From Phoronis australis (taxonomy: Eukaryota > Animalia > Phoronida): a stretch of DNA of 64,000 nt. The notes beneath the pieces were generated by a model. The model was not told the DNA's origin, made no database searches, and worked only from the letters and a program-made list of their open reading frames with translations. Made by a program: the position numbers and the translations under genes. The stretch covers positions 82,850 through 146,849 of the forward strand of contig NMRA01000650.1 of NCBI GenBank assembly GCA_002633005.1. The letters are read 5' to 3'. Below are positions 1 to 64,000 of this stretch, in pieces. Each line of letters begins with the position of its first letter. Within the stretch, counting starts at the first letter, position 1.

Positions 1-125
1 GTGCACGTTTCATCAAACATTGCTGGGAAATTGCAACTGCAAGTCGCGTACCCGTCACCCGTGTTACACCTCTATGATTCAGTTAAACTTGACACTTAAT
101 GAGTTTTTTAAGACATTCACTTCTT

Positions 126-783
126 TGGGGTGGCAAAAATGAAGTGACCAAGTCACTATATCAAAGTGACCCAGCAAACGCTGTCACGGCAGACAATTCA
201 GTAGAAAAAACAACTTGAAAAGTAACAATATTTAATGAAGCTTCCAACATTAAACATTTACATACAAACGTTAATAAGTATCATGACTGGCTTGACCATT
301 CTCCATGTGACACCCAAACTAACATTACTGAGATAGAGTTCATCTTATCAAATCACAAAGCTCGTGCATGGTGCATTTATAGCCAGATCCTTTCTTTCAT
401 CATCCGACTTTGAGCACCATCTTCTGGTGGTCCCCAATTTGTCCGTTGGATGTTACAACATTCAATGTCGGCACAATCAATTTGTTGTTTTTTCTAGTTT
501 TAATGGCATTGCTAGATACTACCTGTAGATGTATGTCAAATGCGTGTATGTAACGTGCCGTAACGTGTTTAACCAAGCCGTAGATTGGTTGCCTAGAGAC
601 GAGCACAATCGACTATCATTCAAGTTGACCAACATGTAATGTAACAAAGGAAATACATTTTAAGCTGAACTGTTTAACTCGTTTCAAAAAATGATCTTGA
701 CATATCAGTAGATAATTGTTACCTCCTTCATAAGATTTTATGCTTTGTGTTTGTTAATATGGGTGCATGTGCAAGGTTGTGCT
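126..783 (-). mobile_element. Segment absent from the paralogous intron; possible degenerate hAT transposase C-terminal remnant
   Basis: Flanks join directly in the paralog at ~32490. Minus-strand SSNAIKTRKNNKLIVPTLNVVTSNG loosely resembles the hAT dimerisation region (IKT..RN.L....L). Confidence 0.3.
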
Positions 784-1820
784 TGTGTCTCGGTGTGTCC
801 GTGTACTGTACGTGTAAACATCTCTCGTATACGGATTGCAGCAATGTTTTAACTACTACTTGTTTCTGATCATTGGAGTAATCTATAAGATTTGAGATTT
901 TGTTAACTTCACGACTTCTGTCTTCATTTTGACTTTCATCTAAGGAACTGTCTATAATGTACAGATCTTATTTTATACTAGTAATATGGACATGCATTCT
1001 AAACTTTTGAGTTAACTACTTGAGATGGAACGGATCGTAGTATCATAAGCCCACTATTACATGGTAGTTTCCACGATGCACGCAGAAAACATATCCTGCA
1101 GCTTAGTGTCTGTTGCATAAAGGATTTAAGTCATTCAAGTACTTAATGCATTAGTTTTAAAGTGTTTTCCACTCTGAAAAAAACGCCAAGCATTTGGCCC
1201 AGGTTGCAGAAAACGGGACCAAGGGCGCTATCCCGTCTTGACAGTGTCCTGATGAAACCAGTCTCATTGTACCTTTGGCTTGGAACCAACGTCACACATG
1301 AACGTAGACGTGTTAACAATGACGTTTTTACCCTGATTCAAGTTTTTAACAGGAAATTGCGATCTCATTTTTAATTGTAAAATACAAATAAAATGTAACT
1401 AAAAAACCCAAACCGACTCCGAATTCGTTGGACAATTTGGTTCAGCCATGGCGCGATGTATGTCGTATTGTTAAATCTATACTGATAACAACTTAGGGAT
1501 CTTTTCATGTTTACATATTATAAAAAATATAACATCACTGAAGTCTATTGCGTTGCAGCACCGAAGCATTAAACGTCTAAGTTCTTTGTTGTACAGTTCT
1601 CCGAATCTTGAAAAATGCTACTTTGTTGTACTTAAAATGAATGAGTTTGAGGCAGTCTTGACCTACCTGTTGTTATTATATTTGTAAATGCAGAATGTAA
1701 TTAACTGGTAATTTTGAGATCTTCGCCAGGTTTTGTGTTGCTCAAGTTAATAAACTTTCCATGAAGAAATGTCAATGTACTAGTAATTATTTCTGTGTTT
1801 TGAATTTTGTTTCGTTTCAG

Positions 1821-1839
1821 GAAGAGTCGAATACAACAG
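1821..1839 (+). CDS. Micro-exon A1 (19 nt, EESNTT), linker after an upstream ZU5/UPA exon
   Basis: ttcgtttcag|GAAGAGTCGAATACAACAG|gtaag. Paralog of A3 (33538) with an in-frame 36-nt deletion. Confidence 0.75.
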
Positions 1840-4800
1840 GTAAGAATTATTGAGTTTTCATAGCGTGAATTAAAATCACCTTCGTGGCGTATACCGCTCT
1901 GTAGCCCTATTTTCTCTTAAAAGCAAGATACCAGAAGACAATTCAAATTCACTATAGTGAAACGCTTGTGTTTCCTAAGGTTAGTATGGTAGCTAGCTTA
2001 ATAGCCTGACTTACGTGGAAAAAAATGGTGTTCGCTGAACGTTTTTGCCAAAATAATGGCCGAAGGAAAACCCACTCGAAATGTTTATTATTGAATGTTC
2101 TCAACAGCCGTGATTCTCCTCAATTAATGGAGTACTTTTAAACTGGAAGAGTTACGTGTAGCAACCACTATCAAGAAATATCACCTTCAAAACATTTCAG
2201 TGGCGTGTATCCTGGTTTTCTAGAGTAAACTAACAGGACATCACAGGATTATAACTAATTATAACCATGTCTAGGAAAGAGTTGAATCATGCTAAAAACG
2301 GCTACCTGTATTGTTAAAGTAGCTTAGGATTGTGTCTGTTTATTCTCAGGAAAACGGCGAGGAACAGGAAAACTTCATCAACACGTGCTACTGGAAGTTA
2401 CTGAACGTGTCATTGGTGGAGATTTTGAAAAACTAAAGGAGTTGTGTGAAGATTGGTTTAAGTAAGAAAAACAACATTACGTGTTTACGAATTATTCATA
2501 TGCTGCACAGTGACTGCAAATAATCGCCAGTCTATCAAACTTCGTTATAAAGTTATCTAGAGCACTACTTTGGTCGGTCAAGAAGTGCCAATTTCAAAGT
2601 GAAACAAAATGCGTAAGAAGCTGTTGATTCAGTCAGACAAAAAACGCGCCACTTCGATTATAAAAGCATGAATTACGACTCCATTTTTGTCAGAAGAATC
2701 AAATAAAATCACTCGCCTTTGCTCTAAACTAAATGCTCGAAGGTAATTGTGGAATTGCTAGCACTCAAAATAGCTTTTAAAGGCCAAAACCACGAGATTT
2801 CGCTTGAGTCGAGTTACCAAAAGACAAGTGTACATGGCACCACTGGCGCCGTCTAATGTTGAAGATGTTCCAGGTTTGTGTGGGTTTAATTTTTCAGAAG
2901 CTTATGTATTCTGCAAAATATCTTCAAAATAGTAGTTTTGTCTCAGTAACTGTTAAATCTTTTTTGAATCTACAAACCCTGTAGAGTTTGACTTGTGACC
3001 TTATACCAAACTGTTAATAATTGAGTCACGAGAACTCTCATTGTAACAAAAATAAACAAAAAAGAACGTTACGTCTGTAACAAAACAGTTCCAATAACAT
3101 GACTATGTTTCTTCTATACAAATGTTCAACTAGATATTTCAAATGGACTCACTGTTTCCAAAATTATACTTTCGTTTTCGCGTCATACCACTCTAGGTTT
3201 TTTAAGAATTATAATAAAAGCTTTTTACAACCCCTCATGCAAAAGTGACAATATTCAAAAACCTCTCAGAACAACATTTTAGAGAATCTTCCATAACGCA
3301 TCATATAATCATATGAATCCCGAAAGTCATTTGTAAGATCTAATGTTGCGATTGTTATTCCCAAAGTTGGCCATTTTCGAGGCTCTAACATAACCTTAAA
3401 CCACAGTGAGCGTTGCAAAACAAAGTTTGTTTTCTCAAAACTTGGGTCTCATATATTAGCCTTCATGTTTCATGATATTAGAAATATGGCATCTTCACAT
3501 CTCATTTCATGTCATTTTCCAACTTTTTAAATAATCTTCATGGGGACATAAAATATATCGCATTCGTTAAATGCAGTTGTCAATGAAAATACATTTCCAT
3601 TACAGTTGGAAGTAGTTTCTTTTCTTTAAATATTAAATATGCGTCAGCTTATCTGTGAATGTGATCAACACGTAATTGTGGGAGATTTAGCACCCAATTT
3701 GGCGAACGTGTAGACTGGTATTTTTCAATTGACCGCAACAGATCGCTGGTGATACAGTTTTATAAGGATGTAGCAGTAAAGTTTTTTAATAGCTTGTCGA
3801 CACTTTTAGTTAAATAATTCGGCTCCACATGTTTGTCGAGTTTCCCATCCATGCCAGATCGTGCAAATGTATCAATCAGTCAGTCAATAATCGTTTTTAG
3901 TGATCTGTAGCTACCCAGCTACAAATGAGGGTTAGATGTCTATTTCCAAACTGAACGTACAGGATAGGACAAGCGTATAATGTACTAACATACTAAACCG
4001 CAGATTAAACAAATTTGCATTTTAATTCATTTTTTTTGAAATTTGAAAAAATATTTTCTCTGAACTTCCAATTTTGCGGCAGTTAATTGCTTTACGATGT
4101 TGCTTAATCTTTTTTTCGTTTTATGCGGCCGCATGCCTAAATGTATATGCGAGTGCGCCACGCTTTCACCCCCTTCTGGCATCCCTTTTAGGGTTTTTCT
4201 TTCGTTCGGTGACCATCCACTGTTTTATATCCAAAAACCCTGGGTGGATTGTACGGTGTGACCTTTTTTTAGATGGATCCCATTACCCTAGGGTGTGCCG
4301 TTTAATGGCGAATTTAACTTTTACGCTTCACCTTGTATCTTTCGAGTTATGAAGGAATTTTCGTAAAAAGTTTGGAAATAGGTATTTCTTTGAGAATAAT
4401 TCGCCGTCTTATTGATTTGTTGAGAGAGAATTTACGTGCATCTTTTCTGCAACTTCTACATGTAGTCTTTGTCTTAAACGTTTTTAAGGGTTCTTGGAGT
4501 CAGCTTTCTCCGTACCAAGCTATTTTAAGGATTGAAATATTGACATGAGATTGGCATATTCATGTATGTTAAGGACGATTGTGAACACATGCGTGGTCCT
4601 TCTGGGACGCAGACGGCTTACGATGATTTTTCGATGGCTCTTCACAACGGTGGCACCGCGTAATGGCAATTTGATTTTCTTGTTTTGTCAGTAATACCTG
4701 CTTAGACGGATTGTCATGAAATTTGGCACAACATTTGTGCAAAAGCGAACATAGTCATGACTGTGTGTACTATTGACCTATTGTGAGTCAATTATTGCCA

Positions 4801-7800
4801 GTGACCATTTTTGGAATTTAGAAATTGTTTATTGGTGCACGTCTCTGTAAAGTTTCTAGTAAAGTTATCATTATGAAAACTGGCATATGTATTTCTACCG
4901 AAAACACCACAGCTAATGTTGGAAAGTTCCGACTGCTGTGGTACCTCTTTATGGTGTTTGTTTGTTTTTTGTCTGTGGTGGTATCGGATCCTATACTTCA
5001 TGCAGGATCTGTAATAAATTTGTGTGAAATCTTTTTTACATTTCCTGGAGTCCTTCACGGAATATCATGAAACATGGCTAATGAATTCTATCCAACACAC
5101 AATAATAACCTTTTAAATGAATTCAACATATTGCGTGATACCTTTTGGTCATTCCTAATGCAAATAAACTGTTTTGCAATTTTCCTAACTATTGGACTCA
5201 ACAGTGTAAAGAGAGTTTCACGTGTGATTAAATTGACACATGTGTTTCTACTTTGACGTGCACGGCTGTCCACGATTAGAGACTGGGATCGACTGTTGCG
5301 GCGTCATATTTATTACTTTGCTGTTCAATACTACATGTATTTCCTCCGTGGATCATCGTGGAATTGGACACGATTACAATGTACATGTATATTCCAGAGA
5401 TATAGTACAAGTGATGTGGATTTTTGTCAAATCCCACTCTTGGTGCCCCAGTGGTTCCGTCAGTGGTCGCCGTAGCACCACGGCAAACTATCAAAACCGC
5501 AGACCTTCGCCATGGAACGGAGGAAACTTTGAACATGCTCTGCAGTGGGATCACCAATACATTCTCATGACCGCCGTGGCACCATACAGGGACCGCAGAA
5601 GCACCTCCGTGACCGCCGTGCTTCCTCAGTTCAACTGCGTGCAATCACTTAAAACGTAGACTGGCGACACTACGGCGATCTCGTAACGGTTCTACTGCAG
5701 TACTACCATAGAAGCACTGAGGGTAAGGGAATACCACTGAGGAGTCAGCGAGGAATTTGGCCATCTTACTGCGGTGCTACTTCGCTCCCACGGCGGTGTT
5801 TTTGAGCTGCTTTTGCGGCAATGACATTTCCACCGAGATTGCACCGAGGTGCTTGCGCAGTGCTACAGCAATCCTAATTTTTAGAATAAAAGGTTCGTTT
5901 TTCATCTTAAATTTCAGTGTTCTAAAAATCTTGAGTTGAGATCGGCAGTCAGTATTGAAAGCTCAACGGAATAACAGATAACAATAGAAATTTGATCGTC
6001 ATACACCAGTTGCTGCATGTGCAGCAATACCAGTCAAAAGATGAGCAACCAATAATTGCCCTGGAGCGAAGAAGAAGACGACCAAGACGAAAAAGACACT
6101 GGGACAGACCTCAGCTGGGCGATGTGAGACGTTAGCATTTTGGCCACTACAACCAGCTTATGGTCGAGTTCAGTAGAGAGGGTCCAGCCCGGTGCCAGAA
6201 TTCCCTCAGCTAGATTCAGTCCGAGATGTTTGATGAGTTACTTGTCAGGGTTGGATCAGATATCACAAAGAAGGACAGTAAGTACAGAAAGGCCTTGTAC
6301 ACAGGGACGAATGTGGCTGCAACTCTTCGTCAATTGGGCTCTAATCAAGTTCGATTTCAGGATACCAGCAAACATAGTATCTGTGTTGGTCAAGGAAGTC
6401 TGCCAGGCCATTGCTGAAGCGTCTAAAGACGAGGTGATCCAGTGCCCTACGACCCAAGACGAATGTAAAGCTGTAGCTGACAAGTTCAAGCAGCGCTAGG
6501 ACGCCCCTTTGCTGTTGAGCTCTGGGTGGAAAGCACGTCGCAATTCGCAAACCTCCCAGAAGTGGAAGCTTCTTTCACAATTAAAAGGGATTCTATTCAG
6601 TGGTGTTGATGGGACTTGTTGACGCTGAATACCAATTCCTCTGGATAGATGTTGGTGGAGATGGATACACGTCTGATGCGCGATACCATATCAGCAGGAA
6701 TGCTACTGGCTTATCAAGCCTGGCTGCTTGCTCAGGCCACGGAGAGTTCTTCTACATGTTATCTTTAGGAGCATTGAGCTTCTTGTTATAAAGCTCCGGA
6801 TGGCCACATGGCAAGTCCGACATGACGTCCTCTTCATTAAGATCAGTACAGACTTTTTATTCTTTGGTTGGCTAGTTACGGACTGCTGGTCAGACTCTGC
6901 AGCATCTTCAGCACCAGAAGCACAATCAGCGTGCTCATCCTGTGAAGACTCGTCATGTGCTTCATGCTGGCTTTCCTCACTCTGACAGTTTCAGCGGCTT
7001 CAGAATGTGATAGTAACAGTAACAATAACGGTTGTAGCAAAGTCCTTGGCAGGAGCAAATATGGGACGGAATTGCACCAAATACCACCACCCATATACTA
7101 ACCACTGCGCGTACGTCTTAGAGCCGTTCTGAAGCAGCAGCGCCCACGCAGTAGCGCCTCAGTAGTGCTGCCTTCCCCGCAATGGCACCTCACAGGTCCC
7201 GTAGAGCTGCCTAGCAGTCAAGCCACCAATGATTGCAATAGCACCGCCATCAAGCTGCAGTGGTACCTCATAGAATCTCCATGTCCTCCTTGACACCGCC
7301 GTGGCTCCGCTCCTGCACCTGAGTAGCACCGTAAGAAAGCATGTCTGACGGGTAGGGGAAAACTATGAAAATACCACTGACGGTGTCACTACGTAATGAC
7401 TGTTTTGACCAAAATCCGTGGTGGCACCGCTCCTCTGTTTTGACGGGGGCTTAACATCGTTTCAAGAAAGTTGAATATCAATACGTAATGTTAAATCTTA
7501 GAGCACCTTCCCCGTGATACTCATTTTTAGAGTAGCTCCATCACTGAGGTAATCATGGGGGTGTAACTGATGAGCTAAAACTATTGAGGATCTTCATCAA
7601 TGTTTTTATTTGAGAACTGTGGAATCGTCCTGATTTGTATCACGAAGGTTTTTTATTCACATGTACAACTTTTGCTCAGGCTTATGTGAGCAGGCGTGAT
7701 TTTAGATTGATGTGATTTTGAATGTCTTGTTGCTTTTCAGACCAGCAGTACTGCAAAATGTAAGAAACACTCGAGAACTTCTTGAACTGCTTCAGCGGCA

Positions 7801-10800
7801 AGAGATAATTAATGTTGGAGATTACAGTGAATTAACCCGCTTGCTGCACCAGCTCCATCTGGAGGAACTTGCAGAACTGGTGGAAGAACTGTCAAGTGAA
7901 ATAAAGGGACCAGGTATGAGAGACAATGGTGACCAATTTTATGTGAATACTCAACAACCACTTGGATATAAATATTATTTAGTAAACTGGTGGATTTAAC
8001 AGTGAATTGCGCCGCAATAACACATCTGCAGGGGTCATTAGTGTGTTATTACACCACTTGGTGGCGCTCAAGAAAGGCTCTTGAAACTGATTCCGATGTA
8101 ATATTTTCCATCTTTATGAATCCCGGAAGTACAGCTGGTTATTTGAAAAAATACACAATCAGCTGTTTGACCCCAAAACCATGGTTTGCATGCAATTACT
8201 AAGAAGTTAAAAAAGATGCGCTGAAACTGACAAAATGCTCTGCATTAAAGGAGTCAGGTTAAAAGTGATTGTCGACAAGAAAATGTTTTGAAAATCCAAA
8301 TTATCTGTACGTCTCCTGAATTTTCCGAAAAAATTGCCGCTTAATTTCCCGTTAGCAAGCAGTATGTGTTTAAGAAAACCCACGGCAGAGCAAAACGTGA
8401 GTTAAAGTGTGTAAAGCCAACAGCCGTATACTCAGAACAGGTAGGAATTAAACCGTGACTCAAAAATATTGAGGACCAACAAGATCACTTATAACTCGAA
8501 CTTTACTTCAAATCAAACGACAGTGCCATCCCTGATGGTGAGACATACATGTACTAAGGGAAGGTTTCAGTTGTCAAATGAATGACGATACTTTATGATA
8601 AATTATAATCCATACAGATTCAGATTTTTTTTAATATTCTATGGCTTGTCTGAATCAAATTGCATAGAATCACTGTTTTCAAAAAGGGAGAGCTCTCAAA
8701 CAGGCGTGGTCCGTGCCCAATTACTTTTGACCTTTCCCTGTCAATGTCCAACGATGTTTAACACGATGAATGAATTGTTGGCTGCCAAATAGACTACCTG
8801 TATACAGCATATTGCGTTTTGTGAGAGAAGGTGATGCCAAGTTACCCGTTTATTATTTTTCAGTTATCGTGAATTTCACAATCTCACAAATCCACTAGGA
8901 ATTTGTTTTACAGGAATTATTTACACTAATTTTTTGTGTTATGGCTAACAATTTCCTGGAGTAAGTCCTGCAAAAACTGTTCTTGTGTAAAAATAGTTTA
9001 TGTCATGCAGTTTTCAAGTGATGTTTCTAAGCCCGTCTGTTTGCATCAAAGACAACATCTTACGCAATTTTGGCAGCTATCACAATTGTGTTTGGTCTCG
9101 TGACTACATGTTGAGGGTTTCCTGAGTCGTTTTTGTTCATATATGTTCTTGTATCAGTTTGATTTCTTTGAAAAAATCTGAACGTTTAAGATTTGTATTT
9201 TGAAAATTATCTTTCTAGCACACCACTTAGCTGAAATTATGGTAATTTTTACTAAATGACCTCTTTACAAAATCGCAATTTAACCGATCTTAAAAGGCAA
9301 TAGGTGTTTTTTACTATTTTCAAGTAAATATGGTTTCACATTCATTTATGTGACAATGTCTGTTCCGTTTGTAACGAGTCAAATCCTCACAACCTTTGGA
9401 ACAAAAAAGTGTTCAGGGATCTGTTTTTATTTGTGTGTAGAGTTACATGTAAATGTCTCACTATATTCGAAGCACTGGCATTACACAAGATAGGCATAGC
9501 AGGTAACTAAAGCAATTCCAAGCGTTTAAATAACCAATAGTTCATCGGCTAAAATCAAGCTTCTAGAAGTGTTCATCAATATCACAAAAATGGCTCCCGA
9601 GTGACGCAAAATATCTCAGCCGTCTTGAAAATCGGAGTGTGTCATCATCTTGCTAACAGACAGATATTTACCTCATTGTCCGGAGTTGCAGGGGCAAACA
9701 TAAAACATAAAACATCAAATCGCCATTAAAATGCACCTCTATCGTTGAAATCCGCCAGTGTGATGTTCGTATTAATACATATACCTAAGTTTCCCAAGAA
9801 CGGTTTGAGTTTAGTGTTGCTAAGGTATTAAACAACTAGTTTTGTATGTAACCAAAAGCCTCAAAATAGCTCAACTTTGTACAGCACTGAAAAATGTCCA
9901 ATATGGAAACACAGGTTGGTTAGCAACAAAATGCCACGTGATACCGATTTGTGTTTACTTGGCACTAAATATGTGTCATAAGTGAAGAAATTCCAAAAAA
10001 TGTCACGTGTAGAGAAGGCGTTACTTTTACTTCGGATGTTAACAAGGCCAGGACTTGGCTCCTATAACTGCAGGAAGAGAATGAATATTTTGAAAGAGAA
10101 ATTTGTTGAGTATTATTGGAGTTTTGTGATGTACTTTGGACCTAGAAATTTCAATTTCAATAACTCACTCATTCTTAGTACACGGCTGAAGATGCTACCA
10201 ACCATTTGCACTGGTGACCACGATAAGTCCATGGGCTCGAAATAAAGTGTGAAAAACAATCGTAGTATCCAGCGGAAGAGTAAATACTAGCTAGAAATTG
10301 GGTCACTCTCACTCGCGGCAATGGAGTTGCGACGCCTGTTTTCGAACATCACTTTTTACGAGTCCAAATTGGAAAAGACGAGTGGAAATACATTTATGCC
10401 GACACTCGAAATTTCCTATCGGATATTTATAACCCAGGTTTATATCAATATAGATTTGGTAAAATTGCCAAAGAACCAATATTTTATGCTTGCGTCCTCG
10501 TGTTTTTGATAAACTGAAAAATTCCCCAAGAATCCGCTTTGTAGGAATTATAATTTCAATTAATGAGTTCTGTGAAGAATATAATTTACGGGAATATTGT
10601 TTTTAGGACTTTTTTGTCACAGTGCTTGGATGGGCACTATCGTGTTATTATACCGAGTATTTACTTAAGTGCATTATCGTAATGAGGACACTTGAATATT
10701 CGATTGTATTCTTTACTAGTAAACTTTATGATCTGTCATTCACACGGAATTCTGCATGGCAGCTCTGAAAATTTCAAACATCTCTGTTGATCAGGTTCAA

Positions 10801-13800
10801 TTTGAGTATGACTACATTGTGTATATAACAGGCTTTATACTTGCTACCATGACAGGTTTCAATTTTGTTTAAAAACCCCATTTTTGAATAAAGAAATCCG
10901 GTGTTAAATAGTGATGGAGTTTAATTGTATTTCAAATGAAAAGAACAATGACAAGGCAGTTTGATGCTCCTTGAAGGCAAAAAGTGTCCATGTATATAGT
11001 CGCAATATCTTTATCAGTCCTTTTTGATGTTCTTTCACGCTTCTTCGAAATGAAGACAATTAGAACAAACAATGTTGTGACATACAAAACAAAATTTATG
11101 TTATAAAAATCTAGAATGTCAAATGAATGGGAATATTTCTTAACTTACCTTACATGTAGTTAGGTTTAGTGTATTAAACCACTAACATTTGTCAAATCCG
11201 AGTCTATTTTGTTGGCATTGGTTGTCTCATGGTTATTACTTTTGAGTCTATTGTTAACTCGTTGTTATCTTTGTTTATTAGAATCATGCGTGGAAAAAGA
11301 CATACCTCAGCCCTCAAAGAGGGCAAGGAAGACAAATGTAGGTAAGTTCCGTCATTAAAACCATGGATATAAAAAGGAGGTAAAGCTCAACTCACTATTT
11401 CTATTCGCTGTCTAACTTGAACTTCTAAGGTTGACTATACTGGAATTAGAATTGTGAGAGAAGAGGGAGACAAGTCACCAAACGAAATCCAATCGGACGT
11501 CCAGTGGCAGCCATTGTTGCTTCATGGACCGTAGAGACATCTAGTGGGCGTGTGTGCACTAAACAAATATGGCAAGACATGACGGCTCCAGTCGGTAAAA
11601 AGCAATGGTGCTTTTTGCATGTCTGCAGCTTTGCAGCAATTAATTGAACATTCGTGACTGATGCGTTTTTGCTTCTCCACTGTTTAAGATCAGATGTTCA
11701 CGATTGAAACAAAGAATGTTTTTGTGTGAAACTGTTGCCAGTCAACCAGGGCTGGACTGGGTGATTTGAACTTAATGTCTTCATTGTTCCCTGCATTTGA
11801 TCCCTTCCATGGAATATTATCGTTAACTGTTTGAATGACTTTGGGAACTACTGATTAGTTTATTCTACGCCCATTGATTGCTTTCTTTCATTTCTTTCTG
11901 CAGTCTTCATACATTCAGATCCAAAAAAGATAATAATATTTACAATTTTTTCTTATTTACTAATTTATCATCGTTATGTTGTCATATTTTTATCCCTTTT
12001 AATTCTGTTTTTATTATTGTTTATTTGTTTTTATTTATTTATTCATTGTTTTTATTTGTTTGCTATTGCTTACATGCTGACTGCAGTTGGTCAATAATCT
12101 TGATATGACCATGACATGGACGTAGTGCATACTAAGTATTAAATGTAGGATTTGGTAACCTGCTTGATAAATTTTCATAGGAATTGTTGAATGAAGTGTT
12201 CTTTTAAAAGCAAAGTGAGCTCTACACCGCGGGGTACTTCGGAAGTACGTCTATTACCTTGGAAACCCATTAACATTCATTGACGATGCCGTTTGTTTAG
12301 ATGTTTCGTTTTGACACGCTTCTTAAAACATCAAGTCAAGAAATTAGGCGTTCTTACTTTGTTTACTTTGAAGTTGGCTTGGCGATGTGGGCTGAATATG
12401 CCTGAACTAAGTGCTAATAGTTGATTTTAAAAAGTGTGAATTGTTTACGAGAGCTGGAACGCATCGTCAAAACTACCCTAACTGAACTGTGTATTCAATT
12501 GGCATCTTACCTGTGGTCATACAAGGCAGGTTTATTAGACTTCAGTCAGAAATTCCATCTCTTGCTTCTTTTCAACTCCTCACCCCTCTTGAATCCAGTT
12601 TCATTCACCACAACCTACCCCAATACGTTACCCAATTCAGATACCATCAGGCACGGATGCTGGGTGTCCATTGAATCAGTCTCAAATAGCAACTCCACTC
12701 TGTTCCCTAAAAGTCCTGCATATTTTGAGCTTTCTACGTTGAATTCTCAATATTATTGAAAATAACTAAGGATCTTTTCATGCAACGCCCCCTTAAGGAC
12801 TAAGTCCCTAAATGTTTTGACTGATTTAAGGAATCGGCTTTTAGTTACAATATTATAAAACGTCATAAGTCAACAGAGGACCTCGTAATGATTGAAGATA
12901 AATGCGAGAAAATATAAAAAACTGTGAGTAAAGAATTTAAAAATACGCAAAAGACTTAAATAACACAGTTGAGCACAGACAAATCCTTTGCCAAAGGTGT
13001 TCAGACCCCCAATTTTCCCTCGATTTTAGTGATGTCAAAGTTGACTTGGGCCACCCTACTTAAAAAAATCTTTGATCGGACCCCCCTTTTTAAAAAATCC
13101 TAGATCTTCCCCTGTTGACACGATATTTGGGAATGTTTCAAGTAACTGAGCACAGTCGTAACGTGTGGGTTTTCGAAACAATTATATAAAAACATTTTGA
13201 GAGTTATTTTTTCAATTATATTTTAAAATAAAGTTTGTGCACTGCAAGTTTAAATAATTAATTGTTAATTAATTGATATTAACACCTGGAATATTAGGAA
13301 AGGAATATATTTCCGCCTCCAATTTTTTGGTTGAGGGGCGCCCCCTCCCCGTTTTTGCTTCTTCATCAGATCCATATTATGTTTATTACTAACCTGAACT
13401 CCATGGACAAATCCTACGTACAGGTACTATACGTGCTCACCCTCCAATCACCTATTTTCACCTGTTTACCTCTGTTTACTGAGTCACTACTTTGATTATG
13501 ATGTATTTACGGTAATTTTTATTACCTTTACTGCACATATTTTCTTGATATACTCCGTTTTGCTTATGTGTATTATCCATTGCACTACTCACGTTTTTTA
13601 ATGATTAGTCTTGTTAACGTCTTTGGGTGGCAATGACTTTGTCTATTTTTTATGTTTTGATGTTCTTTCACGCTTCTTCAAAGTGAAGACAATGAGAACA
13701 AACAATGGTGTGACACACAAAACAAAACAAAATTAATGTTATAAAAACATGGAATGACAAATGAAAGTGAATATTTCTTAACTTCACTTAGTTACGATCA

Positions 13801-16800
13801 GTGTATTAAACCACTAACTTTTGTTAAATCCGAGTCTATTTTGTTGGCATTGGTTGTCTCATGGTTATTACTTTTGAGTCTATTGTTAACTCGTTGTTAT
13901 CTTTGTTTATTAGAATCACGGGTGGAAAGGGATATACCTCAGCCCTCAAAGAGGGCAAGGAAGACAAATGTAGGTAAGTTCCGTCATTAAAACCATGGAT
14001 AGAAAAAGGAGGTAAAGGTCAACTGACTATTTCTATTCGCTGTCTATCTTGAACTTCTAAGTTTGACTGTACTGGACATAGAATTATGTGAGAAAAACGA
14101 ACAGCGACCCACTTTTATAAATTTGAAAGTCAGTAACATTGTTAATATTTTTTGATAATATTTTGCACTTTCGAGACATTTCTACATGTACCAACGATAT
14201 TTCACTCATTGGATGATATTCGGCTGCAAAATTGACAGTTGTTACGAAGTATAATATGTTTTGTGTGAGATGGCTTTGCCAAATCATCTATGTTCTGTTT
14301 TGTGTCGTCGTGTATTTCAGAGTCCACAAAATCCCACAGGAATCTCTTTTATATGAGTCGTATCCTCTTAAGAGTCACGAATGTTATTTAGTGGATTTAA
14401 TGCTACAGAAATTGTTCTAAGTAAAATTGTTTCTGAACTGATTAATTTCATCATGTAGTTTTGAGGTGGGAAGAGCACTCTGGTGTTATTACTCCGAGTA
14501 AATTCTCTTGGGCATAATTTTAATTAGGCAGCTTTAACATTTATATCATTGTTGTTTCTTGTGCGGCGCAGCACTGAAGAAAGTGGAGCGCTAAAAACCC
14601 CAGTCCTCCTATGGTGCACCGCGTAATGTGTTTGCTTGTAAATTTTATGATCTCCATTTTTATCCTGCCGTTTTTAGTAAATTTTAAAATTTAAGAGTGA
14701 AGTACGGCTCACAGCAGGCAAAAATGCCCAGAGGGGTGATAAACCCAATGTCACCGATTTGAACCANATCTGGTTATCTTGAAATCACAATTTGTGCGAG
14801 AAAATCAAGAAATTAAAAAAGAGTGTGAATATATCTCAGTTTACTGTAGTTGCCTGCTCTGTCTTCAGCCATGGGTAACATTTCATTACAAACCCGCCCT
14901 CTTTTGTCAGCATTCATTGTCATCTGCTTTAAGGTAACATTTCAGGAATTAGAATTACACTGGTTACAAACAACTTGTAGAACATTCCAAATAAGTTCGT
15001 TGTGGTTTGGTGCATACCATGTGTGTCTGCTGTTTCGTATACTTCGTAAGTTCAACACTTATCACACCGTCTTGATGTTTTGTGGTGGAAATGTTTAGGC
15101 GTACATGAACATATTACTAGTGTCAATCTAATGTTCAGGGTATATAGGGGAGTCTCAGTTAATGGAAATGCAAGTCTTAGCTCAAAGGTAAAAAGCTCAA
15201 CGTAATTATCTTGGCAGTAATCAGATGGATTTAACAGTGACGCGTCGACGCGTTGCTATAGGTTATGGGGCCACTACTGTCGCATTACACCGCTTGGTGG
15301 CAGTCAACAGTCTTCTGAAACTTATTCCAATGCAGACTTGTCCATCTTTTTCGGTAACCAAATGTTCGTCCGGCTATTTGAGAAAAACGAACAGAATCAC
15401 CAGTTTGTTCACAAAGCCGCTGTTTGCATACAATTACCTTGAAAGATAGTGCGTTCAAACAGCCAAACTACTCCACAATTACACTAATCAGGTCAAAAGA
15501 GGATGTCGACTAGCAAATCCCACAATTCCTTAATTTACCGCGAAGTTTCCTGCTTGCAAGCAGTGAATGTTTAGGAAAAGTGAAGGCAGAGCAAAACCTG
15601 GGTTTAAGTGTTAAAAGCTAACATTCATATACCCAGAGCAGGCAAGTGCTAGTCGTAGCCACTTCACGCAACTTAAAGTGTCCAGCCAACCCTGCATGCG
15701 CAAATTATTATTGAAGTTGACGCAGGAAGGAATTAAACCGTGACTCAAAAATACTGAAGACCACCAGAACCACCTAATACTTAAACTTTATTTCAAATCA
15801 AACGACAGTGCCACTCCTGATGTTTAGACTTATATCAGCCTAAAATTTAAATTAGATAAGGAAACACCGACATACTAAATAAAGGAAGGTTCCAGTTGTG
15901 ATTTTAATGACGATACTGTAAAATAATTATAATCCATACAGACCCACATTTTTTCTAATAATTCTGATGTTCTCTGGCTTGTCTGAATTCAATTGCATAG
16001 AATCACTTTTTCCACAAATGGAAAACTCTCAAACAGACGTGGTCCACGCACCATTAGTTTAAAAACTTCCTTTTCAATGACCAAACATGTTTAACACAAT
16101 GAATGAACTTTGGCTGCCAAATAGATTGCCTGTATGAAGCTTATTGCGTTTTGTGAGAAAAGGTCTTGCCAAATTACCCATACATTATTTTTCAGTTCTA
16201 GTGAATTTAAAAATCTCAAAAATTCTCCAGGAGGCTGTTTCCCAGGAATTACTTCAACTTCTCTGTTATAACATGACTAGTATTTTCGTGCAGTTATTCT
16301 TGCAAAAATTGTTCTTGGTAAAGAAATTGTCTATGTTGAGGGATTATGCATGCAGTTTTTTGATGAGGACAGCATTGACGAAATATTTCATTGAGGCTAT
16401 AATTATAATGCTTATGAATTTTCAACTGTTACGGTTAAAAAAGTAATATTTTATATGTTTCTAAGACCACGTGTAGGCATCAAAGATAACGTCTTACAGG
16501 GTGTACGTGATTTTGGCAGCTATGACAATTGTGTTCGTTCTTGTGACTGCAAATTGAGGCCCTGAGTCATTTTTGTGCAGGCACGCCCCTAAATGTAGCC
16601 GTGAGTTTGCTCAATGGTAAGTCTGACACGTGAGTTAAAGCTTGTATAAGTAAACTTGTAGTGAGACCTAACATCATAACGAACATTAACCAATAAAACT
16701 AGTAGAAATACAACGATAAGCGTCGGTACTAAAATATATTAAAATATTCAACACCCTTCGAGCGATGCGCTCTCTGACAAGGGTATGACACAGACTACCG

Positions 16801-19800
16801 GAAATGTGTACACCTGTAGATGGATGTAAATAAAATCGCACAGACGACCAAATGATGGTATACAATTGACAGCATTAACAATTCCGGTCATAGTTTTACT
16901 ATTTCAGTAATTTATGTTTTTATCCGTCGATAACTGCACAGCATTCCAGCATCTATTTGATTTAATTATTATTATCAATCAGCAAGCGGTGACCATGACC
17001 CAGGGGAGCACGATCAAATGCCCATTTTTTCATTGAGGTTACGACGGTTTTGTATCAAACAGACGTACACAATAATTTCAAGCAAAATTGCCACCTAATA
17101 TGAAACTCGGACGGATATGTATGGTGAAGATTTATATCTGGAATCCTTTTGATTTTGTGTCAGAAATGTGAATTTTTAAGTTTTGTATTTTGGAATTTGT
17201 GTGATCTTATTATTACTGGACACCTTTTTTCCAGTAAAGCTTGATTTTACATGCGAAACGTGTTCCGTCCATTTCCTTGCTTAAAACAAATAATTTTACT
17301 CCATGTCTGACTTAATTGTTTGTGTTTAATAGTTTTACCCTGTTCCTAAATCTCTCACAACCTAGAACTGCGCAATGTAAATTCCTAAATATCTTTAACT
17401 GCGACAAATTGGCTACGCGACGTAAACTCCGGCACCCTTAAGTATACCTTTAAAATCTGGACAACTTTTCACATACGGTCTTTTTGACTCTCTGTTAGGT
17501 ATATTAGGTATTCCCTATAGGGGGCATCGTTATGTGTGATGGGAGAGTACTAGTTGGTCGGCGAGGGTGTTGAGACAATTCAGTTCACGTCTGCTTATTA
17601 AGCAAGAAGGGCACGCAACAGTTCACTCCTCAGACAACGCTTGAACAATCGGTTGAGATAATAATTGAAATTCCTAAGCCCATATTGGAAGCATATAGAC
17701 AATGGTGAAGCTAAACATTACAATGTAGAAACACGGTGTCATAATTACATGCACAGCTTCTAACGCCAAGACTAAAGTACCTCTCCGCTAACTTGTCTAT
17801 TACACNTGTCGGAATTTTACTAAAACTTAACTGCCGCCAGGCTGAAAACTTGTCGGAAACAAATAGTATCCATGGAAACCAAGAGGGGGCGCTTTGAAAA
17901 AAAATAAAGGTGGTCTGGAGTCAGTGGGGCCAGTGTCATATCACAGACAAAATATAAAGAGAATCTGTGACATAGCGTTTATCACCCTCTGCCTGGTCCA
18001 TTCGCGAACACGCTCTTAAGGCCCTCATGACATCGTTGTCATTGACATTTTTGTAGCAAGAAATCAGTCCTAACATTTTCTACGACAACAGGTACACGTA
18101 CATGTATGCATCTAGTGTAAAATCACAATTTTTCGAATACTGGAAAACTATGGTAAATAACAATGGGGATAAATTTCATTACGTTAAGGCGAACGAAGAC
18201 AAGGTGATTTATTTCTCGTTGAAGGCAACGTGTTACCACGTATATACATTACGATCAATTTTCAAATGGTTGTTCCTTTGAAATGACCCTGGTTTAAGAA
18301 AAACAAACAATCTGGTTATCTTGAAATCACAATTTGTGCGAGAAAATCAAGACATTAAAAAAGAGTGTGAATATATCTCAGTTTACTGTAGTTGCCTGCT
18401 CTGTCTTCAGCCATGGGTAACAGTTCATTACAAACCCGCCCTCTTTTGTCAGCATTCATTGTCATCTGCTTTAAGGTAACATTTCAGGAATTAGAATTAC
18501 ACTGGTTACAAACAACTTGTAAAACATTCCTAATAAGTTCGTTGTGGTTTGTTGCATACCATGTGTGTCTGCTGTTTTGTATACTTCGTAAGTTCAACAC
18601 TTATCACACTGTCTTGATATTTTTTAGTGGAAATGCTTAGGCGTACATGAACATATTACTAGTGTTAATCTAATGTTCAGGGTATATAGGGGAGCCTCAG
18701 TTAATGGAAATGCAAGTCTTAGTTCAAAGGTAAAAAGCTCAACGTAATTATCTTGGCAGTAATCAGATGGATTTAACAGTGACGCGTCGACGCGTTGCTA
18801 TAGGTTACGGAGCCACTACTGTCGCATTACACCGCTTGGTGGCACTCAACAGTCTTCTGAAACTGATTTCAATGCAGACTTGTCCATCTTTTACGGTAAC
18901 CAAATGTTCGTCCGGGTATTTGAGTAAAACGAACAGAATCACCAGTTTGTTCACAAAGCCGTTGTTTGCATACAATTACCTTGAAAGATAGTGCGTTCAA
19001 ACAGCCAAACTACTCCACATTACATTAATCAGGTAAAAAGAGGATGTCGACTAGCAAAGTATTTTACAAATCCCACAATTCCTTAATTTACCGCGAAGTT
19101 TCCTGCTTGCAAGCAGTGAATGTTTAGGAAAAGTGAAGGCAGAGCAAAACCTGGGTTTAAGTGTTAAAAGCTAACATTCATATACCCAGAGCAGGCAAGT
19201 GCTAGTCGTAGCCACTTCACGCAACTTAAAGTGTCCAGCCAACCCTGCGTGCCCAAACTATTATTGAAGTTGACGCAGGTAGGAATTAAACCGTGACTCA
19301 AAAATATTGAGGACCACCAGAACCACCTAATACTCAAACTTTATTTCAAATCAAACGACAGTGCCACTCCTGATGTTGAGACTTATATCAGCCTAAAATT
19401 TAAATTAGATAAGGAAACAGCGACATACATGTACAAAATAAAGGAAGGTTCCAGTTGTGATTTAGTTACGATACTGTAAAATAATTATAATCCATACAGA
19501 CTCACATTTTTTCGAATAATTTTAATATTCTCTGGCTTGTCTGAACTCAATTGCATAGAATCACTTTTTCCACAAATGGAAAACTCTCAAACAGACGTGG
19601 TCCACGCACCATTAAATTAAACTTCTCTTTCAATGACCAAATATGTTTAACACAATGAATGAACTTTGGCTGGCAAATAGACTGCCTGTATGAAGCATAT
19701 TGCGTTTTGTGAGTAAAGGTCTTGCCAAATTACTCATACATTATTTTTCAGTTCTAGTGAATTTAAAAATCTCAAAAATTCCCCAGGAGGCTGTTTTAAA

Positions 19801-22800
19801 GGAATTACTTCAACTTCTCTGGTATAACATGACTAGTACATGTATCTTCGTGCAGTTATTCTTGCAAAAATTGTTCTTGGTAAAGAAATTGTCTATGTTG
19901 AGGGATTATGCATGCAGTTTGCTGATGAGGACAGCATTGACGAAATATTTCACTGTGGCTATAATTATAATGCTTATGAATTTTCAACTGTTATGGTTAA
20001 AAAATTAATATTTTATATGTTTCTAAGACCACGTGTAGGCATCAAAGATAACGTCTTACAGGGTGTACGTGATTTTGGCAGCTATGACAGTTGTGTTCGT
20101 TCTTTTGTGACTGCAAATTGAGGCCCTGAGTCATTTTTTTGCAGGCACGCCCCTAAATGTAGTCGTCAATTTGCTCAACGGTAAGTCTGACACTTGAGTG
20201 AAAGCTTGTATAAGTAAAGTTTTACTGAGACCTAACATCATAACGAACATTAATCAATAAAACTAGTAGAAATACATCGATAAGCGTCGGTACTAAAATA
20301 TATTAAAATATTCAACACCCTTCGAGCGATGCGCTCTCTGTCAAGGGTATGACACAGACTATAGGAAATGTGTAGATTGAAGTAAATAAAATCGCACAGA
20401 AGACCAAATGATGGTATACAATAGACAGCATTAACAACACCGGTCATAGTTTTACTATTTCAGTAATTTATGTTTTTATCCGTCGATAACTGCATTGCAT
20501 TCCGCATCTATTTGATTTAATTATTATTAGTAATCAGCAAGCGGTGACCATGACCCAGGGAACCACGATCAAATGCCCATTTTTTCAATGAGGTTACGAC
20601 GGTTTTGTATCAAACAGACGTACACAATAATTTCAAGCAAAATTGACACCTAATATGAAACTCGGAAGGATATGTATGGTGAAGATTTATATCTGGAATC
20701 CTTTCGATTTTGTCTCAGAAATGTGAATTTTTAAGTTTTGTATTTTGGAATTTGTATGATCTTTCTCACACACATCTTGGCTAAAATCATAGCCACTTTT
20801 GCTAAACAACCTCTTTACAAAACATCATTTTAACCGATCTTAAAGAGCAGTAGGTGTTTTTTTACCATTTTTAAGTAAACATGGTTTAGCAAACATTTGG
20901 CAACCTTTGGAACACCAAACAGTGCTCCAGGATATTTTTCTTATTTCTATGCAGAGTTAAATGTTAAACTATGTTAAATGTTAAACTATGTTAAATGTTA
21001 AACTATGTTAAATGTTAAACTATGTTAAATGTTAAACTATGTTAAATGTTAAATTATGTTAAATGTTAAACTATGTTAAATGTTAAACTATGTTCGCAAC
21101 ACTTGTTCTCCACAAACTAAACATAAAAATAAACTAAAATAATGCAAATCGTTAAATAATCGCAAATGCATCGGCCAAAAGCATTTTTCTAGAAATGTAT
21201 ATTATAACACAAAATTGCTTCCAACTGACGCAAGATCTCAAAAACCTTCCTAAAACGGATTGCGTTGAAATCTTCTTACTAGTAGCTGAAGAGTCAAACA
21301 TTAAACATGAAATCGGTACATCTGTTTTTGAAATCTCGTTCTTCCTAATGCAGTTCCCAAATTTCATAAGGACCTTGCAGTGAGTGAAGCGCAGTTTTGG
21401 ATAAAAAATACCCGCAGTACTCGGGCCATGTCAAAACACGCATTCAAGGCATTGTATGAGACGGCCAGATGACGTATTGATACATGAAATTGATGACGTG
21501 TCGGAAGAAAGTATTATGTTTAGTTGTGGTTAGGTGTTAAACAACAGGTCTTGCAGGAAATAAAAGCCTCAAAATAGCTAGACTTTGTGCGGAATTGCAT
21601 AATTGATGAATCGAGTGCTCTTTCGGAAAAAATACTACAAAATATGCAAAAATACATATGGTCAGCAACAAAATGACACTTGCGAAAATATACCACAAAG
21701 TGTCGCTGGTAGATCAGGTGTTACTGCTACTTTGGATGTTAACAAGGCCAGAAATGAGCTCCTGTAACTGCGGGAAGAAAATGGTTCCTTTGAAAGATAA
21801 GTTGAGTATTATAGGAGTTTGTGGTACAGCCAGTCACCTATTCTTAGTGCACGCAGAAGATGCTACCAACCACTGGCACTGGTGGACTTGAAATTAAATT
21901 AAGAGTGAAAGACTCAACTAAAAGAAAGTGAAAAAAATTATGTACGAGCTAGAAATTTGGTCACTGTATGATGCTGCAACAGAGTTGAGACGCTTTTTAG
22001 GAGTAAAGATACATGCTATTCCGATCAGAAATTGTTCTCTTTGTCTGCGTCTGAAAAAGGGTTAGATTTTTTACCAAAAACACTTGTTGTCTTTCGTTCA
22101 GTTATGATTCTTGCAAATGCCTCACGTGGTAGTGGCCTCTGGCATATTGTTACTGGACACTTTTTCCCAGTAAAGGTTGATTATACATGCGAAACGTGTT
22201 CCGTCCATTTCCTTGCTTAAAACACATAATTTTACTCCATGGCTTAATTGTTTGTGTTTAATATTTTTACCCTGTTCCTAAATCACGAACAACCTAGAGC
22301 TGCGCAATGTAAATTCCCAAATATCTTTAACTGGGACACATTGGCTGCGTGACGTAAACTCCAGCACTCGTACATGTAAGTATACCTTTAAAATCTGAAC
22401 AACTTTTCACACACGGTCTTTTTGACTCTCTGTTAGGTATGTTAGGTATTCCCTGTAGGGGCAGTGTTATATGTGATGGGAGAGTAATAGTTGGTCGGCG
22501 AGGGTGTTGAGACAATTCAGTTCACGTCTGCTCACTAAGCAAGGACACGCAACAGTTCACTCCTCAGACAACGCTTCGGACAATCAGTTGAGATAATAAT
22601 TGAAATTCCTAAGCCAAGATTGGAAGCATATAGACAATGGTGAAGCTAAACATTACAAAGTAGAAACACAGTGTCATCATTACATGCACCGATTCCAACG
22701 CCCAGACTAAAGTACCTCTCCGCTAACTTGTCTATTACACCTCTCGTAGCCGCCGGACCGACAGAACTGAAATTTGCAATCTTGGACTGAACTACTTCCC

Positions 22801-25800
22801 ATTCACCTATTTGAACGACAGGGACGAGATAGCCTAGATAGTTTGATAACCATAACATGATTTGTTTTATTGACCATGTGTATTTTCCACCTGTTTATAT
22901 TTCAGTAACATATATGTTCAGGCTCGACTGTTGACAAACATAATCCACTTATTTTACAAATCATGTCTATTTTACTTTATATTACCTAAGAAAATTTATA
23001 TGAAACTAAAAGCCTCAAAATAACTCAAATTCCCCCAGCACTGGAAAAAATACCAAATGTGGAAAACATGTTGGTTAGCAACAAGATGCCACGTGATAAT
23101 GATGTGTGCTTACTTGGCTCTGAATATGTGTCATACGTGAAACATTTCCATAAAATGTCACCTGTAGAGCAGGCGTTACTTCTAATTCGGATGTTGACAA
23201 GGACAGGACTTGGCTCCTATAACTGCAGGAAGGGATGGTTCCTTTGAGAGATAAATTCATTGAGTATTATAGTAGCTTGTGGCAGCCTTTTGACCTGGAA
23301 ATATGTGTCGATAGCTCACTCATTCTTAGTGCACGGCAGAAGATGCCACCAACCATTGGCAATGGTGACAACGTTAACTCGAAATTACAGGTAAAAACAA
23401 TTGTAAAAGCAAGCAGAAAAGTTGAATACCAGCTAGAAATTGGGTCACTCTCACCTGTTGCAATATGGAGTTGCGACGCTTTTTTTCGAATATCACTTTT
23501 TACTAGACCAACTCCGAAAAGACGAGTGAAAATAAATCTTCTCTATGCGGTGAAATGTAGGTGAGGTAGAATTGCAGATAATACACGCCCCTAGTCTTCA
23601 CCAATTTCACTCACATCCAGGTTGAAAAAAAGAGATGGTCACACTTGTCACCAAGCATAGTGCATGATGAAACCGGTCACGTGACCATGATCTTCATGAT
23701 ACACATTAGCAAGATGATCCTGTGTCAAGCAGACGAGTCATATGGAGAGACTTGTCACATAACTTCAACAAAAGCCTTAGAGAGTGACGTTACATGTTAG
23801 CTCTGAGGATTTCCTGTTGTGTGGGATTGCATGTATGTCATGCACTTTACACAGCATTCATGCGTTACTACGCGAATTTTTTTTTTGCTTATGGACATAA
23901 TTGTATTGAGGCCATTTTAACATTCACGTTTTTAGTCTTTAACTGTAAATTGTATGGTTTCCACTTTTATGTTGCCCTTTGCAGTAAATTGTGTATTTCA
24001 GAGCCCGATGTCAGTGGTGACATTGAAACACAGATCTCAAGTATCTGTGTTGATGCAGATGAATTTGAGTATGGCTATGGAAGTGGTCAAAACCAGGGTA
24101 CGATGGCAGGTATGCAATTTCTAGTATCTTACCATACCTCTTGAATTGATTGTGTTGTTGCTCTGTCAATCTTCTTCAAAGTGGGTCACATTCAATGAAA
24201 AAACTTGTGATCTAGAAATCAAATTTTGTATTAGAAAAACATGGAATTAAAATGATTTTGAATAGTTTTCGGTTTACTTCACTTACTAGCAGTGACGGCA
24301 GCCAGAGAAAAAAATCGTTCCAAACCTAAGCTTATTTGGTCGGCATTCTTTTTTCACCTGTTTATTGCTTTTGCATTAATAGTAAACTGCTGTTCGGTTG
24401 TTTCCATCAGGAATAAAGATTGAAGCAGGAAGTTCAGTTCAGTTCCCATCAGAAAGCGTGACGGAAAAAGAAGGTAAAGTACAAATGACTATTTCTATAT
24501 CGCTGCCTAACTTGCACTTAACTATTCTGCTATTTTTAAGTTATGCAAGTGCTGGTTGTAAACAATGTTTAAAACATTCCAAATTAATTCCTTATGATTT
24601 GGTACTTATTGGGTTTGCTTGTTGTTTTGTATACTTTGGAAAATCAACAATACTTTTATTGCATAGATTTGTTTTGGTGGTATGAATAGCATCGACAGAT
24701 CACTAGTACCATCCTGCAAACTATAAGCCCATCAATTTATCAGGAACATTCAACTTGGTGTTTTGAATCAAACGGAAGTTGCAAGAACTTCTTAAGATTG
24801 CCGCTAGAATGGGCACTCTTCCATAGATATCTTCAAACTCTTGGCATAGGGTGTAAAAGCAGAGCTTGAAACTCTCCGACTTCAGAAAGTTCAAAATAAA
24901 TCCAAATGCTCGCTCAACTCACCCAAACCTTTTCTGAGGTAGAGTTCAGATCATGGCTACGGATCTACCAAAGAGGAATCTTGTTCAACAAATGAACTAC
25001 CTTTACGAGTCCTGTTGCACGGTATTGGACAAATGACTCATGAGCAAGCTTTCCGAAATAATGCAGTGAAGATCCTGATGAACTTAAGCAATGTTTGCTT
25101 CCAAATTAATTAGGTCGATCACTGAGTACGAGGTAGTCAGTTTGCAGAGGCACGATCTGTCCGAGAATGCGGCGGTGTTTATTTTTACGGCGCATCGGAT
25201 ACATTCACACATGGTCTTTCAAAAGTTGTTGCTATGCATATTTGAGAGAACAATGACAGTTCCTCATTATTGTTATCATCTCGTTGTATGTTTTCTAAAG
25301 ATAGTTCTTATATTTTTACCACTTGTTTACGCACCAACGTGATACGATTCAATGGACGCTGTGTGGCATAGTATCTTCACGTTCCAGGTTTGTTATTAAT
25401 AACACAAATGCAAAATTCCTTAGGCGATATGTGACAAAGTCTGAATATTGAAATGATCTCTAATCAGAATCTTCTAATCAGTAAGAAAGAGATGAATTTA
25501 ATTGACGTTCGTTTCAATCCTTCTCAAGTATTGATAAATGTCATTTCTATCCCTATAGCAACCATTGACGGTTCAACCGGTGGAGTGATTCAGTGGAAAG
25601 AGGTTCAACTTAGAGTACCGCCAAATGCATTGTTCGGGAACATAAAAATTGAAATTGTAGATCAGCCGTTGTTATCTCGAGCAGTGCATGACAAAACGAA
25701 AGGCAGAGCTAAACTCCATTGTCAGGCAATATGCGTGACTAGTACGAATGAAGATGCAATACTCTCAGACCCTGCCGAAATTCGAGTGACTCTTAGAACA

Positions 25801-28800
25801 ATGTTGGAAAAAGCGAGTGATCAACGACTCGACAGTAAAGACTTTCGCATATTGCGTGAAAAAGATGGTGAAGTAACTGACGTTACTGAAGAGTGCAATG
25901 TCAGGCTACACGGGGAGCAAATAATCTTCTACTCTAAAACATTTTCAATATTTAATATTGCGCAGGTGGTAGATTTCGCTTCAGGTATCGTTACAAGCTT
26001 GTTTACGACCATAAAGTATATTCTCAACACGTCATATATGTGCAAGATATGCCCGTATATAATAGGTGGACAAGATGAAGGGTTGATAATTGAACTATAT
26101 TGTCATGGCGAGCACGTGGATTGTTCTGGTGGCCTGGAACACGAGTGTGTGTATGATAGTGAAAACCAGCGCTTGCCAAATGAAGTCACGCTCTGGTTTG
26201 AAGTTGACTGCAGGTGCATTGAAAATGGTAATGAGACAACACGTTCGTCTACAAAGGACTTGAAACTTTACAAGAGTGTTTGCGAAAGTACAGGAAAACC
26301 ATTTTCAAAGGTCATGCCTGGTGTTAAAGCCCTTGTAGCTGGGAAAGTCCAACTGTATGTGTATGCATTAAACTGCTCGACCCCGCTGCTAGACATGTCT
26401 GTGAAGGTCCATGTAAGTACCTGCTCAACTTGTTTGGGTGTAAATATTCCCGTTCATATATGTGTTTGCTTGTAAGTATTCCCGTGCATATATGTGTGTG
26501 CGACTGCATTTTTTGTGTTGCGTATTGCATTGTGAAGCATGGGTCTGCGTTGTGGGCTTCACTGGTATTGCAAATGTCTTATTAGATAAAAACAGTGATA
26601 CGTTACAGCATCAGAACAAAGAGATAGCAATCGTTGTGCACTTATTCCTATTATTGGCCTAGTAACGTATATACAAACAACGCCTTGGGAATACAAGCTA
26701 TAGATCGAAATTTGCAAGGAATCACTGCAAAGGTAATTATACAGAACTGGTTTGTGGACAGATGGCCACATGCATTTCAAAATTTCATTTCATTATAATT
26801 GATATCGAGAAAAATAATACTACAAACAACTATGATTCTGGTTAGTGAATTGTATCTTTGACTCGTTTTACAGAGTATTTATTAGACATAATGTATACGC
26901 GTTCGTACTTCTGAAGTTGAAAAACCGTACACAGAAAATTATATTTTGATCTGCTTCGGATATGACTTGATATCAAAGATTAAATTATCCAAGAAACATC
27001 ATGTCTTCTCCTGTAGCTGGTGCAATTGCTCAAAGGGCATTGTACACGCCACCTGTGAGTAAATCCGGACAAGTCTTCATTTCTTCTCGCGGCAATAACT
27101 TTGCAAAATTTCCCGATGTAAAGAACCAAATCGCTGATTTTTTTTGTTTTGTTGACTTTGCCAAAACCTATGTTACAAGGCCTGAACTTTTTAGCCTGAC
27201 GTTTCTTATCTAAGACCGTTGGAACAATAGTTTAGATTTGAGATTGTTATTACATTATCTTTACGACTTCTACCTTTATCTTCATTTTTATGCGCCCACA
27301 TATTTATGTATGGTCGCATATTGTCGTCATCTCTGTCTGGGCGTCCGAGCGTCCGTCGTCCGTCGTCCGGCGTCCGCAGCTGTATCTCCTAACCCCTCAC
27401 AGGATCTTGATGAAATTTGGCAGATGTGATTCTATCAAACTGACGATGGATGACGACAAATTTCGGACCTCTCCGACAGCGGGTGTGCCCCCTAGTGCAA
27501 ATTTTAGTTTTTTACTCTCACCTCTGTATCTTCAGAGGTCCTCAACATATTTTCACAATATTTGAAATGTAGGCATTTACATGTATTAGCGAGATGACAC
27601 TATCCTCTCGTTTTTGGTTGGATTCAACATAGTTTGCGCCACCTAGTGGACATTTTTTACTGTTTTCGAGTCTGTTTTTTGACGTCCACCCCTCTATTAA
27701 ACAAACCGCTCGAAGAAAGATTGTGAAAATTGGCATCTACAGTATGTTCTTACTATGAAAAGTATGGCTGACGTTTATTTTCCGACGACTTCGAATACTG
27801 TGGCGCCTCCTAGTGGCATTTTTTGCGCCAATGGCTGTATCTCCTGAACCGTTTGCATTTATTAAACTTAGCAAGTATATTCATATGATGATGACAGCGG
27901 TCGACAACGACTTTCGCAGGGATGGGACTACTGGTGCCCCTCCTAGTGGCAATTTTATTTTTTTACATATACCTCTGTATCTTTAAAGGTCCTCGACACA
28001 ATTTTCATAAAATTTGGGATATAGTCTTCTATAAGTGAGATGAAGGCCTCCAGTTTTTGAATGGATTTGAGGTATTTTGCGCCACCTAGTGGCCATTTTT
28101 ACTGTTTTCGAGTCTGCTTTTTTGCGTTAAGCCCCACTACCAACCAAATCGTTTTCTGGATAATTGTGAAAATTGGCATGCATGTTTTTAATCAGAAGTG
28201 GACGGCTGACAACAATTTTCCAATGACTTCGACTGCTCTGGCGCCTCTTAGTGGCAGTTTCATTTTTTTGCGGCCATGGTTGTATCTCATAAACTGTTTG
28301 CAGGATCTTTATTAAATTTTAGAAGCGTGTTTTTATGATGTTGACAACGGATGACGACAATTTTTGTATGGATCTGACTACTGGTGTGCCCCCTGGTGGC
28401 AATTTTAGTTTTACTTTTACTCCTGTTTCTTCAAAGCTCCTCACCGGATTTTCATAAAATTTTGAATACGGGCATTTATTGGTGAGTGCCATTTTTGCTG
28501 TTTTCTGTCATTTTTTGGCGTCTACCCCAGCGTCTATAAACCAAATCATTCTAAGGATGATTTTGAAAATTGCTATTTATGTTCTCATTGTGAAGAGAAT
28601 GGTTGATAATGACAACTTTGACTACTGTGGTGCCTCCTAGTGGTAGTTTTGTTTTGCGCTTATAGCTGTATCTCCTAAGCCCACTGCAGGATCTTTATTA
28701 AGTTTGATTTGTAGCTAACAACAGCTAATGACGACTTTCAGGCGGATGCATTGAACAGTGTGCCCCATAGTGGCAATTTCATTTTATTGTGTTTTCCTTT

Positions 28801-31800
28801 GTTTCTCTGAAGTTTTGTGACAGATTTCTGTGTAGCTTTCTATTAAAGAAGCACTGACATGTTCCTATTTTCTGATAATTGTTGTGTTTTAATGCCATCT
28901 AATGGTCATTTTTAAGACACAAATAAACAATCCTAAAAGCACACCATTTGCGATGCATTCGTGGGCGCATTTCAACGCTCTGCGTTGCTTTTGTCATTTA
29001 AGGCATGGATGGCGCAGCACTGGAAAAAGTGGGGGGCACCCCAGCCTCTCTAGTGCACCAACTATATTTCATGGTATGTGAAGCACTGAAAAAAGTGAAA
29101 GCTATAGGCTCCAGCCCCCTGTGCTGCGCCGCCCATGTAAGGCCTGGTCTGGAACGGATCTATTTCTGTACTAGTCACAACTGGAAATGGAATAGACCGT
29201 GAATTTAATAAGCACCTATTCCTTGATGTACACAGAGACACGTCCCAGGGCCTTGGGCCAGATGCATAAAACATAAAAGTCATCAAAGTACTAAACGTTT
29301 TAGATTAAAACGTTTTCCATTTGTAACGAATTTCAAGTATTTGACTTAGGCAGCAGAAAAGAAGATCAAACGGCGTAATCCTTTGTTCTGTTTGATGCAA
29401 CCTTGCTCCTTGGGCTCGCTACTGAAATCACCCATGTACAAGACATGTTAAAAAATAAAATCTGGACTGACTCAGAATTTTTTGAAAAAAATGGATCAGC
29501 AATGGCGTGATGTATGTCGGAGTGTTTAATCTATGCTGAGGTCACCCTGGGGATCACCCCATTACCACATATTAAAACACAAAACATCACTGAATGCTAT
29601 TGCACGGCAGCGCTGGAGCTCTCAAATTATAATGCTTCTGTTGTTTGGTTATTTGAATATTAAAAAGTGTGATTTTAAGGTATCTAAAGTAAATAAGTTC
29701 AAAGCAAAGCAATTTGGACCTACCTGTTTTTAATTATGCCGGTAAATAGAATATCGAGAAGAAACAATAATATAATTTATCGACGAGGAGAGTTTAGAAT
29801 GTGTCTCTGAACTGGCATAGCATGAATTCATCGCTAGTGATTTTGAGATCTTCACCATTGTTGCTCAGTTTAATTGCTTTACCTTGAAGAGATGCTGCGG
29901 CACTAGTAGCAATTTCCATGCATTGAATTTTATTTGGTTTTAGGAAGAGTCGTCCGGCGGAACGGAACCTGCTACAGGCCTAACACCGAATACAACTGGT
30001 AAGAAAAATTGCATTTTCATATCGTGAACTTTATTCAGCTTTGTTGCGTACATTAAACAGGGAAAGTGTGATGTAGATATATTTTCTCTAAAAAATCAAG
30101 ATACTTGAACACTTAGCAAGTGCGAGTGTTTCAAAAGTATGCTCGGGAGTGTACTACCATGACCTACAGTAGAAATGTGGGGATCAAAAGTATTCTTTGG
30201 AATGTACTAGCCTGACCTACAGTAGAAATGTGGTGATCAAAAGTATGCACAAGACTTCGCGCAATCACGCTACTGAAATGCAAATGTTTCAGAAGTCTGG
30301 CCTACTGTAGAACTGTTCCGATCACCGAACAAACTATTTAGTTGGTGAGATTGGAATGTTAAAATATGAGATTGAATTCAGTGTTTTTGTACAATAAGCT
30401 GAGATTTTCCCCGGCAGAGCAAAGAATGTCTTGCGATTCCGGGAATTAAACCCGGTGTCGTTCTGAAGATCGCAAGCTATTATTCTGCCCTCACGGCGCA
30501 CGCCGAAACATCTGAAACAATGGAATAGAAACTGCGAACTCAGTACCTTCAGGGAAGATTTCAATCTCACCAATTTGGTCAAATTCGCTATTATGTCCAA
30601 AAACAAAGTGCAATTTCTGAGCTAAAATGGATCGGCGTGTTTGGATACCCTAGCTTTCACGTGAGACTTTTCCTAAACATCAAGCAATATGCAGCCCCAC
30701 CAAAGGGTGCAAATAGGAAATTTTACCCGGATATACTAGTTAACTGCCAAGCATACACGCAAAACACTTGCACCTTTGTATCTCCTGCTTTTTCCGCTTC
30801 GCAAGTTCTTGGTATGAGGTTGCTTGTTTCACTTGGGATCTCATGTCCAGAGCGCCTTCCTGGTCAGCCTGCCTGTGTTGCTCAGACAAAGACATAGTAA
30901 AACATTAAGATAATGAAACAGACGATTGCTACGGAACAACCAAAAAGGATCCTGCACAACAATTCATATCTACATGTAGCTTCCAAGTCAAGTTGTCCGG
31001 GCACTGAGTACGAGGCCGGCCGTGTTCATAAGCCTGATCTTTCCGAAAAAAGAGAATGATTTGAATTTTCTCGTTAACCGAATAGCTACTCTCACACATG
31101 CTCTTTTACGCGCCAACTTATTGCGATAAAAAGGACAATGGGTGTCATCGTCACCTTCTCATTCCCGGATTGTTATTGAAAACGGAAATGCAGAATAACT
31201 TGGACAATACAGTGTATGTGTCTAAGTCTGAAAAATGAAGTGATCACTAATAAAAGCTACTAAGTAAGAAAACAGGAACTTAATTGACAGTAATTTCAAT
31301 TCCTCATAAGTACCAATACATGTAAATGTCATTTCTATCTCTATAGCAACCATCGATGGAACAGCCGGTGGAGTTATGCGGTACAAAGGGGTTCAAATTA
31401 GAGTACCGCCTAACGCAATATCCGGGGACATAAACATTGAGTTTGTAGATCAGTCGTTGTCAGCACGAGAAGTGCGTGACAAAACTAAAGGCAGAGCTAT
31501 CCTCCATTGTCAGGTAATATGTGTGGATAGTACAGATGAAGATGCAACATTCTCAGAGCCAGTCGAAATTCGAGTACCTCTTAGAACAATGCTTGAAAAG
31601 GTGAATGATCAACGAATAGACAGCGAAGATCTTCGCATATTGCATGAAAAAGACGGTGAAGTGACAGACATTACTGAAGATTGCAATGTCAGGCTGAAAT
31701 GGGGGGAAATGGCCTTCTACTGTAAAACATGTTCAATGGTTAATATTGCTTGGCTGGCAGATTTCACATCACGTATCCCTACTGACGTGTTTACGACCAT

Positions 31801-34800
31801 CAAACATATTCTCCAAGCGTCATACATGTGCACGATATCCCCGTACATAAAATATAGACAAGATGGAGGATTGACAGTTCAACTATTTTGTCATGGCGTG
31901 GACGTGGAACGTACTGATGACATTGAACACGAGTGTACAAGTTACAAAATGCGTTTAATAAATAGTGTAACGTTGTTATTTAAAGTTGATTACTGGTCCA
32001 TTAAGGATGAGGAAAAGACACAAATTTACTCCAGAAAGTTTAAACTTGAAAGGGATCATTGTGACAGGGCATGTACAGTTTATTCAATGATAAGAACTGG
32101 TGTTAGAGCACTTGTAGCTGACAAGGTTCAACTGTATGTGAAGGAACTAATCTACAAGGAAACGCTGATGGACAGGTCTGTGAAGGTTCATGTAAGTACT
32201 TGTTTATCTTGATTGACTGTGTGTGTGGGACTAGAGGTTACTTGTGTTGTATTGAAGTACGAAACTAGAGTCCTCGTTTTTGCTACAGTGAATGGCGTTG
32301 TACTTTTAGTGGTTGAGCCGAAGGGTGGGGTATTAATACTGGAAATGCAATCACCAAAAACTTTTGTGCACGTTTCATCAAACATTGATGGGATATTACC
32401 ACTTTTAGTCCGTACCCGTCACCCGTGTTACACCTCTATAATTCAGTTGAACTTGACCCTTAATGAGTTTCTTATGACATTCTCTTCATTGTGTCTCGGT
32501 GTGTACGTGTACTGTACGTGTAAATATCTCTCGTATACGGATTGCAGCAAAGCTTTATTTACTGCTTGTTTCTGATCATTGGAGTAATCGATTTGATTTG
32601 AGATTTTGTTAACTTCACGACTTCTTTCTTCATTTTGACTTTCATCTAAGGAACTGTCTAGAATGTACGGATCTTATTCTATACATGTACTAGTAGTATG
32701 GACATGCATTCGAAGCTTTTGAGTGAACTACTGGAGATGGAACGGATTATAGTATCATAGGCCCACTATTACATGGTAGTTTCCAGGATGTACGCAGAAA
32801 AAAATATCCTGCAGCTTAGGGTCTGTTGCATAAAGGATCAAAGTCATTCAAGTACTTAATGCATTAGTTTTAAAGTGTTTTCCACTCTGGAAAAACGCCA
32901 AGCATTTGACCCAGGTTGCAGAAAAAAAGACCAAGGGAGCTATCCCGTTCAAGTCTTGACCGTGTCCTGATGAAACCAGTCTCATTGTACCTTTGGCTTG
33001 GAACCGACGTCACACATCAACGTAAACGTGTTAACAATGACGTTTTTTACCCTGATTCAAGTTTTTAACAGGAAATTGCGATCTCATTTTTCATTGTAAA
33101 ATACAAATAAAATGTAACTAAAAAACCCTAACCGACTCCGAATTCGTTGGACAATTTGTTCAGCCATGGCGCGATATATGTCGGATTGTTAAATCTATAC
33201 TGATAGCAACCTAGGGATCTTTTCATGTTTATATGCTATATAAATATAACGTTCCTGAAGTCTATTGCGTTGCAGCACAGAAGTCTTAAAAGTCTAAGTT
33301 CTTTGTTGTACAGTTCTCCAAAATTTGAAAAATGCTACTTTGTTGTACTTAAAATGAATGAGTTTGAGGCAGTCTTGACCTACCTGTTGTTATTATACCG
33401 GTAAATGCAGAATGTATTTAACTGGTAATTTTGAGATTTTCGCAAGGTCTTGTGTTGCTGAAGATAATAAATTTTCCACGAAGAAATGCCACTGTACTAG
33501 TAATTATTTCTGTGCTTTGAATATTGTTTCGTTTCAGGAAGAGTCGGCAAGCGGAACGCCATCAGCTATTATAATGACGCCCAATACAACAGGTAAGAAA
33601 TATTGAGTTTTCACAGCGTGAATTAAAGGCTAATGCCACCCGATTTAATTACTCTTTTTTGCCCTCTTAATCGGTCTATTTTCACATCGCCTCGCATACG
33701 GTCGACCTTACCTTGCCAAGAGGTGTCGCGTTAACCTGTGAGGAAGGTGAGGAACGACGCTAGCGACGTCAACGGTTCATAAGCAGAGTGAATGCCGCTA
33801 TGATGCGGTATATCGTTCCCGCTTGTCCGAACTAAGCAGCCGCCAGGAAAGCGAGTATATCGTGTTTTTTTACTTCCTCGAGAGTCTGAAATGCTTAGGA
33901 AGTGGCTCATGGTAGTCAAAAAAGAAATGTACGCTGTAAATAACAAGTATGAGGCCGTGAAACGCCTCCGTGTCTGTGGCCTGCAGACGACGTCGACAGT
34001 GCCTCACAAATGCCGGCTTACCAAATAACTCCATACGTTCCGTTTTCTGAGCTTGTTCACGGCGCCTCTCTAGTATTTCTTCATCACTGTATTCCTGATC
34101 GAATTGGTAGCCTGTAAAACTTAATGATCCACCTGCGAAGTCGGGATTGATGAGCCCGGCGCTCCAGCTCGTCCTAAGTTGGGATTGCGAGTTGCCATGT
34201 TTGGCGTTTATTACTGAGCGTTCTGTTTCAAAATGAATTATTCTCACCCTAATCAATACTTATATAAAACTGAAACAAAGTCTGTCTCATTAGATGCAAT
34301 TTGTAATGCCTTTGGAGTGTTCGTGAGTGCACGAAATGATTTGAGAAGCCAGCAATGAATAAATCACTGCGGTACCGGCTTTAGGTGCAATAAAACTAAT
34401 TGACGGGACACCGAGGCCGTGAGAGCTCATGCTAATTTAGTGTTTGCAGGCAGAAACTGTTGTGAAACAACTCAATTTCCATCCCACGACCAGGTGTTAG
34501 GGGAATCTTTATTTACATTTACATTACTCAAATAATGATTGTCAATGTACAAGTTCTGCCCTGACGGTGCTGTGGCCAAAGCGGAACGAATTCGCGGCCC
34601 CGACGAGTAACTGATGTAGATTTGCAGTTTCGTGGCCATTAACATAATCACGTGCACATTACTTTGGCTTACTAGTATATTATTTTCTTGACTGGAAGTT
34701 CAGTTTCCACTGAACGTTGGCTGGTTTGTTCGTGATGTCTGATCAGTTTCCGAGCCACTGGTCGGGATAACGAGTCAATCCGGCCGGCCGCGACGGGCCT

Positions 34801-37800
34801 GATCGGGCTCCGAGCCACTGGCCAGGATAACAAGCGTTTTGTGTTTAGAACTCAGAAAATCACAAGTCTAAACGACACAGATCTGGGTTCTTCTGTCTGT
34901 ATCTCACGGAATACTTCGAAATTATCTCCGAACACACCCCAAACTCCTCAGTGCTACGGACCTTATTGGCCTGCCGAACTTTGTAGGCTACGGTGTGTCC
35001 AAATACCAATAAAGCCCGTAACAGTGAAATAAAACAACACGTTTTTGTAAGAACTCTGTGTAGTTTGATGATTTATTGGTGTTAAACGATGACTCCAAGC
35101 GATAAGCCGACACCAGTAACCCGTGTTGTGTACTGCTGAACAGAATGCGTGTGAAACCGATGACGTAATTGGATAATTTCAACACCTCCGTCTGCCGTCA
35201 GGTGTCAGGAAACGCAACCGCACGTGTCGTTATGGAGTAGAACTACTCGATCTAAATTGATGCAAATTAGGTTGTTTTTTGGGTGGCATGCTCCTTTAAA
35301 GTCACCTTCGTGGCGTATACATGTACCGCTCTGTAACGCTATTTTCTCTAAAAACCAAGATACCAGAAGACATCTCAAAATCACTTTAGTGAAACGTTTG
35401 TGTTTCATAAGTATGGTAGCAAGCTTAATAGCCTGAATTACGGTGGAAAAAATGGTGATCGCTGACCGAACTACAATGTTGGTGAGATTGTGATTTTTCG
35501 CCGACAGCGTAAATGAATGCCTTGCGTTCTATGGAAATCAATCCAGTGTTTGCCCTGAAGGCCGCAAGCTATTATCTTACCCTCATGGCCCAAAGCGAAA
35601 AATCGGCGCNCATGGTCATGTGGTGATGTGACTATGTAATACATGGTCATGTGGTGATGTGACTATGTAATACATGGTCATGTGGTGATGTGACTATGTA
35701 ATACATGGTCATGTGGTGATGTGGTTATGTGATGCATGGTCATGTGGTATGTTGGCTATGTAATACACGGTAAACAGTTTGCTGAAGCGCTCAAAATCCA
35801 TCAGTGGCTATCAACCTTTTGTATTTTCAAATGTACTTTCTTTTAACAACAACATACATTGATGTTTTAATCATTATCATGAAAGTCTCACCATCATGGT
35901 TCCAAGTACAATGTACTCGAAGTATTGTGTAGTAGTAACTTTTCATTGACCATTTATACGTATGACGTAGATGTAATTGTATAACCTAACATTACAACAC
36001 AACTGCATGGTTGTAATAAGATGGTTAATTTGCATTTAATATAGGTGTTCAAGATGAAGACTACATGTATGTCAAAGTTCTCTAAGTTACTTCTTTGTGT
36101 TCATTTCAAACAACCTTTTGAGTCCAATATTTGATAATTCTTCATGTTAAATATCAAACCTTTAAAAACAAACTCTAATTTAAAATTTTAAAGATCAATG
36201 GATAAATCATGGTGTTTGAAAGTTTCGTATCAATACGGTGGTTTATTTTTGAGACAAGATTTTGGCTAAGTTTGGACTTTTTTTACAGTACTGCTAACTC
36301 TCAAGAAGGACTTAAAACGAAACTTTAAAAGTTCATGGCTAGCAATCAAAACATATCTTGTGGTTTAACTATCACCGGCCCCTCAGGTTTTTGCCGAGAT
36401 ATAGGCCAAGAAAACCCACTCGAAATGTTTATTGTTAAAAGTTCTCAACAGCTGTGATTCTCTTCAACTCAATGGAGTACATTTAAAACTTGAAGAGTTA
36501 CGTGTAGCGACCACTAGCAAGAATAATCATCTTCAAAACATTTTAGTGGCGTGTATTCTGCTCTTCTAGAGTAAACTAACAGGACATCACAGGATTACAA
36601 CTAAATATAACCATGTGCAGAATCGGCTAGCTGTATTGTTAACGTAGCTTAAAATTTTGTCTATTTATTCTCAGGAAAACGGCGATTGACAAGAAAACTT
36701 CATGAACAGCTGCTTCTGGAAGTTGTTGAACGTGTCAATGGCGGTTATTTTGAAAGACTAAAGGGATTGTGTGAAGAATGGATTAAGTAAGAAAAATAAC
36801 ATTACATGTTTATGAATTATTCATATGCTGCTCAGTGACTGCAAATAATCGCCAGCAAAATGATCGCCATTGCACCAATCTTCGTTATAAAGTTATCTAG
36901 AGCACTATTTTGGTCGGTCATGAAGTGACAATTTCAAAGTGAAACAAAATGGTTAAGAAGTTGTTGATTCAGTCTAAATAGACAAAGAACTCCACTTCGA
37001 TCACAAAAGCATGGAATACGACCACGTTTTTGTCAGAGGCATAAAATAAAATCACTCACCTTTGTTCTAAACGACATGTCCGAAGGTAATTGTGGAATTA
37101 CTAGCTCTCAGATATTAGCTTTAAAGGGCCACAATCACGAGATGTCGCTTCGAGTTGAGTTACCGAAAAACAAGTATTCATGGCACTACTGGCGCCGTTT
37201 AATGTTGAACGTGTTCCAGGTTTGTGTCGGTTCAGTTTTTCAGGAGCTTTTGGACTGCTGGTATATTTTGCCAAATATCTTCAAAATTGTATTTTTATCT
37301 AAATAATTGTGAATCTTTTAAATAGAACAAATCCCGTAGAGATTGAATTGTGACCTAGTACCAAACTGTTGCTAATTGGATCACGAGAACTGTCATTTTA
37401 GCAAAAATGAACAAAAAATAGAAAGTCACATCTGTAATACCTGTAATACCTGTCACGGACAGGATCATTGGGGATATGCTGGTGCATTATTCCTCTCCCT
37501 AGACCATCCCCGTGACAGCAGAACTCCAGGGCTGACGTCACATCTGTAACAAAACAACAGTGTCAATAACATGACTAAGTTTCCTCTTTACAAATGTTCA
37601 ACATGAAATCTAAAAATGACTCACTGTTTTCAAAATTGTACTTTCGTTTTCGCGTCATACAACTTTGGATTTTTTAAGAAGTATAGTAAAAACTTTTTAT
37701 AACCCCTTAAGCAAAAGTGAACATTTGCAAAAACCATTCAGAACAGCATTTTGGAGAACCTGCCATAAAAGATAATATGTTTCACAGGAATCCCAACAGT

Positions 37801-40800
37801 CTAGGATCTAATGCTCTAAACTTAATCCCAAATTTGGCCATTTCCGCGGCTCCAACATAACCTTAAGCCACAATGAGCGTTGTAAAACAAAGTTTGTTTT
37901 CTCAAAATTTGGGTCTCATATATTAGCCTTCATGCTTCATGATATTAGAAATATCGTATCTTCACATCTCATTTCATGTCATTTTCCAACATGTTAAATA
38001 ATTTTCATTAGGACATCAAAGATATCCCATTAGTTAAGTGCAGTTGTCAATGAAAATACATTTCCATTACAGCTGGAAGTAGTTTATTTTCTTTGAATAT
38101 TAAATATGCGTCAAATTATTTGTGAATGTAATTAACACGTAATTAAGTAAGGTTAAGCACCCAATTTGGCGAACGTGTAGACTGGTATTTTTTCAATTGA
38201 CCGCAAGGGCTCGCTGGTGATACAGTTTTATAAGGATGTAGCAGTAAAGATTTTTAAATTACCTTGAGGGTGAAGCTGCATCTGCTGCACTTCGTCTCAA
38301 ATATAATGGTCAGTGGGTGAAAACTAACATCCCTGACTCCGTTGCACACCGAAGCCACAGGAATGTTTGCAATAAGCTAATGGCCAAGACTGGGCAACTA
38401 TGGAACATGCCTAGCGATGTCCAGGTCACAACTTTAAATCATACAAACAATTTCTTCACGGAAATTGGCGATGGATGGCCTACCGCAGAACACAAGAATG
38501 AGGTGGTTTGTTATACGGACGGCTCTAAACTGGAAAATGGCCAGACAGGTGCTGGGGTCTACTTTCCAAGCCTTCCTGTTGCAGATGCAGAAAACTGGGT
38601 ATCGTTGGGCAATCTTGCCACGGTGTTTCAGGCTGAGATCACTGCAATTAATAGAGCTGCTCAATTGGCACAACAATATAACACTGAACTTGGCAATCGG
38701 CCAATTATCATCTTTTCAGATAGCCAGGCAGCAATAAAAGCCCTAAAGAAACTAAGGGTCAACTCTCGTTGTGTTAATGCTTGTATTAATGAGCTTAACA
38801 AGCTTGCAATTGAAAGAACCGTCAATATACGCTGGGTCAGGGCCCATGTGGGAATTGATGGCAATGAGAATGCAGACAGACTCGCAAAGATAGGAGCAAG
38901 CGTTCTGCATTTTGTGCCTGAACCTGCTATCCCGGTATCTTACGGATGTTGCAGGATGAGTATACGCAACTGGGTACATACCCAGTCAGCAGCCCAGTGG
39001 GCATCACTTAACTCCTGCAGAGAAACCAAGGAGAATTTTCCCAACGTGATCGAACCAAAAGGTTCAAAAAGCCTTCTGAGTCTAGATAGATTGGGTATAA
39101 GACACGTCATTCAAATTTTGACGGGCCACTGCAACCTAGCCCGACACAGACACATTACTGGGCATATGAGGAGCCCTGTGTGTCCCGAGTGTGGTACTGA
39201 CGTAGAATCTCCTAAACACCTGGTAGAGTCTTGCCCAGCTTTTTATAGGCTAAGGAGCAACCTACTGGATGGCATTGTTACATGCCTACAACATATAGTG
39301 CATGGCAACAAATGGAAACGTCTGTCCGTTTTCCTAAAGGATACTGGCAGACTTGAAAACTTTCTTCACGAGGAGCCATAATTGGGGTCTCGTGCCTTTG
39401 CTCAGGTGTTTTGTGCAATGGGCCCCAACCATGAGGCCTGCGCACGTCTGATGCACCGCAAATGACATCAGACCACCTGCACTGTATTTTTTTTTTTAAA
39501 GATTTTCAATAGCTTGTCGACACTTTTAGTTAAATAATTCTGCTCCACATGTTTGTCGAGTTTCTCATCCATGCCAGATCGTGAAAATGTATCAACCAAT
39601 CAGTCAATAATCAATTTTAGTGATCTGTAGCTACCCAGGCACAACTGAGGGTTAAATGTATTTTTCCAAACAAAACGTACAAGATAGGCAACACGTATAA
39701 TGTACTAACGTACTAAACCGCAGATTTAACAAATTTGCATTTTTAATTCAGTTTTTGAAATTTGGAAAATATTTCCTCTGAACTCCCAATTTTGCGGAAG
39801 TTTATTGTTTTACGATGTTGCTTAATCTTTTTTTTTCGTTTTATACGCCCACATGCCTACATAGGTATTTCTTTAAGAATACTTCGCCGTCTCCTCGATT
39901 TGTTGAGAGAGAATTTACGTGCATCTTTTCTAGACCGCCTACTACATATAGTCCCCGTCTTAAACGTTTTTAAGGGTTTTTGGCGTCAGCTTTCTCCCTA
40001 CCAAGCTATTTTAAGGATTGAAATATTGACATGAGATTGGCATATTCATATACGTTAAGGAAGATTGTGAACACATGCGTGGTCCTTCTGGGACGCAGAC
40101 GGCTGACGATGATTTTTTCGATGGCTCTTCACAACGGTGGCACCACCGAATGGCAAATTTGTTTTCTCGTTTTCGTCCGTAAGTAATACTTGCTTAGACG
40201 GATTGTTATGAATTTTGGCATATAGTTTGTGCCAAAGCGAATATAGCCATGACTGTGTGTATTATTGACGTATTTTAAGCCATTTAGTGCCAGTGACCAT
40301 TTTTTGAATTTAGAAAATGTTTATTGGCGCACGTCTCTGTAAAGTCTCTAGTATATTTAACATTTTGAAAACTGACATATGTATTTCTACCGAGAACACC
40401 ACAGCTAACGTTGACTTTCGGAAAGTTTCGACTGCTGTGGCACCTCTTTATGGCGTTTGTTTGTTTTTTCGTCTGTGGTGGTATATGGTCCTAAACGTCA
40501 TGCAGGATCTTTAATAAATTTGTCTGAAATGGTTGTTTACATTTCTTAAATCCTTCACGGATTTTCATGAAACATGGTAAATGAATTCTATCCAACATAC
40601 AATAACAATCTTTTAAATTGATTCAACAGATTGTGTGTTACCTTTTGGTCATTTCTAATGCAAATAAACTGTTGTGCAATTTCCCTACCTATTGGACTAA
40701 CCAGTGTAAAAAAAAATCACTTATGAAAATTAACGGACGTGTTTCTACCTTGACGTGCACTATTGCCGACGGTTACATACTGTTGCGGCTCCATATTTAT

Positions 40801-43800
40801 AACTGTGCTGTTCAATACTATTTCCCCCGTGGATCATCGTGGAATTGGACACGATTCCAATGTACATGTATCTACCAGAGATATAGTACAAGTGATGTGG
40901 ACTTTGTGTCAAATGCGACTCCTGTTCAGTCACCAATTTGCGATTTTGTTTTTCTTTAAATATTGATTGATATTCCACAAATCGGTATGTGACAACGCCA
41001 GTCCTCTTTCTCAGGGATTTGACCAGTGTTGTGTAGTTTGTCGTCTGGCTCAATACTCTTGAACTTTCTTGCCTAGAGTATTATGAAGAAGGGCAGGTGT
41101 GCTCCTACCGAGGAGGGTATTCCTGACTTTGTGTCTATCCCTATCAGATTCTCATCAAGTTAACTAGAGTCACTCTATTCACTGGAAATTTTTAAAATAA
41201 TGACCATGTCGGGTATCTGCGCGGTACATGCAATGCTCGCAGGGTGGTGCTCATCAACGCTTCGTGTTTCTCTTGTTTCATTCGGCAATGCCAAGATACG
41301 TTTGACGCGCCACATGCCTTAACCGCGTTTTGGAAGATTGGCCGTTATTTAAACATTCTACTCAAAATCAAATTTACATTTTCCAGTTTTCCTTTTAATG
41401 AAATCGAAATAGCTGGGCTTTATTCTTCGCTGAATTAATCATAACTTCAACTGGCCCAGTGAGTCGAGCTAAAACATCGAATGAAAATTCTGGATATTAA
41501 ATTCATGCTCGAACTTCAAATTGCAACGATAGTCTCATAAAGTATATACTGGGATTGGAAAGTCGACCACTTGAGACATTATGCATTCGAGAATAGAATG
41601 CGCATCTTAGAAATTATATATTCGATTATGGAATGTTGACCACCATAGACATAAGGTATTTGAACATAGAAAGTTGTCCACGATAGTCGCCATGTTTTCG
41701 AGCATTGAATATTGTCCACCTTAGACACATATACGAGCACAGTACACTAGACACGCATCTGGCGTTTCACAAAAGTGGAACAGAAAATGCCAAAAATAAT
41801 TTTGAGTTGATATCGATTGAAAAGATTAGACCACGATCCTCTTTACAACCAAGGGTGGCTAAAGCTCCCGTCACACGGGAGGTGCGGTGCCACTGCGGTG
41901 TTTGGCATAAGCCGCAGTTGCACAGACATAATTGTTGTGGTGCTGCAGTGGTTCCGCCATTGGTCACCGTATCACGACGGAAAACTGTCAAAACCGCATT
42001 CTTTCGCGGTGGAACGGCAGAAACTTTGAACATGCTCTGCGGTGGGATCGCCACTACACCGTCATGACCGCCGTGGCACCATACAGGGACCGCAGAAGCA
42101 CCTCCATCACCACCGTGCTTCCTCAGTACAACTGCGTGCAATCAGCTAAAACACAGACTGGCGACACTACGGCGATCTCGTGACGGTTCTACTGCCGTAT
42201 TACCACTGAAGCACTGACGGTAAGGGGTTACCGCTGCGGAGTCAGCGAGGAATTTTATAAAGTTTGGCCGTCTAACTGCGGTGCTACTTCGTTCCTACGG
42301 CGGTGTTATTGAGCTGTTGTACGGCAATGACATTTCAACCGAGATTGCACTGAATAATAGGTCCGTTTTTCTTCTTAAATTTCAGTTTTCTAAAAATCTT
42401 CAGTTCAGATTGACAGTCAGTATTTAAAGGTCAATGGAATGACAGATAACAACAGAATTTGATCGTCATACAGCTGTAGCTGCATCTGCAGCAACACCAG
42501 TCAAACGAGAGCGCTCGGAGGAGCGACCCCCGGCGGAATTAATCGAAAAGACGACGATGGGGAGGACGACGACGATCATGACGATGAAGGCGGCAATTAT
42601 GAATAACACGATAGTATTCATGTGACTAGCGAAGAAATCAAATAGAGAGCATACAATCAACTACAATAAAGAACAATAGATGGCGCAACATGACGGACGA
42701 GCCATGCTTTGTTCCCACGTTCCAAAATAGGTGGCGCTATGTGACAGTCTGCAGAGTAAAGTTGTGTTTACAATATTTGGCGTGGAATTCCACTCTACAG
42801 TAGGACAGTACTGGTTGGGTCAGTCGGAGTCAACTAGGCATAACCAAAACAAAGTGAACTGAAAGCCAGCCAGCTTCGTGCTTGCATAGGTGACCGAAGG
42901 AACAACAGATAATTCAAAAGTAGACGTCGTTGCGCAAAATGGAAAATATCTTCTGGAAGCCCCTTCAAAACTATATCTAAAGCGATTGTTTGGCAAAAAT
43001 CAATACATTTTTCGAAAAAAATGAGAATTTGCCGTTTTTTTTTTGAAATTCAAATAACTCGAAAACGGTAAGTCTGAGAAATACGCTCTGGCAGGCTTTT
43101 TGAAAGTGCATACTTCAAGGAATCCACATGCAAAAATTCACGTCATTTGCTCTTCCCATCAAAAACGCGACCGCAGAACGATTGAAAACCTGTGAACATG
43201 CGCCACAGCCGCCATCGTGAAAGTGACTTCCAGTTAAACAATTTTTTTTAAAAGCTTATTAACAGCAACAAACACGTGACCAGTTTGAAAGTGATTGATT
43301 CGCAAATGCGCCCTCTACAGGAGAAAACGTTTTTGGCCATATTTCGGGGTCGCATGTGCCACTTCCAATATTTCCACCATCTTTAACCGGAAGTCAACCA
43401 TTTTCTGCACACTTGTACCACATGCCCTGTAGTATAATTTTTCTGATTTTCAGCCATGTACGCCAAAAAATACGGCCTCTACGAGCATTTGACTGTGAAA
43501 TCGGATACAAAATGGCCGCCACGTCCGCAATTTCGTATCTGATCATGACCAAAAACAATAGCATTCCAGTACTTCCCGATCTACGCTTCGTGTGCACATT
43601 TCCTGAAAATCGGACGAAAACTGCGACCTCTAGAGAGCGAACAAAAAAAATCTTGCCGTCAGACCAACATACTTGGCGGAAGACGCTGGGCCAGACCTGA
43701 GCTGGGCGATGTGAGACGTGAGCATTTTGGCCACTACAACCAGCTTGTGGTCGAGCTCAGTAGAGAGGATTCAGCCTGGTGCCAGAATTGCCTCAGCTAG

Positions 43801-46800
43801 ATTCAGCCCGGGATGTTTGATGAGCTACTTGCTTATCACGAAGAAGGGCAGCAACTACAAAAAGGCCTTGTACCCAGAGACGAATGTGGCGGCAACTCTT
43901 CGCCACCTGGGCTCTAATCAAGCTCGATTTCCTGATCCCAGCAAACACACTATCTATGATGGTCAAGGAAGTCTGCCAGACCATTGTTGAAGCTTTTAAA
44001 GACGAGGTGATCCAGTTCACTACGACCCGAGACGAATGTCCTCAGTGACACCGCAGTGGTTCAGCCCTGGATCTTGAGTAGCACCGCGAAAAAAAAANGT
44101 CGAGCTCAGTAGAGAGGATTCAGCCTGGTGCCAGAATTGCCTCAGCTAGATTCAGCCCGGGATGTTTGATGAGCTACTTGCTTATCACGAAGAAGGGCAG
44201 CAACTACCAAAAGGCCTTGTACCCAGGGACGAATGTGGCGGCAACTCTTCGCCACCTGGGCTCTAATCAAGCTCGATTTCCTGATCCCAGCAAACACACT
44301 ATCTATGATGGTCAAGGAAGTCTGCCAGACCATTGTTGAAGCTTTTAAAGACGAGGTGATCCAGTTCCCTACGACCCGAGACGAATGTCCTCAGTGACAC
44401 CGCAGTGGTTCAGCCCTGGATCTTGAGTAGCACCGCGAAAAAAAAACGCGTGTGACGGCTTGGGGAAAAACTACTGGCGGTGTCACAAAGGTGATGTCAG
44501 TTTTGACCAAAATCCGAAGTGGCGCCGCGCCTCTAGTGTGACGGGGGCTTAAGATCGCTTCAAGCAATGTGTTTTTATCAATAGGTAATGTTAAATCTTA
44601 CAGAACCTTGCCCGTGATACTCTTTCTGAGAGTCGTCACATTCCAGAAGGAATCACAGGGGCGTAACTGCTAAAAGTTTTGAGAATCCTCAATGTTTGAA
44701 TTTGTATTTGAGAGCTGAGGAATCGTCCTGATTTGTTTCAAGAAGGTTTTTTATTCTCATGTACAACTTTTGCTCAGGCTTATGTAAGCAGGCGTGATTT
44801 TAGATTGACGTGATTGTTACTTTTCAGACCAGCAACACTACAGAATATGACAAACACTCGAGAACTTCTTGAACAGCTTCAGCGGCAAGCGATAATTAAT
44901 GTTGGAGAATACAGTAAGCTAACCGACATGCTGCACCAGCTCCATCTGGAGGAACTTAAGGATCGAGTGGAAAAACTGTCAAGAGAAATAAAGGCAGCAG
45001 GTATGAGAGATCAATTTTCTGTGAATATTCAACTGCCACTTGGATATAAGTTGGGCTTTTTGAGTCGCTGTGATTGTCACTGTTGTTTTAGCTTTGTTCT
45101 GGAAATGACGTAATTTTGTATGATAAAGATGCCATCTCTCGTTATAATCGGATTTCTAAGTTTGAAGCAAGCACCAGTTTCTGAAGAACAGTGAGTCCAT
45201 GTATAATCGGGAAAAGAAAGAAGTTCCATGTAAGTTGCAAGTTTTAAGGAAACATCGTAGCTGAGACACATAAAACATGTGTGAACGTATAGGAAACCCT
45301 TTACCTGTACTAGTGATTTCAAATAGTACGCAATCATTATTTGATAATGAAATGAACACTAATAAAAACCTTGTCTTCTTTCATTAGGGCAAGCTTGAAA
45401 TATTACCATACCCATTTACATAAAATTGTTTTACAAAACGAGACTTTTGAGAGCGAAGTTAAATGCGAGTCAAACAACATGTTGCACGGGACGTTATGGA
45501 CATTAATTTATTTCCGAAAGCATTACATATGACATTGGTGTCTGTTCGTCCGCTCTTGGAAATTGAACACGCAGTGTTCAGTAACAGTTTAAGCACACAT
45601 AGATGTAACTCGCAAAGTAGATCGCATTAAAACCAAATTACGTGCAAAACGGCAAATGACACTAGATGTTACCTTAATGATGTCTTCAAACTCGCGCAAC
45701 CCAAAGCACTTCCGACAAGTATGACAATATTCACAGGAGTGCCGAATAACCGTGGCTCGGTCTCAGCTACCTTAGGGAACTCGGTCATTTATAAACAAGT
45801 TCGCATTCACAGAACTCAACGCGAAGGTGAATTGTATTTCTATAAAATGAACAAAGACAAGGCGATTCTCTTCTCGTTAAAGGCAGCCTGTTACCAGGTT
45901 TACAGTACCATTTCATTTCAAGTTGTTGTGTCTTTAGATTGAGTCAGTTTCAATGGAAACAAACAAACTCGTTATCTAGAAATATAAATGTGTGTGAGAA
46001 AACCATGGACTTCAAAATGAGGAAGTAGAGTTCTCATTTACTGCAGTTACCTGCAGTGTCTTCTGCCGAACAGTTGATTAAAAACCCGCTGATGTTTTTT
46101 GGCATTCATTATAATCTGCTTAAAGTTAACAATTCTGGAATTAGAATTACACTGGTTGCAAACAACTTGTCGAACACCCCTAATAAATCCGCTGTGGTTT
46201 GGTGCATATCACGTGTGTCTGCTGTTTCTTATAATTTGTAAACGTCAACAATAAGCAGACTGTATTGCTGTTTTATGTTGGAATTGATTGGGTCTACTTG
46301 TAATACTACTATTGTCAATCTAGTGTTGACGATACTTAATAGAGTCTCAGTCAATGGAATTGCTAGTCTTGGCTCGTAAAGAGATGGATTTAACGGTGAA
46401 TCACGCCTCGTTGATACATCTATTGCGGACATTATTGTCGTATTACACCACTTGGTGGCGCTCAACAAAGTCTGTTGAAACTGATTCCAGTTTAAAATTC
46501 CCATAGTTTACGCCTACCGAGGAGCAGCCGGCTTTTCCAAAAAATACGAACAGAATGAGCTGTTTTCACCCCAAACCCACGGTTTCTATGCAATTACTAC
46601 GAAGTGAAAAATGGTGCGTTGAAACTGACAAAATACTTCACATTACAGGAATCAGGTGAGAAGTGAATGTTCACTAGCAACATGTTTTTTTTTTCAAATC
46701 CAAAATAGCTATTCGGCTTCTGAATTGTCCTCTAAATTTCCCGTTTGCAAGCAGTAAGTGTTTTAGAAAAACCAAGACAGAGCAAAACCTGGGTTAAAAA

Positions 46801-49800
46801 GTGAAGAGCTAACAATCGTATACTCAGAACAAGAAAAGGCCAGTCGTAGCCATCACGAGCAACTTAAAATGTCCAGCACAGCCTGCATGCGCAAATTATT
46901 ATTGAAAATGGAATTAAACCGTGACTCAATTTGTTGAGGACCAACAGGACCACCTATTACTCGAGCTATACTTCAAATCAAACGGCCGCGCCTTCTATGA
47001 TGGTGAGAACTTATATCAACCTATAGATTTGAATTAAATTAGGAATCGACATCATACTAAATAAAGGAAGGTTCCAGTTGTCACTGGATAATAAATTAGA
47101 ATCCATACAGACCCAAATTTGTTTCTAATATTCTTTGGCTTGTCTGAAATAAAATGCATAGAATCACTGTTTTCACAAAGGGAGAGCTCCTAACAGGCGT
47201 GGTCCACGCCCCTTTAGTTTAAACCTTTCCCTGCCACCTGATATGAAACACGAGCGTACAACTAGGATGAAGATCTATATCTTGTATCACTTTGATTTCT
47301 TCGCAGAAGTCTGAACTTTTAAGTTTGTATTTTGAAAATTACACGATCTTTATAGCATATCGCTTGGCTAAAATCATATTACTTTTTGCTAAATGACCTC
47401 TTTACAAAACCGCGATTTTACCGATTTTAAAAGGCAGTAAGTGTTTTTTTTTTCTTATTTTCAAGGAAACATAGCTTCACATTTAATTATGTGACAAAAT
47501 TAGTTCTGTTTGGGCGAGTCAACTCTTGACAACCTTTGGAACATAAAAAGGTGTTCCAGGATCTCTTTTTTATTTGTGTGCAGTGTTACTTGTAAATATT
47601 AAACTATTTTAAAGGAACTGTTATTACCTAAGCTAAACATAGCAAGTAACTAGAACAATACAAAGAGTTTAATTAACCACTAAATGTAGTTAATCAGCCA
47701 AAATCACGCTTCTAGAAGTGTTTATTTATATCACAGAATGGCTCCCAAGTGACGCAAAATATCTTAAACAGTCTTGGAAATCGGAATGTGTCATCATCTT
47801 TCTAATAGACAGAGGATTACATCATTCTCCAACACTGCATGAGCAAACATAGAACACCTAATTGCCATTAGGAGACACCTCTATTGCGGACACCCAACCA
47901 TGTGAATACAAATGCAAAATTTCACAAGAAGAACATAGTGTGTTTAGTGTTGGTAAGGTAGTAAGTGACTATTTTTGTATGAAATCAAAAGCCTCAAAGT
48001 AGCTCGACTTTGCACAGCACTGAAAAAAATGCCAAATGTGGAAAAAAAACTGTAGGATAGCAACAAAGTGCCACGTGATACCGACGTGTACTTGCTTGGC
48101 ATTAAATATGTGTCATACGTAAAACAGTTCCAAACAATGTCACCGGTAGTGTACATGTAGGCGTTACTTCTATTTCGAATGTTAACAGGGCCAGGATTTG
48201 GCCCCTATAACTGCAAAAAGAGAATGGCTCCTTTGGAAGATAAATTTGTTGAGTACTATAGTAGTCTGTGGTACACTTTTGACCCGGAAATATCTATTTC
48301 AACAACTCACCCATTCTTAGTGCACGGCAGAAGATGCCATCAACCACTGGGGCTGGTGACAACGGTAACTCCTTGGACTCGAAATTAAGGGTGAAAACCA
48401 TTCGTAAAAGCTAGCAGAAAGTTGAAATACCAGCTTGAAATTGGGTCATTTTCACTTGCCAAAATGGAGTTGCTGCACCTTTTTTGGAATATCACTTTTA
48501 CGAGCCAAAATCTGAAAAGACGACAGAAAATACATGCACTGTTTGCGTTCTCTCGAATTTTCCGATCGGATGTTTATCACCCAGCTTTGTACCAATGTAC
48601 GTGTGGTAGAATTGCGCTGCCAGTTCCGGTCGCAGCCATTAAATGCCCCTAGTCGTCATAAATTTCACTTGCATCAGGTTGGCACGCATATACTGAAATA
48701 CAAAGAGATGGTCACACTTGTCACCAAGTATAGTGCATGACGAAACATGTTACGTTACCATGATCTTCATGATACAAATTAGCAAGATGATACTGTATCA
48801 AGCAAACTACATATTCACATACACAGACTTGTCACTAAAGTTCAACATAACCGTAAGACAGTGCCGATACATATTGGCGAGTATGATTTCCTGTTGTGTG
48901 GGATTACATTTATGTCATGCACTTTACACAGGGGAACACCACACTACGCATTACTACGCAAATTTATTCTTATATGCATAAATGTAATGAGGCCACTATA
49001 ACATTCACGTTTTCGATATTTAATTGTAAATTTTATGGTCTGCACTTTTATGTTGCTCTTTTCAGTAAATTCTGTATTACAGAGCCCCACGTCAGAGGTG
49101 ACATTGAAAGACAAATCTCTGATATGTGTGTTGATGCGGATGAATTAGAGTATGACTATGGAAAGGGTCAAAAATTGGATACAACGGCAGGTCTGCATTT
49201 TATTTTAAATTGGTGTTTTTGAAATCTGGAAATATCATGGTAAATATTCATGGAATTGAATTGTATTTCATATAAAAGGAACCATGGGATGGCAAATTAC
49301 CTCTCGATGAACGACAACTGTTGCCATGGATACAGTATCCTAACAAACCTACTCAATTAATTCTTTTGTTGCTCTTTCAAGCTTCTTTAAAGTGGGACAA
49401 AATAGGGTAAAAAACCTTGTAATCTAAAAATCAAAATTTCGATGAGAAAAGCCTAGACTTAAAAGCGAGTATGAATATTTCTCGGTTTACTTTACTTACT
49501 AACAGTGACTGCAGCCAGAGGAAAACAATTTTTGCCAAACTCAAACTTATTTTGTTGGCATTTTTACATATTTATTGCTTCTGGATTGATAGTAAACTGC
49601 TGTTCGTTTGTTCCCATTAGGACTAAAGATTGATGCAGGAAGTTCACTTCAGATGGAAAAAGAAGGTGAAGTACAAATGACTATTTCTACTCGCTTGTAC
49701 GAAACTATTGTGGTATTACTACTATACAAATCAATTCATTATGGTTTCGTAGTTATCAGGTTTGTCTGTTTTTTGTACACTTTGGAAAATCAACAATACT

Positions 49801-52800
49801 CTCATTGCTTTAATTTGTTTTGTTGGTAATGGTTAGTGTATTGAGATGACTGAGACCATGCTGTGAACTATAAACCCTTCAATTTCTAAAGAACTTTTGT
49901 GTTGATCTATTCAATCACTGAATGGCAGTTACAAGAACTTCTTAGAAATGCCTTTGAAATCGGCGCCCTTCCACAAATCTTTGCGACTCCCGACATTGAG
50001 CGTAGGATCATGAAGTGAAACTTCGTGGCTATGTCATGTTCATGGTATATCCAAATATTTGTTCAACTCAACCAGTTATTTTCTCTGGTGGAGTTAAGAA
50101 CACAGACGATTACTACGGAGCAACCAAAAAGGGATGATGTTCAACAAATGAACTAACGTCATCAGTCCTGTGGCACAACATCCGACACAGCCTCGTGAAC
50201 AAGCTTTTCTGAATAATGCAGTGAGCAAACTCATGTACTTAATCAATTTCAGGTTCCAAGTCAAGCAGTTCGAGCACTGAGTACGAGGTCGGCTGTCTTC
50301 AGACTCACGATATAACTGAAAAGGCGAATGGTGCGTAATTTTATGGTTAGTCGAATGTGCATATTCACACGCTTTCAAAGGTAGTTGAAAAGCACATGTA
50401 ATGATGGCGGGATTCCTTTTCGTCCGAATTGTTATTGATAGCACTAACACAAAATTACTAACACAAGGGGCAATTGTCTGATATAGCGTGCCCGAATTTT
50501 GAAAACCGGTTATCTCCACTGAATAATGGCTATGAACTGGTTCTGAAAATACGGGCACGTTATATCAGACTGATGCCACTCAACATGTGTGAAAGTTGGT
50601 ACTTTGAAGTGATTGCTTGTAAGTACTAATGAGTAAAAAAACGGTGAATTTTAGTGTTCGCCGTTTCAATTCTTCCTAAGTACTGACCGATGTCATTTCT
50701 ATCCCTATAGCAACCATTGATGGAGCAACTGGTGGAGTGATTCGGTGGAAGGAGGTTCAACTTAGAGTGCCGCCAAATGCAATATCCGGGCACATAACAA
50801 TTGAATTTGTAGATCAGCCGTTGTTAGCGCAAGCAGTGCATGACAAAACGAAAGGCAGAGCCAATCTCCATTGTCAGGGAATATGCGTGACTTGCACAGA
50901 TGATGATGCAACATTCTCCTACCCAATCGAAATTCGTATGACTGTTCGAACAATGTTGGAAAACGCCAATGATCACCGATTAGACAGCAAAGGCTTTCGC
51001 ATATTGCGTGAAAAAAATCATGAGGTGACGGACATTACTGAAGATTGCGATGTCAGGCTACACGGGGAGGAAATAGTGTTCTACTGTAAAACATTTTCAG
51101 ATGTGGATCTGGCGTGGGTGAAAAATGTCCCTTCACGAGTTGTTAAATACATCTATAAGGTCATCACACATATTCTCAAATCATCGTACATCTGCAAGAT
51201 ATGTCCTTGTATTAAAGGTAAACAAGAGGAAGGATTGAAAGTTAAACTGTATTGTCATGGCGAGCAAGTGGTGCCTTCTGGTGACCTTGAGCACGAGTGC
51301 ATATATGACAGTGAAAAACAGCGCTTTACAAATGAAGTCACGCTCTGGTTTCAAGTTGCGTGCAGGTGCATTAAAACTGGCAAAGCGACAATACGTTCGT
51401 CTTCAAAGGACTTGGAACTTGAAAGGAGTGTTTGCGAAAGTACGGGGAAACCATTTTCAAGACTCGTGTCTGATGTTAAAGCCCTTGTAGGTGGGGAAGT
51501 TCAACTTCATGTTTATGGAGTAAACTACCCGAAAGCGCTCCTAAACATGTCTGTGAAGGTCCATGTAAGTACCTGCTCAACTTGTTTTGGTGTAAGTTTT
51601 CCCGTGCATATATGTGTGTTGTCTATTGGAGCTTGAACCATGAGTCCGCGTTGTGGGCTTCACGGGTATTGCGAGTGTCTTATTAGATAAAAACAATAAT
51701 GCATTACAGTATTGGAATTATCAGAATGGCAATCGTTGTGCATTTTTTATCCTGCAATACAATATTGGCCAAGTATTGTATATACAATGAATGCAAGGTA
51801 TATTTTTTGTCACCAAGAAATCACTCAAGACAATATTTACACAGAAGAGTTTTGTGGAAAGATGGTCACATGCGTTTTCATAATTTGTTTTCATTATACT
51901 TTGCATCAAGAACAATATCACGGGTGAGAAACAACATGACTGCCGGTCTTCTAAATGGTACTGACTCAGTCAAAACAGGGCCTCCGGCGATCAAATGTGA
52001 CCTCTGCACCAGAAAATGGGACTGACGCACCTAAAAGCATGACCGCCCCACCAGAAAACAGGACCGCCGGGAACTGAACTTGACCTCCGGACAAAATATA
52101 GTTATCCAGGCCTTTGTATGATACTGCGGGTTACGACGTAACCGGTCAGCTAGTTGTGTAAAGACTATCGCCAAAATAAAGCTTGGTAGCACTGCGTTAT
52201 TGATCTCCGTTACATCCCGGAAATTTCCTACAGGCCGGGAATAGTTCTGTTCGTCACATCGTCGTGAAACTTATATCAAAATGTAGAACTAGCGAGCGGA
52301 GCAGGCGCATGCAAAATGTAGCTAGGAGTCAATCGACACTCACCTTGCAGCTTGCAGCCGCTTGAGTGAAAAACAATCTTACGAACGTCATTTCTTTGCC
52401 ATTGTAACTTTACAAAAAAGTCTGTCGCGCTCGCGACATGAGCACGCGCCACTTCCTAAAATTTTGCGACATCTTTTGGAAGATGCTGACTCAACTTCGC
52501 AGCAGCACGATTTGTTCTAAAATTCGGTTTGCTGGTTTTAAAATATTAAAATTTTTATGACGAAATGAAACCAGTTATGTCAATCTGTGCATGCAACCTG
52601 GTAGAAGAGCAAAAGAGCTGACTGAAGAATCGGTGAAAAAAGGTACGGGTCAATGTAAGCCGACCTGAAAGAACGCCTCTCAACTTTAGCATCGGAATAA
52701 CATTTTTCCCGGCAAGAGCCGTTAAATAATGTAGTTTACTCAAGGAAGGGTGTCGTTCATAACACTAATTCGGTGTTTTACCCATATCGGCGCCAAGCTG

Positions 52801-55800
52801 TATATTTAGTATACTGCTTTGCCGCGCAAAGGCTAGTTATGATGCTTCACCCGATAACTAGAACGCCCGTTTTTTTTTCTTGACCAAAACGTCAAATTGG
52901 AGAAAACGATTTTCATTTTGTTCTAAAAGTTACGCAGAGGATAACGTTATAATTACAGTATTTAGCTCAAAGGCTTGCAACGTGAATGTCGGTCTGTGGT
53001 GAAAACTCAAAAGCGCCGCGTGTTATAAAGCCAAGTGTCCTGTAGTGCACAAAAGGTTCGTTGGATTAATCGGCACAAGACCTGCATACGTATATACAGG
53101 TAGCTTCATTGTATGATCTGTGTAGACCTACCGGCAATACATGTACATCTTAGCTTGTTTTTCATTGCGGTTTCAATCCCCGGCGGTCATGTCCAGTCCC
53201 CGGCGGTCCTGTTTTCTGGTGGGGCGGTCCCATTTGATCCCCGGAGGTCCTGTTTTGGGTGAGTCGGTCCGATTTAAGAGGACCGGCGGTCATGTTGTTT
53301 CTCACCCGTGAATATTACTACAAACAACACCTTCACTATAACTCTTGATTAGTGAAATGTTTGTAAATGTCAGTCCATTTGTTCCACATAATGTATATGC
53401 ATTCAATCGTATGCATTTTAAAAGCTGTTCAAAGAAAATTATTTGTTGATTTGCTTTGGACAAGGCTTGATATCCAAGATTAAAATATCCAACATGCCTC
53501 AAGACTTTTACTGTGCTGGTGCACTTGTTCTACGGGCGTTCTGCACGCCACCTGTGAACAACTCCGGTCGAGTCTTCATTTTATTTTGCAGCAATAGATT
53601 CGCAGCACTTCCTGACAACAAAAATATTGTATTTCTAGTTTTGATGGTTTTGCTATTACCTTTGTGAATGTGCGTGTACTTTGTGTTTCGACGTTTTTTA
53701 ATCAACCTTCTCATATTCAAAACTGTCCAGTCAACTACTGGAAATTGAACAGATCGTGAACTTAATAGCATAGTTTCTTGGATGTACGCAGAAAAACATC
53801 CTAGCGCCCAGGGCCAGTTGCGTGAAACATCAGTCATTCAATACATACATATTAGATTAAACGTTTCCAACTTGGAAAAAACGCCCAACATTTGTCCAAG
53901 GTGGCAGAAGAGGAGATCAAACGATGTAATCCTTTTTCCCGTTTTATTAAACCAGGTCCAGGGCACCTTGGGCTCGTTNATGCACTTTAAAAGCTGTTCA
54001 AAGAAAATTATTTGTTGATCTGCTTTGGACAAGGCTTGATATCCAAGACTAAAATATCCAACATGCCTCAAGACTTTCCTGTGCTGGTGCACTTGTTCTA
54101 CGGGCGTTCTGCACGCCACCTGTGAACAACTCCGGTCGAGTCTTCATTTTATTTTGCAGCAATAGATTCGCAGCACTTGCTGACAACAAAAATATCGTAT
54201 TTCTAGTTTTGATGGTTTTGCTATTACCTATGTGAATGTGCGTGTACTTTGTGTTTCGACGTTTTTTAATCAACCTTCTCATATTCAAAACTGTCCAGTC
54301 AACTACTGGAAATTGAACAGATCGTGAACTTAATAGCATAGTTTCTTGGATGTACGCAGAAAAAACATCCTAGCGCCTAGGGTCAGTTGCGTGAAACATC
54401 AGTCATTCAAGTACATACGCATTAGATTAAACGTTTCCAACTTGGAAAAAACGCCCAGCAATTGTCCAAGGTGGCAGAAGAGGAGATCAAACGATGTAAT
54501 CCTTTTTCCCGTTTTATTAAACCAGGTCCAGGGCACCTTGGGCTCGTTACTGAAATCACCCATGTACAAAGGTCTCTTAACTTGGACTTTTTACCGTGGT
54601 TCAAGTTTTGCACTGGCCATTGCGATCTTATTTCATTGTGCCTTAATTTCACGGCTGTTTAAAATTGACTGAAATTAAATCTGACGTAAAATGCTGACTG
54701 ACTCAGAATTTTTTAACAATTCGATCAGTCATGGGGTGTTGACTATCGTATTGTTGAATCTATGCTGATGTTACCCTAGCAATCGTTCCTTTTTGCAAAA
54801 TAAAAAAAATAAAACATCACTGAAATGTATTGCATGGCAGCACGGAGGCTCTAAATTATGTTTCAGTCGTCCAGTTCTTTGAAAATTAAAAAAACAATTT
54901 AAATACAACTGTATATTTAAAGTGATTGAATTCCCAGCAAACCAATCTGGTCCTACTCGTTATTTACAATGCCGCTAAATACAATATTGAACGAAAGCAG
55001 TACCATAAATTACTAACGAGGAAAGTTAAGAAAGTGTCTGTGAATAGGACAAGCATCAATTTTTTATAGTAATTTTGATACCTTTACCACCTCTTGTGTT
55101 GTTGAGGTTAAATTAACCTGGAAGGGATGCTACTGTACTATTTTTGTGCATTGCATTTTGTTTCGTTTTAGGAAGACTCGGCGGTCAGAAAGGAACTTGC
55201 TACACACACAACACCGAATACAACTGGTAAGAATGACTCCATTTGCATAGCATGAATGTGACTCACCGTAGTGACGTACATGTATACCTGGAAAGTGTTT
55301 TGTAGCCCAGTTTCTCTCAAAAATCAGGATATCTGAAGACCTATTAAAGTCACTTTAGTGAAAGTCAAGTGTTTCAGAATTATACTCGGGAGATTACCAG
55401 CCGGACCTACAGTAGAAACATGGTGATCACTGAATTAACAAATACAAAATTGAATACAATACGTTGGGATTCTTCGCCGGCAGCGCAAACAATTGTTGTT
55501 CCTACGGAACTCAATCCGGTGTATCTTAGGCTACCAACGCACTGCAAAACATGAGCACGTAAGGAATGGAATCCGTGAGTTCTGTACCATTATATACGTA
55601 CAGTATTTCAATGTCACCTACCATTCTCTTTGAATGTAGCCCTTCACTACTTGCACGGATTCGCCATTTCGCCCGAACACGAGGTGATGTGGGTAAACTT
55701 CAACGTAGTAATGGTTTGACATGTTTAGGAACCGTCGCTTCCACGTTTGCGGTGATAAAAGAAGCTTCGTGTAGTAAGCAACAGTCACTTTTGCAGCTTC

Positions 55801-58800
55801 ACCTAAGTGTGAAAATATAGAATTTTACCTGGACATGCGGATACAATCTCAAGCATACTCAAAAACACTTGCACTTTTGTCTCTCGTGCTTTTTCAAGGT
55901 CTTGGTGTACATCTAGATTGTTGTTTCACTTGAGACTTTGTTTCTGGAACGCCTTCCTGGTCCATCTGCCTGCGCTACAAAGACGAAGACATCGTGAAAC
56001 TGTAAGATGGTGAAGCAGTTCTATACACTATCTGCGAAACACGTCGAACCAAATCGCCATGTCAATTCTAGACAGCAAGCTCTAACAATCCAACCAATTT
56101 AGGATTGCCAGCTCATATGGCTATGAAATAAACTGTAAGCTGCCTGCTGAAGGGCTGAGATATGCAGTATTGGTTATCAACGTACTTTAAGTTATCTATG
56201 CTTAAAGCAATCTGCAGCCATGTTCTAATCAGTATCATCAAAATTTCATCAATATGGAAAGGGTTCCAAGGTAAAAGCACTCGTATTATTGTGCAGTGGT
56301 GACTTTTCAGAGACCAAATATCAGTGCGACGTAGACGTAATGGTATAACGCAAGACACCAGAGTAACACGTGCACATTGCCGACAAGAAACGTTTTATTC
56401 TAATTATAGTTTATAATCAGGTTTTGAGTCCAAAGAATGGTACAAAAAAATGTGTTTTGACAAAACGTCAATTAAATGAACGGCTATTAGTAAGGCCAAG
56501 TTTCTAACAGTAATTTGAAACGGTGATGTTTTGTAAGTATATTTAAGGATAATTAAGGATATTTAAGGATATTTAAGGATATTTAAGGATATTTAAGTAT
56601 ATTTAAGATATTTAAGGATATTTAAGGATATTTAAGGATATTTAAGATATTTTACACACTTATGTGTATTTAACAAAATATCGTCAATCTTCAAATTTAT
56701 ATAAAAATATTTTAACTGCTGCATCGAGAAAATTTTAATTTTTGAAAATAGGTATACTACATGTAAGTTGCCATTTTTAAGGCAGTGCAACAAAAATACA
56801 GATTTGTATCTACACTTTTGCACTAGCAACATCGTACTTTTTGTTTAATGTAAATGTTCTAGATAACAAGTATCTGTGGCTATGGTACCGTTGTCTAAGT
56901 TACCCCTTCATGTTCATCTCAAACAACGTTAAGTGTTTGTTATTAAAACATCAAAAGTCCTACATTTGATGTTTCCTCATGCTAAACTGTAAAGCTTTAA
57001 AAATAAACCATGAGCAAATTTTCGGAGATCGATGGATAAAGCACGGTTTATGAAAGTCTTATATCCATGTGGTCATTTATTTTTGAGACATTTCCCTCAG
57101 GGTCTGAGCTCAGTCCACTGGGGTAGGTTGTTCACACAACTGTTAACTAAGAGCCAGCATGAGAACATCTGCGTGTCTGGTCACAGGCAATGGTGTTCTT
57201 CGATAGAACTATTTTAAGTGTGCAGAGGGTGTTTGGGACATCAGTGCCGCTACTTTTTGTTGGTATAGTGATGTTTGGTGCAACAATCTTATTCATTCCA
57301 CTATGAGGGGTCCCATAACAAAAAATCCAAGTATTGAACTGAAGGACTCCTTTACTTCGTCATTCGGGAAGTCGAATTGTTGCATGCTAAGTAATGCCTA
57401 TTGTTTTCTGAAAAGCAGTTGGTTACACAGCTTGTTTAGACAATTAAAAAATACTTTAAACCCAACGGCATTTAAACGAAATGTAATAACAATAACTTAA
57501 CGCGCTTTATTACAATTCCACGGAAGTGTGTATCTCGTTTTAATATGGATACGTAGGCGTATCTTTAGCAAATGTGGGTCGATTTTGACAAAAAAACATA
57601 CCCCTGTGGTTGATATAAGATGATTTAAAATTAAATATTAAGTTTAAATGAGAAAAATGCAACAATTGAAATACTCAGCAATATTCCAGTCACAGACCAG
57701 CAGAAAGCTTATAACTGTGGTAAATCAAACGCAAAGCTGTTAACGTAAACAAAACTGCTGCACACATGTTATGTGGCCGTCTGCAGAAACCTACTCGAAC
57801 ATACGGACACTCGACTTCAGACACTGAACGAAATGATAAGATGTGGCGACGTTAGACAAAAATGAACGCATTTCTCCAGTACTGCTAGACCTGCTAGGCA
57901 TGGAACTCTAAAACTGCAACAATATCTACGCAATGCCGAATGCGGTCAAAGAATTCGGACTGACTACCGCTTAGATCGCCATTGTTTTGTCTACATCGAA
58001 GCTCAAAGGTCAAACGTCACATTTCCTTATAAGGGCAGTTTTTGGAGACTCCGGCACTTCGGTGGCCGGGATACAAAAACCAAGCGCACGTGCATGTTAT
58101 TAAAATTGAGGTGAAGCATTATTTTGAATTCAAGAGTTGTGCTTGTTGAAAACTCAACGTACCTGGATTTTTTACCGATTTAAAATTTAACCGCCATAAA
58201 GGCCACTGTCGGTTTCTTGTCAATTCTGAACTGACCTTACCCACCGTCGGTTGGTGTGAAAGTTACCGGTCAAATTCCTCCATATCTTGATCACCGTTTC
58301 GCGATATACTCTCCAAGAAAGTTTATTTGCATTGAATGACAGGTTTTCTCTTTTAACTTATAACTACAATGGGTACATTAGCTAATTAAAAGTCGAGGCA
58401 TTTCTTGCTAGCTGTGTTTCCTGAATAAACAAGCGGATGAACATTTGCAAACGAGAATCAAAATGTGAATCAAAATGTGAATCAAAAACAATGTAACAAC
58501 ATTTGTACATTCAAGCAGTATACATACACTCTTAAATATAGTATGGTCAACATTCAAGAACCGTTCCTCACCGGATATACAGGGTATTCCAGTCACGGAA
58601 ATGGTCAATGATTATCTAATTTCGGCCGAGGTACCAAGAACATTGTGTTTAAGATTCGCACTTTATTATGTAACAGATAAATGCGTCGTGGTATGTTACG
58701 TATTACTTAACTTGGTGTTCTGCATTCTGAATGCTTTCATTTGGAATAAATTTTTGTAATGAGGTCTAAAAATATAAAAAATCATGAGGTTGGACAAGAC

Positions 58801-61800
58801 TACGCCTCGCTGTTTAGACACATCCATGTAATTCTCTTCAATTTAGTGGATTACAGCCATGCTTCACATCTGTCAAAAACTTCAACTACAGAGCGACGTG
58901 TGGCAATAACTGTTATGAAAATCGCCGCCATATATATTGCCGGTGTTGCATCTGGTGTCTTGAGAAAAGAATTACAAAAGTGACATCACATCCTGGTATT
59001 ATAAGTAAATCAGGGGATGTTTAGGATGTCGTTGGATTATGTGTAAACTAATCAAAACGTCTATCAATACCATTAACATTCCTTATACGTGTGCCAATAT
59101 ATTTTCAGAATCACCGAGAAGCCGAGCAGAACTTCATCAACTACTACTACTGGAGGTTGCTGACCAACTCATTGATCGTGATTTTCAAAGACTAAAGACA
59201 TTCTGTGAACATTTGATTGTGTAAGAAAAAACAACCTTAATATTATTTGCGAAAGCATATAATCTAGGGTGTATCAAAGCATTTGGTCCGGTCAAAAACC
59301 ACGACTTTCAATTTTCTGATAGTAGAAATTATGCCAAATTGTGTTGAGCATATACCAATTTGTTAATAATTGGGGCACATGACGTTGTCAATTTTTTAAA
59401 GAATAGCAAAAAGAAAGGTGCATATGTAGCAAAACAACAGTGTTACATGATTAAATTTCGATGTGAACGATCAATGGCGGTTACAGTTTTCTAAATCATG
59501 AAAAGAATATTACGTTGATATATTCGAGGCTGCAATACGGTAGCATTTTTATTTGTTGTTTTGATAGAGTGTGGACAGCATGTTAGTTTTTGAAAAGCTC
59601 ACTTGATAAGGCTTTTGAATTTTGAAAATTGAACAAGGGATGTCACTTATACAGTTTGTGACTTTAACAGCCTAGCATGTTTGTTTAATGTTTCAATAGT
59701 ATGTTCCGCATTACTTCTGCTCGGTGTGTCATATAATTGGTCGAGTTACCAAACTACCAGTCAGAGTACTCTAAACTCGTGAATCTCTTACATTAGTCTA
59801 CATATTTCGTGCTATGAGAAATATGTCATTTCTCCTCACATTTTCCAACGTTTTAAATAGCTCTGAATGGGTTACCACACGTGGTTAAGTTACACAATGT
59901 CTTAACAATTCACCCAAGCAGATCCCTGCTGATGCAATTTCAAAAGAAATCAGCAAGTGAAATATCCGGATTCTCGAGTATATCGTCGATGAGAGTGGTG
60001 AAATATAATAGCCAAACCACAACTTAAAAAATTGCCTTTTGTTTCTTTTTTGAAGTTTGGTTTATGAACTCCCAATTTTGCGGTAGTTCATTGTTTTACA
60101 ATATTGCTTATTTTTTCGATCTTATGCACTCACATTTTCATAAGTGACTGAATTATGCTGTCATACCCTGTCCACTATGCGTGTGTCCAGCGTCCGCTGC
60201 GGCATTTATCTCCGAATTCTCCTGATGGATGTTTATAAAATTTTGAGGTTACGATTCTTTCATAGATTAGAAGGCTTTGCCGAATGTTTGGGTGGATCTG
60301 ATTAGACGGCGGTGTGCCCCTTCAGGGTAATTTTAGTTTTAAGGATTCCACTGTACGTTTGGAGTTCCGGATAAGTTTTTGACGAATAGGTATTTGTTAG
60401 AAAAAACTATGGCCACTGCTCTTTTTGTTCGGAGACTTTCGACACATAATATTTTTTACATTTTTTATACATTTACGAAAACATAAAAAACAAGAACATA
60501 ACGTAAACACACACACACGCACACACACACAAACACACACACAAACACACACACAAAACACACACACGCATACCCCACGCTTAATGCTCTTGACTACTAA
60601 GAAAAACAGTTTCAAAGTTACACCATCATTTTGTACAAATTCTGAACTCAAATCCTTACGAGCACTATACATTTCACTCACATAATATTGTTTGATTAAG
60701 TTAAAAAAATCTACTTAGAAGTAAGGTTTTCAATCTGAACATTTGGCTACAAATAAACTGCTTACCCAATAATAAATACGTTTTTAAATTTTCCCTTTTC
60801 ATCAAAAAAGCCATAATTTATATTGTTGCATGAAAAAGTGCCGACACACTGGGGATTTGCTTTGTTTAAAATTTCATTATTGTGTCCAGAATGAATTTAC
60901 AGTTTCACATTCCCAAAATGAGCGTTTCAAAGTCTCTTTTTATTGTCCACAAAAGGAACAAGTGTCGTCATTCGTAACTTGAATTATTTTTAAAAACGAG
61001 TTGCTAGTCAAAATTCTCGTCAAGAGTCTGAATAGAAGCCACCTAATTCTTGGGTCTCTTGTTATGTTACATAGAAGGGAATTGATAAACCTCTTCCCAT
61101 GATTTTTTTCGTATTTACTTTAAGTTCTTTTGCCGACTTTGACCCGGCTTTTGAAACTTCGGAACTATAATTTAATTGTGTACAAATATGTTGACACCCT
61201 CTCCCACAACTTTTCCGTTTCATTAAAATCTTTGGTACGACAGGATGATACGTATGAAAACTAACATCTGTATCAATAGAACATTTCTGCTGGTGCTTAA
61301 ATATCACTGACATTAGACTGTTATGATTCATTAAGTTCATTTGATAGTTAAAACATCCACAGTAAATCAATAGTTCAAAATATTACCGTTAGGGGAAAAC
61401 AAGTCCTTTATCATAAAGAATATGCCTCCATAGTACCAACTGCTGCACAAAATACTTTTTGCTCCTGCCTCCATTCATCTATCTGATTTTTGATTTCCAA
61501 ACAATTTCCAAAGGAGATAACACATTCAAATATCTTTCCACAATCAAAATTAGGCAAATTTATCTCAAGAAAGTAAACTCCATACTTGGCAAAAATTTTA
61601 ATCTCTGGAAAACTCAAATGAAACAAACTTAGACTGACCGCTTACAATTTTTTAACAAGTTAATCTTTAAAGCCCTACAGAAGGAAAATATGTTAATGCT
61701 TCTAATACCTCCTTCATTACGATTACAAACAGTTCGGTAGCGCTTAATTTTGTCACTTCCACCTTGCCAGAGGAATTCAAAGAAAATTGAGTTTAGTTTT

Positions 61801-63746
61801 TCTTAAATATGTTTCGAAGACTGTGGCAAGGATACAGGGTATCTGAAGATTGACAATTTTTAAACCGCAAGCGCTTTCATTGCTGTGATCCTCCAAAAAG
61901 GTGTCAAATTTCTTTTGGAACAGTTTTTCAAAATTAATGCAATATCTTTCATTTTCGCCAAGTAATTTTGGTTTGCCAGATTGTAGTTGTAGTTGTGATT
62001 TTCTGTTCTTTATGCCTGGAAATCTATTACGTTCTTTGATGGGTGTTCCTGAAATTCTGTAAAAAGTTGCAATCCCGAGACCTGCCTCGCTTGGATTTCA
62101 CCTGTCGTTTTTTTGTTTTGCTGTGCCCTACATGTTTGTTGTCTAGTTCTAGCCCTAATTTCTTAGAGGATTAATCAGAAAGGCAGGTGTGCCCCTGTTG
62201 AAGAGGGCATTCCTGAATTGTTTTGGCCTCCTTGAAGGCTAAGCTTACTAGTGTCGCTCTATTCCCTGGTGGTGTATCAAATAATGACACTTTGGTATGC
62301 GTGGACTGGAATCCACACAGCGGGTGTGCAAATCGACGTCCCACGATGCTGTTGTTTATCTAGTGCTGACGGAGATACCTTTAACACGACACAAATCCTG
62401 ATCTCGTAATCCAATATCTCAAGGGTTGGGATATAAGCGTTCTAGTACTCAAAATAATATTTTAAAATATGCACTTTCGTTCCCCTTTTCTGTGAATTCC
62501 GGCCAGGCAAATGTCCATTATACTGTGCTAAAGTTCAGTTGTGCTAAAATTCAGTACCATGTGTGAAAATGGTGTTATAGTCTCAAGTTCGCTTCTCATG
62601 GGCACTAGACTCGAGCTAAAACTAGGAATGAAAACTCGAGATTTCATGTAAAAACTCAATCTTCAAACCTCTCAATTAAGGTGATTAACTGCAAACTATT
62701 TTTATAATGTCTGAAACACGACGTACCATCCCGTTTTTTTTCGCCAAAAATTGGGTTTTGTGATGAGCAACCTTCACTCAGATTTATTTGTGCAGGTGTG
62801 ATTTTATATTTAAGTGGTCGTGAATGTTTTTTTTTGTTTCCAGACCAGTAATACTACAGAACATAACAGACACTGGGCAACTTCTCAAAGAGCTTGACAA
62901 ACAAGCGGTCATTGCAGTTGGGGATTATAGGAAGTTAATCAATATGCTGGACCTGCTCAATCTGAACGCAATTAAGAGACGAGTGGAAGAACTGGCGCGT
63001 GATATAAGTGCACTTGGTATGAGAGATTATGTTGACCTACTTCCCATGAACACTCAACTGCCACCTGTATAGATGTAACTGTCACGTGATATAAGTGCAC
63101 TTAAGTTGGTATCAGAGATGATGTTGATATTCTGTACATCTATTGAACACTCAGCTCCCACTTGTACAGATGTACTCTGTAGGTTGCCATTTATCATCGA
63201 AGCTATGAATGTTTTTTAATTTGAGCTTCGTAATTGCCACCTAATTACTCTCAGGATAACAGTACGTAAAAGTATAACCAGGGAGAGAAACTAAAATGCG
63301 ATGATTTTAAAGAAAACACCCTACTGATACAGTTAAGAACAGGGGGGAATATAAACCCATAGCAATTCCAGTTATTACCTAAATACGAAACAATGTATGC
63401 TGTTTGTTTATTGTAAACACGGATTATTACCATACTCATTTACATAAAAATAGTCTCACATAATGAGACTTTCGGTTCTCAAATGGTTTTCATAACGAGC
63501 TAGGGTGTTTGTGAATTAGAACTTCATTTTAGTATTTATAATTTAAGTTGCTTTTCATTGTAAATTCCTCATTTTATCGTGCATGAACTTTGTGCAGCAG
63601 AAAACGCTTTAAGTGTGCATGAGTGGCAGTGTCTAGTACATTGTCAAGCTGAGGTGTACCGGTTAAATGCCAAGTTTGCCTTCGCAACAGTTGTGATATA
63701 TTAATGCCATTTACTAAGTGTGTTGGTCATTTTTTCAGGTGTATAA
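1821..63746 (+). CDS. Predicted multi-exon gene (5' part outside window) encoding a repeated ZU5/UPA-like + DED scaffold protein, about 1,380 aa within the window
   Basis: 21 exons with polypyrimidine-AG acceptors and GT donors. Phases chain consistently (A 0-1, B 1-2, C 2-1, D/E/F 1-1, G 1-0) with no in-frame stop before 63744. Exon types recur in the same order in duplicated blocks. The gaps at 14767 and 17806 could hide a gene boundary. Confidence 0.75.
2350..2461 (+). CDS. Exon B1: N-terminal part of DED1 (GKRRGTGKLHQHVLLEVTERVIGGDFEKLKELCEDWFK)
   Basis: tattctcag|...|gtaag, 112 nt, phase 1-2. The LLEV..L...D.EKLKELC pattern matches DED helices 1-2 (FADD LLHSVSSSLSSSELTELKFLC). Confidence 0.85.
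6200..6680 (+). pseudogene. Harbinger (HARBI1/DDE_Tnp_4-type) transposase pseudogene fragment
   Basis: FDELLVRVGSDITKKDSKYRKAL...VKEVCQAI...GGKHVAIRKPPRSGSFFHN*KGFYSVVLMGLVDAEYQFLWIDVGGDGYTSDA, with frameshifts and stops. Confidence 0.85.
6680..6847 (-). pseudogene. Remnant of the Harbinger second gene (Myb/SANT-MADF-like DNA-binding protein)
   Basis: Minus strand reads EEDVMSDLPCGHPELYNKKLNAPKDNM*KNSPWPEQAARLDKPVAFLLIWYR, matching the MADF pattern HP.LY.K....KD...K...W...A..L. Convergent with the transposase. Confidence 0.6.
7741..7913 (+). CDS. Exon C1: C-terminal part of DED1 (PAVLQNVRNTRELLELLQRQEIINVGDYSELTRLLHQLHLEELAELVEEL)
   Basis: tgcttttcag|...|gtatg, 173 nt, phase 2-1. Joins B1 in frame. 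Hydrophobic pattern fits DED helices 3-6. Confidence 0.85.
10763..10855 (+). CDS. Diverged linker exon D' (ALKISNISVDQVQFEYDYIVYITGFILATMT)
   Basis: ggcag|...|gtttc, 93 nt, phase 1-1, open frame. Homologous to D at 24002 and 49083 (ISSICVDADEFEYGY). The acceptor is weaker. Confidence 0.45.
11282..11341 (+). CDS. Linker exon E1 (ESCVEKDIPQPSKRARKTNV) with NLS-like KRARK
   Basis: ctttgtttattag|...|gtaagt, 60 nt, phase 1-1, open. Confidence 0.65.
   Translation, partial: NHAWKKTYLSPQRGQGRQM
13914..13973 (+). CDS. Linker exon E2 (ESRVERDIPQPSKRARKTNV), duplicate of E1
   Basis: Same splice sites and length as E1, within a ~430-bp duplicated segment (about 11020-11455 vs 13655-14090). Confidence 0.55.
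   Translation, partial: NHGWKGIYLSPQRGQGRQM
14768..17805. repeat. N-bounded near-identical duplicate of 18310-20760 plus 22146-22740 (probable second haplotype)
   Basis: Single Ns at 14767 and 17806. Collinear and highly similar to the downstream copy apart from a ~1.4-kb indel. Confidence 0.75.
20955..21094. repeat. Minisatellite, 17-bp unit ATGTTAAACTATGTTAA, about 8 copies
   Basis: Read directly from the sequence. Confidence 0.95.
24002..24109 (+). CDS. Linker exon D2 (EPDVSGDIETQISSICVDADEFEYGYGSGQNQGTMA)
   Basis: tgtatttcag|...|gtatg, 108 nt, phase 1-1. Same length as the paralog at 49083. Confidence 0.8.
24411..24473 (+). CDS. Linker exon F2 (GIKIEAGSSVQFPSESVTEKE)
   Basis: tttccatcag|...|gtaaag, 63 nt, phase 1-1. 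Paralog at 49621. Confidence 0.7.
25559..26412 (+). CDS. Exon G1: ZU5 domain followed by a UPA-like beta-rich region
   Basis: ccctatag|CAACCATTGAC...GTCCAT|gtaagt, 854 nt, phase 1-0. The N-terminus ATIDGSTGGVIQWKEVQLRVPPNALFGNIKIEI fits the ZU5 GG.(I/L)...V.L.(V/I)P..A motif, and the ZU5 ends at SKTFS. The UPA call rests on position and beta-rich composition only. Confidence 0.85.
27285..28995 (+). mobile_element. Non-autonomous Helentron/DINE-1-like (HINE) element with internal ~445-bp tandem repeats
   Basis: Sub-terminal inverted repeats ATGCGCCCAC (27290) and GTGGGCGCAT (28961), a GTCC-rich microsatellite near the 5' end, a 3' hairpin CAACGC-tct-GCGTTG (28973-28987) and T-rich flanks. Confidence 0.7.
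29004..29137. mobile_element. 134-bp MITE with 17-bp TIRs and 5-bp TSD TAAGG
   Basis: taagg|CATGGATGGCGCAGCAC...GTGCTGCGCCGCCCATG|taagg. Related fragment near 14563. Confidence 0.7.
29944..29998 (+). CDS. Micro-exon A2 (EESSGGTEPATGLTPNTT)
   Basis: tggttttag|...|gtaag, 55 nt, phase 0-1. Confidence 0.8.
31347..32191 (+). CDS. Exon G2: second, more diverged ZU5/UPA-like module
   Basis: ctctatag|...GTTCAT|gtaagt, 845 nt, phase 1-0, open. Begins ATIDGTAGGVMRYKGVQIRVPPNAISGDINIEF. Confidence 0.85.
33538..33592 (+). CDS. Micro-exon A3 (EESASGTPSAIIMTPNTT)
   Basis: gtttcag|...|gtaag, 55 nt, phase 0-1. Confidence 0.8.
33627..35295. mobile_element. Kolobok-like DNA transposon, non-autonomous or degenerate
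   Basis: TTAA|AGGCTAATGCCACCC...GGGTGGCATGCTCCT|TTAA (12/15 TIR match). Empty site with a single TTAA in the paralogous intron at ~1870. Confidence 0.8.
35611..35770. repeat. Minisatellite, 31-bp unit CATGGTCATGTGGTGATGTGACTATGTAATA, about 5 copies, abutting the N gap at 35610
   Basis: Read directly from the sequence. The array is probably truncated by the gap. Confidence 0.9.
36675..36786 (+). CDS. Exon B2: N-terminal part of DED2 (GKRRLTRKLHEQLLLEVVERVNGGYFERLKGLCEEWIK)
   Basis: attctcag|...|gtaag, 112 nt, phase 1-2. Paralog of B1. Confidence 0.85.
38260..39381 (+). CDS. ORF2 C-terminal fragment: RNase H domain plus CCHC zinc knuckle (5'-truncated, no RT domain)
   Basis: YTDGSK...GAG...VFQAEITAI...IFSDSQAAI...WVRAHVGIDGNENADRLAK (RNase HI DEDD core) and CPECGTDVESPKHLVESC. 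Confidence 0.9.
   Translation, partial: YLEGEAASAALRLKYNGQWVKTNIPDSVAHRSHRNVCNKLMAKTGQLWNMPSDVQVTTLNHTNNFFTEIGDGWPTAEHKNEVVCYTDGSKLENGQTGAGVYFPSLPVADAENWVSLGNLATVFQAEITAINRAAQLAQQYNTELGNRPIIIFSDSQAAIKALKKLRVNSRCVNACINELNKLAIERTVNIRWVRAHVGIDGNENADRLAKIGASVLHFVPEPAIPVSYGCCRMSIRNWVHTQSAAQWASLNSCRETKENFPNVIEPKGSKSLLSLDRLGIRHVIQILTGHCNLARHRHITGHMRSPVCPECGTDVESPKHLVESCPAFYRLRSNLLDGIVTCLQHIVHGNKWKRLSVFLKDTGRLENFLHEEP
38260..39496 (+). mobile_element. 5'-truncated non-LTR retrotransposon (RNase H-bearing, I/Nimb/Loa-like group)
   Basis: Imperfect ~14-bp TSD taaagatttttaaat / taaagattttcaat. Empty site in the paralog at ~3777-3790. Frame open from the insertion edge. Confidence 0.9.
42506..43680. mobile_element. 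Unclassified ~1.2-kb insertion nested in Harbinger copy 2
   Basis: Absent from Harbinger copy 1 (~6040-6095). Non-coding, with AAAATGGCCGCC-type motifs typical of non-autonomous invertebrate repeats. Boundaries approximate. Confidence 0.5.
43750..44446. repeat. ~350-bp direct duplication either side of N at 44098 (probable assembly overlap)
   Basis: 43750-44097 is almost identical to 44099-44446. Confidence 0.85.
44828..45000 (+). CDS. Exon C2: C-terminal part of DED2
   Basis: ttttcag|...|gtatg, 173 nt, phase 2-1. PATLQNMTNTRELLEQLQRQAIINVGEYSKLTDMLHQLHLEELKDRVEKL. Confidence 0.85.
49083..49190 (+). CDS. Linker exon D3 (EPHVRGDIERQISDMCVDADELEYDYGKGQKLDTTA)
   Basis: tgtattacag|...|gtctg, 108 nt, phase 1-1. 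Confidence 0.8.
49621..49665 (+). CDS. Linker exon F3 (GLKIDAGSSLQMEKE)
   Basis: ttcccattag|...|gtgaag, 45 nt (18 nt shorter than F2), phase 1-1. Confidence 0.65.
50711..51564 (+). CDS. Exon G3: third ZU5/UPA-like module (G1 type)
   Basis: atccctatag|...GTCCAT|gtaagt, 854 nt, phase 1-0, open and collinear with G1. Confidence 0.85.
51919..53310. mobile_element. Non-autonomous DNA transposon with CAC...GTG termini, long subrepeated TIRs and 5-bp TSD
   Basis: AATAT|CACGGGTGAGAAACAACATGAC...GTCATGTTGTTTCTCACCCGTG|AATAT. Empty site in the paralogous intron at ~26805-26830. Confidence 0.85.
53411..54548. repeat. ~570-bp direct duplication either side of N at 53979 (probable assembly or haplotype overlap)
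   Basis: 53411-53978 is nearly identical to 53980-54548. Confidence 0.85.
55172..55226 (+). CDS. Micro-exon A4 (EDSAVRKELATHTTPNTT)
   Basis: cgttttag|...|gtaag, 55 nt, phase 0-1. Confidence 0.8.
56539..56653. repeat. 10-bp tandem repeat (ATTTAAGGAT)n, about 11 copies
   Basis: Read directly from the sequence. Confidence 0.95.
59109..59220 (+). CDS. Exon B3: N-terminal part of DED3 (ESPRSRAELHQLLLLEVADQLIDRDFQRLKTFCEHLIV)
   Basis: attttcag|...|gtaag, 112 nt, phase 1-2. Confidence 0.85.
60507..60571. repeat. Interrupted (CA)n microsatellite
   Basis: Read directly from the sequence. Confidence 0.95.
60660..62350 (-). mobile_element. Old L1/Tx1-like LINE remnant
   Basis: Minus strand ~61060-60880 reads RDPRIRWLLFRLLTRILTSNSFLKIIQVTNDDTCSFCGQ*KETLKRSFWECETVNSFW (zf-RVT-like C-terminal zinc finger). 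The 62090-62330 part is homologous to 41010-41300. Outer boundaries approximate. Confidence 0.6.
62844..63016 (+). CDS. Exon C3: C-terminal part of DED3
   Basis: tttgtttccag|...|gtatg, 173 nt, phase 2-1. PVILQNITDTGQLLKELDKQAVIAVGDYRKLINMLDLLNLNAIKRRVEEL. Confidence 0.85.
63739..63746 (+). CDS. Probable terminal exon coding part (G-V-stop), followed by 3' UTR
   Basis: Strong acceptor cattttttcag at 63738. Phase-1 reading gives (G)GT GTA TAA. No paralog is available to confirm it. Confidence 0.45.
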
Positions 63747-64000
63747 ATCTCCCAACAACTGACGTCAGTCAGAGCTTTCCTAACCTTCACTGTGCTGGTG
63801 TGATTAAAAACAGCCATACAGTGGGCGATCAAAGTCACGCGTGATATCACGCAGCGCCTTGAATACGTGATCGAATACAGTATATTCGTGTCGGTGATGT
63901 TGATTTGTACGTGTGAATTTATCTTCGTCTGGATATCCGTTTATGTCTAGGTTGAATGCTTTGTAGTTGCTTCCACCTTCAGCTGATGTTGACAGCGTGG

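Follow-up and report, generated by a model that had tools for sequence, protein, structure and literature searches.

Serially repeated ZU5 and DED-like exons in Phoronis australis as a candidate multi-unit death-fold gene

The window analyzed here, a 64-kb stretch of Phoronis australis DNA, is animal-type in composition, with a GC content of 36-46% and long introns. On its plus strand, 22 exons (Table 1) can be joined into one reading frame of 1,404 codons that carries no internal stop and ends at position 63746. AG is present at all 22 acceptors and GT at all 21 donors, and the phases are compatible. An initial annotation made from the letters alone had described 21 phase-compatible exons in one frame; the open frame and the compatible phases stand, but the exon count is 22. 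The exons follow the order A1, B1, C1, D1, E1a, E1b, D2, E2, G1, A2, G2, A3, B2, C2, D3, E3, F3, G3, A4, B3, C3, T.

Table 1. Exons and flanking intron of the array (window coordinates).
Feature	Position	Strand	Remarks
Intron	1..1820	+	homologous to G2-A3 intron
A1	1821..1839	+	short phase 0-to-1 linker; internal; no start codon
B1	2350..2461	+	front third of DED-like domain 1
C1	7741..7913	+	back two-thirds of DED-like domain 1; Pfam DED 33-81 of 82, under cut-off
D1	10763..10855	+	linker; weak acceptor; symmetric phase 1, may be skipped
E1a	11282..11341	+	linker
E1b	13914..13973	+	local duplicate of E1a
D2	24002..24109	+	linker
E2	24411..24473	+	linker
G1	25559..26412	+	ZU5 and UPA-sized second half; TFS at 127-129; no Pfam ZU5 match of its own
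A2	29944..29998	+	precedes deletion junction at ~30921-30978
G2	31347..32191	+	ZU5 over Pfam cut-off and UPA-sized second half; TCS at 127-129
A3	33538..33592	+	
B2	36675..36786	+	front of DED-like domain 2
C2	44828..45000	+	back of DED-like domain 2; Pfam DED 32-82 of 82, under cut-off; sense RNA (close paralogs/alleles)
D3	49083..49190	+	linker
E3	49621..49665	+	linker
F3	50253..50330	+	Ser-rich linker
G3	50711..51564	+	ZU5 (under Pfam cut-off) and UPA-sized second half; TFS at 127-129
A4	55172..55226	+	
B3	59109..59220	+	front of DED-like domain 3
C3	62844..63016	+	back of DED-like domain 3; no Pfam DED match; 40% identical to C1
T (candidate terminal exon)	63739..63746	+	two codons and stop

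The exons fall into eight classes: G (845-854 nt, three copies), A (four), B (three), C (three), D (three), E (four), F (one intact and two degenerate copies) and T, the candidate last exon. G exons are entered in phase 1 and left in phase 0, A exons restore phase 1, the B + C pair runs 1-2-1, and D, E and F are symmetric phase-1 cassettes. This pattern allows the frame to survive both the skipping of any linker and the duplication of whole units. The linkers consist of 65-68% polar or charged residues. The donors of the C exons are strong in all three copies (top 0.2-1.6% of GTs), and the D1 acceptor is weak (top 42% of AGs). About 30 nt before each G exon lies an alternative AAG acceptor, which was passed over for a better TAG acceptor; both are in phase 1. 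The F copies near 25099 and 30980 were kept out of the frame because their splice sites are lost: the copy at 25099-25177 has lost its acceptor, and that at 30980-31059 has lost its donor and contains an in-frame stop. With such a stop, the second of these might serve the G1 unit, which has no DED, as a terminal or poison exon.

When the window is compared with itself, a head-to-tail segmental repeat of 65-90% identity becomes apparent. Positions 1-11,460 repeat 32,192-49,700 colinearly (75% covered, 82% identity), and exon A1 clusters with A3 with a support of 100/100. Duplication has copied the unit linker-G-A-B-C, which corresponds to ZU5-(UPA)-DED. This self-comparison of the DNA bears out the earlier proposal that the cassette is serially amplified. 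The G1-A2 unit lacks a DED; a deletion with its junction at about 30921-30978 took out its B, C, D and E exons.

Five single Ns (14767, 17806, 35610, 44098 and 53979), all intronic, divide the window into six assembly pieces. At three of these five joins the flanks are duplicated at 94-99%, and the five joins could be chimeras of near-identical paralogs. The segment between two Ns at 14768-17805 is 90-94% identical to 18310-22746 and is probably a second haplotype set in tandem, which would point to a highly polymorphic genome. The stretch 17807-24002 starts within a homolog of the intron after C2, so that the gap before D2 may conceal a further pair of DED exons. The types of architecture hold even if the number or order of units is wrong, because every sort of module adjacency, ZU5 next to ZU5 and DED half followed by linker and ZU5 among them, sits within an N-free piece. 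Specifically, A-B-C-D-E lies within 1-14766, D-E-G-A-G-A within 17807-35609, C-D-E-F-G within 44099-53978 and A-B-C-T within 53980-64000.

The introns carry mobile and repeated elements. In a retroelement fragment at 38257-39497, the RNase H frame is intact (38248-39378; Pfam E 7.7e-16), and a T-run and a target duplication of about 13 bp are present; the fragment was inserted after the units were duplicated, since it is absent from the paralogous B1-C1 intron. A high-copy 1.7-kb insertion at 33627-35296, flanked by TTAAAG and bearing short imperfect inverted ends, is absent from the unit-1 copy and is possibly a non-autonomous DNA transposon. The region 27200-29150 is very high-copy and internally repeated, and in all three RNA runs it shows a depth of 120-170, mostly on one strand. 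Broken frames at 6128-6496 and 43549-44394, common to both units, presumably resemble a PIF/Harbinger transposase, for which Pfam gave no support. No Rfam family was found in the window.

The identification of exon G as a ZU5 domain is supported by a match of G2 to Pfam ZU5 (PF00791) at 25.0 bits (cut-off 21). G3 reaches 15.7 bits, under this cut-off, and G1 gives no match; the ZU5 call extends to both by homology, because the three copies are 54-67% identical, and they align without ambiguity. The module of 281-284 residues compares with 286 residues for FIIND (PMC11202080; here and below, papers are cited for their accessible sections). In a language-model search, the first neighbor of G2 is a 292-residue UPA/ZU5 cluster at 0.96, with a recognition value of 2051 that lies under the 2300 mark. 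Its further neighbors are ZU5, UNC5B and FIIND clusters, and the UPA/ZU5, UNC5B and FIIND clusters score 0.91-0.96 with low recognition. The initial annotation had also placed a UPA domain in the second half of G, but none of the three halves matches PF17217, PF17809 or PF23679 in Pfam searches with E values of up to 10. The size, the position and the language-model features of this half suggest a UPA domain, which we therefore call probable. No Pfam match to FIIND or CARD was obtained among 12 exon peptides, and none of the G halves matched FIIND. AlphaFold2 models of G are of low confidence (pLDDT 39 and 31) with a strand-rich first half, and fold searches with the first of these models (no Foldseek match at E 0.001; best Z 4.2) are uninformative on its fold. 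A sequence search of the PDB returned no match for the G alignment and two unrelated ones for the first half of G2.

The B + C pair had been called a DED. On single exons, Pfam DED (PF01335) finds partial likeness in C1 (18.0 bits) and C2 (19.3 bits) over profile positions 32-82 of 82, but neither score exceeds the cut-off of 35.9, and neither C3 nor any of the three B exons is matched. Each B exon encodes 36 residues, the right length for the missing front of a DED. A PDB search with C2 alone ranked a cFLIP DED first (E 0.4), and searches with the B and C alignments returned only unrelated helical repeats. In the language-model search with C2, two unnamed bacterial clusters (0.91) rank above DED clusters (0.87 and 0.84), and the ten best family matches belong to the same clan. 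When B and C were folded as two chains, the co-fold score was 0.43 versus 0.02 for the best of three controls (pLDDT 74-76), a value rated weak because scores of 0.60 or less comprise, by the tool's own counts, five of 78 solved pairs and all four passing mismatches. The co-fold runs agree in at least 90% of contacts, and the score possibly derives from likeness to solved DEDs. These sequence and model data indicate that B + C is likely a DED-like death fold.

The E/D-RxDL charge triad of DEDs is found in none of the three copies, which read LEEL in C1, LEEL in C2 (aligned to cFLIP) and LNAI in C3. At the position that we take to be equivalent to FADD Phe25 (helix 2/5 patch; F25, L28, K33), the B exons encode Glu, Gly or Thr. 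The RxDL motif has been described as conserved among DEDs (PMC4558505).

The copies diverge at 15-33% of their bases, and stops or net frame shifts are absent from every G and B + C copy. When copies were aligned pairwise, 132 frame-shifting indels were counted in 4,380 bases of flanking intron versus six in 3,768 bases of exon. The six are end-gap or compensating artifacts in the short A and B exons, as all copy lengths differ by multiples of three. In a neutral simulation with substitutions only (0.10-0.20 per site), the three G and three B + C frames all stay open with a joint probability of 3e-6 to 4e-10. The exon frame is under selection, more than chance would allow. At the amino acid level, dN/dS is 0.66-0.76 for whole G exons, with a synonymous excess between G1 and G3 (p 0.03), and 0.51-0.64 for the ZU5 halves (Fisher p 0.007, 0.05 and 0.09), indicating modest purifying selection. 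Constraint on the amino acids of the DED is not measurable (dN/dS 0.91-1.08, p 0.7-1.0). Such weak constraint fits a fast-evolving immune gene, but also an early stage of relaxation. Identity among copies is 76% in exons versus 73% in flanking introns.

The two ends of the gene differ from those initially proposed. A start at 1821 with the first DED is contradicted by A1, an internal exon that begins in phase 0 and encodes no Met; in the joined frame, Met first occurs at residue 131. The gene enters the window from upstream, because positions 1-11,460 copy 32,192-49,700, A1 pairs with A3 and has no start, and each of the other three A copies directly follows a G exon. We predict a fourth, G2-like ZU5 exon whose end would lie about 175 nt before position 1, and the first DED most likely belongs to a ZU5 unit whose G exon lies there. 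The architecture is better written as ...[ZU5]-DED1 / ZU5 / ZU5-DED2 / ZU5-DED3. Within the window, no leucine-rich repeats, ankyrin repeats or Ig-TSP-transmembrane region were found as a front end, and the gene continues past the 5' edge.

At the other end, a stop directly after the third DED had been assigned to exon T, which turns out to be one of several comparable acceptors past C3 and has no homolog in the window. Its acceptor is ordinary (top 4%), roughly matched in score by at least three further sites downstream of C3. The window ends 984 nt past C3; the introns after C1 and C2 are longer (2.8 and 4.1 kb). Reading through the C donors gives a similar short in-frame peptide in each copy, followed by a stop at 7997, 45111 or 63070. 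These tails (7914-7997, 45001-45111 and 63017-63070), the second with a 9-nt in-frame deletion, are possible alternative 3' ends.

Transcription was examined in three raw RNA runs carrying the same species label but taken from other individuals, with about 18-19% of each run used. RNA on G1, G2, C2 and C3 is almost wholly sense. If all coverage of a bin is taken to fall on the exon, the best-run depths are about 26 for G2, 38 for C2, 17 for C3, 5 for G1, 1 for B2 and less than 1 for G3, so that C2 exceeds B2, and G2 exceeds G3, roughly 30-fold. In one run, depth across C2 drops toward both edges (22, 40 and 11 reads), as expected for spliced reads. Compared with the window, reads on C2, C3, G1 and G2 show differences that are fixed (in C2, for example, 40/40 at 44925). 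The four differences listed for C2 all correspond to the C1 letter, though C1 and C2 differ at 26 of 173 positions. Reads 99% identical to the window number 28 of 990, 33 of 836 and 7 of 809 in the three runs. Furthermore, a DNA run contains five contigs with the other letter at 44925 and several more close copies of C2 and G2. As further close copies exist, the RNA cannot be assigned to this locus and derives from paralogs or alleles.

Among the matches listed, the only splice is an E-to-F junction, represented by two reads of one run from a family member with a longer E2-type exon. No splice junction of this locus has at least three reads among these matches, where repeats dominated the joints of the first mapping and none of the 15 joints listed for a second one is bounded by GT..AG. 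Mapping reads to the junctions therefore gives one splice at the level of the family and, among these matches, none at the locus. A single polypeptide is plausible, and we infer that all units are spliced into one mRNA.

A further feature of the G exons concerns self-cleavage. Residues 127-129, which by position would mark the end of ZU5, are TFS in G1 and G3 and TCS in G2, so that two of the three ZU5 exons have Phe-Ser at the likely cleavage position. PIDD1 is cut at HF/S, and NLRP1 and CARD8 are cut at SF/S, Ser replacing His (PMC9162469). His-Phe-Ser is absent from all three G copies. Cleavage of CARD8 requires Phe296, Ser297, His252 and His270, the last at a spacing of 27 (PMC3210808). 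A His precedes the Ser by 30 residues in G2 and by 26 in G3, and G1 has neither, so that no copy clearly has the full cleavage set; the three copies share no His close to the spacing of CARD8 His270. The sequence makes self-cleavage at the Phe-Ser of G1 and G3 possible, and the reading favored below does not presuppose it.

These modules resemble known death-fold proteins in part. CARD8 and NLRP1 consist of FIIND (ZU5-UPA) followed by CARD, with an SF/S cut (PMC3210808, PMC11202080, PMC11874512). The P. australis units share with them a ZU5 module of similar length, a short linker, a death fold, polar linkers upstream of ZU5 and, in two of three copies, a hydroxyl residue-Phe-Ser sequence at the likely ZU5 end. 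In contrast, the death fold here is DED-like, no Pfam FIIND match was obtained, there are three or more copies of the module (with four predicted), the supporting His is not conserved, and cleavage is a candidate property. The order of ZU5, a UPA-sized region and a death fold also recalls PIDD1, UNC5 and ankyrins (PMC9162469), although the fold is DED-like rather than a DD, HFS is absent, and the window holds no LRR, ankyrin or transmembrane part. The repetition known in that group is ZU5-ZU5-UPA (PMC9162469), whereas whole ZU5-UPA modules are repeated here.

The initial annotation had named no characterized counterpart for its architecture of ZU5/UPA coupled to DED. Our literature search likewise yielded no paper on serial ZU5-UPA-DED units (most subscription papers lie outside it), but the pairing itself has a precedent in a dog FIIND protein, 'Dog_ded', which its authors label DED-containing and report as 47% identical to human CARD8 (PMC3210808). 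The likeness, by the authors' label, is that of a ZU5-UPA-type module and a DED in one protein. The dog protein has a true FIIND, whereas the modules described here have no detectable FIIND similarity; repeats are not mentioned for it in the accessible text (PMC3210808). The lack of FIIND similarity points to a pairing that arose independently of the dog one.

New combinations of death folds are common in invertebrates, as illustrated by the amphioxus DED-NACHT proteins (PMC2575513), the expansion of ZU5 in a sponge (PMC3482391) and the fusion of TRADD-N to UPA-ZU5 (PMC8195603). The array shares with such shuffling its fast-evolving, multi-copy modules that are bounded by phase 1 and appear in new orders; it differs in that neither ZU5 with DED nor serial ZU5-UPA-DED is described in the accessible text of these three papers. 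ZU5 with DED was likewise not found in the accessible parts of PMC12909245, PMC11508797 and PMC11463336. Word-index protein searches, in mostly prokaryotic libraries, gave no relatives among 906 candidates (longer proteins) for G2, 1,657 for the G alignment and 5,847 for the C alignment. The only match of the full HMMER scan, a low-complexity repeat protein, was discarded as spurious, and none of 298 pattern matches in metagenome contigs was a usable homolog. With libraries that are mostly microbial, this absence of relatives is weak evidence of novelty.

We tentatively favor, at somewhat less than even confidence, a reading in which the window holds the downstream part of one long gene, whose protein, akin to CARD8, PIDD1 or UNC5, would serve as an adaptor of several units in cell death or innate immunity and work as a switch. 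Beyond the exon structure, we infer every step of such a mechanism. Each ZU5-(probable UPA) module would keep its adjoining DED shut until release, much as UNC5b holds its DD shut via ZU5-UPA (PMC9162469). Loss of the upstream ZU5, or a cut in the polar linkers, which we liken to the disordered trigger region of CARD8 (PMC11202080), would free UPA-DED pieces. The freed UPA would then cluster the DED into a filament, as UPA clusters CARD in NLRP1 and CARD8 (PMC11874512), and the clustered UPA-DED might recruit a DED-bearing caspase or adaptor, probably caspase-8-type partners. A bolder version is a self-cutting polyprotein of DED-wired, CARD8-like tripwires. Here each ZU5 would cut itself at Phe-Ser, and the resulting UPA-DED-linker-ZU5 pieces would stay together as a non-covalent chain. 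The linkers, fast-evolving and shuffled as exons, would be baits for pathogen proteases or degradation signals, and letting go of any single unit would free a UPA-DED that nucleates a filament of the caspase-8 type, amounting to a 'DED inflammasome' whose one gene carries several triggers. We consider this version very unlikely.

The array could instead comprise tandem separate shorter genes or 3'-truncated isoforms, each linker-ZU5-UPA-DED, like a cluster of CARD8-type paralogs. The read-through stops after the C exons, with polyadenylation hexamers within 1.5 kb in all three cases, would suit such genes, as would the very uneven exon depths and the additional close copies of C2 and G2 in the DNA run; the natural unit also ends in a death fold, as in UNC5, PIDD1 and CARD8. 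However, the intervals between C and G yielded no first exon with a Met, tblastx revealed there no conserved coding segment fit for a separate first exon, and the C exons have retained strong donors. In the G1-A2 unit, which lacks a DED, the sole fair terminal exon would be the degenerate F with a weak acceptor. Hexamers, besides, are common in introns of 36% GC. We regard separate genes as unlikely. It is also conceivable, though in our view decidedly improbable, that one long protein is made that acts as a decoy or brake, its divergent DEDs soaking up or capping DED filaments or binding non-caspases and its ZU5 modules not cutting themselves. The replacement of RxDL by LEEL, LEEL and LNAI, the residues at the presumed FADD Phe25 position, the absence of His-Phe-Ser and of a common His at the CARD8 His270 spacing, the Cys in place of Phe in G2 and the absence of a catalytic domain from the window are in keeping with such a role. 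Yet RxDL is not the main binding surface in every DED (PMC4558505), CARD8 tolerates changes two residues before the cut (PMC3210808), and partners in so distant an animal may have co-evolved.

A young segmental duplication in early decay, or mis-scaffolding of paralogs or haplotypes, would mean that the long frame is never made. This account agrees with an exon identity scarcely over that of the flanking introns, with the damaged splice sites of two F copies and D1, with the resemblance of 14768-17805 to a second haplotype and the three joins with near-identical flanks, and with the rarity of RNA reads 99% identical to the window. It is at odds with the three G copies and three B + C pairs, which are free of stops and frame shifts despite their divergence, and with the exon adjacencies that stand within N-free pieces; the RNA came from other individuals, so that differences are expected. 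We judge it rather improbable, on a par with a decoy.

The well-studied ZU5-UPA switches are coupled once, to a DD or a CARD. If the units prove to be separate genes, the locus would be one more lineage-specific immune gene cluster. If, as we tentatively prefer, they belong to one protein, a ZU5-UPA switch can couple to a DED-type fold and can be strung in series, which would give an invertebrate path by which ZU5-type sensing leads to caspase-8-type death with neither receptors nor ASC. The idea that ZU5-UPA is a portable cassette for autoinhibition and oligomerization, usable with any death fold, would then become testable.
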